Positions 1 to 64,000 of a stretch of 64,000 nt of DNA are shown one piece after another. The stretch is from the NCBI GenBank assembly GCA_964187785.1, contig OZ076421.1, positions 58,032,001 to 58,096,000 of the forward strand, read 5' to 3'. The position numbers were made by a program, and so were the translations under genes. Numbering within the stretch: the stretch's first letter is position 1; the number at the start of each line of letters is the position of its first letter. The notes under the pieces are model-generated. The model was not told where the DNA came from, did no database searches, and saw only the letters and a program-made list of their open reading frames with translations. This stretch comes from Amphiscolops sp. MND2022. Taxonomy: Eukaryota.

Positions 1-2483
1 ACGAACTAGGACGCCACTGAGACTCACGATCAAGTACTTGAGCTGCGAGTGGAAGTCTATGGTCCCAAAGACGTTTGCGTCCGATTGATGCATGAGAGTA
101 GATAGAGAGAAGGCGTCAAACCGGAAAGGGTACTGCACGCCATAGACGAACAACTCACAATCATCAAAGGCTTGTAACACAGAGGCAGGACATCCGGACA
201 CACTGACAAGTTTAGGACTGGAAGATGTTACAGAGAGTAAACGTGATGCGCCGGCGAAGTAGCTTGCGGGGATGCCAAGAGAGATGAGACATCGGTACAG
301 TTGCACCCGTACCAAAGATTCACCCTTCCAAAAACGAACTGACAGTGTACGAAAGCGCCCAGAGGTCTCAAACTCCAAGGAGTACATGTCAGTAGTGGAG
401 ATGCTGGAGGAGACGTCCTCGATGACACAGGTGAATAGGTGATGAAACACTGCCTAAACAAAAGGGGAATGTATCGCCCATTAAAAAACTGGTTTAAAAA
501 CAGAACCAGGGAAAGAACTTACAGTGAGGCGTGCTGGGCTCCAATCAAAAGGAGCAAAAGCTTCCTGGTAGTCCATATTCTCCCCAACTTGAGACCAGAG
601 TGTACGCAACAATTCAATGTTGCCACTAAGAGGGACAATAGTTGCGATCAATGCAATTTGGGTGCTATCTCGGGCACTCCCGGTGGTCTTTCGGCCTTCC
701 TGTCGAGCTAAGTAGTCTTCGTAGAAGGGGAACTCGCTTCCAAGGTCAACTAACAATGCTCCCTCAAAGTTTGCTTTCTCTTTCTCTAATTCAAGTGGGG
801 TCAGCAAAACTCCATTTCTCCCTCGGACCTGATGAGTGACCAACCCAGTGACGGGGTCTTTGCGGCTGAGATGTGTGTACCGCCACAGTTGGTCCTTTCT
901 TAGGTGTGTCTCCGTCTGATAATGTCGCACTATCTCCCGCGCCCCTTTTGAACGAATCGACACGTTGGTCTTACAAATCCTGCAGTAGAACTTATACTGA
1001 TTGTGTAAGGGGTCCAAAGGTCCAGTCACGAAAGTTTTCGTCCAGTTTATACCCTTAAAATATGCCTCCTTCATGGTCTTGCCGGGGCGACCCTCGTATC
1101 TACGCCGTTTCTTGGGAGGGCTTTTGGTGGCAGGAGTTTTCCCTGGTTTGGTGATTTAGGTGGACAAAGGCGCATAGTCTCCTAAACTATATCCACTACC
1201 TGGGCTTGGAGCGGTCTCTTGAAGTAGATCAGTACAAGAGGTCCCAGCACATTGGCCAGCTAGGTCTTCAGTCCCTCCTTGTGGTTGGGTTACTTCCTTC
1301 TCCAGACAAAACGACAAACTGCCAGGTTCGTCGTCCGTATTGAAGGCACCACTAGTGTAGCCTCCACTATTTGAGCCCATATCAGTTGACTCGTCTCCGG
1401 AACTGCTTGTGTGGCCAACTACGGGTCGGGACGACCGGCTTACGTGTCGACACCGCTCCTTGGATAAGACTTTCCCTGAAGTAGCTTGCAAAAGTAAAGA
1501 CTTCATGAGGTGAAATGACGACAAAATGGTTTCATCCGAGATCGTCTTCAACACTGTGTGCATCTGGTCTTCTGTAAGGGCAATCGTGTGATGGCCTCGT
1601 GGTAACTCTATGGGGTCCTTCTCACAAAAATACCTCCGCAATAGAGTCCGTCCACTCACTGACATGCGACGCGACTCTTGTGAGGGCCCTGGATCACATC
1701 CTGCAGGCGCTTCAGCAGATTCATTGTCACTGGAACTGGTATTGTCTCGTGTGGGGAACTGAACGTGCACGGGCCCTCTTTTATTCCATGACACAACAGG
1801 CCCTGTGACCCCCGAGCTGTCCATAAGATCCTCAAACTCGCTGGTTTCAGTGAGATAATCAATAGGGTCAGTTAGCCCAGTGCCGGGTAGTTTGACTTCG
1901 TCCGCAACCTGTCCTTCCGCAAAACTCTGGCTAGTCTTCCCCTTCTGCACGGTCTGTCCGTTGTCTATCGCCTGCTGTGGATTTATCTCAATCCTCTCAG
2001 AAACGGAGGATTTGGGCTGGGGTCCTACCTTATTGGGGATTTGTCCGGAACCATGTGAGTCCATGGAATCAACTGGGGCGCTTCTCGTGAGAGCATGGTC
2101 TCTATGGTCCTCTCTGCATAAGCGGACACACTTTCAGCGGCGGAACTGTCAGATGCTGATGCAGGAGTTCGACTCAATTCCTCGACTTTCTCGTTGAGAA
2201 CCAGGCCAGCGACGGTTTGGGGAGTAGAAATTAAATTATTGGATGGCTCTAGTTGCTTTTCCTCTGAAGCCCCAATAGACTGGATTGGACTAACTTCAGT
2301 CAGTTCTTCGGTCGACATATCTAAACACAAGGTAACTAAATCAAGCGGCAAGCTTCCTGAGTTAAAATCCATTAGCCGCGTTAAAAAATCTTCCGGAAGT
2401 AGATTAAATTGAACACTTGTGAACACTTGTGTTACATGGACAGGAAGTACTTGAACGAAAAGAGTGCCCTGATCAAGCCTCAA
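1..2483 (-). pseudogene. Spliced hAT-transposase-derived gene (C2H2/BED-like zinc finger plus degenerate RNase H-like region), disrupted; runs off the window start
   Basis: ORFs 2025-2483, 1156-2064 and 481-1074. The last two share a frame, separated only by TAA at 1156-1158; the bridge reads ITKPGKTPATKSPPKKRRRYEGRPGK (NLS-like). Zinc motif YCRICKTNVSIRSKGAREIVRHYQTETH. A phase-0 intron 522-454 (GTAAGT...TTCCCCTTTTGTTTAG) joins a 151-codon open exon 453-1 containing MYSLEFETSGRFRTLSVRFW. Confidence 0.65.
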
Positions 2484-3006
2484 ATTAGTTCAAAAATCTA
2501 GCCTAGCTAATGAAAATGTATGAAGAACAACTGACCTGTTAGTATTCCAATGCGGGGAAGTTGGTAGATGGTATTTGCGACAGTAGGTCGTGTCAAACTG
2601 ACAGCTAAATGAGGACGTCCAAAGTTGAGCCTGGATGTCGATTTTCCGGGAGAAGCTGAGGGGAATCTATGGGGATGTGGATGAATGGACACTGAGTCCT
2701 GTGATGAGGACGAGAAGTAATTAAATGAAAAATACAATAAAATGACTCAAAGACTAAAGGACTGACTAAGTACTGATGATTAAATACTGGATAATACGAG
2801 AAGTGGATAATACAATTGAATGGTAAAGAATTGAAAGAAGAATTAGAAATGTGACAAGATGTCAAGATTGGAGTTCGTGGCTATACAGTTTGGTGTCCAA
2901 CTTACAAGTATTTACAATTTATGGAGATATGTGGATAAAGTCTGCCAGCGATATCTACCTTTTCCATTAATTTCGAAAACTTTGTTATTTACAAAATTAT
3001 TCCATG

Positions 3007-3046
3007 ATTTTATTTTATTTTATTTTATTTTATTTTATTTTATTCT
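3007..3046. repeat. (ATTTT)n microsatellite
   Basis: About 8 consecutive ATTTT units. Confidence 0.95.
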
Positions 3047-3548
3047 ATTTTCAAGGTCATTTTATATCATTCCTCATACGGGTTCGCGACCTTGAGAAGC
3101 CATGTTAGCTTGGGAGAATTTTTGCTGCTTTCCTTTTGGCTGAGCATATCGATGGTGGACAGCGTGGCTGACCGTCATATCTTCACCCACTTGAAATCCT
3201 CAAGTATCTGATGAGTGTTAATAAACACTCGAGACCGCGCTCTTAAGTTAGAAGTGTTAACTTAGTTGTTGATAGATAGTTAAGGCGGCGCCGACAATTA
3301 CAAAGCAACTCCGCGGCTTGATGAAAGAATTCAAAAGGGAAGAATTTTGTTGTCGAGAAGTTATTACTTGGAGAGGTAGCGGAACCCCGGGAAAAACGAA
3401 ACGAAGAGACTCACGGACTGTCGGAAATAAATCCGCCATTCCTCTCAGTTTCATTCTTGAATTCAGCCGTCCTCTTCAAAAATTTCTGAATTGAAAACCA
3501 CTAAATTCCTTCAAGATAGCGAAGAAAATATTCAAAAAAAGATTCGAT

Positions 3549-4388
3549 ATGAATAGCCTTGTCTCGCCTTTGTATGACTCCGAACCCGAAAGGACCTATC
3601 CGGAGGACCTCCAAGGAGCTGCCCCAGGAGATGGGATCATTTACATTTCAAGCGACGAAGAGGAGACAATGGAATGCAGGAGCGTTTCCTCGATAACCGA
3701 TTTCTTGTCCTCCTCGGAGGATGAGTCGGAAGAGGTTGCTCAGATGGCCTTATGCGTCGAAACACAGATGTCCGAGCCCATAGCAATTCCCTACACCTCT
3801 TCTTCTGCCGCGAATCAGGCAAACGAACACAGAAGGCCAAACTTGCCTCCGTTTCCTAAGTTCGACCAGACTTACTTTAGCCTGGGGAGAGGCAATGGGC
3901 CCCTAAGGGCAGACAGTAGAATTAAGCGGAACCACCCGATAAACTTGTGCCGCAATCTTGTCCCGATGGTCGATACGCCACTATCCCCACCAGATGCAGA
4001 CAGAGGACAATACTGCCCTCAACCGACATCGAGTGGGTCTTACGTATCAGATGCCCCGACGATTGATTCTATGGCCAATCATTTTAATGACTTGGAGATC
4101 GGGGTGCGTACAGCTGAATCGACCTATTCGGACTGTGTGATCTGTGGTAAATCAACACATCAAATACGCGAGGAAGCTGCAGATGATTACATCAGCAAGA
4201 CGGTCGCAGTGGGAGAAACGCTAGCGGAGACGCAAGCAAGAAAGAGAGCATTTCTAGACGGGATGACAGCCGGAACTTTTCTTCTCATGCCAGGGGGAGT
4301 GTCGCAGGCTCCCGCCTGCGATGGGAACTTTTACACCATCAATTACAGCTGTTTTCGCGCCCTCCCAGGTACTCTACCAATAAACTAG
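3549..4388 (+). CDS. Orphan 279-aa acidic, Ser-rich protein with a SIM-like motif and CxxC
   Basis: Intact ATG-to-TAG ORF with IIYISSDEEE and DCVICGKSTH motifs, divergent from the minus-strand zinc-finger gene. Confidence 0.55.
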   Translation: MNSLVSPLYDSEPERTYPEDLQGAAPGDGIIYISSDEEETMECRSVSSITDFLSSSEDESEEVAQMALCVETQMSEPIAIPYTSSSAANQANEHRRPNLPPFPKFDQTYFSLGRGNGPLRADSRIKRNHPINLCRNLVPMVDTPLSPPDADRGQYCPQPTSSGSYVSDAPTIDSMANHFNDLEIGVRTAESTYSDCVICGKSTHQIREEAADDYISKTVAVGETLAETQARKRAFLDGMTAGTFLLMPGGVSQAPACDGNFYTINYSCFRALPGTLPIN

Positions 4389-5394
4389 AGGAAAGGACCA
4401 TGTGTCCCATTGTCATGACGGGACAAAAACTTCAAACTGAATTTGTAATATTTTTACGGCATGTCTATCATTCTATTTTCAGTCTATTTTTTTGACGGTC
4501 TTATATATAAAATCTTGTGCAAATTAGTAATCGGAAATACCATTTGGTTAGTTGAAAACTACGAAGTTGATTTTGATACATTGATGCATGTAAACACTGT
4601 ATATTTAATGTATTAGCTAAGAAATTGGACACCAAGGCGTACAAGAAAGGAAACGAGTTCAAATGTTTCCTCTCCTGTCTCGCTGGACACGCAGTCCGTC
4701 CAAATTCTTAGCCAATCAGAACACGCCATTCATTTCATTCACTGTGCGCAGTATTCTAAATTAAAGGACTCTAAGGCCACGCGCCGTCAGCTAGTAGTAA
4801 TTTGCTGCCTATTTACGGCAAATGGACACTGAGTCCAAATTAAAGTAAAGTGCAATTTACAGTGGTAAATAAAGGCTATGATTGGTGTTTCTAATAAATA
4901 CTCGTTTTGATGAAGATTACTGGACCATTTGTACCATTTGATGCTAGATATTAATAATTTACATGAATACTCAGATTAATGAGTTGGTACATGTAAGTTA
5001 TGGTTGATCAAATGTAATTGCATGTAATGTTGCTTAACCTCACATACGAAAGGCCTTGAGGGATGCTTGGACCTACAATCCTTCTATATATAGAATTGTT
5101 GAAGGCGCTTGAATAAATCACCCCTTTGAAGTGACCCTTTCGTCATGCCGCCTTCATGGCTATAAATAGTAGGTGCTATTTTTAGATAGCTGTGAAGGCT
5201 ATTTTTAGAACGTGACCCTCATTATTTTGCAAGTCATGTAAACCTGAGTATATATACCGTGGACCCTAAGTCCCAAGGACTTTTTTCAATTTCCTTGATA
5301 CCGTAATACTCAAACTTGTTAAAATCGTTTCAACATACTCTGTTTGCAAGCCTGAGAACTTAATTTAAATTCTTACCTCTTGCAATAAACTCTT

Positions 5395-5938
5395 ATGCCT
5401 TCCACAAGAAGACAGAAAGCGAAAGCTAGAAAATCCAAAGAGATGGACATGTTGTCCGATATGGATAATTTAGACGTGATGATAGGGAGTGAAAATCCTT
5501 TAGAAAGAGAGTTAGCAGATGTAATAGACCAATCTTCCATTAATGGTGATATAGAAATTGGTAGTCACTCAAGAAATGATCTTGGAAATTTCATTCAAGG
5601 AAATGAGCCTCATGGTCGAAACGACATAAGACAATCCTTTGAAACCTTTTCAAATGAATTTGATCTTAGGTTATCTCAAGAGATGGATTCCATGATGGCC
5701 ATGGTACATAGTCAGATAAATAGAGCAATCAGTACCGCCATATCAGAGAAGGTGTTACCGGAGATTCAGAATATTGTGAGTTCAATGTCTTCCTCTGGGA
5801 ACAGGGACACTGAGGCTAGTATGTCCCCTAGCAGTCAGGAAAATAGGGAAAATCCATCCGGCTTGAAAACAAAATTATTGAAAAAGGACTCACGGTCCGT
5901 TGGTGATTTGAGAGACACCACGGGACGTGGCCCTTACA
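5395..5938 (+). pseudogene. Gag-like N-terminal fragment truncated at the putative LTR end
   Basis: MPSTRRQKAKARKSKEMDMLSD...LRLSQEMDSMMAMVHSQINRAISTAISEKVLPEIQN (basic start plus coiled coil). The protein-like character ends at GRGPY; the ORF then reads through to 6003 in flanking DNA. Confidence 0.45.
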
Positions 5939-6985
5939 TTAAGGAGCAATTTTTGTTTCGAAAGCAAATGAGTTTCTATCAGTTTAAAGGCGTTATAATG
6001 TAAATAATTTTCCGTCGCGTAAAGAACTGAAGCTAAGCGTCATGTTTAGCGTTCTATTTGGGAAGCGGTGATCACTTCAGACGCATATTGGAGAAAACAA
6101 ATTGTGAACACATAAAGATCGCCTCGGCAATAAAATAGTACACATTTTCAACTTTCATTGCAGTTGTAGAAGATGTAGAGTAACTTTATTAACTTCACAA
6201 CTAGACGCTTACTGAATTTTCTAGGTTTTTTAAAAAAATACAGGGCTGCAGACTTTAATAATATCCTACTGTCTCAAGCTGTGCGTGGTGGTCATGTGAC
6301 ATTGAGCCTTGTCTATTCTCCTAAGCGTAGATTGGATAACCAAACTATAATAATGCAGAACTGCAGAATAAACGTATCGCAAAACAAATTCTAATTCTTA
6401 CCTGTGGTTGTTGGTTCCGTTTTGAATGATGAAACCGTGTAAAATTACAACTGGTGAGAGGAACCAAAGGGCTAGGTGATGGTAAATTGCTTATTTCGGA
6501 ATCGAACTAGATTTCCAATCGGCTTCATGATAGTTTTTCTCGTAGCTTGCTCGCTTATTCGAACGGCTTCTCAATAATTTCTCATATCCGTGAACTTTAG
6601 TTTTTTTGGCTCTTTTCTGTTTTCCCCCCACCACCAAATTTTTTTTTGGAAAATTCGTATAACAAAAAGACTTGAATACAAACCAGAAAGCTTCAAGTTT
6701 ACATAATGAAAATAGTCACGAATTTTCGATGAAAAATCAACAGCTTCCTGTTTTGAGTCATCAATAAACACTTAATACGAACACAATTATAGTCAAAAAG
6801 CGTGAACAATGTTTTGTTAAAACAAAACACTATTCCAATAGACGTTAACTTCCCATTATGAGAGAAGGTTTTACTTTTAATTAGGCTAGTCTAACGTTTT
6901 TAAGGATATTTACTTCCAAAAATTTTGGTGGTGGGGGGGGGGGGGGTTGCAGTGCAGGGGGGGACAGAAAAAAGCCGTTTTTTAG

Positions 6986-7276
6986 ACCACGACTGTTGTG
7001 ACGCACCATCCAGGAAATGCCACCACGAAGTCGACTATGAACATGATCCACTCGGGTCTCTGCTGCTGCTTCTGCAAGAATCTAACCCAGAATGCTCACC
7101 ATTCATGCTCGAAGTGCGAATACCATCTGGGCATCCATGAGCCCGAACCGATGCCTACGTGCCCCCTCTTCATTATGTGCATGAAGCGAGTTGGGGAAAA
7201 GGCTGGGGTCCCAGCACTTGATGTGACCTTGAGGGATGTGATACGCGATGCACCTGCCGAACCGGCTGCACAATGA
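6986..7276 (+). CDS. Terminal exon of a LITAF-domain protein (C-terminal half, second HxCxxC knuckle)
   Basis: Acceptor TTTTTTAG at 6978-6985. The exon reads TTTVVTHHPGNAT...GLCCCFCKNLTQNAHHSCSKCEYHLGIH and ends at TGA 7274-7276. Confidence 0.65.
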   Translation, partial: TTTVVTHHPGNATTKSTMNMIHSGLCCCFCKNLTQNAHHSCSKCEYHLGIHEPEPMPTCPLFIMCMKRVGEKAGVPALDVTLRDVIRDAPAEPAAQ

Positions 7277-8108
7277 AGGGGAAAAACAACAGTCTCTGTA
7301 AGAGTCGGACATTTTTCCTTAAAAGGAAAACGTGCCGTCTAAAAACATATGCAAATATGGACGTCATGAATAAAACGTAAAAGTGTGCAAAACACTGTAT
7401 AGAATACAAAACAATTCTCATTGAAAGATTGCCCAATAATTCATTGTGTTCTTGATTGTATGCTCGATAATAGTTTTATAAAAATATCTTTTGCTCGATG
7501 TATTCAGCAGAACAAAGGACAACATAGTTTTTACAAGGCCCTCGAAAGAAGTTTTCAGATGTTCATTTGAAGATTGTTCATACCTGCAAGCTGTTTGGTA
7601 CTCACTCTAGTCGGAAGAGGAATGTTTTTAATACAGCTTTGTTCACACTATTTGCAGTTTTTTTTAACCTATTTTGAAGATTGCCAATAATTTCGCTTCT
7701 GCAAAACTCTTGTTGTATGCAACTCTTATCAGATGTTGAAGAGATTTGGCGGCATTTTTCAGCCTTGCGTTGGTTTTCACGTTTCACAATGTGCCTGTTC
7801 TGCTTATAAATGCAGCTGAGACATTGTCGTTTTCATCGCCATTTTTGATGCAGAATAACTTCAGTCACGTTATAAACTGCGAGCTAGCGTTATCTTGAGC
7901 GTGATATTTGAAAAGCAGTCATAACCGTTGAGAAACGAAATTCTGAAAAACAAAAGTTCCTCGTTTCATGTCGATTTTCATTAGTGAAAATTGCGTTGGA
8001 ATCCTAGATGTACCACCGGAAGCTAACTGAATTTTCTGGGGTTATGCGAAAAATTTACCCTTCACACAGGACTGCCGGAGTTTGAAAGTTCAAACGGCCT
8101 TAAACTCT

Positions 8109-8621
8109 GTCAAGGACTGCAGGGGTCAAACAGTAGGGGTCAACGTTGTCAAGGACTGCAGGGGTCAAACAGTAGGGGTCAACGTTGTCAAGGAATGCAG
8201 GGGTCAAACAGTAGGGGTCAACGTTGTCAAGGACTGCAGGGGTCAAACAGTAGGGGTCAACGTTGTCAAGGACTGCCGGGGTCAAACAGTAGGGGTCAAC
8301 GTTGTCAAGGACTGCCGGGGTCAAACAGTAGGGGTCAACGTTGTCAAGGACTGCAGGGGTCAAACAGTAGGGGTCAACGTTGTCAAGGACTGCAGGGGTC
8401 AAACAGTAGGGGTCAACGTTGTCAAGGACTGCCGGGGTCAAACAGTAGGGGTCAACGTTGTCAAGGACTGCAGGGGTCAAACAGTAGGGGTCAACGTTGT
8501 CAAGGACTGCCGGGGTCAAACAGTAGGGGTCAACGTTGTCAAGGACTGCAGGGGTCAAACAGTAGGGGTCAACGTTGTCAAGGACTGCAGGGGTCAAACA
8601 GTAGGGGTCAACGTTGTCAAG
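8109..8621. repeat. 39-bp minisatellite, 13 copies
   Basis: Unit GTCAAGGACTGC(A/C)GGGGTCAAACAGTAGGGGTCAACGTT in near-perfect head-to-tail copies with no spacers. Confidence 0.97.
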
Positions 8622-10200
8622 AACTATGTATTTACTGTAGTGCATAAACTGAAAAAAAACTCTTCCTGAATTGCTGAGAAAACGAAAAAAAAACGAGGAA
8701 AGCAAAATTTCAAGATTGATATCCGGAGAAAGTCTTTTTCGTCGAAGTCAAAGTCAAAACAATTAGTCAAAGTCAAGATTATTTGTTGAAAAGAATGTGA
8801 ATTGAACAAAAATTTTGGATTTTAGTGGAGAATCCCAGTAACAGGGGCGTCGAACAGTATTCACACTTAAAGCAGACTGTATTTCATCAAAGTTAACGTG
8901 TGAAGCAGTTTGCACTAGTTGGCAGATTTTCGAGGAACCCAAATGTCTTTTCAGAACACTTTTTGAACAAATAGTTAAGCAATCAGGTTTCATACCAGCA
9001 TTGAAGGTATTCTTCAGCCCAAAGTATCATTCAAACTTTTTATAGTCAACAAAAATTATTTCCTCCGCTCTGCTACGACAACATTCACCCGAACATCGAG
9101 GAAATCAGAAACTTGATGTTTTTTCTCAGCAAAGAATTCAAGATACACAGCTTTCGTGATCTTCAGTTCACGTACCGGTAGTCAACGAAATGCACTAGCA
9201 CGTGTTTGTAAGATTAGAAAGAATTGATGCGTTTTTGTACGTAGCTAGTTTTCAAGAAAAGTTCTCATGCTTCAAACAGATACTGTCATCTCCACACTCC
9301 TTTGCCTGAGCTTAACCTTTGAAATAGTAGCTCATACGTCACGAAGATCTTGAAATTTGATATCAACTCTAACCCTCTCACCCCATCATTTATCGTACCC
9401 TAACACATAGGATACGAAAAAGCAAAAGATATTGCTCTATCATCAGTGAGAAATCATAATAAGAAAGTAACCAACTATTCTGAAGTAACGCAAACATATC
9501 AACTAAACAATCGCAGAAGCAATGCAATAAAAGATCTCAAATCGGGGTTTGTTTGTAAACACTCTTCCCAGTCACCTCCAAAGGTCAGCATTGCAATACC
9601 CCCAATAAGTTCGGTGCATTAGGGTACATATCCCCGCAAGCAAGTTCCCGGGCTTGCGACTTGCATTAATAACCAATCACAGTGAGTTATTATGATGAAT
9701 ACAGTTTTACACTTTTCTCATATTACACCAAGTGATAATTGGTTACGCTACATGACTAAAATTCACTAATTGACAGCTTTACACTATTTTCCGTAGCAAA
9801 AATTTATACTAATTGACTGCATCATGCACTTATGCAGTCCTACGGACTTTGACTTTTTTCCACTACACATTTTGACTGAATTACGCCGCCTTACTAATTA
9901 CGTGGTGTAAAATAGTCAAATAGTGTAGCACTATAATTACGTGGTGCAAATTAGTAAAATAGTGTAGCTCAGTAATGAACATGACTATTTTACGCGTTTT
10001 GTTAATCATTGGTTTAACTATATTAAAGATGTTTTTATAGACCTTGTTGTATAAATTGCAATGCATTACTTTCACTTCAGTATTGCAGATATTTTCTCCA
10101 AAATAAGTAGTTTTAACCCCGGGATCAACGGTGGTTTTCGCGGTACCGGAGAACGTTCCCGGTCAATTAGATTTTTGATGAGTGTCTTCAAGGTGTTCTG

Positions 10201-10595
10201 GACGTTTCGGCCAGAGACGTTTCGGCGACAAAGTGTCGCCGAAACGTCCTCTAAAAAGCTAAAAACCAAAACGAAATACGAATTACCACTGGATTGTGTT
10301 AAGAGAATGGAATGTATTAAAACTCAAGTATGCAGCTTCGCGACCTCCCTTTCCGCTAGGTCTTGCTCCTGTTCGACCTCGCTTAGCAAGATGGGAACAC
10401 AAGCGGCCCCAAGGGCCGCGGGGCACTAGAGGTAATGGGACATATCCGAGACACGTTTTATACTTTAAATCATTTCCAATTTGGTAATACCGCGACTAGC
10501 AAATGTATCTATGAAGAGACGTTTGGACGACAGCTTCGTCGCCGAAACATCCGATGACTCATTGTTGCCGAAACGTCTGTCGCCGAAACGACTTG
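10201..10595. repeat. MITE-like remnant built from GACGTTTCGGCGAC / GTCGCCGAAACGTC motifs
   Basis: Perfect 15-bp hairpin at 10216-10248, with further motif copies at about 10201, 10518-10550 and 10566-10592. Confidence 0.55.
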
Positions 10596-10879
10596 CTCCC
10601 TCTTCAAGTCTATCATAAACTGGCACTCAGTTTATCTCAGGTTACCCTCGCGCTGTTTGCTTTCGGGTGGCTTGTCTTCAACCAACTTGTTTATCCCAGC
10701 AAAGAGCACGGCATTTATTCTATTAGGCGCATTTGTAATCGGAGGCCGGAGTTGCGGGGTAAGTTTCCGTATGGTTGACGAGGACTGCATCTATGGTGAC
10801 GCTTGAGGCATTACATTAGGTATCTTGCTTCTTGTTTCCGAAGCTATAGCGTTATCCTTTTGAACTACCGCTTGCCGGC

Positions 10880-11235
10880 TGTCATGACTTCATCATGAAA
10901 GGATTACAACATTTCGATACAGACAGAGTCCAGCCAATCAGAAATCTGGACCAGTCAGAAGACGAATAGAGAACAAGTTGCAGCTGATGATAAAGAACCT
11001 GATATAATTGATTACACTTTAACTTGAGTAACTGTACGATAAAGATTGTTCTAGCTCTCTACAACTTTAACAAATCTTTCTGATAAATAATTTGTACTTT
11101 CTGAGTTAAGGAAAGGTGACCTAGAAAGAAATCTGAAGTCAATAACAATCCAAAAGTCTTTATAAAAGGATCCAAATACAATTCCTCTCATTCTTCTGAA
11201 AATGATAAGTTACCGCTCGGACATCACTGATGACA
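10880..11235 (+). repeat. Element 1 5' LTR
   Basis: TGTCA...TGACA; colinear with 24322-24677, about 22 substitutions by manual count (~94% identity). Confidence 0.95.
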
Positions 11236-11248
11236 TGGTGACAGGAGT
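11236..11248 (+). promoter_or_regulatory. Primer-binding site, tRNA-Leu-like
   Basis: TGGTGACAGGAGT directly after the LTR; one mismatch to the recalled Leu(CAG)-type PBS TGGTGTCAGGAGT. The tRNA identity is inference. Confidence 0.7.
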
Positions 11249-11323
11249 TCATTTTCCGCGACAATTCAGTAAACTGCTTCACAATCCGAAAAACACAAAT
11301 GTTTTCTCAATAACATAGTGACA

Positions 11324-12633
11324 TGTCTCCAAATTACATACAATCTTGAAAACAACTCCTCTACTCTCTGGACCAAAATCTATTCGTCACAAACGCAGTT
11401 GCACTTTTAAACGGGTTTTTGTACTGAAACATGGCCGCCATCCCAACTTACAGCCTTTCAATGGCACAGTAAAAGAAAGCTTAAACGAATTTTTGCGACA
11501 ACTCGAAAGTTGCATTCAAGTTGCTGGTGTACCTGATGCGGATCGACACAGATACCTTCATCTTCATTTAAAAGGAGGTGCGCTCACCAACAAGAAGCAG
11601 CCATTCGTGAAAATTATGATCAGGCAGTAGCAGCTCTACGTACCAGATACCAGAATGATCAACGTATCCAACTACAAAAAATACTGTTCAGTGCAAGAAA
11701 AATGAAACCGTCAGAAGAAAGTGACTTGACTTTCTTACCGAATTGCAGAGACTGGCACTTGAAGCCTACCCAAATGTTGCAGCTACAGCAGCATCAGGTG
11801 GTAGACCTGCAATATTAGCGGAATACCGTGCTCAAGAACGGAGCAGACGAGTACGAGAAGCCTTCATTAGTGGAATGCTAATAAAACTCAAGCGATTTCT
11901 TCTCACTCAATCAGATGATACTCCAATAGAAGACCTATGTGCCAAAGCGTCCAGCAGAATGATAGTAGATCGCCTATACCCCGAAAATGACGACACTGCA
12001 TTCAATGAGGTCAGTATATTCTCAACGAAACAACTTCTCACTGGTATCCAGGAGCTATCGAAAGCTCAAGACACTTTAAAAGAAGAAACAGGCAAACTAT
12101 CCACTGAACTGAAAGAATTGATCAAAACTCTTCAACCAACAATCAACCAACTTGCAACACCCCAAGGTTCGTCCAACTCGAATTATAACAATAATAACAA
12201 AAACCGACAAAATGGAAACAAGAATTTTGGCCCTCGAGGAAATAACCAGCAGTTCTGGCGCAACAAGCGACCCAACTGGCAAAATAATATTCAACAAAAT
12301 TGGCGCCCCCCGAATCAAAATTGGCAGAATCGCAACCCTAATTGGCAACCGAGAAACCCAAACTCGCAACGACCACGATTCAACAACTATGCTCAATCTG
12401 GACAAAAACACTGCAACATATGCAATAAATTTGGCCACATTCCATCTCAGTGTTGGTTTCGTCAGCAGAACTGTAACCCACCAATGTTGCCGTACACACA
12501 ACACTCTGCGGCTTAATACTCAGCCCCTCAACCTATGCTTCAAGCTACCCAGATGGTTCCGGCAACTACATTCACTCCATCATGGCCGGCCCAATATGAC
12601 TTCAACCAACAAGCCCAGAATCTAAAAAACTAG
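11324..12633 (+). pseudogene. gag: Gag with N/Q-rich region and zinc knuckle, frameshifted
   Basis: LQPFNG...EFLRQLESCIQVAG...LHLHLKGGAL, then CNICNKFGHIPSQC. Internal TAA at 12514-12516; natural end TAG at 12631-12633. Confidence 0.85.
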
Positions 12634-15600
12634 GTAACCCACACATTTCCCATATTTCTCCGTCTTTATCTTCTAATATTCCTAACTCTTCACCTTTTAT
12701 AAACGTACTCTCTTCAAAGCCTCGAACATCACTTTTTTCTACTTCACTACAATTTTCTTTTCCAGTTAAAGCCTTAATTGACACTGGTGCTTTTTCCAGT
12801 GCCATGCCATATTCTACCTTTCAAAAGCTTCAACGTACCTGTCCTAAAGCTATTTCCAACTATAACCCACAACAGAGCACAGTAAAAGTTGCTAATGGTG
12901 ACTCTGTACCTACCTATGGAACGTTTAAAGCTTCTTTCAAAATTGCGGATGAATCTTTAACTGAAACCTTCATACTCATGCACGCAATGAACCAAACCAT
13001 CCTAGGTTTACTGTTTTTGAGAAAAATGACATTTCGATACACCCCAAAATGCGCACCCTGAAACTACCCAATATGACCTTACATCTGACAGAACGAATCC
13101 ATAAAAATGGAAAAATTAGTTCTTTAACTACGAAGAAAAATCTCTTCTTAAACTCTGTTCAGTATTACCCAATAAATCCAAACTCGTCCGAAATTATCAC
13201 CTGTTCACTATCTGCTGAATCGTTCCCTGTAGGAATAGTAGCGATTGTAGAACCCAATCTACGTTTTGAAAAACAAACTGGACTTTGCGTCACAAGCGCA
13301 ATAGTCAAACTCAATGAGCAAAAACAAGTTGCACTTGGGATCCTCAACCTTTTACCTCATAAAGTAACTGTTTCAAAAAATGCGCCTGTTGCAAAAGTTA
13401 CTATTTTGACTGCTAAGCAAGCCGAATATCTACATCCGGTAACGCCAGAGTTACTTTCTGACCACTTAACAAAGGGCATTAATGGTCTCATTGCAGACAA
13501 CAAAACCAAAGTATACGCATCATCAGATGAGTTTTGGTTTCCGACGCCCGAAAATTGTGCCAATCCAGAAAACTTAATTGGAATTCAAAAAAGAAGTTAT
13601 GGTGAAATTGTGGCGCTAAAAAACTGTGAAAACTTTGAACCGCAACAAAACACGGAAGACCGAATAAATTCCTAGCACAATTCCCATGGGAAAATTCTGT
13701 TTTCACCACTGAACAAATCAAAATAGTCGAAGAACTTCTTTTAAAGTACCACAAAATGTTTGCACGACATCGTCTAGATATTGGAGTAATTGAGGAATTT
13801 AAAGTAAAACTAACTCCTGAAAATGATAAACCCAAGTATACGCAAGGTCCACCGACCCCAATCCACTACCGAGACGAAATTCTAGTGGAATTAGCTCTTT
13901 TGCAGTACCGGGGAGTCATCACCACATTAACATACTCCGAGTATTCTAGCCCCATTTTTGCAGTCCGTAAACCTTCGGGGAAACTGCGAATTTTGGTAGA
14001 TCTCCGACGTATAAACCATCTTATTAAACATGATTATGATAATCATAACTTTCCAATTGCCACTTCAGCAGACGTTAGCACACACCTTGCAGGGAAGAAA
14101 TTCTTTGCCAAATTAGACTGTAGCCAAGCCTATCATGTTTTACAAATGGCCGATCCATTGTCTGTGCAACTTCTTGCCTTTAATTTTCTCTCAAGGACTT
14201 TTGCGTATTCACGCTTAGCGCAAGGACTAAGCTGCTCAGTCAGTGCCTTTAGCTCTTTTATGCGTAAATACCTTTACCCATGTATTGTGGCAGAGCAATG
14301 CTTTCAATATGTGGACGATTTAGGCACAGCAGCTAAAACGTTTGAAGAATTCGTCACTAAAATAGAAGCTATTTTCAAATGTGTAGAGAAAACAGGCCTC
14401 AGATTCACACCCGGCAAATGTGAATTTGGAATAAAGGAAATGACTTTCCTTGGTACCACAATTTCTAGTGAAGGAATGTCTCCCAACAAAACCAAAGTAT
14501 CTGAATTTTTGTCAACTTTGAAACCATCAAAAACAGTGAAACAAATTCGCAGATTTATTCGATTTTTCCAATATTTAAGCTCTTTTATTCCAAAACTAGG
14601 TGAAAATCTGTTACCATTCTACCAGCTCTTTCGGAAAGAATCTGATATAGTGTTAACCCCAGAACATCACAAAGGCATTGAAACATTACGCAAAGATCTC
14701 GAACAGGCATGTAAAATCTCTCTGAAATTACCGAAAGCGAACGCGCAATACGTCATTTTGACTGACGCTAGTTTTTATGCAGCCGGATACTTCCTACTCA
14801 TCGAGGACTATTCCACTGATCAAACTGGTAAGACTCATAAAAGCTATGTACCAGTCTCATTTGGTTCAAAAATCTTCACCCCGACATCCTTGAAATTATC
14901 CATCTATGCAAAGGAATTCCTCGCAGTACATTTTGCATTTGATACTTTTGCGCACATTTTATGGGGAAGTTCGAAACCTGTACTGGTCTTGACTGACAAT
15001 AAAAGCCTGACACGCTTTTTTCAAGCGAAAACTATACCGTCTAGCCTTTGGACGTGTGTAGACCATGTTCAGAACTTTAATTTTGTCTTAGGACATCTCC
15101 CTGGAAAAGCTAACGCTGCCGCTGACTACCTTTCTAGAATACACATCCAGCCACATACCAAACTAGAACTTCAATCCAATTCTAAAATCCCAGTTGCAGA
15201 TTTCCATTTGCAATAGGGCATGCAAGTTCCTGACAATTCTGTCAACTCATTCAGTTTTGATTGTGCACTTTACACCCTTTCGAATGATGTTTATACTTCT
15301 TTCCCCGAAATAAACGCACTCCATGCTCCAAACCCTTTGGATGACTTGGACGTAACTAACAAATCAAACCCTCTAAATTTATACGCCGAACAACAGAAAG
15401 ATACCAACATTAAATTGGTTCTGCATTGGTTAGAGAAGGGTCCTCCTTCTCCCACCCCTTATATGAATACTGAACTCAAAAAATTCATCAAGCATTTTGG
15501 TAGACTGGAAAACCATCATGGTGTCCAATACCGCAAGTTTTTTGATGATACAGGTCGGATCTTCATACGTCAGTATGTGGTTCCACAACACTTGCGTGAG

Positions 15601-16913
15601 GAAATTCTCTATCGAATTCACAACAGCAAATATGCAAGCCACCCAGGCATTGCCAAAACAGCCGAAAGGTTTTGCAAACGGTTTTATTTTCCAGGTTTTG
15701 TTGAATTTTTAGCAAACTAGATAAAAAATTGCAGGTCTTGCCTACAGATAAAACATGTTAACACCAAACTCTGAAACCACCACTTTTGTCGCTAGCCACA
15801 GATATATATTACACCGGCGACATGCTTCAAGTGGATGTGGTTGGTAAACTCCCAAATTCCGCGGGCTACACATATATTTTAACAGCCAAAGACACTTTTA
15901 GTAAATACCTTTTTGCGACTCCTCTTCGCAATACCAGCGCATCGAATGTTGCGAAGCATCTTTTTCACATTTTTATGCGATCTTCGTACATACCGAAAGT
16001 TGTCCTTTCAGATATGGGAACAGCCTTCACTTCCCGCGTGATGACTTAATTAAGCCGCCTTTTGGAAATTAAACTGGAATACGCCACTGTTAAACACCCA
16101 CAGACCGTTGTGTCCGTCGAGCGCTCTCATGCGTCTCTAAAACAATATCTTGGCATATATGAGAACAAAATCAAACGCGATTGGCACTTGTATGTGGATT
16201 TAGCCGTCTTTGTACACAAAACTGCATATCATTCATCAATTGGCTGTAAGCCCACGTTTTTGTTTCATGGCAGACAACTGCATTCACAACTTGATTTACG
16301 TTTTGACAATAAACTCTTACAAACCCTTGAAACGCGCTATGAGTTTACAAGCACCCTTCAGGACAAAATGTATGAAGTGTTTTCTTTGGCACGTGATGCT
16401 ACTATCACTGCCTACAATAAATACCGACATTTTTACGATCGAAAGGCGTCTGCCGCTCCACTCAAAAAACACGCCTTTTGTCTTCTCCTTAACCCGAAAT
16501 TATCAAACGTCAATGATCATATGGGAAAATTGTTACCCAAATGGCTTCCTCTCTACAGGGTTAAAACCGTTTTAACGAATTCGAACTACATTATCCGTAA
16601 GGTAGGAACGAATTACACCCAGTGTGTACATCGTATTCGACTTCGTCCCATCACACCCCAATATACATTAGACGATCTTGATACCATCTCTGAGAGTAAT
16701 TTTGTCCCTGATCCATCAACGCGACACGTCTCAGAGCCTTCGCGTTTTGATCAAGCTCTTCCAGACCTTTTAACCGATCGCACCGTTTCTAAGTTGGAGA
16801 CACACCTGCTGTCGTATTTCACTATGTCCCTAGTCGCGTGCCACCGGCGCCTCCTCCGGCCCCACCGGCACTACCGGCACCTCAGGCTCTCTTGGTACCC
16901 CCTCCGGGTCTAA
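12631..16913 (+). pseudogene. pol: Pol polyprotein (PR-RT-RNase H-IN) with several stops and frameshifts
   Basis: ALIDTGA (PR); LVDLRRIN, LDCSQAYH and QYVDD (RT); TDASFYAAG, AKEFLAV and TDNKSL (RNase H); IHNSKYASHPG...CRSC, LQVDVVG, SDMGTAF and VERSH (IN). Confidence 0.95.
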
Positions 16914-18671
16914 CGCAGCCTATACACACCCTACCTCCGCCTGAAGTCCTCCCCGACCGCGACTTCACAATTGCACACCACTCTGTTGATCTTCCTCCCA
17001 TTTCCTATCAAGCTCAATTTGATAGTTCGACCGTACCTTTACAAGATCAACATTATACTTCATTTTTTTCTTCCTCACCTCACGAAGCGCTCTCTTCTTC
17101 TGCTAACCTCCCTCACTCTTTATTTTTCACTTCTCCAGCTACTAGCTTTGATTCACAAGATGCCTTTGTGACGACACACGTGACCCCTGCTGAAACAACT
17201 GCTACCAGAATTCTCATCTAACTTGGTACCAATGGCTCAATCGACACCTGTCACACCTTCTCCACCTACTCACTCCTCGTCAGGAACACGCTCCAAGATT
17301 TACTCGTCACAGGAAGGTTCTTCCCCATTTTTTGGATTTTCTGATTCAATTATAAACCGAGCTCAAAAAATTCGATCGCCACCTCGGCGTCCCCCACTTA
17401 CACCAATACCTACATTTGATTTTAATACTACCCCCATTTACGTCAGCCACCCTGGTAGTCAATTGTACTTTATAAACCCCTCTCCGTCACGCATTCCCCG
17501 ACCAAAGACTCCGGTCTTGGACACAACCGACATAGACGCCTTTATGCGTAACCTCCCGGTTCCCGATCCTCCGATTTTTATTACCTGTTTATCGACTAAT
17601 ACCCCTTCTACGGTCCCCATCACAACCACTTCTTCTTCCCCACGTCGCGATAGATACACGATTGCGACCCCGTCCTGCTCGGACTTCCTTCTATAACTCT
17701 AAACCATGGAAATAAAGAATTTTTCCATTTTTTTCATACCTATTTTTGACTGTATTTCTGTTATACTATCCGTTTTTCCTATTTTAAAGGTTCCAAGCTT
17801 TCACCATACACCCTCCAATGGATTCTAGCCGTAGTATGGTCACTTTTTACACCCCATACAAGACCAATATGCTCACTTTTATATGCCTTTTTCGGACAAA
17901 AACTGGACTTTTTGTCTGAAATCTTTTGATTTTTGTCCTTTTTTGGTCCAAAAACCAAATTTTCTTATGTCCTATCACTTTGGTTGGTCAACACTCACTC
18001 ACCCTCGTGGGTTACCCAACGATGCCTAGGTACCGCTTCACTAGTGTAGAGTGCATCGGAATGGTTATGTTGACACTGTCTTTCCCGAAAAATTGACCCA
18101 TTTTTGACCCTTCGAAAACTTGATTTTCAAACACATGTAAAATTTCGAATTTCGGGAATTTCAGCATGAAAATAGTGGCTAACGACCTTATTTATCCCAA
18201 ACCCTCAATTTAGGCGAAAAAGAGAAAAATCGAAAAAGAAAATTGAAAAAAAGTTTTTCTGGGGGATTTTCGGGCCATGTATGCGATTTTGTCATTTTTG
18301 TCTGATTTTCTGTTTTTAACTCCATTTTTTCTACCCCAAATGGTCTTGAACACCACCCGTAGGCCCCCCAGTACCTTTTGACGCAATTTTATTCCCTTAC
18401 TATGCATCTGAGTATGACTTTACAGACTCAAATGCCATAAAAACTCCGATTTTTTGCCATTTTTTGCCGTTTTTATAGAAGCAATTTTATTTTCTCACCA
18501 TCATGCTTGTTCGGAACTACTCCCACAGGCACCAGCTTCCTCGTCCTGAGCCCAGGGTTCCTCTGGAGGTCCACGAACCCGCACTGACGTTTGCAACCTA
18601 TCAATTTTGCGAAATTTTTCTACTTGTCCCCGAAATACATTCCGACTATCTATGTAATTCTTATCAATTAC

Positions 18672-19972
18672 TCATTCTGGCTCTGGAAAATCAGGCAGAG
18701 GCTCGCAGTGAAACTGTGTGCGGAACCTCTTTCCGCCTTGGATTGTTTGACATAACAAGCTAGCCCGCTCCCCTTGCTCTCTGCCATACTTATAGCGAAT
18801 CCACCCGCCCATGTCCCAGTACTGCCAGTAAACTATGATGTCTGTCTGTAGCACCCAGGCTGTAGCTAATATCTAAATAGTCCACATGTCAGTCTTGTGC
18901 CTTGCATCTATCTACAATTTTGTCAATATGATTAATAGTTCATACCGCGGCTTCAGATATGCTCGCCGTGACTTTCGCACACTCATTAGCCAAAAAGTAG
19001 TTAGGAGCAGTGACCAGACAATACTCCTTAAACTCATTGGTCTGCATGACTTCTGTAGCTGCCACCCTGATACCTTTGCATTTTCGTCCTGGTGCACTGT
19101 CCTTACGATCTAAGTGCATATTTCATACATTTGTATATTTTTTTCTCAATTTTATATGTGCATGTATTTTTCTTTACTTGCTTCGTCTGCACATACCTGA
19201 TTTTCGACCACAGAGTAAATGATAGATGCTTGAAAAGAAGCATTCCAACCAACTTCAGCCAACTTCCCCAGTGACTCCTATTTGCCAGGATTAGTTAGGT
19301 CCACGAACACATTGGACACACGCGAAGATGATAAGGCCTCCCACATGCACGTATATCCAAACTTATCGCATAACTCGATACGTCTGGCTAAGGACAAGGG
19401 CAGATGCTTCTGCACCTTCTTCCCCTCCTCACTGTCAAAGTAGCATGTTTGACAGTTTCTGAGGAACCTAGGAAGAAAAAATTATACTTTTCCTTTTTTC
19501 TCTCTTTCTCGCCTTCTTTTAAAAAAACACAAAAAAAACAAAAACATCAATAATTTTTTTAATATATCAAAGATTGGTGTACTCACTCTCCTGCTAAAGC
19601 TTTCAGCCCACCGAGAGCAGCTGGGTATGCCACTCTAGCCTCTGACAGGGCATCTATGTGCATCTGCACTCCACGATAGTGCTTTCTTTTTCCCACGGTC
19701 TCGTTCTTCTTCCAGTCCTTGATATGTACCTTGTACAATATGTTGTCGACTTGTTCTGGTGTAGGAGCGGGAATATACTCATTACGCCGCCCTTTGTACA
19801 TCAAAATGCCCCTCTCCACCTTGAGACTTCGGCACAGTTTCTTGAAATTCTCGCGTTTCTGAGATGTTTTCAGCACACTGCTATCCAACACAGCTTCATT
19901 TAGATACTTGACGATTGCTTCATGCAAAAATCGATCTATGTTGAAATCGAAAACAATTGCAAATGTGGTCAC
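18672..19972 (-). pseudogene. Antisense four-exon gene: integrase-type H2C2 zinc-binding domain fused to an OTU-like cysteine protease
   Basis: Exons ~19972-19587, 19467-19197, 19109-18946 and 18872-18672, separated by GT-AG introns with consistent phases. Motifs ILYKVH...KHYRG...FLRNCQTC, GWN(C)FFSSIYHLLCG, ILATAWVLQTDIIVY and FHCEPL. One TAG (19280-19278) and one 1-nt deletion (~19241). Confidence 0.75.
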
Positions 19973-20967
19973 TACTACCTACTTTTTCATAATCTTTTTT
20001 CACGTTCCTTTTCTTCTGCCAACTCTTCAAGTCACTATGGCGCGCCGACGCATGATTTAGACAAAATCAACAATAAAACTCCTTTGACTTTGGACAGCCA
20101 CAGATATTTTTTTCCTTTTTTCTCTTTTTGTACATTTTACACAAGACTAGCATTCATTGTACACAAGTCTCACTTTTACAAAATTATCACTATAGTAAAA
20201 CATCTTTTTCTTTCAATTTTAGCCTTGACTGCTTTCTTACACTAGTTTTCTACTCTGCATTTTTTTCTTTCTTTCTCCTCAGTTTTTTTCTCTTTTTTTC
20301 TTTTTTTTTCTTCTTTCTATTTGGTTTCTTTGCGCCCCTCTTTAGTCAATTTTCATCTTCAGCAATTTTTTGTCTTTTTGGATCTGTGTAGTTTCGTTTT
20401 CTTTTTCGTTGCTGTACCATTTTTCTTTTTCTTTCATATATCTTTTTAGCTTTTCGTCCATTTGTTCTTTTCATTTTTTTCTTTGCCGTTTTTTTCTTAC
20501 TTTTTTTCTTTTTGGAACAAACGCCACAACACGTACAAATGAGCGATGGTCGCCAGAACCACCCCCACACAACTCAACCCCCACTTTACGGAGCTGGAGT
20601 AAATGAAGCTCTATGGAGCTGGAGTAAATGATGCTGGAGTTTTATGAAGACTAAGTAGTAGAACAAACTATTCTCTAGCTCGAAAAATTGACAATTGACT
20701 ACTTTTGTCCACACCAATATGATATACGAACTTCTTTTGTTTTTTCTATTCACATATGCCACACGCCACATCCGGTTTAAATACCATGGTACAAAAATCA
20801 CATTCCTTATTTACATGATCACGCCCGATGGTATTCGCCACTACAATAACGAACTCCTTCTCTTTGAATTATGCAAACAAACACGCCACTTTGTGCTTCT
20901 TTTCCTTCTAAAAAAGAATAAATACCAAATTTCAATTCATTCATTCCATTCAACATCACAATAACCT

Positions 20968-23160
20968 TTGACATTCAACGACTTGCTTTCGTTCAACACC
21001 GAATTGTTAAAAGTGACTTGGATTTGTCTGATTCTTTTTCTCCCATTTTTGGGCAACTCACAATCTCCCATTTCCGCCTTTGATGACTCTGGTGGTCCTC
21101 TCAAGAAAGGGATCATCTTCCACGAAAACAAGAAAGTCTTAGTTGCTGAAAAATTCATCAACGTTGAGTTTTTGCTTCCATTTCCCAAGTTCGCAGTATA
21201 CATCAAATCTGATCTTGAGCACATCTTGTCTGTCTTGGCAACCATGTGGGACATGCCGACCTTTAATTGTTACTTGAATTTCACTAATGTTTCTTTGGAA
21301 GGATTCCACGTCAATTGGCTCCTCACGGAAGTCCAAAATGAAACACAACTGACAGAAAACGCCTTGAATACTCTACAATTGGAAATTGCCACATTCTTGC
21401 ATCCTCCTTTGCCTCCTTCCCAACATGATCGCCCTCGTCGTGCCATTCCTCTGGCAGCTGTCGCTGTTGGAGCGATTGGACTCTTCAGCACTGGAATTGC
21501 AATGGGAAGTTGACTGTTGATTGCTTGGAATTTTTGGCACTTGCCCATCACAGAAAAATGCCAATGCGATCAACCGCATGTTTCACATGACCGAGAACTT
21601 GGCCGCTAATTTACAACATCTGCAATCGGCTACTAATGAAAAATTTCTTATTGTGGGACAGGAGTTGAAGGCCATTCGAGACCTACAGGCTCAGATGATT
21701 GAAGTGCAGAATGCTAACTGGCATACGATCTCTCAACAACTTGAGACCTTTCGTCACGACATCCACGAGATGCGCAATTGTGATCAGTTGCTCTTCACTA
21801 GACAGCAAATCAATCTTAATTTTGATACCATCGCCTCGTTGCTCTCGCTCTTCTACTCTAACGTCGAGTCCTACCAATCAGCTCTTTTTGCATATCGTTT
21901 GAATCTCCTTAACAGTATTCCAGCTCTCCTTGATAAGTATGTTCCGATCTCTTTATTGGATCGTTCATCTTTGGAACAAGTCCTTAATGTGGTTCAGGAC
22001 ATCCAAAACAAGGCCACGGATCGCCTGACTCTGGCCATTCCCTATCAAGAGACCCTTTCTTCATACGAAGCTCGTCTTCTCCAGGATTTAGTAGCACTTC
22101 CTGATGGTTTCCTGATCAAGATGTCCATTCCTCTCGCCTCACGTCAAACAGTTCTCAACACATGCGAGGCTATTCTGATTCCCATGCCTCAACTTGATGA
22201 CTCTGATGCCATGAGTTGGTCCCTCGAAGCTGACTTCTTAGCAGTTTTCGAGAATGGCCGTGAAACAGCCGGTGTTACCCGTCACGATCTTGAGTCCTGT
22301 ATTGGGTCATCCCGATACAGCATCTGTCAACAGGGTCTAGCAACGGAAGGCCTGGGTTCTTCTTGCCTCTCTTTGCTCTTCTTCGGCAACCAGGTCCAGG
22401 CCATGAAGATTTGCGACCTCATCCCTTGCAAACTTCCCGTTGTGGAACGCGCTGTCAATTTGCGCTTTGGGATCTGGCTGATCCTCTCAGCCATTGCCGA
22501 TTTTGAACTCCGAGAGTCTATGGCCAACGACAAGTCTCATATGTCCGCCAAAGTGTACCCTGGTTGCAGAATATGTATATATACTTTACCGTGTGGACAC
22601 CAACTTCGAGGACCGAATATCTTCATTCGTTCAGATCTCCAATCTTGTTCGAAGGTCCCTTCCATCGAAATTCATGTTGACGTTCCAGTCCCCTTGTTGG
22701 ACGTCCTTAGTGCTCGTCCGTCTCTCAATGAACTACTATCATCAATACGAAGTCTTTAGCCAATCTGGACTTTCTTCGATCCTTGAAGCATGAAATGAAA
22801 TACATCTCTCCCACGGCTCTCGAAACACCTGACGCTCTTCGAACATTGGCTCAACCCATTGTCCTGAAGATGACAGACTTGAAAAATGCGCTTAAATGCG
22901 AGTTCAGTCATACCCCTACATTTAAAACAACTCTAATATTGGGACTCGCAAGCTTTTTAATTTCGATGCTACTACATCTACTCTTTATGTGTATATTTCA
23001 TCGCTATCACAATTTGCACAAGTTTATGCCTTTTAAACATACTTTGAAAACTAAGGACGAAAAGATAAAAGTTCCTCTCCATCCCGTCCTTTCGGTCCCT
23101 TCTGACCATGTTGAAGCGATACGGGCAGACCCGAAATTTCGCTGGCGTAATAAATGTTGA
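20968..23160 (+). pseudogene. env: Env-like class I fusion glycoprotein (paramyxovirus F-like architecture), ~730 aa, two frameshifts
   Basis: Hydrophobic signal region WICLILFLPFLGNS; furin site RPRR followed by AIPLAAVAVGAIGLFSTGIAMG; heptad region with ATNE; Cys-rich CIGSSRYSIC; TM LILGLASFLISMLLHLLFMCIF; sequons NFT, NVS and NET. Confidence 0.85.
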
Positions 23161-24309
23161 ATAGCCACACATAATCCCTCTGTTGAACCCCAACATTATA
23201 CGGAGATTCTCTCTGTGTAATTTCTTGGACTTTCTCTGTTAAAGTCATGTTCGCTCATTTTTAGGACCATAGAACTGAGTGTGCCTCTTACACGCTATTT
23301 AATATAGCTTTCAGCGTTACTATAGTAGAAACCAATGTCCTCTCTGTTCTTCACAGTAGTTGACTGCTTTCCAGTCAACTTCTACCATCTTCGATAAAAG
23401 ATTTCTTTTTGACCGCCATCTGACTAAAAGTGCTGTGCAATGATTCCATCACCGTGCTTTGAATTTTAGTCTCTCTTCTTGCCCACCATCCTTCTTTTGT
23501 TGCATCAGTTTATTTGCTCATAATATCAAGGTATCATTTGTAAATACAGTGTATATCATTGTCATTCAATGATCAGCTTCTCATTCAACAATTCTACACA
23601 TACGATTTTTCTTCTCCTTCGCAAATATCCAGCCCTTCTCAATAAGATGATTGTCTCATCTTTCTTTTTCGAACATTGTACCTCCCAGTGTTCATCTTTG
23701 ACCCGCAATTTCCGGATCTCTCTGTTCTTTGCTCTTATTTATATTTGCATCTTGTATATTCTCACAGTATATACATCGTAAATATTCAATTATCTGTCTC
23801 TGTCTCCAATTTACTCTCTCTCCGGTCTCCTTTTTGCTCATCACTGATAAGATAAGTGCCAGCACTTCACTGTTCACGTTAGCAAACACTTTTGTTGACG
23901 CTCTTGTTGACATCAGCGACACAGTAGCCACACTCTGGCACGTGCCCTTCCTGTTATTTTGTTAACAACCGTTGAACGAGTTTAACTATAAATCATAGGC
24001 CCGTAATCACCTCTTTCTTGTAAACACTGACTCACTGTTAGCCCACCAAGTTGATTTTTGGGCCCCTTCTTGTTCATCTATCCCCGTCTCCAATCATACA
24101 ACTTTATCATGCACTTTCGCATTTCTTCTATTATAACCTTTCTTTAGAGGCTTCTCACCCCTATGTCATATGTATTTTTCACTCTTCTTTTTTTGGGCAT
24201 TTGTGTTGCCTCCACTTCGTTTTCTCGGGTTCATCATCATTTTTCTTGTTTCATGTTGCTGCATCATCTCTCCTGAAAAGATATCCACCCGGCGACTCTC
24301 CCTTTCTTC

Positions 24310-24321
24310 AAAAGTGGGGAG
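24310..24321 (+). promoter_or_regulatory. Polypurine tract of element 1
   Basis: AAAAGTGGGGAG directly before the 3' LTR. Confidence 0.8.
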
Positions 24322-24677
24322 TGTCAAGACTTCATCATGAAAGATTTACAAAATTTCGTTACAGACAGAGTCCAGCCAATCAGAAATCTGGGCCAATCAG
24401 AAGACGAATAGAGAACAAGTTGCAGCTGATGATAAAGAACCTGATATAATTGATTACACTTTAACTTGAGTAACTGTACGATAAAGATTGTTCTAGCTCT
24501 CTATAACTTTAACAAAACATTCTGATAAATAATATGTATTTTCTGAGTTAAGGAAAGATGACCCAGCAAGAAATCTGAAGTTAATACCAATCCAAAAGTC
24601 TTTATAAAATGATCCAAATACAATTTTTCTAATTCTTCTGAAAATGATAAGTTACCGCTCGGACATCACTAATGACA
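24322..24677 (+). repeat. Element 1 3' LTR
   Basis: Direct repeat of 10880-11235. Confidence 0.95.
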
Positions 24678-25408
24678 ACGGCTTCTTTCTGAGTTCTATG
24701 CCACAGTTGAATTATTCTTCTGTATGCAGGCATTTGTCTCTGGATCTTGATATCCGCATTACTAGGCCTTTTGCAACCCACTTTTATTTAGCCTTCTTGA
24801 GTCAAACTTGAACTTTTATAAGTTTTCTTTTTTGACCGTAATTATAACGCGGAATACAAATTAGAGATCTCCAATGGTTTCTAATTGTTCAAGGTGTCCC
24901 GAAGCTACTAGTTTGTCTACTTTTTTAACATCTTACATTTTATAAGGCTTTGGTCTTGCTTGCCGTTGGAAAAGTTACAATTTGTAGTCATTTGCTAAGA
25001 TTTGATGTTTATTAGAATTCAGTTGATCATTTTTCGTAACTGTTTTTCAGACAGTTTACGGCTAGTAAAATTTTAAAACTCATTTCCTCAGTAATCTTGG
25101 GGATATTCTGACGTTGTGTTCTTTTTAAGGTCATTTTGTTTCCGAAGGAATTGGTTTCGTTTTGAATTTTGAAAACTTTTCTCCAGTGGTGTTGTTTTGC
25201 GTCTTTGCATATTTTCAGATTGTAGGGCATACTGTAACCTGTGAACTTCTTCGTTTGATGATGGATTCTTCGATTGTGTTCGCTGATTTTGGTGTCCACT
25301 ACGTAGTGGGTGTTACCATCTACTGTGACCTTGTTGGTGTCGGTTTTGATGTCGATATCATGGGTTCTTTTGGTGTTTATGGGCTGAATAGTTCGGTTCT
25401 GTTTCCCA

Positions 25409-27660
25409 GTGTTTATAACCTCTTTTGAAAATGGTATTGGAAATGGCGTAAATGGAACAGACTCAACAACAAACACTATCAAGTTTACAACAGTCTACTA
25501 CAACTTTAACCCGTTCAAAATTAGAGTTGATGACATCTACAAGATAGAAAGCCTTGGGGTTTCATGTAGTACACAATGTTGTTATTGCAGCTGCGCTCAG
25601 AGCGAACTAGAAGCTTCTGAAGCTTCCATCAAAGATGAAAAATAATTGATCAACGACTATCTTTTGAAAATAAAGTTTGGACTGCAAGATATCCTTGGAT
25701 TAGGAATCCGTCCGAGATACCTATTTACACGCTTACTGCCGAAAAAAGTTACAAATAACAGAGGAGAACTCTTGAAAAATGAGAAATAAGCTGGCACTTA
25801 TCAAAATCATCAACAAGATAAGTTGGATTGGGGTGTTGTTAAAAGATTAGATGAAAGAGACTTGAACTACGATGGTCCAGTGCGTTACATGCTTCAGTTT
25901 TCAGGCCTTGCAGAATTGTTTTTAACGCATCTGGTAATTACAAAAACGTTCTCATCGATTATTGGCGAAAGGTCCGGAACTTCTCGGAAGTTTATTGGGA
26001 ATCTTTATAAGGTTTTGTGAAAAACCATGCGACGTTTTTGATCTTTTGAAAGATGTATCATAGAATTCGAATGGCATTGGAAGACCAACACACCCAGAGA
26101 ATCGTTTGACAAGAATTTCGTCTAGCTGATGAACCGGACGAATTCATGATGCAAGCGGTTTCTTTTGGAAACCGACTTGTAGCACTAATTGCTCAGCTAG
26201 CTTTTCAGAAAACAGCTGAATTCGCTTCTGATGACTATATTGAAGAAAAATTAGGTATAGAGATGTTGACTTACATGGATGACGTTACTGATAGCCTCAA
26301 AAGCTTGGATATTGCGAAACCTCGCGCTTTTGATCTGGAAGAGTTACTTCCTGTGTGTTCTTCCAAAACAAGAAAAAAAAGATGTTTTCAGGAAAGAAGA
26401 AACCAACGTTTGCCTTGCTATTACATTTGAAAGTGAAAAAACACTTGGACTGACTTGTAATTTGAAAACGATGCTTTCGAGTTTAAATCTAATGTAGTGA
26501 TTAAAACAAAATCTTCTACCAAGCAGCATACAAATTTGAAGGTTTTGAGGCCTAATCCCTGAGCATGACAAGACGTCAAGCTCTCAACTAATTCAGATCA
26601 ATTTCTGACCATTTGAGGCTGGCTTCTCCCTTGACGGTAAACGCAAAGGTCTTTAAGTGAAAAACTTGAGGAGTCAACAGGTCGGCTGACTGGGACAAAA
26701 CCCTTCCCTTGTCATCGCATGCCGAATGGTTACAACCTTCGAAGATTTTTTTGAAATGAGATATGTCTTTTTCCTTCGTGGTATGTGGTATCAAATCAAA
26801 GAATGCTTTTAGAAAACCACAGTTAGTCGTCTTCAGCGACACATCAAAGGAAGCATTCGGTGCATGTTCTTATGCAGTGTGGAAAAACGAAGACGGATCT
26901 CATGTATTGACTTTAATTTTAACTAGAAAAAGCTTCCTGGAGTTCCCGTAACCATTCATTCCGACTCAGGCACTCAACTAGTTGTAGCCAACAAAGTAGT
27001 TCAAGGCAATTTCAAGGTGATGAAAGAAGATTTCCTCCTGAGAGAGTAAACCTCAGATGATTACGGTGGAGGTGTGCACCCATGGAGACAAGCTTGCGCT
27101 GCATAGCTAATGAACTCAGTAAGAAGTGCTTCGTTTTTGCTTTTACAAGTCAAGTCCTATCGTTGATGGAGATACAAACTACCTTGTTCGAGGTACCAAA
27201 CCAACTGAATGATCGGCCATTCGAAGACATCCAATTCACCCTGATGATGTCTCCAAGAATCTGGTTTCGGCCGTACTCAGAACTAAACTGTGCCGTTTCT
27301 ACCATACAATGGATGTAACTTGACCCGTCAGAATCTCGTCGAAAATGTTTCGGACAGCTTCCTGAAAAAATGGCAACGAAAAGTCTGCCACAGATGTGCT
27401 TCTACAAAAAAAGGCGTAATACTCACAGGAACTTTGAAAAGGATGATGTTGTGTTAGTGGAAGATGAAGGTACAGTTAGGCGATGTAAAGGGTGATTGAT
27501 GTTAGGAAGATTTCGAAAAGTATATCTTGCACGAGCTGGATAAGCGAGAGATGTCGAAATTGAAATTGGCGCAAAGAAAAGAGTTAAGGCTTGCTTGTCC
27601 ATGCCCAGGCCAATTCAGAATCTTGTGTCGATTCCTCCTAGAGGAACAATGAATAACAGG
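25409..27660 (+). mobile_element. BEL/Pao retrotransposon pol remnant
   Basis: ESLGVSCSTQCCYCSC, VWTARYPW, QAVSFG, TYMDD, EKTLGL, TRRQAL, DWDKTLP, VFSDTSKEAFGACSY, NQLNDRP and FEKDDVVLVEDE occur in Pao order across stops and frameshifts. Confidence 0.8.
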
Positions 27661-28183
27661 AAAACTTCAAACCTGATATGTTGAAGTTGATGAAGTAGTT
27701 AAACTGTCAAACTGTCCACGGGAATTTTGCTCAATCAGAAGACATGGCGAGAGTTCGTCATTCAGATAACTCGTAATTTGATTAAATCAGCTCGCACATC
27801 AAAAAGCCATGAACAACTTTGTAACTATTGATATGATTGTCAATTTGGAAGGACTTTTATTTTTTGCATTGTGGTTAATTAACCTTTCAGTATTTCAATA
27901 CACACGGTAAATAGAAAAATAGAATTGTGTAACAACCCAATTTTTGTACCGATTTGAAAACACAAAACAGTTTTGACAAAACAGAGTTTTGACAAAACAC
28001 CTGCAGCTTCTTCCCCACGACGTTTTCCTCTTATTCGGAAGATATGTTGAATGAAAAGAGTGGCCTGTACGCTGACGTGAAGCTTTTGAACAGGTCCAGC
28101 AGTCTGTACTTAAGTTTTGAAGAATTTTTTGTGTTTAAACGTTAAGAGTTTTTTGTTTTACTTTTACACTAATTATTGATGTT

Positions 28184-28490
28184 TTGCGACAGAATGGTTG
28201 TTGGAAAATTCCAGAGGGCCCCATTTCAGTTTTTTCTGGCATTGTGAGACTTTTTTTCAAAATTAATATTTCCAACGGATCCCTCCTTCAGTTTTATGAT
28301 GTTTTGCAATATTGGATGTTAAAAATTTCGAAATGGTCCCCAGAAGGACCGGGCACGTCAATTCGGTCCCACTTTTGTGTTTTTCAGGTACTGTAAAAGA
28401 ATACTTGATACTTTGAAGTCCTTTTGCTCTCTTTGAGCCTTAGATATGGCACCGAACTATGCCATTCCCGGCTTATTATTATTTCTGCCG
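28184..28490. repeat. Interspersed T-rich repeat ending in a GAGCCTTAGATATGGCGCCGACTT...GTTCCCGGCTT motif (copy 1)
   Basis: The same terminal motif recurs at about 49900, 50761, 51231 and 60648. Confidence 0.7.
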
Positions 28491-28556
28491 GTATGAAAAC
28501 TGAGTTCAAATCCGGAAGCATTATTCGTGACAATATACGGAGACATCCCATCAGCG

Positions 28557-29023
28557 NNNNNNNNNNNNNNNNNNNNNNNNNNNNNNNNNNNNNNNNNNNN
28601 NNNNNNNNNNNNNNNNNNNNNNNNNNNNNNNNNNNNNNNNNNNNNNNNNNNNNNNNNNNNNNNNNNNNNNNNNNNNNNNNNNNNNNNNNNNNNNNNNNNN
28701 NNNNNNNNNNNNNNNNNNNNNNNNNNNNNNNNNNNNNNNNNNNNNNNNNNNNNNNNNNNNNNNNNNNNNNNNNNNNNNNNNNNNNNNNNNNNNNNNNNNN
28801 NNNNNNNNNNNNNNNNNNNNNNNNNNNNNNNNNNNNNNNNNNNNNNNNNNNNNNNNNNNNNNNNNNNNNNNNNNNNNNNNNNNNNNNNNNNNNNNNNNNN
28901 NNNNNNNNNNNNNNNNNNNNNNNNNNNNNNNNNNNNNNNNNNNNNNNNNNNNNNNNNNNNNNNNNNNNNNNNNNNNNNNNNNNNNNNNNNNNNNNNNNNN
29001 NNNNNNNNNNNNNNNNNNNNNNN
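28557..29023. other. Assembly gap (467 N)
   Basis: Run of N. Confidence 1.
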
Positions 29024-29793
29024 TCCTCATTTTGTTGAGAGAACTGATTTAGAAAGTGGTAAAATGAGCAGAAGCTGTTAAAATTTGAAAAAAAATTATC
29101 TTTCGTCGTGCATGTTTGGAAAAGTAGTTATTGAATGCGCTCGTTAGCCGATTCCACGATATGATTTTGATGTATTTTTCGAGTAAATTAGACTTCGTAA
29201 GTAGTTCACATTGGACTCAACTTCCACTGAGGGGTGCAATGGAGTCCGGGCAATGTTCAATGCAGATTTATGCTGTCAACACCCCAAATGTTCTTTAAGT
29301 GGAATCCACTGAAGAAGCCACGAAGCGGCCGTTCGGCACTGTTTTGGACTTATAAGTTCACTATTTTAGTTGGTACTTGATGAAAGCTGATCAAAGTTCT
29401 GTAATACTTTCCATTGCTTTTATATTGGTTAAATTGTTGTATTTGCTTAAAAAGGACAATAATTTAGCGCAGGGGAAAAATAAGCTGACAATTCATTCTC
29501 GTTTCAAGTTTTAGTTTTATGAGTTCGGATATTCATTCGACATTCATTAGCAACCCGAAGTAAATCTTTCAGAAGAACTATGATCACAAACAATTTTCAA
29601 CAGAGTTTGTCAACAGAGTAAACTATTGAGATCAAACTAAATATTGTCCTACTTTCACAACCATTTGTTTCAGCTTTCTCAGCTGTTGGTAACCAATGTA
29701 TTCAACCTTTGATTGAATTTCTACGTCTGATATTCAATATCCTTCAAAATCAAGTGTTCAAGTCTCCAAGTTTAGGAACTGCGAGATAGTGTG

Positions 29794-30096
29794 ATGAATC
29801 TCATCAGCGCCACAATTTTGTTGATCATTACAATTACAAGTTTTGTATTAGAAGGCTCTTGTATAATAGGGGGTCATCTTGCGCCTGATTATCCCTTTTT
29901 TGTGACTGTTAAGTTCAATGGGAAAACGTGTGGTGGTACAATTGTGGCTTCCAATTCAATCCTAACTGCGGCCAGATGTATTTTTGACGAGGGAACGGGC
30001 ACTTTCGCCTGGCCGGACGAAATAGAAATTAGGAAACCAGTGGCCGGCCAGATTCCGAGACAGTTATCTTGTCAAACATACATATACCACAATCAG
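29794..30096 (+). CDS. Trypsin-like serine-protease homolog, exon 1
   Basis: Signal peptide, IIGG, CGGTIVA and LTAARC (catalytic His replaced by Arg); phase-0 donor CAG|GT at 30096/30097. Confidence 0.8.
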
Positions 30097-30739
30097 GTTA
30101 AACTTTCAGACATATTGAGTCAATTCAAAACCGCGCAAAAAAGCACTTTTGGTTATTTTTAAAGTTCCAAACGTCGGGGAAAAGTTTTGGAAAAAAAACT
30201 GCTATAAATGATGAGATTAATTTGACTGCACATTGTTATAGAAGCAACCCAATTTTCCATTGAAGCATTTCAGATTGAAAACCTTACCTTCTTGGAAACT
30301 TGCGTGAAAAAGAAGTATTTCAATAGATCCAATATGGATCAAAATTTCCAAGTAACATTTTCGAGAACAATTTCACTCATGCAGACTCGACTTTTCGGGC
30401 TGCTCGCAATCTCATTGGATAAAAATGGAACTAGCACGATTGTTGTAGAAAAGTTCTACAGGCATGAAAATTAGGACGCATTGTATTCCTTTTCCTCCCG
30501 CGCGTCGCGGCGGCGGCATTTGTATTATTTAGTCACAAAGCGTAGCACAGTATTTGCATAAAGCACGTGACGAATACCGAGCACAAAAGTTGAACAATAT
30601 ATGAATACAATCACAGCATACTCACTGAGGACGACTTAAAATTAATAAAAGGAACATACTAACGATCGGCAACGTATACTATTTTTCTTTCAATCTCCTA
30701 ACCGCCATACAATGATACTCCCCTCATGACTCCAGATAT

Positions 30740-31479
30740 CTACAAGCTAAATAGATACTTCCGTGTGTAGGTCCTTTGTGACATCCGCGGTACACAATCC
30801 ACTCGCGTGACCGCTCGAAGTATTCGTAGATCGTGACTCCAAGCTCGCGAGCGATGACGCGTGTGTCGGTCTGTGAGAGGAAGTATGTGTCCCCAGGACC
30901 GTCGGGGGGAAGTCCGCACCCAGTGCTGAATGGCCACCGCCGCTTTGATACTCCCGGTCAAAATAACGCTTAAAGTAGTGCAGACACAATTATGAGGACT
31001 CGGGCAATTAACTAATTTCGGTCTAAATTTTGAAGCATCACTTTCCTCGTGATTGCTCGTTTTAAAATGCTTCATCCATTTAATGCCGATCTTTCTGCAT
31101 AAAAATTTTCTCTTCTTTTTGGAACAATGAACCATAGGACCACTCCGTCGAACGGGGATACGGGAGTCAGCGCAAAAGGAACAATTAGCTACAATGTCTG
31201 CACATGCAAGTCTCAAATAAGGAACGATAAAAATATCACGGGCACGAAGGTAAAGATCATTTGCAGGGGGTGGCTCTCTCTTTCATGTAAACTCCGTAAG
31301 TGATCCTCGATCTCATCAGAGAGTAAAATGCGGCGGCACCCACAAAATAATCGCCCGTCAATAAATTGGCACTGCTTAGCTTTCCGTCTGAGGGATCTTC
31401 GGTCATTCAGGGAAAATGTAGGCGGGAAAGTTTTTGAAGTAAAATACAAAACGAACGCCAAAAAGAGTTCTTTATCCAT
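30740..31479 (-). pseudogene. Antisense LTR-encoded protein with an integrase H2C2 zinc-binding domain and no catalytic core
   Basis: ATG at 31479. MDKELF...SLRRKAKQCQFIDGRLF...LRSLHERESHP, then across a 1-nt frameshift (~31265) ANDLYLRARDIFIVPYLRLACADIVANCSFC. Confidence 0.7.
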
Positions 31480-31716
31480 GATGCAAGTTTTCACGTGAAA
31501 TAGATATCAACTGTTTGTTGTAAGGTGAATGGAATAAACTGACTGCGTACGCACGTGAGTTGCGCACTATGCTAGCGCTCGCTACGGGAAGGCCGCTACA
31601 ACGCTGCGGAAGGGATTATTACGTCATGAATACAGGGAACCTGCTCCGCTAGCCGCAGCAACTTGTGACGTCACAGCAAATGGAAAATAGGACATCAGAT
31701 TTTAGTATTTTTGGGA

Positions 31717-32175
31717 CCTGACCACTTTTTTCCTCGCTAGCCCTTTTACCTTAAAAATGGTCCGATTTAAATGAAATTTGACACGAATATAATAGAAGGC
31801 ATGTGGAAACTACATACAAAATTTCAGCTCGCTACGACTACCGCAACCCTAGTTTTTTCAACTCGGAAGTGGGCTATGTCAAAAAGGTTCTCTGCAACCC
31901 GACCACTTTTTTCCGCGCTAGCCCTCTTACCTGAAAACTTGTCCGATTTGGATGAAAATTTGCACAATTATACTACTGATCAATGAATACCTACTCGTAA
32001 AATTTGATATTCGTACGCTCACTTTTTTCCTTGCTAGCCCTTTGGCCCTAAAAATCGTCAGATTCGAATGAAAATTGGCACACTTGAATTAAAGATAATC
32101 GACCACCTACATGCAAAAATCCAGATTGCTAAAACCACTCCGAACCCCCGTTTTCGAACCCGGAAGTGGGTGAAT
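31717..32175. repeat. Three degenerate ~130-190-bp tandem units inside the LTR
   Basis: Recurring CACTTTTTTCC..GCTAGCCC...AAAA..GTC(C/A)GATT...ATGAAA.TT.G.CAC at about 31720, 31903 and 32021; mirrored in the 3' LTR. Confidence 0.6.
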
Positions 32176-33979
32176 TGACATTAACCGGAAGTTCTAGAAA
32201 TAACCCTTAAACCAAGTTCCAGGGCCCATCATTATCGCCCAAACGGAATGAAAACGCCTCTCAACTAAGTATGGGTCATTTCGAAATAGTTTTTTGGTCG
32301 TTTGACCCTAAATAAGCTCAAACTATCGAAAATTCGGAAACCCTAAAACCCAAAACCAAAAAAATCATTCAAACTTGTTTAATTCAACAAGGGGGGGGGC
32401 ATCATGAAGCTTATTTTTACCACCCTATTAGTCGTTGGGGCATTGGAAATGTCCGGGGAGATCCAAATTGATCCTGGAAACGGGAAACGGTATATTCGAG
32501 ATTCGAGAAAATAACCCTAACCCTAAATTTGGAAATGACCCATACGGCCGTTGCAAATAGTGGTGTTGTATATCGATCGAAACGGCGTCGTGTCCCGAGG
32601 CCTATTAAAGTGCCCATTTTTCAAATTTCAACCAATTTGATTCATTTTTCCTTTTCTAGGGTTTTTCAAGAGAAAATCGGGTTCTACATATATTGAGATT
32701 AGTGATCGGAATTTTTCAAACTTCGAATGACCTAAAATAGCATGATGCTTATATCAGCGCGACTACGGAATTCTCCAAGCAGCGTTACGCAAAACCTCAT
32801 TAATTATGCAGATCGCATTACGCTCCGCCAGCTGCAGATAAAGTATTAGCAAAGCAAGCCCCTTTACAGTGCGGCGAACGCTCTTTCAAGTGGAACACTT
32901 TTGTTTATTGCAATTATGTAGCCTCGAGGAACAATTTATCTATTGCTTCTGTATTGAGCATATTTAATGACGTTGAGCTATTGAACAACTGCGGGAAGCT
33001 GACAGCTTTATTGATATAATAGACTGCGAGGCGCCGATGCGACTCTGTCAGCTGCATTAATGAGGCCGCTTGTGTTCTTTACTGTTCCACTTGAAAACGC
33101 AAGCGTTAAGATGAAAAATAGATTAAATACGATGACAAACAAAATATCTAATAAAGCCCGGCAGTTCATGCTGATCCAGATAAGCGAAAACCGATAAATA
33201 ATAAAAATTTTGCAGAGAAGCAATAAAAAAACCGACGCCCTCGGACGCAATAAAATAAAAAAAAACGAAACCGGCTCGTCGGAAACGAAAGAGGAGAGAG
33301 AGAGAGACAAACCGTGTAGAGAATAGTTGTGTGCTCAGAGAAGAGAAAATAGTGAAAAAAGAAAAACATTGAGAGGCCGGGCCCCTCATACAGAAAATAC
33401 CACATACATTTTTGCTTGATTGTCTAATTAGTGAGCTGAGAAACACGTTGAACCCAACCCCATTCAATTAACGTTGTTTGTATTGATTACCCGGTGCCGC
33501 TCGTACGCACCTGTATCTATTTGGAAGCATTTTGTGTTTGTGTATTCGAGTAGTTACTTTCCATATTTCTCACCCGTATTTATTTGAAGCACTATTGTTA
33601 TTCGTGGGTACACTGTGTTTAAATATAAAGAAACCCCGTTTATTTGAAGTCTTGTTTGCTGAATATTCCCGCTATCCAGGGAAAAGTAGTGTTTCTTTCG
33701 CTTTCAAAAAGAATAATTGATTGTTGTGTGGCGTTCTTTTGCCAAACAAGAGCCGAGGCCCTGATAGAGACAGGTCGAACTCAGAAAAAAGGGAAAAACT
33801 GATTGAACGTTGAATAACTGGAACCTTTTCTGCCCGTTGCTGCCTGCTACCTTTCGGTATAAAAAAATCTTGTGGAACACCTAGCTCTCGATTCGCCTCG
33901 TCGAGAGTGTCGCGACTCAAATAGGTGTTGATTGTCGGTCGCAGTCATAAAAAAAGCCGGGCCGACAACTTTTCTACAG

Positions 33980-33997
33980 TGGCGCTCCTGGGTGGGC
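33980..33997 (+). promoter_or_regulatory. Primer-binding site, tRNA-Asn-like
   Basis: TGGCGCTCCTGGGTGGGC one base after the LTR; close to the recalled Asn-type PBS TGGCGTCCCTGGGTGGGC. The tRNA identity is inference. Confidence 0.75.
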
Positions 33998-34428
33998 CAC
34001 CAACGCAGCAGCAACCAGTTATTAGCGTCATTATTTCTCAACTTTCCGAGATAGTTTGTGAGCTTGTTATACTTGTTTTGTTAGTTACTTTTCTGATAGC
34101 GATTACGATTGCTTTTACCGCCTGGAACAGAGTTAGAGATTCCATTGAATTCCCGTTTAGATCATTCAAGTCTACCCTAGTTTACCCGAGTTTTGGATTT
34201 ATCCATTGAAAGTGGATCCCGAAGACGTCTATTTTGAATTTGCATTTCCTTGCTTGGGAATTGTTTATTGCCCGTTAACGATTGGATCAGCCATCATTCT
34301 TTTGTGGTTTGCTTACTTGAGATTTGTTATCTGGCTCATTCTTGAACTGCCTTACGACCGGGAGACAATCGCTTTCGTTATCGACGTTATTGGTCCAGAG
34401 TTAGCAGACAGCTGAGCAGAGCAACGAG

Positions 34429-35768
34429 ATGTCACTCGATCAACGCACCCCGAAGTCGGTGTGGGACGATGAGTCTGACCACGAGCAGTCCGGAAGTCAA
34501 AGTCATGGCCTCCTGCAAGAAGCATCCTCGAGACAAAATCAATCTGGCAGCAATGCGAACAGCCCGTCGAAGGATGCTGAGCTGGAGCAACTACGCAGTC
34601 AAGTGAAGGACCTTTCCGTTGCTATGGAAGGTTTGCAGAAAGGCAAGCGGAGGCTAAATTTCGCTACTAGATCGTCCGGTGTGAGTCCAAGTCAGCGCCC
34701 ACCGACTGCAGAACGGGAACCCCAAGTGCTGCTGGCCTTGCATCCTGAACGATTCCCCTCCAAGGACTACCCCAGCTGGCGAATGTGGCAGCAGCACTTC
34801 CGCAGCGTGTGTCGCGCCAACGGTTGGAGTGATGCGAAAAGCCTGCAGGTCTTAGCAGCTATTTTGAGTGGCTGGGCTACTGATGAATTCCACTCTGCAC
34901 CTGAGAGATTCCAGAATGATCTCGCTGAGATGTTGCAATTTCTGAAAGGCCGCTTGTCACCTTATCGGAATGAACGCATCTCACGGGGCGAGTTCAAAAA
35001 CTTGTATCAAGGGGCCGAGGAGACATTGAGCGAATTCGCCCGCAAGATTCGGAATGTGGGGAATCGCGCTTATCCCGAGGTGGCAGTGAACCAAAGAGAT
35101 CAGTTTCTACGCGAGCAGTTCATTGAAGGCTTGTACGACATGGACGTACAAGTAGAGTTGTTGAAGGAACCCGAACAGGACGTTTGGAGACCTTGACACG
35201 TGCCCAACAGCTTGACTCAATCCGCAGAACCGCGCGAAACAACCCAAGGCGCCGAACGCAAGGTCACGTGCGGTTCGTCGCAGTAGACGAAACCCAAGAA
35301 GAGAGCTGCCACCGACTGCCAGAGAAAAGCAATGCCGTTGCTAGATCCCCGACACCCCCTGGTGAGAAGAGCCTGGCCTCTGAGGTTCCCATTGGTGAGA
35401 CCTTGGCGGCAATTCAGACGACGCTTGAGTTGCAGCATAAGGCAACCACTTACAACCAGTCGCTGATGGAGAAAACCAACACGAGGCTGGACAGGCTGAC
35501 CGAGCACACTGTGAATAACAACGAAAAACTGACTTCAGCGATCGAAACTCTAACCGATGCTATCAAGACGCTGACAACCCAGTCGACGAAGCAACTATAC
35601 GATCCAAACAAAGATCGCGGGAGATACGGATGGAAAGGAAATGACGTGTCCCCAGCGCGAGACCGCCCTCCACTTAATATGGCGACAGTCGATTGTTATC
35701 AATGCCACCAAAAGGGACATTTTGCTCGGGACTGTCCCAATCAGCAGCAGAGTGGTCATTTAAACTAG
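34429..35768 (+). pseudogene. gag: Gag with CCHC knuckle; one frameshift near 35185
   Basis: WRMWQQHFRSVCRANGW...REQFIEGL, then CYQCHQKGHFARDC. Confidence 0.9.
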
Positions 35769-38700
35769 TCAGGGCTGAGCAAAGCTCGGGGTTGCCAACC
35801 TCAGCCCAGCAAAAATCAGATTGCAATCCAACCCCTGCGTCAACCAGCACCCAGCCCCAATGCAGCGATTTCCCCAATGCCACCCCGACAATCCTGTCAA
35901 AGCAGAGCTGCAGACCAATTGTGTTCGAAAAAGCTGCTGCTCCTGAACGCGAAGAAATCGAGCAGCGGTTGTGCACCCAGATTGAGGTGAAAATTCCTCA
36001 AGGGCCCAGTTTATTGGTGCCACTGATGGTCGAAAACGAAAAGAAATGGTCCCTCATTGACACAGGTGCCAGCTCGAACTTGTTGTGCAAGAAATTACAA
36101 GAACAAGTAGGGGGCACCCTTGAGCCCTACGGTGGAGTCGTCGTCGATCCAAAAGGCGAACCCTTACCCATCATTGGAGTCACCCGAGTACGACTGAATG
36201 TGGCAGGTCTGGTGACAACCGAGAAGTTCTTAGTCATGGATGGTCTCAACCCCGATGTTATTGTTGGACTACGGTTCCTGCTGGAGAAATGCTGTCAACT
36301 AGACTGGCAGCACTGCTGTCTCTGGCTAGAGGGCGGTAAACGAAGGGCACCCATGACAGTAGCAGGCCCCCTAATGCCAAATGACCCGGACCCGATCCTG
36401 ACACTTTACGCCACGTCCAACCCAACGTCCCCGACTGTGAAATACCAACCAAACCAGCCCCAGTCAGCTTCCCCCGAGCCGGTGCTGGGCGCAACTGAAG
36501 CTGGAAATGAAAACCCATCCTGCATCGAGGGAACACCAGTTTCAGTTGGCAATCTGCCTCAAGATGCAGAAGAATTCAGAGGCGGTTTCATTAGTGAAAT
36601 AGGGTTCCGGAAGCAACGGGAGATACCCTGGGCAGATGTCAGAGACGGAAAGGTCAGATTCCGAGGCAGAGCCAAAGGCGTCGTTTCTGCGAGGCGATGG
36701 GCATCCACCGTACGGTCTGTATCACCGAAAAAGACCCAGCGACGATCCTCGATTCCTCGTTGTTTCCGATTGCCTGAGACTTTCGAGAGCTCGTCCACTG
36801 CAGACATGGAAGCCCAACAGACGCAACTCGGAGCAGACGTGGAGACAATTTTGCAATTGACTGCCCCTGATGCGGAAGAAAGTATGAGGCAGCGTCTCAG
36901 GCTTCTGATCGAAGAGTTTCGCGATGTGTTCGCGCTCATTGAATCTAACAACCCACCGCATCTACACCGGATGGCTCCCGGCAAAATTCCAGAAATGAAG
37001 GCGGAGGTTCAAGACATGCTGAAGCGGGGGATCATCAGACCCTCTAAAAGCCCTTACAGTTCGCCCATAGTGATTGTGAAGAAGAAAGATGGAGCCAACC
37101 GATTCTGCGTCGATTACAGAAAACTCAACGAGATCACGCGAAAGGATGCTTTTCCAATACCGCGGATTGAACAGACACTCGACGCTTTGGAAGGTTCCAG
37201 CTTTTTCTCCACTCTGGATTTAGCCTCAGGCTATTGGCAGGTCCTAGTGGCGACAGAAGACATCCCAAAAACAGCTTTCGTCACCCCAGATGGCGGTCTG
37301 TACGAGTATGTGAGGATGCCCTTTGGTTTGTGAAATGCTCCAGCTACATTCCAACGCCTGATGAACGAAATCTACGGCGACGCATTGTACAAATTCGTGA
37401 TAGTGTTCCTTGACGATGTTTTGGTGTACAGCAAAACAGAAGACAGTCACTTTGAACAGTTGCGGGGAAACCTTCACAAGGTTGCGAACAGCTAATCTGA
37501 AACTGAAACCCAAGAAGTGCAACCTCTTCCAGAGAAAAGTGGGCTACCTCGGGCATGTCATTGATCAAGCTGGCTCACGACCTGACCCTGGGAAATTGGA
37601 CGCACTGCGAACGTGGCCCCAGCCTAATACAGTCACTGGTGTCCGGTCGTTCCTCGGATTTTGCAGTTATTACCGCAAATTCATCAAGGGATTCGCAGAA
37701 ATCGCTAGACCCCTGCACGAACTGACGAGGAAGGTATTGAAACTCACGTGGCTGCCACATCACACCGCGGCCTTCAATGAGCTGAAAGATTGCCTTTTGA
37801 AGGAACCCACCATCAGTTTTCCTGACTTCAACCAGCCCTTTGTCATTGACACAGACGCAAGCGACAACAGCCTTGGCGCAGTGCTGTCCAATGTGGTCAA
37901 TGGAGAAGAGCGCCCCTTGGCATACATGATTAGGGTTCTCTCAAAAACAGAAACCATGTATTCCACCACAAAACGCGAAGCCTTGGCCGTAGTACAGGCA
38001 CTGAAGTGGTTCAGATCATACATCCTTGGCCTCAAAGTGATCATACGCACGGACCACGCTAGCCTCAGATGGATGCCTTTCAGAATGGTCCAGAAGCTCC
38101 AGGAGTATGATTACGCGATTGTACACAGGCCAGGAGCGAAACATGGGAACGCAGACGGACTGTCTCGTCGAGAAGACCCGAAGGAGAATTGGAAAGAAGG
38201 CGACTTTGAAGTTCTGTTGGGTCCCTGTCCCGAGCCGACGACATACGAAGAAGCCCTGGAGGAAGTTCGCGACTTCCTCAAAGTGGTCAAGGAGCTGCAG
38301 GATGCCCGAACACTCGACTCACCCCATGAGCACCCCGAAGAACCCGACAGCGGAGCATGCAGAACAATTCAGGCTTCGAGTTTCAAAGTCGACCCAGTCA
38401 TGGAATTGGACGACTGGTTCTACGATTCCGGTCGGTCGATGGTGCAATGTGTCACAGCGGACTTTCGGCTGATCACAGTTCATCAAAGAGACCCTGTTCA
38501 CGATCCCTTCCTAGAAACCCTAATCCAAGGACTGAAGCGTCAACCCATGCCTGGGGACACACTGGCTGTACGTGACATGGAATCGTCTTGCTGGTGGTTC
38601 TACATGATCACCAAGAAGTTTGCCTGGGAGAAAACCAGTTATCGAACTCTGCGGGAGTGCCTCTCCCAGCTACAGCGATTGATGGAGGAAAGTCACGTTT

Positions 38701-40933
38701 ACGAAGTGAGCATGCAGAGAATTGGTAGCCAGCCCCCCGACTTTCTAAACTGGTGGCAAACCCGTGGGCTCATCTCGGAAGTGTTTACCGGTAGCCCTAT
38801 GCTGGTCTGGGTGCACTATGGCGGTCCCGAAGGTAACGATCCCACGGAACTGTGCAGTGCCAGCCAAGAGGTGCACACACCCACTATGACCGAAAATTCA
38901 ACCATTGGTACAGAAAGCTACGAACGAACCCCTTCAACTTCCGACGCAATTAGTTGGGTCCTCGTTCCGTGTGATGTGCGAAGCGCTCAGAGAAACGACC
39001 CCCATATCGGAATCATTTTCAAAATGATCAACCTGGAGCACGACGAAGCTGACCTCGTGGACCTCGGAGAAGTTCCGTTCACGAAAGCTGAAGCAATTGG
39101 ATACGGAGATGAAGTGGTTACCCACTGGGGGCAGTGGCCACAACTTACCATCCGCAAAGGTATTCTGTATCGATACTGGCAAGAATCTTCAGACGCTGAA
39201 AAAGTGTTTCAACTGGTGCTGCCCCTCGTGCACCAGAGAGATGTCCTGGACCAATTACATGACTCGCCAGTTAGCGGAGGTCACTTTGCGGTCGAGAAGA
39301 CGCTCAACCGAATACGACAACGTTTCTGGTGGCCGCAAATGCGCCAACATGTGGAGAAGAAGGTGGAACTTTGTATCCCGTGTGCAGCGAGACGCACCGC
39401 GGGGAAGCGACGGACGGCTGAGTTACAACCTCTTCAGGTGGGAACGAGGTTCAACACAGTCGCAGCCAACATACTTGGTCCTGTAACGAAAGGGGGAAAA
39501 ACGAAATGCAAATACGTTCTGGCTATGACGGACCTCTTCACAAAATACGTCGTGGCAGTACCTCTGAAAGACCTAGACGCTAAGGAGGTAGCCAACAGTT
39601 TAGTGGAAAACTGTGTCCTGCGATATGGCGTGCCGGATGTTTTACACACGGACCAGGGCACAAACTTCAACAGTGACCTGATGAAGGAGGTTTGCAGCTT
39701 CTCCAAATCGACAAAAGTCGGACAACTGCATATCACCCTGAGGGAAACGGTCAAGTGGAGAGGTTCAACAGAGTGATTGCCGATACCATCTCGAAATACT
39801 GTGCGGAAAACCCAAGAACATGGGACAAATTTCTGCCCTATGTGACTTTTGTCTACAACACCACGGTTCACAAGACGACGAGAGCAACCCCTTTCAGTCT
39901 GGTATATGGACAGGAGTGCCAGTACCCGATTGATTTGTTTTATCCCAAGCCAATAGACTACGAATACAAGGAGGGGGCTGATTTTGCTGCTCAACTTCAC
40001 GAGACGTTCCGCGAAGTCCAAGCTAATGCTCGGCAAGTTTTGGGAAGCACTCAGCGTAGGCGAAAAGACCTCTATCACAAGAAAGTTTATGGGGAACCTT
40101 ACAAGGAGGGGGATAGAGAGTGGCTGTTCTCCCCTCACAAAGCCAAGTCAAGAAAGTTTTTCCTGCCTTGGGAAGGACCGTATGTGGTGGAAGAACGATT
40201 GAATGAGGTCATCTACAAGGTGTGGAAGGAGTCTAAGCCATCGAAGTGGTTCACCGTCCACTTCAACCGACTCAAGCCCTACAAGTGTTCCCAACCAGAA
40301 CACAGACAGTTCAATAGGCCACGGCCTCAAGCCGAGGAAGTCGCTTTTGACTACGGTCTGTGGGGGGAACTCACTCCTAGAGCTAGACACGCCTTCACCA
40401 CCGCCCCTACCCGAAGAAAGAACGCCGCTCCGCCAGTTCCCAGGGAAGAACAACCATCGGAGCCAAAGGGGTTGAATTTGACGGTCAGTGTGCCGGACAT
40501 GGACTATGAACAACCCCCATCAATTTTCACCCCTTCAACCCCCGTCCCTGGTAGCGCCCTGCCCCCCTACACTTTCATAGACGACCCTTCTCCCACACTG
40601 CATTGAATATTTGCAGACAGCCATCAAGCTGACGAAAATCCTGGAGAGCATGGATCAGCGACACCGCTAGTGCTTGAACAAACAAAACCACAACATCAAG
40701 CGGATAGCGAGCAGAGCAGGTGCTCACTGCATGAGTCACCACAGCAAACGCAAGGAAGCGAGGAACGCGACGATGAACGACACGGGAATGCTCCAAGTCA
40801 AGGGACACATGCTAGCGACCGAGAGCTCGGAGAGAACGGAGCTGGCGAGGATGAAAGTCAGCGCGTTGATACAGTGACGAGCCGGCCGAAGCGAATGCGC
40901 TTTCGTCCGGTACGCTACGGAATCTACGACTAG
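35759..40933 (+). pseudogene. pol: Pol (PR-RT-RNase H-macrodomain-IN) with stops and frameshifts
   Basis: LIDTGAS; FCVDYRKLN, LDLASGYWQ, MPFGL*NAPATFQ and FLDD; DTDASD, KREALAV and TDHASL; LHDSPVSGGH...CIPC, HTDQGTNF and GQVERFNR; tail RPKRMRFRPVRY. Confidence 0.95.
38415..38820 (+). CDS. TARG1/Poa1-type macrodomain inserted in frame between RNase H and integrase
   Basis: SMVQCVTADF...PGDTLAV...FYMITKK...SYRTLRECL...VSMQRIG..PDFLNW...LISEVF aligns by eye with recalled OARD1/TARG1 motifs SLAHCISED, YYLITKK, LSMPRIGCGLDRLQW and IEEVF. Confidence 0.8.
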
Positions 40934-41182
40934 GAGTGGAAAACACTCCGACCTCAACTGTAGTCTGCTTGCAGGAGGCAGACGACAAAGAGGAATCACA
41001 TCCTGCGGCACGAGTGATTCACCGTGCCACGCTTTCTCCTGCGCTCCGCTGAGCACGGAAAACGAGAACTACCGAAACAGTCCTTCGCCTGCTTAGCTGA
41101 ACAACGAAGAAAGCATCGCCATCAGTTGCCTTGTTTCACGAAAAGCTTCTCCACTGCCATTAAACCTGCTACCACTCGTGCG

Positions 41183-44100
41183 ATGCAGTTGATCATCCTA
41201 TGTTGCTGCCTTTCCTTCCTTTGGCATCCCATCGTCAGCGAAGACCTGTAAGACTGGGATGTTCATGACCTATCTTTTAAACAATCTGAACGCATGGCTT
41301 CCACCTTTTCCAACAGCACCCACTCAGTGTCTGGAGCTGCTTTCACCCCCGAAGGCACAGTGATCCTGACAACGTCCATGAAGGGAACCTGGGTGTACGT
41401 GCCATTTCCAGAAGTGCCAGCATTGAGTGGGGACTTCGTCAAAGCGATGGTGAAAAAATTCGACTCTGCCATCTCGAGTACCTTTGGCGCACCCGATCGA
41501 GTCTGTAAGGACACAGGGACTTTGGGAAAGACTTTCCCGCTCTTTTATGGACGAGCCCTGGGCGAACTCTGGCGGAGCCTCAACAGGTTCTCAGCGGATC
41601 TGGATGCCATTCGACGAAGTGCTACAGTTTTTGTCAACAACACTGGCCACACTGAGCTGTCAAGAACAAGGCGAGTGGTGCCTCACCTGGTAGCAGCCGC
41701 AACAGCCACGATTTTTGAACCCGTTCTACGGAAAGTGGGATGTGCTGTTTTGTCCCCAATTGGTTTCTGCAGCAACCCCAGGGCACAAAGAATTGAGACT
41801 CTTTACGCCCAACTACGCCATCTCGAGGGCAGAGTCCGCCAACTGGAGGAGGGTGCATGGCTGACCCATGTCGTGGAACCCCCGAGGGACGCGAAACGAT
41901 GGGTTGAACCTGTGCTCTCCCTGAATCGCTCCATAAATGAGGGAAAATTGTTGAGCCTCGTTCCCTGCATGGAGGACCTTGTGAAAATAAATGGACCGCT
42001 ACCTCATTTGTGCCCCCAACCACAAAACGAGTGAGTTTGAGATGAGTGCCCTCCACTTGGGACTCTATGACAACATAACATCCACGATCGGCGCCATGGC
42101 TACGGAGATTGACCAGAGAAGAGTAGCTCTTCAAAGTATTGGATCCTTGCTTCAGGATGCCCTGGGATCCCTGGTTCATGGGTTTCTGCCAACCACATTA
42201 ATTCCCCGCCTACTACAGTTTCGATATAGTACGGGAAACGTACATTTCGAATAGCGGACTGCACCTTCTTCTGGAAATTCCGCTGCACGCATCAACGGGC
42301 ATGCATTCGGTCATGAGAGCAACACCTTTGCCGCAACCGAGGTACCGCCACCCAATACAAATTACAAAAAAACCTCTTACTTCTGTCGTGGGATCGCACC
42401 AACTTTGCTGAGGTCAGTGAGGAAAAACTGTTGGCCCATTGTCAAGGCACTGGCCCGCTGAAGTTATGCAAGAAGCCCTTCGCCGCTACTGTCTCTCAAA
42501 GGACTACTTGCTTGACTGGACTTTACTTCAACTTTCCCGCTCTTTTATGGACGAGCCCTGGGCGAACTCTGGCGGAGCCTCAACAGGTTCTCAGCGGATC
42601 TGGATGCCATTCGACGAAGTGCTACAGTTTTTGTCAACAACACTGGCCACACTGAGCTGTCAAGAACAAGGCGAGTGGTGCCTCACCTGGTAGCAGCCGC
42701 AACAGCCACGATTTTTGAACCCGTTCTACGGAAAGTGCGATGTGCTGTTTTGTCCCCAATTGGTTTCTGCAGCAACCCCAGGGCACAAAGAATTGAGACT
42801 CTTTACGCCCAACTACGCCATCTCGAGGGCAGAGTCCGCCAACTGGAGGAGGGTGCATGGCTGACCCATGTCGTGGAACCCCCGAGGGACGCGAAACGAT
42901 GGGTTGAACCTGTGCTCTCCCTGAATCGCTCCATAAATGAGGGAAAATTGTTGAGCCTCGTTCCCTGCATGGAGGACCTTGTGAAAATAAATGGACCGCT
43001 ACCTCATTTGTGCCCCCAACCACAAAACGAGTGAGTTTGAGATGAGTGCCCTCCACTTGGGACTCTATGACAACATAACATCCACGATCGGCGCCATGGC
43101 TACGGAGATTGACCAGAGAAGAGTAGCTCTTCAAAGTATTGGATCCTTGCTTCAGGATGCCCTGGGATCCCTGGTTCATGGGTTTCTGCCAACCACATTA
43201 ATTCCCCGCCTACTACAGTTTCGATATAGTACGGGAAACGTACATTTCGAATAGCGGACTGCACCTTCTTCTGGAAATTCCGCTGCACGCATCAACGGGC
43301 ATGCATTCGGTCATGAGAGCAACACCTTTGCCGCAACCGAGGTACCGCCACCCAATACAAATTACAAAAAAACCTCTTACTTCTGTCGTGGGATCGCACC
43401 AACTTTGCTGAGGTCAGTGAGGAAAAACTGTTGGCCCATTGTCAAGGCACTGGCCGGCTGAAGTTATGCAAGAAGCCCTTCGCTGCTACTGTCTCTCAAA
43501 GGACTACTTGCTTGACTGGACTTTACTTCAACTTGGTGTCGGTTGTCCTGAAGTTGTGCGATCAGGAGGTAATCCCCCTGCCTCAGCAACCGCAGGCAGA
43601 ATACCTGTACGACTCAACGTACTTGCTCACATCGGCAGATGGGAACTTTTTGATGCAGAACTTCACGGAAGGAAGAAAGGCACAGAAAATGAACGGATGC
43701 CAGAGTTGTCTAGTGAAACCGTCATGCAACGGACGAATCCAACTGCCGAGCGGTGGGCTTGTGTTGCGACCCGACCCTCAGACATGCCGAAACGACGGCG
43801 AAGGAGCGGTCAACATTCTGCCTGCACCACAGCTGCTAGCCATTTTCGGAGCCTTGGCAGAGATCTCCCAAGAAGTGCCTTACTCCCTGGTGAGTGACCT
43901 GCAGGCTGAGATCCTGGACCACGTCCGCCTCAACCTTGCCCAGCTGAACGACGCCGATCTCACTGATGCTGCCATTGAAAGTGTGGTCGAGCCATTCATC
44001 GACCAAGTGCGGTTGGCCCATGGTGTCGGTATGAAGTGGCTCATTCGGCGAGTAGTCCTTCCAGCAGTTTCGGGAGTCTTCGCTCTGACCCTGACCGCGG

Positions 44101-44411
44101 GATGCCTCTACCTGAGTCGACAACCAATCCGTCACGCCCTGCAGCGCGGGGTGAGGTCAGTGCGCCGGAGGAACGAGAGACGAATCATCCGGCAGAAGCG
44201 ACAACAACTACAGGACGAAGCTCGTGCTGATGCGGAAGCGGTGCCCCGAATACACATGCGGGTGCGCCAAATTGCAGCGGAGAGTGAACGACCAGCGACA
44301 AGTGAGGCGACAGTGGCAGAGCTCCATGACCCAACGCACACATCGGCGAAGGTACCCCGAAGAAAGGGTGGAGAGCCGGGCGAGAAATGCAGATCAGACG
44401 AGAAGCCGTGA
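41183..44411 (+). pseudogene. env: Env-like class I fusion glycoprotein, disrupted by stops and a 1-kb duplication
   Basis: Signal peptide MQLIILCCCLSFLWHPIVS; furin site RTRR followed by VVPHLVAAATATIF; AHCQGTGRLKLC; GCQSCLVKPSC; TM VVLPAVSGVFALTLTAGCLYL. Confidence 0.85.
41531..43530. repeat. Tandem duplication of exactly 1000 bp inside env (41531-42530 / 42531-43530)
   Basis: Paired ORFs are offset by exactly 1000 nt; ACTT microhomology at 41531, 42531 and 43531; only a few substitutions between copies. Confidence 0.95.
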
Positions 44412-45163
44412 CCCGCAAGTGGAGATATGGTGGCCGTTAGTAAGCCTGCCAATCTTCAACAACCTTTTTTTTTACAAAACTCTTTGCATGTTAATTACAA
44501 AACTCTTTACATGTCAACCCTTGTAGAACCCCCTTCTGCCTCACTATTGCTTTAAAACACATTGATTTCTAGGAAAAAGAAACTGATGGACCATTTTTTT
44601 CTTCAAAGAAAAAAATACATATACGTACATAAATATTCAAAAAAAACCTCGCACTTTCGAAATCCCCGGCGAACTTTTCTTGTTATCCGCAAATTTTTTT
44701 TGCATCATTTTTTTTCTTGTCTATTTCTTTTATTGTTTTTTTTGCAAAAAAAACAGTCCAGGCATAAATTTCAATGCCTGCACATACGAAGTATGACTCA
44801 TACGAACTCAATAGATATTGGACACGTGATTGTAAACGAACAAAACGGCAGGCTTGAATTCTTAATGAGCGAGATGTAAGCTAACTGAGAGCATTTTAGT
44901 TCACTTGAAGCGGAATGCATTTTTGTTAATCCCCCGACGTTTACTTGCGTACGCAGCTGCAGCTGTAAGTTCACGTCACGCGTGAGTGCGATGACTAATG
45001 CTGTTTAATGAACTGTCGCTTGCACTACTCGTAATCACCGCGCTCCCCGGCCATAAATATTTTCTCCGCAACCGTAATCAGTCGCTTTCATTCTAGACAA
45101 AACTTTGTTTCTATTCTTTTCTCAAAAATCTTCGCCTCCGATAAATAAAGAAAAAAAACTACA

Positions 45164-45724
45164 ATGTCCACCGCTCAGAACAGCTGCCCAGCTATCCAAT
45201 CAATCCTCCCTCTCGATATCCTGCCCTGCACCGTCAAACTGGGTGATAACTGGGTCCGAATTCACGAGTTTGCAGCGCCAACAAGCGACGCTGACGCTGA
45301 GGCGTACATCCTGATGGACAAGTGGGAAAATGGACGGTGGAAATCAGACCCTCAAACTTTGAGCATCCACGATGAATTCTTATGGGATTTAGCAGCTCTG
45401 CTGTTGGAGGTCAGCCTCCGGAAAGGCGACCGGGTGCGGATGTGTTTGGCCTTTGTCCAGTTCCTGACACAGCCCAGCGTGCCAGCGAACGACGACCATC
45501 CGGAGTCCGCGGGCAACCTCCCACAGTTTGGGCTAACCAGCTCAGTAGGCAGGGCGCTGATTGATGCGAACAACCAGCGGGATAAAGCTCGCAGCGCTTG
45601 GATGCGGGAGTGGCTCGCACTGTTAGCTCCGCGCAATGAGGAGCCGCAGCTGCCACCCTATGCCGCAGAGCCGGGTGAAAACGAAACTGTGGTGACAAGG
45701 AACTCGGACCCGCCATCCAGTTAA
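45164..45724 (+). CDS. Intact orphan 186-aa accessory ORF between env and the 3' LTR
   Basis: ACAATG start to TAA; GC-rich coding block within AT-rich flanks; no lesions seen. Confidence 0.6.
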   Translation: MSTAQNSCPAIQSILPLDILPCTVKLGDNWVRIHEFAAPTSDADAEAYILMDKWENGRWKSDPQTLSIHDEFLWDLAALLLEVSLRKGDRVRMCLAFVQFLTQPSVPANDDHPESAGNLPQFGLTSSVGRALIDANNQRDKARSAWMREWLALLAPRNEEPQLPPYAAEPGENETVVTRNSDPPSS

Positions 45725-46075
45725 GTCTTCCGGGGTTTTGTTGTTATTTTTTTGTTTTTTTTTACAAAACTGTTGTCCATCAGTTTTTTTTTACCCTCAC
45801 CCTGTGGCTAAAACCACCTTGCGTGGCTCGAAACGCAGTGTGGCACGGCTTCCTGGAATAGATACCACTGTGACTGTTGATGTTCTACTATTACTATTAT
45901 TTTTTTTGAAAGCTTCTATTGTTTTGTTTTCATACGCAATTTCAACCCCAACCTCAGTCTTTGAGTCCTATGACCTGCCCCGTCCTTTCCAACTACACCC
46001 CCCCCCCCGATCTCAGCTCACCCATTTTGATAGGATGTCGATACCTCTGAAACTATCCAGGAGTATAGTTAGTCT

Positions 46076-46087
46076 GGAAGGGAGGAA
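46076..46087 (+). promoter_or_regulatory. Polypurine tract of element 2
   Basis: GGAAGGGAGGAA directly before TGTAGAAAAG. Confidence 0.85.
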
Positions 46088-48105
46088 TGTAGAAAAGTTC
46101 TACAGGCATGAAAATTAGGACGCATTGTATTCCTTTTCCTCGCGCGCGTCGCGGCGGCGGCATTGTATTATTTAGTCACAAAGCGTAGCAGAGTATTTGC
46201 ATAAAGCACGTGACGAATACCGAGCATAAAAGTTGAACAATATATGAATACAATCACAGCATACTCACTGAGGACGACTTAAAATTAATAAAAGGAACAT
46301 ACTAACGATCGGCAACGTATACTATTTTTCTTTCAATCTCCTAACCGCCATACAATGATACTCCCCTCATGACTCCAGATATCTACAAGCTAAATAGATA
46401 CTTCCGTGTGTAGGTCCTTTGTGACATCCGCGGTACACAATCCACTCGCGTGACCGCTCGAAGTATTCGTAGATCGTGACTCCAAGCTCGCGAGCGATGA
46501 CGCGTGTGTCGGTCCGTGAGAGGAAGTATGTGTCCCCAAGACCGTCGGAGGAAACTCCGTAAGTGATCCTCGATCTCATCAGAGAGTAAAATGCGGCGGC
46601 CCCCACAAAATAATCGCCCGTCAATAAACTGGCACTGCTTAGTTTTCCGTCTGAGGGATCTTCGGTCATTCAGGGAAAATGTAGGCGGGAACGTTTTTGA
46701 ATTAAAATACAAAACGAACGCCAAAAAGAGTTCTTTATCCATGATGCAAGTTTTCACGTGAAACAGATATCAACTGTTTGTTGTAAGGTGAATGGAATAA
46801 ACTGACTGCGTACGCACGTGAGTTGCGCACTATGCTAGCGCTCGCTACGGGAAGGCCGCTACAACGCTGCGGAAGGGATTATTACGTCATGAATACAGGG
46901 AACCTGCTCCGCTAGCCGCAGCAACTTGTGACGTCACAGCAAATGGAAAATAGGACATCAGATTTTAGTATTTTTGGGACCTGACCACTTTTTTCCTCGC
47001 TAGCCCTTTTATCTTAAAAATGGTCCGATTTAAATGAAATTTGACACGAATATAATAGAAGGCATGTGGAAACTACATACAAAATTTCAGCTCGCTACGA
47101 CTACCGCAACCCTAGTTTTTTCAACTCGGAAGTGGGCTATGTCAAAAAGGTTCTCTGCAACCCGACCACTTTTTTCCGCGCTAGCCCTCTTACCTGAAAA
47201 CTTGTCCGATTTGGATGAAAATTTGCACAATTATACTACTGATCAATGACTACCTACTCGCAAAATTTGATATTCGTAAGCTCAACCAAGTTTGAGAAAT
47301 TGACGCCGGAACTAGGGTAGGTTGACAAGGGGCAAATTTGGACAATCCATGATGACCACTTTTTTCCTTGCTAGCCCTTTGGCCCTAAAAATCGTCAGAT
47401 TCGAATGAAAATTGGCACACTTGAATTAAAGATAATCGACTACCTACATGCAAAAATCCAGATTGCTAAAACCACTCCGAACACCCGTTTTCGAACCCGG
47501 ATGTGGGTGAATTGACAACAACCGGAAGTTCTAGAAATAACCCTTAAACCAAGTTCCAGAGCCCACCATTATCGCCCAAACGGAATGTAAACGCCTCTCA
47601 ACTAAGTATGGGTCATTTCTAAATAGTTTTTTGGTCGTTTGACCCTAAATAAGCTCAAACTATCGAAAATCTGGAAACCCTAAAACCCAAAACCAAAAAA
47701 ATCATTCAAACTTGTTTAATTCAACATCATGAAGCTTATCTTTACCACCCTATTAGTTGTTGGGGCATTGGAAATGTCCGGGGAGATCCAAATTGATCCT
47801 GGAAACGGGAAACGGTATATTCGAGATTCGAGAAAATAACCCTAACCCTAAATTTGGAAATGACCCATACGGCCGTTGCAAATAGTGGTGTTGTATATCG
47901 ATCGAAACGGCGTCGTGTCCCGAGGCCAATTAAAGTGCCCATTTTTCAAATTTCAACCAATTTGAACCATTTTGCCTTTTCTAGGGTTTTTCATGAGAAA
48001 ATCGGGTTCTACATATATTGAGATTAGTGATCGGAATTTTTCAAACTTCGAATGACCTAATAAAATAAAAAAAAATAAAAAAACGAAACCGGCTCGTCGG
48101 AAACG

Positions 48106-48159
<54 letters not shown>

Positions 48160-48831
48160 AACCGTGTAGAGAATAGTTGTGTGCTCAGAGAAGAGAAAAT
48201 AGTGAAAAAAGAAAAACATTGAGAGGCCGGGCCCCTCATACAGAAAATAACACATACATTTTTGCTTGATTGTCTAATTAGTGAGCTGAGAAACACGTTG
48301 AACCCAACCCCATTCAATTAACGTTGTTTGTATTGATTACCCGGTGCCGCTCGTACGCACCTGTATCTATTTGGAAGCATTTTGTGTTTGTGTATTCGAG
48401 TAGTTACTTTCCATATTTCTCACCCGTATTTATTTGAAGCACTATTATTATTCGTGGGTACACTGTGTTTAAATATAAAGAAACCCCGTTTATTTGAAGT
48501 CTTGTTTGCTGAATATTCCCGCTATCCAGGGAAAAGTAGTGTTTCTTTCGCTTTCAAAAAGAATAATTGATTGTTGTGTGGCGTTCTTTTGCCAAACAAG
48601 AGCCGAGGCCCTGATAGAGACAGGTCAAACTCAGAAAAAAAGGGAAAAACTGATTGAACGTTGAATAACTGGAACCTTTTCTGCCCGTTGCTGCCTGCTA
48701 CCTTTCGGTATAAAAAAAATCTTGTGGAACACCTAGCTCTCGATTCGCCTCGTCGAGAGTGTCGCGACTCAAATAGGTGTTGATTGTCGGTCGCAGTCAT
48801 AAAAAAAAGCCGGGCCGACAACTTTTCTACA
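46088..48831 (+). repeat. Element 2 3' LTR (2744 bp)
   Basis: Direct repeat of the 5' LTR; lacks ~30911-31288 and ~32736-33250, and has an extra ~75 bp at ~47280-47355. Confidence 0.93.
48109..48157. repeat. (GA)n microsatellite, expanded in the 3' LTR
   Basis: Long AG run; a shorter version lies at ~33289-33307. Confidence 0.95.
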
Positions 48832-48905
48832 ATTCTGCTAGTACGTTACCGGGATGTGTATCGTAATGCGAACATCAGATAAAAGTTATTCCTGATTTCA
48901 CCCAG

Positions 48906-49132
48906 TTTGAGCCTCCGAATATAGACGGTGGATACAGTGAGAACAACGCACGTTTCGATTTGGCAGTTTTGAAACTAAGTGAATGTCTTGAAACAAGAAG
49001 ACGCGATACAGCTATTCTTAACCCATGCCCTGTGAACTACAATTATCACGAGGGATTCGCCATTGGAATGGGATGGACTAGCAGAGAACGGAAAACTCTA
49101 CCTACAGATTTACAAGAGGTCAAATTGTTCAA
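48906..49132 (+). CDS. Serine-protease homolog, exon 2
   Basis: Phase-0 acceptor CCCAG|TTT; reads FEPPNIDGGY...RFDLAVLKLS...GMGWTS...LQEVKLF; donor GTAAGT at 49133. Confidence 0.8.
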
Positions 49133-49313
49133 GTAAGTTTGATAAAATTCATTCCAAATTGCTGAGCTTTTCGCAAACTTCAAGCCAGTTCTTTTTTTTC
49201 AAAATTAAGCTTTCTCGAGTCTTGCATATTAAGGAAGCATTTTATGGCCAAAAATACTGCCCTTAAGGGGTAATTTTGTTTAGATCGGACCAAATTCCCA
49301 TAACGAAAAGTGT

Positions 49314-51275
49314 TTTTAGTCGGCGCCTTTTCCTTTAAGGAAAAAAGCCCGACTATTACAGTGGCTAGTTTTTTTTTCTTTTTTTTTCGTCAGACCACAG
49401 AGCTCATCGCGTATGTACCACTTTTTACAGAAACTGATAAGTTCCCTCAGGCCAAGTTCGACCAATGCAAACGTACTGCAAAGGGTCCCCCCTTTCGTTT
49501 TTCACCTTTTTTACGTAACCTACAAAACCGGAAGACTCCAAAGGGTCCCCCCTTTCAATTTTTTTCGGCACCGTGCGAATTCTTTTTTCGAAAATTTTTA
49601 ATGTCTCAAAAGAGTCCCCCCTTCGGATTTTTTGATATTTTGCAACAGAAAATATGTTAATGAATCCCACAGGGTCCCCCTTTTCATTTTTCGGCACTAT
49701 GCGACGTTTTCGAAGTTTTTTTCAAAAAAAAATTCAAAAAAATTTTTTTCAAAAAAATTTTCAATTTTTTTGTTTCCAGTCGGGAAAAGTGATTTTCCAG
49801 TCATATCGAGCATGAAAGGCACACTTTGGGTGTCTCGAAAGTGTTTTCAAAGCTTTTCATGAATACATCTTGGGCATATTTAGAAAACTCTGCGCTTTTT
49901 GAGCCTTAGATATAGCGCCGACTTTAGACGTTCCCGTCTTGTTTAAATTAACGAAACTGATTGGAATTTCCAAGTACACACAATGAAAACATCTGCTCAG
50001 CACTGTTTTGACAAACCTAAAATGAGATCTTCAAAATTTCATTGGCTCGTTTCGTTGACTTGAGCCAGGAAACTATAATTTCTGATTGAAATTAAGGCAT
50101 CAATGCATCATTGTTGAACTTTTACTCAGGCATCAGTCCCGGATAAATCCCTGGTAAATCTTGCACAAAACGTCCGTTTTTAGTCGGCGCCTTTTCCCTT
50201 AAGGAAAAAAGCCCGACTATTACAGCGGGTAGTTTTTTTAGTCGGCGCCTTTTCCCTTAAGGAAAAAAGCCCGACTATTACAGTGGGTAGTTTTTTTAGT
50301 CGGTGCCTTTTCCCTTAAGGAAAAAAGCCCGACTCTTACAGTGAGTAGTTTTTTTTCAGTTGACAATCTCACTCTGAGTGGTCCACTTTTCTTACAATTT
50401 GTTCATCTTTCATATTTGTTCATCTTCCATCTTCGACCCAGCCGGAGAGCGTGGGTTCGATTCTCGCACTAAACCATAAATTTTTAATGCTTCCAAAAGT
50501 ACAGATGAGACCAAAGGGTCCCCCTTTTGGGTTTTTTCCGGCACTATGCGACTTTTTTTCGAAAATTTTCGAAATTTATCAAAGGGTACCCCCTTGCATT
50601 TTTTTGAAGTTTTCGGTTTGTAGAAAACGTTGAATGAGCCTGAATGGCCTCTTTTTGACTTTTTCGGCATTGTGCGACTTAAAAAATACTTTTTTCGAAA
50701 AAAAAATCAAAAATATTTTTTTTGAAAAAAATTTTTCCAATAGTTGTTCCTTGAATATTTTTGAGCCTAAGATATGGCGCCGACTTGGGACGTTCCCGTC
50801 TTGTTTTCTTTTTCAGCCTACAATCTCACTCTGAATGGTCCACTTTTCTTACAATCTTTGTTCATTTGTTCAACTAATTTTCCGAGAAGCCGGAGATCGT
50901 GGGTTCGATTCTCGCACTAAACCACAAACTTTTTATGCTTCCAAAAGTAGATGCGAGACCAAAGGTTTTCTTTCGTTTGATTTTTTTTCGTTTTTTTCGG
51001 CACTATGCGATTTTTTTTTCGAAAATTTTCGGATTCTATCAAAGGGTAACACCTTGCATTTTTTTGAAGTTTCGGTTTGTAAAAACGTTTAATGAGCCTG
51101 AATGGCCTCTTTTTGAGTTTTTCGGCATTGTGCGACTTTCTAAAAAAATACTTTTTTCGAAAAAAAAATCAATTTTTTTTGAAAAAAAAATTTTCCAAAT
51201 GTTTCCAATAGTTCTTCTTTGAATATTTTTGAGCCTTAGATATGGCGCCGACTTGAGACGATCCCATCTTGTTTC
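49314..51275. repeat. Cluster of interspersed non-autonomous repeat copies, including a ~455-bp direct duplication (50363-50810 / 50820-51275)
   Basis: Repeated AAAGGGTCCCCC cores, GAGCCTTAGATATGGCGCCGAC ends and duplicated ACAATCTCACTCTGA.TGGTCCAC starts. Confidence 0.75.
50182..50355. repeat. Three tandem 58-bp palindromic units
   Basis: AGTCGGCGCCTTTTCCCTTAAGGAAAAAAGCCCGACT at 50182, 50240 and 50298; single copies at ~49318 and ~62400. Confidence 0.9.
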
Positions 51276-52905
51276 TTATAGATACTTGCCAGTTTGAGGT
51301 CATACCTGCAAGATTCTTGCAAGTTCAATGTCTTTCTTGCAAGAATCTTGCGAGACGTCTTCCAAGAATAATGCATTGTTTTGCAACGTGTTGCATTGTT
51401 TTTGCAAGGTTTGTATTTTGTAACTCTAGGGTTTATAGAAGAACATTTTATACTAATGATCTTTAACATATATTCAGTGAAACTACTTTCACTCAACCTT
51501 CGCGGATAAGATCCTGCAATATAAGAGAAGCCCACCTAATAAAAGTCTGCTAATCCAGCTCAAGAATCTTGTTTGATTGCTCACCACTTCAGGTACAGAT
51601 GGTGTCTAAATCTGCAGGTCGATGCTGGTATAGAGGTTGATCACGAGTCACAGATTTGTTTCGGCAGTAACCACACAAGTGCAGAGATGGGCATCATTGC
51701 CGGGATACACACAGGCACGTGCCAAAACAGCGACCAAACTCTGCAACACATACCAAAATACTGAATAAGTCTAAAAGTTTCTATTTTTGCCTTTTTTCTT
51801 CGTGTTCATTTTTGTCGGTTTCACTGATTTCAGGCCACATACTTCACGCTGATTAATTTACCGAATATTACACTGAAATTTACTGTTCTCGGTCTGCTAT
51901 CTGCAAAGCAGCCAAAATGTAGTCTTTCGATAACTGTAAGAAAATACGTCAATTGCAAAGATGAGCCGATTTTTTAGAAAACGATTTGTTTCTTGATATT
52001 TTTTGTGGGCTTCTTCAGAATTTTTCAGGAAAAACGTCTTCGAGTAGTTTAGGACCCGACTTGGATCGTTCACAACTTTTTGGTTATCCAGGAACTTTTT
52101 CGAGCTATATTTAGCTTTATAATAATAATTTTTCCGGTGGTTTAGAAAATTTTGTTTGAAAAATCAATTTTGTTAGCTAATATCCAATCGCCCGGGTTGG
52201 CAACGAATCGCAGTCCACCGGTGGTCACCGATGTGTCATCTGGAGCTTTGAGATGGTCACCTGTGGACATTGATAAATACAAGGGTGGCCACCGATGGCT
52301 CCACTTGTAAAAAATCAGCATCAAGCCCGGTTTGGGATGCACCCCCTCTCCGATTTTAGACCTTATTCCATTCACACCATTACGACGCCAATCGGGGAAC
52401 TTTGGTTTTTTTTCAAGAATTGAGGAAAATTGGCTCTTGTGTTACTTCCAAAACGTGTTTTCTAGAAATGAGGAAAAAGTGCACTTCAAAGTGCCGCCAA
52501 TTTTGCACGAAGAATTCAGACAATATTATTGGTAGTGCAAAAATGAAATTTTCAAGAAATGAGGAACTGGTTTTGTGGATTCTTCACAGTAATAATAGTA
52601 TACTGTTCCCTAGTTTAAAAATAGACGTGAAGATTCTTCCAGTTTCGTCAATTCTTCAAAGCTTTCTTTGACTCCAATTTCATCATTTCTTGAAAACCCA
52701 CGGAATTTAATCGATGTGAAGAATCCACACCACACTGCAACAGATCTGTTGCAGTCAAAAGTTCCCTGTTTGGCGGCGTAATCACTGTCAAGCATGTCCG
52801 AGCATGTGATTTCACTACTCAAAACCCGTTTTAGAATTTTTGAGAAAATGTCCACCAAGGTACCATCAAGGTGTCCATCAAGGTACCATTGGTGGTCACC
52901 GGTAG

Positions 52906-53210
52906 AAACTGAATTGACAGCCCGAAAGTGTCTCCACTGGTGGACGGCCAGTACGGGTTTAAATTGCAAACTCATTCATTTTTGACCCGATTTTGGAATT
53001 CGGTCGTTGCAAGGCGATTACGGAGGTCCTCTGTTCGACAAACACACTTTCAGCAACGAAGCCAAATGCCTCATCGGAGTGGCCAGTTTCAGCCACAGCT
53101 CTTTCGATGGCTCTCTTCTCACAAGTGTGTTCACAAGGACATCCCCATTCATAACCTTCATCCACCAATGTATCTCTCACTTCTCATTGTCCTGTCCAAT
53201 CATGAAGTAG
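52906..53210 (+). pseudogene. Serine-protease homolog, C-terminal exon remnant
   Basis: GDYGGPLF (catalytic Ser replaced by Tyr), CLIGVASF and VFTRTS, stop at 53208-53210. Upstream FGRC is in another frame and the acceptor is unresolved. Confidence 0.65.
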
Positions 53211-53942
53211 TTCGACGGACTCTAGAAGAACCTTATAAACAATTAAATAGTCTACAAATGGTAGACCTCTGAAACTTCTGAAAATGGTTGACTGGGAGCT
53301 TTTCTCTATTGTGCATGGTTGTTTACTCCGTTCATATTCCTCATTTAAACCCCCCTCCCAAAGTAGTAAACATTGTTTCGTACCCCCAACACCATTTTGT
53401 TCTTGGAATAACATATACTTCACGCATAATAAAAAAAGTTATATTGTTACGAATACATTGAGGATTGTCTCTACAGCTGTTTCGGCACTTCTGGCAAATT
53501 TTTACAATTATTTTGTTAATTTTTTTGACCGAAAAAAGACGAAATTTTATGCCTGGGAGAAATTAAAATTGCAAAGAGCACAATTTTAACGCAAATTTTC
53601 TAAAATAAAACATGCAACTTTTAACTGAACCAATCTAAAAAATCATGTCGACATCAATTAATTTATTGGATAAAAATTGCCATCGCAAACGATGTCGACA
53701 TAGTGGTATTTTTTGAACCTTGTTTCATGTTAAATACCCTGCAGCTGCTTGGGGGAGGGGGAGAAATAAGAAACTTCAACCAAAAAATATCAAGTCAATC
53801 AGAATTTTGATCTCACTTTGTCACGAGTAAAACTGCGTTTCCGAGGGCCTAATTCTAACCCAATAATTAACCACAGTTGCACCCAGGTTCCACTGCAAAT
53901 TCTACTACCGATGACAACTTTAGCAATAACTCTCATCCGACC

Positions 53943-54154
53943 TGTTATAGGCTTGCAGTAACGGTATGCTGAGAAAGTGAAGTGAAAAGAATGAATGTAT
54001 GAACTGTAGTTTATGGCGAACGTTACAAGTATGGCAAGTCGTTTTCTTTTGCCACTTTAACAAATTCTGACAGGTTGTTAAATATATGTCAAATATGGCA
54101 ATTAAAGATTTTCACACCGTTGTTTTAATCTAATGTACAACTCGCTCTACCACA
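53943..54154 (-). repeat. Probable 3' LTR of element 3 (212 bp)
   Basis: On the minus strand, PPT GAGGGGAG (54162-54155) is followed by TGTGGTAG...CTATAACA. Confidence 0.55.
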
Positions 54155-57100
54155 CTCCCCTCATTGGTATGGGAGGCGAAGCGGGAACAATTTACAAACA
54201 GAAATTGGTAGCTCATTCATAGGGTAGCGCCATAATGGTTAAATAGGTTAACACACAGTTTACTAGACTAATATCCATACTAACGACTAGCTCACAGTCA
54301 ATGTATATGCTGGCTTGTTAACTAAAACAACATGTTTAACTCATTGGATTTTCCACCCAATTACAAATGGTACCATATTTAAATTGGTAAAATTTTTTGA
54401 CAGTGTCTTCCGTGGGGCAGTTTTATTTACAAGGAGTTTGGGTTAGAGATTTCTATCACGCTCGGAAGGCTATCTTCTTCCATCAGGGATTCTTGCTCTA
54501 TTTTGGAGATCATGATGTTATTTCCCCACCGATCTGGCTTTTTTGTAACTCTGGCTGAAGAGCGGGGCTTTCCCCACTTGACTGACCCCTTGTTCGGCAT
54601 CATTGTTGAGTTTTCTTCGTTTCTGCCCATTTCGGCTGGTTCGCTGTCGTCACCACTAATTGAAGGTTCCGGCTGTACTTGTTGGTCAGGGATGTCTTTG
54701 TTTAGATTCTATTCGTTTTTTATCTGTACATCCACATCGTTGTCGCTTTCTGTGCATTCTTGTGGCATTAGACCCATTTGGGACACCAGCATTGTTTTTA
54801 GCTTTACCGCTTTTTCTTTCCTCTTCTCTCTATTTACACTCTTCTCCTTGATCTCACTTGCCTTTCTTTTATTCTTTGCCGACTTGTTTCCACTTGGCTC
54901 CTTGCTGGGACTTGGCACTTTGCTGCTGCTCGCCTTATGTACATTTGTAGCAACATCTCTCTTTGAGTACACTACTTGTCTGCCCGTCGTTGGTAGAATT
55001 GTGATTGTGTGGCTTGATTGGTCCACAATTTGACCATTTACCTTATTGAAGGCGCCCTCCAATTTTGTCCCTCTGACACGTTCTCTGACTAATGTAGTGG
55101 AGTCTGCTTCTTCGCTAAAATCTTCCTGCTCTATTTCGACTCCTGGGTCTTGATCTAAAATACATTGTTCTATCATTCGTGATTTTTCTGTATTTGGTTT
55201 TCTCCCGTTCTGCCTTTCAAATGCTGACTTTCCATCTGGGCCTTTTTCTGATCTTAGTGCAAAGAAAATATTCGAAATTCCCCTTTTGTCTTTAGAAATC
55301 AGAAATTTTGCGTAGGTTCTCAATCTTTCTTTGATCGTTCGGATCATTCTTTCTACGTTTCCGTTTCCGTCATGATCTCTGACTGGGCAGATGTTATGTT
55401 CTATGAATTTTTCTTTACAGAATTTTTTTTCGCTCTTACATGCTGTTCCAGTGTCTGTTCTGATTCTTTCAGTTATACCGTTTTTTGTGATAATTTTTAG
55501 AAGAAATTCAATTACTTTATCAGTTGTGGAATTAGGCAAGAAAAAAGCATATGGCCATCCCGAGTGGTTATCGATGTATACCAATAAATACATTTTCTTC
55601 AACCTTGCATTATGATAGGGCCCGCAAAATCTAGCGAAAATTCCACATTTGGCTGATTAGCCGCTGGTAGTTTTCTGAATTCATTTTGTGATTTCATGCA
55701 TTTTAGGTTCTTACCTGCTAGGTGGCATTCGTTGCAATTCCTGGCTTTTCGATATTTTCTCTGTGGATGCGAGGCCACCAAACATCCGAGGCCTCTCTCA
55801 GCATTGCATCGCGCCCTGTGTGAGCGAAATGAATTGCCCAGAGCATGTTCTCGCGCATGTCCTTAGGGATAACACGTCTGTGGTCCATGTATAAAAGGCC
55901 GTTCGAGTCGACGGAGAATGAATTATTATTTTCCCTCCATGGGGGTAGACGTGCAATGACGGTGGTATTTTTGATTTGAACCAGGTTGATTACTTTTTGA
56001 ATTACCCGATCGTTTTTGGCGTTGGTTCTTTTGTAAACCGACCTAATTTTGAGTTTGGCAAATCGTTGGCTTGTGCCATTTTTGGTAATTGCTTGTCAAC
56101 TTTTATTGATGGCTCAAGTGCGCTGTTTGTTTGCATAGGCGCGTGGACTGACAAAATTCTACCGTTCTGCTTTTGCTTATCTTTCTTACTTTCCTGCGCT
56201 CTGATTGGTTTACGCTGATCTGCCAATCGCTCTATATCTGGCGTAATTTCTTTAACTACATTTCTACATTTACTATAAACAAAACGTTAAACAATTCCTC
56301 CGCTTTAGCTACCGACCCTTCGTACTGTGAGGGATGTCTAGACAGATAATCTGCCATTCCCAAGGATCTCCCGGGAATATTTACAATAGCGAATTCAAAT
56401 GGCAGGAGTCTGTCCACCAACCTAGTTATTCGATTTGAAGCTGTTTTGTTTCTTTTATTAGATCTAAGTACGCTCTGCAATGCTTTATGGTTGGAAACTA
56501 TTCCAAATGCGACTCCGTACACGTAAATGTCAAAATGTTCTTTTGACCATACTACCGCCAATAGTTCTAATTCAATAATTGATTATTTAGACTCTAACTC
56601 GGATAAAAATCTCGAAGCATAAGCAAAAGTTTCCATCTGTTTTCCTCGCATTGCTGTAGGACAGCGCCTAAGCCTTGTTTGCTCGCATCGCATATAATTC
56701 TCAACGGTTTATTTCTTCTGAAATGCGTTCGTTCAGCAGCTACTTTTCTCTTTTCTTGGTTCACCACTTTGAACGCCCTTTCATGTTCATCGGTCCAATT
56801 CCATATTGCATCTTTCTTTAAAAGGGATCTGAATAGAAACACATTGACGCAATGTCCAGGGTGAACTTATTGAATTGATTTACCGCATCGAGGAACGATC
56901 GTAGTTCCTTCAGATTCGTCGGTCGTAGTTTTTCTGTTATGCCTTGCAAAATGGAATGAAATGAAATTCTCTGACTTGTCATTTCAAAGCCTAACCACTC
57001 AATTTCTTGTTTGTTTATTTTGCATTTTCTCGCCTTTAATTGAAGTTTTGCCCCTTGCAATGTTTCCAAAATTTCCCGCACCTTATCTATGTGGTTTAGC

Positions 57101-59150
57101 TTGGTTAGTATTAAAATGTCATCTATAAACACGAATACTTCTCTAAATTTTGCTTTTAAAAGGTCCATTACTTTTTGAAGTTCTGTTTGCATAACCGAAA
57201 GACCATAAAATCCCGTAACAAATCTGTACGTTCCTGTGGATTCCCCATCGATCATTTGAAAACTACACTGTTTTGCCGTTAGATGGTGTAAGGGAATTTG
57301 ACCGTAAGCATAGGTCATATCTACCGACGAAAACCACGCTTCACCTTATTCAGTATCCAGTTTTTCTGCGACCACATCTAGTAAATTGTCTAGATTTGGC
57401 ATTTGGTATTTATCTTTATTGATTGCTTGTTTGAGCGCGTGTGCGTCTAATGCAATTTTCACTGAACGATCCTTCCTTACCGTGATTACAGTCGGCTGGA
57501 TGTACACGTCTTCCTTTAAGTCGTTTGTTTTCTCAAAATTACTTTTTATCAATCTGTTCATTTCCGCATCCACTGCCTTTTGCAGATGGATGGGGGATTC
57601 TTCTCCCTGTTTGCTGAATTACCTTGGCTTCCAGTTTCAACTTATTTTTTTTCGGAAACTGTTTTCTTTGCCCTGGCTTTTCAGTAAATTCGGAATATCA
57701 TTAAATAGTTGCTTGTTTCCGGGCTTAGCTCATTTTCCTTTTCTTTAGAATTTACTTCCCTCGCCCTTTTCTGGTTCCAGCTTGTATTGTAAAGTTGGCA
57801 GCCATTCTCTGCCAATTTTTGACATTGATCCGCTCCGGGAAATTAGAATTCTGGTTTTTCTGATATAGCTGTCATTCGCTTGCAATTTGCAAAAGACATA
57901 TCCCAGTATTGCAGTGGTTTTCCGTTGAAGTCCACATAGCGTTCACAGCGTTTTCTTCTATCATCTGTCGCACGGGTAGTTTTTCCCTCTTCATGATTCT
58001 TTTGATCTCGTCTAGTGCGAAGATGGTTACTGGAGATCCCGTGTCTATCACGGTTTTGAATCGATTATCATTGATGAAACCTTCCATGTAGTTTGTTTCG
58101 CTTCGTTATTGTCTCCTTCTACCTTCAGCACCATGTAGTCATCATCATATCCATCGCCGAACTCTTCCAGGTCGACCAACTGCACGCCCTTGCCGAATCC
58201 TCTGGAGTTGCCACTTTTCTGGTGAGTGTCTTGTTTCTTCTGGTTGCACACCCGCTCTAAGTGGCCTTTTCGTCCGCAGTATTTGCACATTGCGTCCGGT
58301 GCTTTGCAGCGTTTTAACTAGTCCAGGGTAAATTTCCCAGCGCGTAATGGTTTATGTATTCGTAGGATTTTTGGCGTTTTCAGCCATCCTCGAAGGCAAT
58401 GGCAAATTGTAACTTTCTAGCTGGCGACTCCATTGGCTCAGTGCAAGGTTTCTCTTGTACTTGTTTGTTTGCGATGTTAAGTACAAAGATGTCGTGTACT
58501 AATCTCTCTGATCGGTCGCCAGAATCGCATTTAGCAACGAGACCGTTTAGTGCGTTCCAAAATTGGAACACAAAATATACTGGTTGACCACCGATGGTCA
58601 TTCGATGATTTCAGTGGTCATATAATGATATATGGTTCTATTATGGCAAACGAGTTTTTTCAAAATATTATAGAAAACGAATCATGGAATACCGAAGTTA
58701 CATCATAGTTTTTGCACTATTGTTCGGCTGAGGTTCTACTTTCACTCCATCTGATGATAGTAGCGGTGCGATCTGTCCGTCACAAGTTCGTTTCTTTTCA
58801 TCTTCGCGTTTTGTCATTGCCGGGTAATGTCAATTTATTCTTTCGGTTCTTGGTTCCAAGCGATTTGAACGACGGAACAAATTTCGAGCAAAAAGTGTTT
58901 CCGATGAACAACATTTTCCGTGTTTTCCTTGTACAGTTGTAGTCTGTTTTTAAACTTGAAATTCTCTTTTACCCAGTTCAATTCCTCGCCATCGATACAA
59001 GGATGGGTCAGTTTTTGCATCCGTGTGCTGTCAAGCAGTCTTTCAGGTGTTTGGGTACAAACATCATTCCCTTATCTGTATTCCCACATCATTCCTACAA
59101 TCGCCTTTTGGCATTCCGAACCGCCTAGAAAAATTAGTTTTTTGTTGAGA
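53943..59150 (-). mobile_element. Element 3: degraded, 5'-truncated Ty3/Gypsy retrotransposon (gag-PR-RT-RH-IN), no env
   Basis: QFWNALNGLVAKCD and CKYCGRKGHLERVC (gag); VIDTGSP; KYQMPNLD; FIDDIL; CDASKQGLGAVL; LDFAGP; RTDTGT; VERMIRTIK. No matching 5' LTR found. Confidence 0.88.
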
Positions 59151-60349
59151 ATACATTCAATGTTGATCGGTCAGTGCAGCTGCTTGGCATGTGAAGATAA
59201 TTAAGCGATGACAGAAACTTTTGGAGGAAAAAATTTTAAAAGACACAGGCTAAAACTAAGTTTTTTTTCGTTTCGTAGGAAAATACAAAACTAACGAGAA
59301 GAGCGAAGTCAAGTGAAGTTGTCCTCATGAACTAAGATTGTTGCAGCGACCAAGTTTTTGATAGAAGTGGACCGAAACATTCCTTGGGACAAAAGTATTT
59401 TGTCAAACATTGAAACGAAACGGAACAATTCTTTTCTCAAATTTTCGTCGCATGAAATTTTCTTGAATGTTGGCGTTTGAAAAAGAAAACTAAACAAAAG
59501 AACTAAAATTTATTATGACGGTCATTTCTCATTCCATTTCGTTAGTGTGGTCCAGAAAATTGTACCAAAACGCCTGTGGGTGAAGCACCTATAACCCTTT
59601 CCAGAGTTTTCTTTTGAAACAAACCAAAAAAGTCAGTAAGCATCCGGTTGTAAATCTTGTAGATTACTCTGCAGTTTCCACTGATGAAAGTAAATTGGAA
59701 AGATATTCCCAATTCGTTACCGGCAACAAGATCTTGTTAAATCCACCTTATGATTTCTCTATTACTCGTCTAATTTGAATATTGCTGAACAAATTGAACA
59801 CTTTTTAACGCGACTGCAGTCAATTTGCAGAAAAATGGCGGTAAATTTGATAGCGTTTCAGGCTGCATTTACGAAAAAAAAACTGATGCATATCAAAATC
59901 AGCACAAGGTCTTCACTGCCATGAGCAATAGCTAAGAATACTTTGGTGCAGTGTAGGTATGTCTCTAGCGTACGTCTTGTGATGTCCGATCTTGTCTGTG
60001 GATGCTGGCTGCATTACTCTATTTCTCGGAAAGGCTCAGGAAGTTTTTCCGAAACAAGTGTGAAAATCACCACTTGATTGTTTACCGCGACCCAATTAAT
60101 CCTCGGGGCTGTATTGGCTTCATAGAACTTCATGCACTAAAACCTGGTAAACAAAATCATAAAACGTTCTTTTTCGTCGGCTCTTCATGAAGTAAAACAT
60201 GACTATTATAGTGACTCTTTTTTTCAATCGACACAAACTGACCAAAATAGTTCCTAAAAGTTCTACCAAGGTTCATGGTGTCAAATTTAACCATTTGGTC
60301 TAGAGAACTGAACCAAAACGGTTTCTCCTGTTTTTCCGTGTAACGTAAA

Positions 60350-60695
60350 ATAGCGGGGAGACCAAAGTGTCACCTTTTCAGTTTTTTCGGCATTCTGAAA
60401 GTTTTTTTTCGAAATAAATGTTTGTCCCTAAAGGGTCCCCCTTCAACTCTTTTGATTTTTTTGTGGCAGGATGGGTGTTAAAAATTGCCAAAGGGTCCCA
60501 GGTTTTTCCTGGACTTTTTATTGTGAGACATTTTATCGAAAAATTTTTAATGACTCCAAGGAGTCCCCCTTCAATTTTTTTGATGTTTCGCGACCGAAAT
60601 GGGTACTGTAAGAAAATCTTGACAGTTTGAAGAACTTTTGCTATTTTTGAGCCTTAGATATGGCGCCGACTTATGCCGTTCCCGGCTTGTTTCCT
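60350..60695. repeat. Another copy of the GAGCCTTAGATATGGCGCC-ended repeat family
   Basis: AAAGGGTCCCCCTTCAA core and terminal motif at ~60648-60692. Confidence 0.75.
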
Positions 60696-62247
60696 TTTCG
60701 CTTCACTAATTTGATTACACTTAAAATGTACGTGCAGGTTTGTAAAAGATTGATTCTTTTTTCATATTTTTACAGTAAAGTGACATTTGTTCAACTTCAT
60801 TTTTGCCGATGAAGTCCTAATGTGAACAAAATGGCGCCTTAGAGATTTTAGATCTGCAATCTCGAATTTTCAGTGAATATAATTTTTACGGCAAGTTTCG
60901 GCATCTCACTGAATCGTCCATCCAAAGTTTTGAATTAGGTCATCAAATATTTATATCGTTCCTGGGAAAAAGCGTCCCAATCAAAATGTTTTGTGGCGAT
61001 AACGCTTAAATTGCCAAATTTCGCTCGGATTTGGATTATATTATTTATGAATAAAATAATTTCTGACTCGTGTCTTTTCAATTTCGTGAAGTTACGTCGA
61101 ATTTCTGTGTCTTCTAGTTCATGTCTTTCTTCTCGTTCATCATTGAAACGAAGTTTCCAGCTACAGAATATTTCACTAAATTGATATCGAGTTTTTCAGA
61201 TAACTTAAAACGAATTAAACGTTCAATTTTATTGTCTTTGTTATTGGACAAATTGCAATTTTTTAATTCGTTTTTTAAGTTATCTGAAAGACTCGAAGTC
61301 AATGTGAGCTTCAACAGTGACCAAAATAATTGATCTTTTGAAAAATCATTGACGTTGAACTTCCTGCGTGAATAATTTCCACTGTTCACAACGATAATTC
61401 TCACCTCTGAGATATTAACACATTGGAAATTTTAACTTGAAGTTTGTAGTGAAATGAATTCACACCGGAAGTGAAGTTCAACTCCCGCTTGAATTGGAGC
61501 GAATTTGGGCAGAACAACCTTCCATAGCATTGCCACAATTCGCTAGTCCGTCTTAAACATGGGAGAAGGGACACCGTTAAAAGCTGATTCTTCTGCGCAA
61601 ACTCAAGTTAGACTGTCAGTTTTTTCTTCAAAAAAATGTTGAAATTACAGGAAAAGTTTTTTCTAAAATCCTTCCGAAAAAAACATTGCAATGTAATCAT
61701 TGGAATATTCTGCAGTACGGGTGAAACCTGAAATTCGTTGCTTTCCCACATTCTTGTTGGGTATATCAAGTTGAAAAAATTCACATCTTTTGCAAAATTC
61801 CTAAAAAAAATCAAGTTCTTTTAAGAAAAAGCATCATTAGAGACTAACTCAGATTTTTGTGAAATTTGCGAATTTCAGCTGAAAATGGTACAAAAATGCA
61901 TAAAGTTCACAAACCCCCAAATTTGCATCGTTCGACTAGGAGAATATAAAAAAAGTCGGTGCTAGCTTGGTACCATCTCCAAACTCTCAACCTTAGCTTT
62001 TCGCAACAAAATGATCTCATCTCTGTTATAACCGTTTCTCGCTCAAAAAAGACAGTTAAAGTCCGAAAAACTTTGATATCTTGATATTTCGTTGAAAAAA
62101 GTTTTCAGAATCTTGTAAGAAAGACACTTACAAACTTTGCTATTCTTGTACAAACTTGTGAGATTATCGTAGAAATGCATAATTTGCAAACGCAAAATTT
62201 GTGATTTCTGAAAACTAGTGTATACTGACAACTTTTTCCTTTTTCAG

Positions 62248-62349
62248 CGCAGCAGCAAAAATAAAAGCAAAGGAAAGCATGTAAATGTGAGTGCCTATGT
62301 TGGTCACTATGCGCCCGCAAGAATCGTCTGTCCCCATTGCAATCAACAG
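62248..62349 (+). CDS. Internal exon of a LITAF-domain protein (first CxxC knuckle)
   Basis: Strong acceptor TTTTTCCTTTTTCAG; reads ...HYAPARIVCPHCNQQ; phase-0 donor CAG|GTGATT. Confidence 0.65.
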
Positions 62350-64000
62350 GTGATTTACATAGTCATGTTATTAAATTATCATTCGGTTTTGTCTTTTTAG
62401 TCGGCGCTTTTCTAGTGAAAAGTGCCCGACTCTTACAGTGGCTAGTTTTATTTTAGGAGTCGGAAAAAATTTTCGACTACTTATGCAATCGTGCTGTTTT
62501 TTTGTTTTTTTTTCTCCCGACCTTTTCATGAAAAATTCAAATTTCTCAAAAACTGTCCATACGATTTTCACGAAATTTTGCACAGTCATTCTACATTTCG
62601 ATTTTCTGAAAAACTGTCAATACGATTCGAACGAAATTTTCTACAGTTATTCTACACCATGTTAGAGTCCTATATGTGCAATGGCATCAAAATCGTATGG
62701 CTGGCATGTGAGAAACATAGCCAAAACTAGCCCAAAAATGGCCAAAAAACAGCCATTTTTCGACTTTTTTCGATTTTCTCTAAAACTGTCCATACGATTC
62801 AGTTTTTTTTCTATCAAACTCATCACGTTCTAGTTCACTTAAAGCAGTTTTGTTTAAAAACGCTCCTTAAAGGTCACAAAATGATAGTCTGAGGTTAGCT
62901 TAAAATGGATTCACTTCTTCACCGTGTTTTGACTTGTTTGCCAGAAGTTCTGGTCACTAAATTATTCACTCTCAATTGAGGAAAAATCGACGTTTCCAGA
63001 AACAAGGAAAAAAGAACTACGATAGGTTTGGATCTGGTTCAATATAGAATACCGTCATTCAATCGCTCATCATCAATCCGCACTTTTGAGCACCGATTTC
63101 AGGTCATAGTTAAAGTTCCATCAAGTAAAACGGTCAATCAACCGCTACGGTTCTTTTATTCGTCAATTCTCTTGATAGATTTTGTTCGCGGCCTTGAAAT
63201 TGTGGAGCTGAGAAATCGGAATCTTAGGAAAAAGTTAGTTACGTTTAGAAATGCTTTTCGGAAATAATGAAACAATGTTTGGATTGGTTCGGATATATCA
63301 AAGATGGCGTTTGCTAAGATCTCTAGAACTAGGTTAAAACAAAATGTATGTAATCACAATTGTGTCCCAGGGGGTGCCGGTTGGTGTCGTGTCATCTGCT
63401 AAAATTTGCTTGATATCAACATCGTGGATTCTCTTTATGTAATGCCGAAATCTTTCGGTCCAATCATTGGGTGTGTATTCCCATCAAATCCTGTGTCTTC
63501 CAAATATGGTAATCGTATGTTTCTTGTAGCCGTCATCGGTGGTTGGTTCATCGGTAAAAAGGTTCTGTACACTTCAGAAGAGATGTGAATCTTGCTACTG
63601 CGTCATGTTAGGATTTCTAACCTAGGAAAAAAAACAATATTGTATGCAGATCTTTATTTAATGTAATCTATCGTAGTTTTCTACATAAATGGTATACGAA
63701 GTCATGAAACATAAATTAGACACAAGTCTAATGAGAGTTTGTTTACAATCAACCTAAAAAACTCTCTGTTTGCAGCAGTTTTGACGGAGATTGTCAGTTT
63801 GACATCTGCATCTCACATTCCCTTCCAGATAAATTTGATTGTATGGGGTTGTTTGGGTTTTCGATTCGGTATTTCAAGGCTTATTGAAATTTCTCCAGTA
63901 TTGTCCGTACCTTACGGTTCATCGGATCTTCAGTGTTGTTTATCTGCGCCTGGTTTCTCTGCAAAACACAGTTGTTATTTATTTTTGCTTTGTTATTGTC

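Follow-up and report, generated by a model that had tools for sequence, protein, structure and literature searches.

Animal LTR retrotransposons are commonly viewed as gag-pol or gag-pol-env elements with few accessory genes, and the OTU deubiquitinases of viruses counter host defences. Among mobile elements, the Ginger1 transposases combine a Gypsy-type integrase N-terminus carrying an H2C2 zinc finger with a C-terminal OTU domain and one to four GT-AG introns, and OTU domains are also found on Helitrons (PMC2836005). The gene reported here resembles Ginger1 in its zinc domain, its OTU-like domain and its GT-AG introns, but it has no DDE core, GPY/F or terminal inverted repeats and lies antisense inside LTR retrotransposons. 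By analogy, we infer that it may descend from Ginger1. The Helitron OTU is likewise carried by a mobile element, but it belongs to a rolling-circle transposon protein and does not form an antisense gene of its own in a retroelement (PMC2836005).

Antisense genes and shared accessory genes have been described in other LTR elements. The plant Retand, Grande and RIRE2 elements contain antisense aORFs between pol and the 3' LTR and thus also have a family-wide antisense accessory gene after pol, but these encode TRP28 and other domains and are described from plants only; the terms "protease," "ubiquitin" and "intron" are absent from the accessible text (PMC11963269). In the bdelloid LTR elements, extra ORF3s are common to different retroelement types, which is similar in that accessory enzymes occur in distant retroelement groups, but the enzymes are a GDSL esterase and a DEDDy exonuclease, with no OTU in the text at hand (PMC5408684). 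The env-carrying Ty3/gypsy "errantiviruses" of ancient animals are gag-pol-env LTR elements and hence the same type of carrier; OTU, antisense and accessory genes are absent from the main text, although the supplements may list such elements (PMC13524379). Nor does the available text on the Tor elements describe a gene of the antisense OTU type (PMC4402516). A literature search outside Repbase, subscription journals and supplements turned up no article describing LTR retrotransposons with an OTU gene.

OTU domains on mobile elements, antisense aORFs and accessory ORFs common to several retroelement types are thus known separately. What appears to be new is a conserved opposite-strand gene for a predicted enzyme, intron-bearing in the gypsy elements, that is common to gypsy and BEL/Pao elements and exchanged as alleles. 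Our main reading, to which we assign a probability of roughly 0.55, is that this is a five-exon antisense accessory gene for a protein with an integrase-type zinc domain and an OTU-fold domain, likely a deubiquitinase that would strip the host ubiquitin marks by which the element is silenced or destroyed.

The antisense gene and its Ty3/gypsy carriers

The window, by which we mean the whole analyzed stretch of 64,000 nucleotides from Amphiscolops sp. MND2022, contains a plus-strand element with a 5' LTR of 356 nt with TG..CA ends (10880..11235), followed by a TGG primer-binding site, and a 3' LTR (24322..24677) preceded by a polypurine tract. The LTRs are 93.8% identical to each other, and the 5-bp flanks on the 3' and 5' sides match as a target site at four of five positions. 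Gag (assigned by position), protease, RT and RNase H together with integrase are located at 11725..17221 on the plus strand, as recognized from open reading frames and from Pfam matches to aspartyl protease, RVT_1, RT_RNaseH and Integrase_H2C2, with several broken frames. The LTRs, the primer site, the purine tract and the PR-RT-RH-IN order identify the carrier as a Ty3/gypsy element. An env-like gene on the same strand (20965..23160), also with several broken frames, contains an RPRR site with a hydrophobic peptide behind it; a Pfam scan of this gene gave no match, and we take it to be F-like. The antisense motifs and introns are found on the minus strand of 18300-20400, inside this single LTR element.

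The gene model was derived from an alignment of the window copy with 15 of the 20 closest relatives that we fetched (16 copies), and consists of five exons of 353, 272, 173, 200 and 97 nt with a product of 364 aa; six of the 15 relatives are uninterrupted and have canonical splice sites. On the minus strand of the window, exon 1 (19587..19939) encodes an integrase N-terminal-like region with the zinc His codons at 19726-19724 and 19681-19679, while exon 2 (19197..19467) contains the CxxC motif (19454-19443), a linker and the predicted catalytic Cys (19242-19240). Exon 3 (18946..19109) corresponds to a helical part of the OTU-like domain, exon 4 (18676..18872) contains the LATA..L..D..VYW segment and the FHCEP motif with the predicted catalytic His (18710-18708), and exon 5 (18501..18597) encodes a short acidic tail and the stop. 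The three introns of the original prediction were recovered at the places claimed for them, namely intron 1 (19468..19586, 119 nt), intron 2 (19110..19196, 87 nt) and intron 3 (18873..18945, 73 nt). All are GT-AG, and their phases of 2, 1 and 0 join the quoted motifs consistently, as had been proposed.

Other parts of that prediction had to be revised. It counted four exons, and intron 4 (18598..18675) and exon 5 were overlooked because the donor of intron 4 is damaged in the window copy; it also began the gene at 19972, where the family start codon aligns instead to 19939. The single stop (19280-19278) and the single frameshift (near 19248) that it reported are both present, but the lesions number at least six and include a damaged start codon, an in-frame loss of 9 bases in exon 3, two small deletions in exon 4 that offset each other, and the damaged intron-4 donor. 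The window copy of the antisense gene is a dead, decayed member of its family.

The splice sites, which could have been a peculiarity of this copy, are kept across the 16 aligned copies. GT donors were observed at introns 1 to 4 in 14, 16, 15 and 14 of the 16 copies, and AG acceptors in 15, 16, 15 and 16. Splice sites also occur at corresponding places in distant families, among the matches listed. Between subfamilies, the identity is 0.57-0.77 in the exons versus 0.39-0.57 in the introns, and exon 5 is 97 nt long in 15 of the 16 copies and is present also in distant subfamilies. The introns of the gypsy gene are not chance patterns. No gypsy copy lacking the introns was recovered from the nearest subfamilies by searches for two exact junction patterns. 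Of 23 genes from both carrier types, 20 have an acceptor-like motif no more than 22 nt upstream of the ATG, as compared to 135 of 897 control windows (15%), bearing in mind that related loci are not independent; this motif suggests one extra splicing step at the 5' end.

A DNA search of the same genome with the gypsy gene gave 54 matches, and a protein query with exon 4 gave at least 150 (150 scored of 276 candidates). We fetched 56 loci with exon-4 identities of 39-100%, which makes 57 with the window. Within the stretches examined, the integrase was found beside the gene in 51 of the 57 loci, env in 47 and both in 44, and neither flank was seen in three. The position between pol and env that had been noted in the window proved to be family-wide, as the gene is antisense between integrase and env in all 44 loci with both flanks and antisense in all 54 with either. 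The RT of the carriers is 44-87% identical to that of the window, and the antisense arrangement is therefore old, given identities as low as 44%. The only inverted repeats flanking the gypsy gene have low-complexity A/T arms, and no terminal inverted repeats were found; what we see is a family-wide segment and not a single insertion with its own termini. Parts of the antisense cassette are tandemly amplified inside single elements at four loci (L041, L049, L092 and L024), with three exon 1-2 units each in L041 and L049.

Two moderately diverged pairs of gypsy genes have dN/dS values of 0.11-0.12 and one close pair has a value of 0.4; in all other pairs the synonymous sites have reached saturation or come close to it. 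The distant pairs show saturated pS values of 0.71-0.84 versus pN values of 0.19-0.37. Judged from these substitution patterns, the gypsy gene is under purifying selection with a dN/dS of about 0.1.

A BEL/Pao homologue and the domains of the gypsy protein

A genome-wide search with the Pfam OTU model pointed to BEL/Pao elements that contain an ORF of about 295 aa without introns, which has 76 matches in the genome. The gene was visible in 21 of 22 examined loci and located antisense directly after pol in all 21. The assignment of this second carrier to BEL/Pao is based on DUF1759, Peptidase_A17, DUF5641 and paired LTRs around the gene; LTR pairs of about 307 nt that are 95-98% identical enclose it in four of four regions. 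The homologue passes the Pfam OTU (PF02338) cut-off of 23.3 bits with scores of 27-28, five of seven sequences match this model, and H2C2 is matched below its cut-off (E 0.017-0.11). A structural model of the homologue (pLDDT 82) resembles OTUD3 (Z 12.1, rmsd 3.8, 128 aligned), and its residues 2-107 resemble the integrase N-termini of foamy virus (Z 7.4) and Ty3 (Z 7.3). The structural matches include the OTU domains of nairovirus L, arterivirus PLP2 and tymovirus PRO, which have the fold in common with the homologue but are domains of RNA-virus polyproteins without an integrase zinc domain.

For the gypsy protein, the proposed match to OTU and integrase zinc profiles holds by way of this homologue, through hhalign, Pfam OTU and the model, but not in a direct Pfam scan. 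Single gypsy exons matched neither OTU nor Integrase_H2C2, the OTU-like domain being split over three exons, and the gypsy loci were not among the matches listed in the genome-wide PF02338 search. Three exon profiles searched against PDB sequences retrieved no OTU and only weak, unrelated rows, and an exon-1 search of a protein database for longer proteins retrieved none. The exon-4 profile gave 32 matches among 1.84 billion representatives, of which 16 were examined; these were exon-sized fragments and a single unrelated repeat protein, and none represented a full-length spliced product.

The comparison with the BEL/Pao homologue is more informative. The matches of the gypsy exon profiles follow one another along it in exon order, with E-values of 4.8e-8, 3.3e-5 and 1.5e-4 (exon-1 probability 94.8; exon-4 E 1.5e-4), and the whole gypsy gene, with X at the junctions, aligns to it over 250 columns from the first residue with an hhalign probability of 98.3 and an E-value of 1.5e-14. 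In this register, both His residues, the CxxC motif and the loop Cys coincide. Reciprocal HMM scores reach 25 bits as compared to a shuffle maximum below 7, which the real sequences exceed in 10 of 13 and 10 of 10 cases. With the gypsy profile, an unrelated OTU of the same genome obtains 6.5 bits and the best shuffle 1.7. The OTU fold itself was observed for the model of the BEL/Pao homologue, and the OTU domain of the gypsy protein is assigned by homology.

The H..H..CxxC zinc ligands are conserved in the gypsy family, with the His pair invariant in 15 of 15 sequences and the two Cys of CxxC present in 17 of 17 (C5) and 16 of 17 (C8). The predicted catalytic loop Cys, at the place where the Cys-loop helix of an OTU domain would begin, is kept in 16 of 17 sequences and aligns to the Cys of GDGNC in the BEL/Pao homologue. 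The loop reads GG[E/K/A]C versus GDGNC in the homologue, and the GWNC read from the window copy was not borne out by its relatives, which have GGEC[FW]. FHCEP is invariant (18/18) and its His is the predicted catalytic residue, an assignment by motif and invariance only because the hhalign alignment does not bring FHCEP and the HVD of the homologue together. About 60 residues separate the CxxC from the Cys loop, with no DDE core. OTU ancestry of the gypsy gene is very likely, and its product is probably an active isopeptidase.

The top two folds for the exon-1 model among 48,161 chains are the foamy-virus and Ty3 integrases, with weak Z-scores of 4.7 and 4.5. A Foldseek search with this model gave nothing at E 0.001, and the foamy-virus and Ty3 integrases appear in most of the top rows. 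We also considered an origin from the carrier's own integrase, which was not supported, as the zinc domain is near neither carrier's integrase N-terminus by profile score.

More distant homologues, P0007 (37%), P0019, P0029, P0030, P0034 and P0036, suggest that the gene may extend beyond the sampled families of the Amphiscolops genome. The BEL/Pao profile has eight relatives in the protein database, and with so few the system may be confined to a narrow host group; the ESM Atlas gave no usable match to two homologues used as queries. At L064:2-4948 on the minus strand, a long ORF of more than 1600 aa, which we assume is possibly of Helitron type, contains a canonical OTU near its start and scores weakly against both profiles.

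Exchange of alleles between near-identical elements

In both superfamilies, backbones that are 95-100% identical contain gene alleles that are only about 60% identical. The gypsy pair L058 and L057 shares 96% identity through position 3698 and again from 6265 onward, while the intervening block of 2.5 kb has almost no alignable DNA; pS is 0.04 for the integrase, 0.05 for env and 0.82 for the antisense gene. One backbone family with integrase identities of 87-100% contains six types of exon 2, mostly 57-69% identical and 80% in the closest pair. A further family contains all four combinations of exon 2 with exon 4 (L099, L100, L105 and L106), which shows recombination inside the gene. The same pattern was observed in BEL/Pao, where L082 and L083 are 98-100% identical to L087 and L088 in the integrase and 63-65% in the OTU gene. 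On this pattern of identities, the gene acts like a cassette open to exchange in both superfamilies.

The trees of the gene, the integrase and env (12, 12 and 10 rows) agree at deep nodes and disagree within a family, and a quick tree places the gypsy genes apart from those of BEL/Pao. Among 24 loci, one cassette on two distant backbones was not seen, and long-lived alleles in recombining families therefore fit the data as well as import does.

Possible roles of the gene

Our best reading is that the gene encodes a Ginger-like, integrase-less OTU accessory protein, likely targeting host ubiquitin marks. It would be transcribed from its own strand as a separate, spliced mRNA, which may gain a 5' leader by splicing to the acceptor just before the ATG. 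The introns would survive reverse transcription because the packaged sense RNA never presents the splice sites of the antisense gene. The zinc domain, with no DDE core behind it, may serve as a targeting or assembly module that directs the putative deubiquitinase. The substrate would be a host factor and not the element's own integrase, since alleles of about 60% identity adjoin integrases that are 95-100% identical. The counter-defence role is proposed from the allele pattern and by analogy, and we consider its odds somewhat better than even.

An alternative hypothesis is that the protein is an active isopeptidase that serves the element's own machinery, with an N-terminus that docks on the intasome or particle and an OTU domain that shields integrase or Gag, or modulates repair where the element integrates. 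The N-terminus does appear to fold like those of the retroviral and Ty3 integrases, the gene tree tracks integrase and env at its deep nodes, and Ginger1 has OTU and integrase on one chain, for which a role in transposition or repair is suggested by its authors (PMC2836005). However, strongly different alleles sit beside near-identical integrases, and the profile scores separate the zinc domain from the integrase N-terminus of either host element, for which reasons we find a role in the element's own machinery rather unlikely. It is also conceivable that the OTU fold has been put to another use, as a protease for SUMO, NEDD8 or a similar modifier, or as a binding or regulatory protein akin to HBZ or the Retand aORFs. 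The divergent Cys loop, the missing direct Pfam match and the extra invariant W, Y and RY residues, which are lacking in the BEL/Pao homologue, would fit such a change, but Cys and His-x-Glu are kept across families that are only about 30-45% identical, as expected of a catalytic triad, and we regard another use of the fold as improbable.

The gene could also be selfish, a reduced Ginger-like gene that travels as a passenger in LTR elements and is spread by recombination while giving its carrier no benefit. Such a history would account for a Ginger-like architecture without DDE, for the presence in two superfamilies and for the exchange of blocks, but it is very unlikely for a gene that has no terminal inverted repeats, is under purifying selection and was kept through deep splits among the carriers. 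The number of genomic matches, the constant place and strand, and the conserved splice sites refute both a single nested insertion and a pattern due to chance.

Taking the counter-defence reading further, two LTR superfamilies may independently have co-opted a Ginger-derived, integrase-less deubiquitinase as a swappable antisense cassette, which would indicate a ubiquitin-based defence against retrotransposons in the host lineage; we advance this broader scenario tentatively, at somewhat less than even odds. If true, the cassette would be to a retrotransposon what an immune-evasion hotspot is to a virus. The antisense OTU gene offers a direct handle on how hosts turn ubiquitin on retroelements, since the protein of the intronless BEL/Pao gene is ready for assay and its substrates would reveal the defence. 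Its layout further illustrates how a retroelement can retain introns, and why surveys based on ORFs overlook such genes.

The window contains several other features. A second, unrelated LTR element (30520-48807), in which no copy of the antisense gypsy gene was found, has LTRs that are 97-100% identical, RT, RNase H and integrase, an env-like ORF (43317-44408), a sense ORF without Pfam match (41252-42031) and a perfect duplication spaced by 1000 nt (41531/42531). Weak matches to the profile of the BEL/Pao OTU gene, which may be due to chance, were seen inside both of its LTRs on the minus strand (31216-31506, 13.6 bits; 46386-46769, 9.7 bits). A tandem array with about 13 or more copies of a 39-nt unit is located at 8025-8700, and two minus-strand ORFs likely belong to other transposons, a zinc-finger-like ORF at 484-2133 and an integrase core (rve) ORF at 54712-55656.

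Follow-up and report, generated by a model that had tools for sequence, protein, structure and literature searches.

Opposite-strand genes in retrotransposons of Amphiscolops sp. MND2022: a probable conserved slot with exchangeable cargo in three unrelated lineages

Do the opposite-strand genes of neighboring Gypsy elements in the Amphiscolops sp. MND2022 genome form a shared accessory module, and what might such a module do? The question is raised by a stretch of 64,000 nucleotides (hereafter the window), in which a sequence-only reading had seen a recurrent architecture of enveloped Gypsy elements with antisense integrase- or transposase-derived genes and virus-like counter-defence domains. 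The architecture is real, and wider than that reading had it, reaching BEL/Pao elements and sister lineages with JmjC cargo; several of its details were wrong. Our analysis indicates that a conserved opposite-strand gene is carried by three unrelated retrotransposon lineages of this genome and is likely exchanged among close relatives. Elements 1 and 2 and a third unit (unit 3) show the hallmarks of Ty3/Gypsy elements (LTRs with TG...CA ends, PBS, target duplication and PR-RT-RH-IN order), and elements 1 and 2, together with their open copies, have a third ORF that encodes a signal peptide, a furin site, a fusion peptide, a heptad repeat, and a TM segment. RT sequences place elements 1 and 2 in Gypsy lineages that lie very far apart; their clades are joined by branches of 2.13 + 0.62 changes per column in a quick tree that excluded rows with no RT or with fewer than 120 residues (the tree label E2b_L177 is wrong, because its RT belongs to a neighboring element). 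As first noted, the two also differ in PBS and LTR size. All copies of their antisense genes inside the window are broken.

Element 1 carries the antisense H2C2-OTU gene that had been described for it, in four exons running from 19939 to 18672 between integrase and env:

10880..11235, +: 5' LTR, TGT...ACA, then PBS
11322..17696, +: gag-pol, split over several frames (RVT_1, RT_RNaseH, Integrase_H2C2)
19587..19939, -: antisense exon 1, NED/YPYY-like integrase region plus both zinc-motif His
19197..19467, -: antisense exon 2, two zinc-motif Cys, pre-OTU motif and OTU Cys loop
18946..19109, -: antisense exon 3, OTU helical part
18672..18872, -: antisense exon 4, OTU C-terminal strands and conserved His
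20965..23160, +: env-like ORF, broken (signal peptide, RxxR site, hydrophobic peptide, heptad repeat, TM)
24322..24677, +: 3' LTR; 5-bp target duplication with one mismatch

The two LTRs are 93.8% identical to each other. The window copy of the antisense gene has no ATG at the start position, and its exon 2 contains a stop and a frameshift; across element-1-type sequences the gene has three conserved GT-AG introns. The env-like product is likely a class I fusogen, although it has no Pfam match and its profile, searched against PDB for homology to F-type or gB-type fusogens, gave only weak class I matches (E 0.02-0.5). Among the 64 closest env matches, 62 have the gene antisense within 6 kb and none on the same strand, and all 16 further sampled elements with pol had cargo (11 OTU-type, four JmjC, and one JmjC-like by eye). 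A small gene for a Cys-rich membrane protein is also found in the antisense region of many element-1 relatives, where it accompanies both cargo types.

In element 2, the antisense gene lies within the LTRs and is intronless:

30444..33978, +: 5' LTR, about 3.5 kb
30679..31479, -: antisense integrase-NTD + OTU gene in the 5' LTR, with a frameshift and a short deletion
34405..40933, +: gag and pol, broken
38409..38819, +: divergent TARG1/OARD1-like macrodomain, in frame, in the RNase H-integrase interval of pol
41252..44411, +: env-like ORF containing a tandem duplication of 1.0 kb (41531-42534 / 42531-43534)
45149..45724, +: sense ORF 3' of env with no function assigned, kept in three other full copies
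46088..48831, +: 3' LTR
46322..46742, -: second antisense gene copy, inside the 3' LTR and lacking roughly half its length from the middle

An antisense ORF does stand in both LTRs, as claimed; its description as "H2C2-only" we reject, since both window copies are broken and other loci are open through an OTU-like domain (an open frame of 291-292 codons with an OTU-like end in 6 of the 11 loci read; an open frame of 283 codons is also seen in other copies). The macrodomain inside pol was also read correctly (E=5.4e-6). It keeps the Lys of the ITK motif, and both Gly-rich loops are altered relative to canonical copies in the same genome, residues which we take to have their roles in ADP-ribose binding. 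We do not count it as a member of the module: it is a separate in-frame pol insertion whose distribution is independent of the cassette, being absent from all eight full sister elements with the LTR gene and present in elements that lack the cassette. Neither OTU nor JmjC cargo was seen in 11 elements that are more distant but have env or pol of the element-2 type, so the cassette is dispensable in kin.

At positions 1-5938, unit 3 comprises the 3'-terminal part of a Gypsy element:

1..2489, -: antisense zinc-finger gene of an env-less Gypsy, extending left beyond the window
3495..4388, +: sense ORF containing C-x2-C and, at about 3636, a SIM-like motif
4300..5938, +: 3' LTR, about 1.64 kb

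Gag begins inside this LTR, with the ORF at 5389 as its first part. The unit had been listed among the enveloped elements; we found no env match between its integrase and LTR. Of its supposed zinc-finger/hAT gene, the finger (C-x2-C ... H-x4-H) is visible, with a Pfam match of only E=0.004 in the window copy and a weak C2H2 match in 13 of 18 family members (best E=8e-4); the hAT link (a BED zinc finger, hAT core, or dimerization domain) found no match in PDB, ESM Atlas (where the last exon gave no usable match), or named homologues. The SIM-like motif occurs in three of five family members, on an ORF of the sense strand. The composition proposed for the module, a zinc domain plus a ubiquitin, ADP-ribose, or SUMO effector, thus falls: the macrodomain is separate, SUMO amounts to one motif, and the JmjC cargo is without a zinc domain. 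A linkage of the slot to env is likewise rejected, because an env-less Gypsy family and BEL/Pao elements carry the cassette and some enveloped lineages are without it.

The idea of a shared accessory module is nevertheless better supported than a sequence-only reading could show. The antisense genes of elements 1 and 2 show homology over their full length (HHalign probability 97.4, E=1.2e-11, over 268 columns, the Cys and His falling in register) and are under purifying selection. We read the gene as an integrase N-terminal zinc domain fused to a predicted OTU fold. The N-terminus of the two-domain model resembles PFV and Ty3 integrase (VIA Z 8.7 and 8.6). Its C-terminus resembles DUBA (Z 7.1, rmsd 3.7, 126 aligned) and OTUD1 and OTUD3 (6.8), where OTU values of 5-7 are middling and within the range the tool calls common. 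The top 17 rows hold 11 OTU domains and four integrases, with viral OTUs among them and no better than cellular ones. Profile links to Pfam-positive OTUs support the fold, and the BEL/Pao versions exceed Pfam's OTU cut-off. The OTUs of elements 1 and 2 are very divergent in sequence, with no Pfam OTU or PDB sequence match, no Foldseek match at E<=0.001 for the two-domain model, and no usable ESM Atlas match for the element 2 ORF; a word-index search returned only close relatives, none named. The catalytic Cys is present in 10 of 11 element-1-type sequences and the His in all 11, and in the element-2 type the Cys is found in 12 of 13 rows and the His in every row that reaches the C-terminus in register. 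A few copies have lost the Cys, and in both OTUs there is a replacement of the Asp in what we take to be the canonical OTU Cys-loop motif, the same Asp being seen in P0134.

This last protein (H2C2+rve+OTU) points to a likely origin of the cargo. Both profiles match its residues 1-139 and 500-656, and neither matches its DDE region (residues 130-430). Ginger1 DNA transposases have YPYY, an H2C2 zinc finger, a C-terminal OTU, and GT-AG introns (Bao, Kapitonov, Jurka 2010, PMC2836005). The cargo shares the YPYY and H2C2 N-terminus, the C-terminal OTU, and the intron-bearing gene; however, Ginger1 is an autonomous transposon, whereas the cargo is an antisense passenger of LTR elements without the DDE core and GPY/F. 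On these sequence features it is likely a Ginger1 transposase derivative and not a Ginger1 member.

In sister lineages, the two slots known from elements 1 and 2 are occupied by a gene of predicted JmjC fold; among BEL/Pao elements, OTU and JmjC cargo both occur. The models have KDM2A as top Foldseek match (E=1.7e-7) and reach VIA Z 12-13.5 against JmjC proteins, with histone demethylases and hydroxylases (JMJD5, JMJD6, TYW5, FIH) tied within 1 Z. All nine of the nine compared keep the H-x-E, K, and H at the positions of the metal and 2-oxoglutarate ligands. Sequence searches of Pfam and PDB gave nothing for the first JmjC family, two cargoes (L279 and L285) exceed the Pfam JmjC cut-off, and another (L281) resembles a degenerate JmjC. 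The basic C-terminal tails of these cargoes are suggestive of nuclear import.

Selection on the cargo is evident from substitution patterns. For the element-1 antisense gene, 45 of 55 pairs are synonymous-saturated (pN 0.19-0.40), and the six unsaturated between-subfamily pairs have dN/dS of 0.07-0.10, the value below 1 that the sequence-only reading had asked for. The LTR ORF gives 0.07-0.47 and the JmjC genes 0.10-0.34, and on these low values we reject neutral cargo. Co-inheritance with pol holds in that the cassette is confined to clades, but not among close relatives, which differ sharply: elements 91-99% identical elsewhere diverge at the cassette within sharp bounds, and module exchange is therefore likely. 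LTRs are nearly identical between paired elements whose cassettes differ (unit 3; M213/M215), an argument against strict sequence-specific co-evolution of cassette and LTR. We liken this probable swapping between near-identical backbones to phage anti-defence islands.

We give slightly better than even chances to the explanation that these elements maintain an antisense slot with exchangeable selected genes, mostly Ginger1-derived OTU or JmjC, which likely erase ubiquitin or methyl silencing marks; the anti-silencing role of the cassette, taken by itself, is about evenly balanced. A Ginger1-type transposase gene would have lost its DDE core, its integrase N-terminal part may bind element DNA or chromatin and so tether the OTU, and the cargo enzymes would have histones or silencing factors in the nucleus as their targets. 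Introns could persist in the cargo gene since, being antisense, they escape splicing from the genomic RNA. Cassette exchange would then be a sign of an arms race with host silencing. More tentatively, and at somewhat less than even chances, Gypsy elements with or without env and BEL/Pao elements, and thus at least two superfamilies of animal LTR retrotransposons, may share a pool of swapped counter-silencing cassettes (a chromatin-tethered deubiquitinase, JmjC demethylases, and zinc-finger proteins). The small membrane-protein gene found alongside the cargo in many element-1 relatives speaks against a chromatin role.

Other explanations have to be weighed against this one. That the genes are passengers, functionless debris of a nested DNA transposon or host gene, would fit a donor that was probably a transposon and window copies that are all broken. 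This is very improbable and largely refuted by the selection data, given the low dN/dS under synonymous saturation, splice sites conserved though intron lengths vary, and fixation in the clade at constant position and orientation. A role for the folds as dead scaffolds, binding DNA or marks to regulate element transcription as may be the case for plant Retand antisense proteins, for which DNA binding has been proposed (PMC11963269), seems improbable to us. The divergent OTU Cys loop, the degenerate look of L281, and a unit 3 cargo that has a zinc finger but no recognized enzyme domain are in its favor, but Cys and His are kept over subfamilies about 35% identical and between both clades, and the JmjC ligand positions are invariant.

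The cargo might instead help replication, its NTD binding the element's own integrase or pre-integration complex while the OTU saves Pol or Gag from proteasomal degradation, an effect it may have in cis in Ginger1, and JmjC hydroxylates an element protein or RNA. The N-terminal domain is indeed an integrase part, the Ginger1 OTU is fused to the transposase itself (PMC2836005), and hydroxylases are among the top JmjC matches. We consider this unlikely, if the least so of these alternatives: close relatives carry one or the other of two unrelated enzymes in the same slot, one cargo type serves both Gypsy and BEL/Pao integrases, and the cassette diverges or is exchanged at pol identity of 91-99%, unexpected for an integrase partner. 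Somewhat less probable again is manipulation of the host cell or of competitors, through innate ubiquitin signaling, superinfection exclusion, or self-recognition, with diversity maintained by frequency-dependent selection. Such a role would suit the viral OTUs among the structural matches, the hyper-diverse cassettes on conserved backbones, and the small Cys-rich membrane-protein gene beside both cargo types; against it, cassettes also occur in env-less Gypsy and BEL/Pao elements, cellular OTUs match at least as well as viral ones, and the basic JmjC tails suggest nuclear import.

Parts of the preferred explanation, a slot for genes that counter silencing, have parallels elsewhere. Plant Retand, Grande, and RIRE2 Gypsy elements have a lineage-wide antisense gene in the pol-3' LTR interval with a proposed regulatory role; they encode TRP28 or unknown domains, whereas the cargoes here are interchangeable predicted enzymes, found in animal elements with env, in BEL/Pao elements, and even within LTRs (PMC11963269). 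An orchid Gypsy element has captured another 2-oxoglutarate oxygenase, an AlkB m6A demethylase with demonstrated activity and a proposed counter-defence role, while the enzymes predicted here are of the JmjC class, in many lineages of two superfamilies, and alternate with OTU (PMC9289625). Fungal DNA transposons of unrelated families carry TET/JBP dioxygenases, eraser-type enzymes also proposed to be anti-silencing; that study found TET/JBP in no retrotransposon, whereas here the enzymes are carried by LTR retrotransposons and are predicted to act on protein marks (PMC12730594). Ancient errantiviruses, metazoan env-carrying Ty3/gypsy elements, are similar in gag-pol-env organization and in multiple near-identical copies; the words "antisense," "macro," "OTU," and "accessory" are absent from the main text of that paper, whose supplements may list these elements (PMC13524379). 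Fish ERVs have captured Macro-domain and other ORFs (PMC4977317, citing Basta 2009), and bdelloid LTR elements show the same extra ORF types in distant retroelements, with no OTU in the paper's text (PMC5408684); unlike the cargo here, those ORFs are either sense-strand ORF3s (GDSL, DEDDy, TM) or additions that occur sporadically (PMC4977317, PMC5408684). In the openly accessible main texts searched, we found no description of LTR retrotransposons with an antisense H2C2-OTU or JmjC gene.

Little is settled about the ways in which animal retrotransposons evade chromatin silencing. To our knowledge, element-encoded erasers have so far come from plants and fungi, and the cargo, if the more tentative shared-pool reading is true, would be the first histone-mark eraser set encoded by animal retrotransposons. 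Under our preferred explanation, its list of enzymes would name the host marks that restrain these elements and would provide small, soluble, directly assayable proteins. Annotation pipelines miss the slot organization, since most of these genes go undetected by Pfam. Such a fixed slot in the genome, with its cargo exchanged, is an organization familiar from complex viruses and phages, and even without a silencing role, unrelated LTR elements would have put a DNA-transposon gene to new use as an accessory gene with introns.

The window contains two full Gypsy elements, element 1 (E1) and element 2 (E2), and the 3' end of a third (unit 3). The LTRs of E1 are 356 bp long and 93.8% alike, and those of E2 measure about 3.5 kb and 2.7 kb. 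Gag, pol and env-like frames are broken in both; their pol domains were confirmed by Pfam, and their env-like ORFs carry a signal peptide, an RxxR site, a hydrophobic peptide, a heptad repeat and a TM segment, with class I fusogen matches in sequence databases that are weak only. Other features of the window are:

4300-5938, 3' LTR of unit 3
8108-8625, 39-bp tandem repeat, 13.3 copies, 98% matches, several frames open
29776-30162, trypsin-like exon upstream of E2 (Pfam E=4e-6), seen also near 48832-48990; E2 may lie inside a host serine-protease gene
45149-45724, sense ORF of 190 codons between E2 env and 3' LTR, kept in three other copies, no Pfam match
54709-57345, minus strand, decayed Gypsy pol, distant from elements 1-3

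The four-exon antisense gene of E1, between integrase and env, belongs to a family in the 1.07 Gb genome searched for relatives (148 matches to exon 1); its elements and trypsin-like gene suggest that this genome is an animal's. In 20 loci chosen across identity classes, all four exons were matched in every case, pol in 17 and env at least partly in 17, and the gene lay antisense after integrase wherever pol was present. Across 23 copies (these 20, two from a sister clade and the window copy), 19 retain the start ATG, 21 donor 1, 19 acceptor 1, 20 donor 2 and 18 acceptor 3. Exon 3 could be located in 17 copies, every one of which retains acceptor 2 and donor 3; introns span 63 to 136 bases, with a single outlier of 213. 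Selection was assessed on 11 copies with stop-free exons, two of them frameshifted near an exon end. Synonymous sites were saturated in 45 of the 55 pairs (pN 0.19-0.40); dN/dS was 0.07-0.10 in the six unsaturated between-subfamily pairs and 0.14-0.65 in the four within-subfamily pairs, as expected from post-insertion decay. The window copy is among the decayed ones.

The sequence-only reading took the antisense ORF in the E2 LTRs for an H2C2 domain alone, yet the frame is open for 291-292 codons in 6 of 11 loci read (283 from Met). A C-terminal query found a second E2-type group at ~40% identity, and of its 10 fetched loci 8 hold complete env-carrying elements whose two LTRs each contain the ORF. 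The three E2-gene subfamilies, about 35% alike, largely keep the zinc ligands and also share a Cys within an N-C motif and a His towards the end of the protein. The AlphaFold model (pLDDT 69) resembles the integrase N-termini of PFV (Z 8.7) and Ty3 (Z 8.6) as well as OTU domains (Z 5-7); Foldseek returned nothing at E<=0.001, with integrases leading its list and OTUs lower. When the E2 gene is aligned with the E1 gene, written with X at every exon junction, the match has probability 97.4 and covers 268 columns, with the Cys residues in register and likewise the His residues. The RT clades of the two elements are far apart.

As for the origin of this cargo, its profile gave 167 matches among 1.8 billion proteins, 37 of which were Pfam-scanned. 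One protein, P0134, combines H2C2, rve and OTU in the Ginger1 order described in PMC2836005, and another, P0107, has H2C2 and OTU without rve. Both the E1 and E2 profiles match the first 140 and last 170 residues of P0134, including the pre-OTU motif, and neither matches its DDE core. From these sequence matches, the OTU-type cargo likely derives from a Ginger1-type transposase; we grade this likely rather than proven because the matches are modest (9-20 bits). Ginger1 genes contain introns (PMC2836005), and antisense orientation would let cassette introns survive reverse transcription. In four fish proteins (P0062, P0066, P0074, P0080), repeated stand-alone integrase H2C2 domains occur together with THAP and D-aminoacyl-tRNA deacylase domains, so the N-terminal module also serves as a portable domain in other settings.

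The same slot can hold a different gene. An E1 sister, reached by macrodomain search, has a 358-codon antisense ORF in the position of the E1 gene, with at least 150 genome relatives. Its model (pLDDT 78) matches JmjC proteins, KDM2A first (E=1.7e-7), with demethylases and hydroxylases tied (Z 12-13.5); H-x-E, Lys and His are invariant in nine aligned members. Ten fetched loci fell between pol and env in E1 kin (4), in both LTRs in E2 kin (3) and after pol in BEL/Pao elements (3). Canonical OTU matches numbered nine in the genome, and both of the two fetched are antisense H2C2-OTU genes after BEL/Pao pol, with a canonical Cys loop. A small antisense gene between cargo and env, encoding a single-TM protein with a Cys-Cys motif, accompanies OTU and JmjC cargo; 8 of 13 regions passed the filter, and the window copy is degraded. 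The loci, from the same genome, are:

L219:8660-9733:+; L260, L262, L264, L266, L268, L270, L272, L278, L279, L283, L285: JmjC-fold genes from several subfamilies, antisense, in OTU-gene slots
L308:1005-2045:+; L309:5960-6934:-; L256, L258, L274: BEL/Pao antisense cargo directly after pol, H2C2-OTU or JmjC
L101, L095, L113, L117, L121, L215, L260, L264, L278, L279, L281, L285: small Cys-Cys/single-TM gene, antisense

A cargo-independent count was anchored on E1 env (best 131 of 860 candidates scored) and used 70 of the 150 listed JmjC matches. Within 6 kb upstream of env, 66 of the 131 loci had a listed antisense OTU exon, 18 a listed antisense JmjC gene and 47 neither, and none had either on the same strand; the OTU gene was present at 62 of the 64 closest env matches. 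Twenty of the 47, hand-picked across ranks, comprised 11 OTU-type cargoes (one partial), 4 JmjC (two passing the Pfam cut-off), one more that resembles JmjC on visual inspection only, and 4 pol-less env fragments. The cassette is not universal, since OTU/JmjC cargo was absent from nine distant elements of the E2-env list, several seen only downstream of env, and from M211 and M217. Some distant cargo-less E2 kin have a sense DnaJ ORF or GDSL domain instead. In one enveloped Gypsy lineage (L212:4213-5331:+; relatives in L300-L305), pol contains a canonical macrodomain, and a sense ORF after env encodes a coiled coil plus a DnaJ domain (Pfam E=3e-10); L298:1961-2986:-, an enveloped E2 relative without antisense cargo, has a GDSL esterase at its pol end.

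Identity profiles per 500 bases over 18 element pairs show near-identical backbones diverging in islands at the cassette: 95-99% outside vs 14-75% inside (U3_C3/U3_L221), 82-97% vs 6-66% (M213/M215), and 94-99% across gag-pol-env vs 0-19% at the LTR gene (b165/b171), with j264/j260 and M217/j270 as further pairs. In unit-3 kin, pol pairs have pS 0.07-0.28, whereas their antisense exons have pS 0.7-0.87 and pN 0.14-0.35. These comparisons fit recombinational exchange of old, selected cassettes. More distant pairs of E1's own clade are uniformly diverged and show no island.

Parts of the architecture first proposed were not borne out. Neither unit 3 nor six relatives has an env match; the antisense gene of unit 3 is under selection and abundant (8004 candidates), and the searches run did not demonstrate the suggested hAT origin. 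The SIM-like motif recurs in 3 of 5 members and lies in a sense ORF. The E2 macrodomain is TARG1/OARD1-like with divergent Gly-rich loops, and it does not belong to a shared module: it is missing from each of the eight complete second-group elements described above, and elsewhere macrodomains occur with or without a cassette. The genome search gave at least 150 matches among 742 candidates, and canonical copies sit mid-pol or at the pol end in many other families, with or without env. Fish ERVs have been described before as retroelements that captured a macrodomain (PMC4977317). ORFs of about 835 codons that join gag, protease and a canonical TARG1-like macrodomain form a large family (L186-L210) and likely represent non-autonomous LTR elements.

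Antisense extra ORFs are known from plants (PMC11963269), and element-borne erasers from plants and fungi (PMC9289625, PMC12730594); this combination was not found described in the literature searched, which lay outside subscription journals, Repbase and supplements. We have high confidence in reading the cassette as an accessory gene under selection, one that is probably swapped as a unit. That it would counter chromatin silencing through its predicted enzymes we put at about even chances; host marks are favoured over element proteins as the target because two unrelated eraser-type folds alternate in one slot. These predicted enzymes lend themselves to direct assay.
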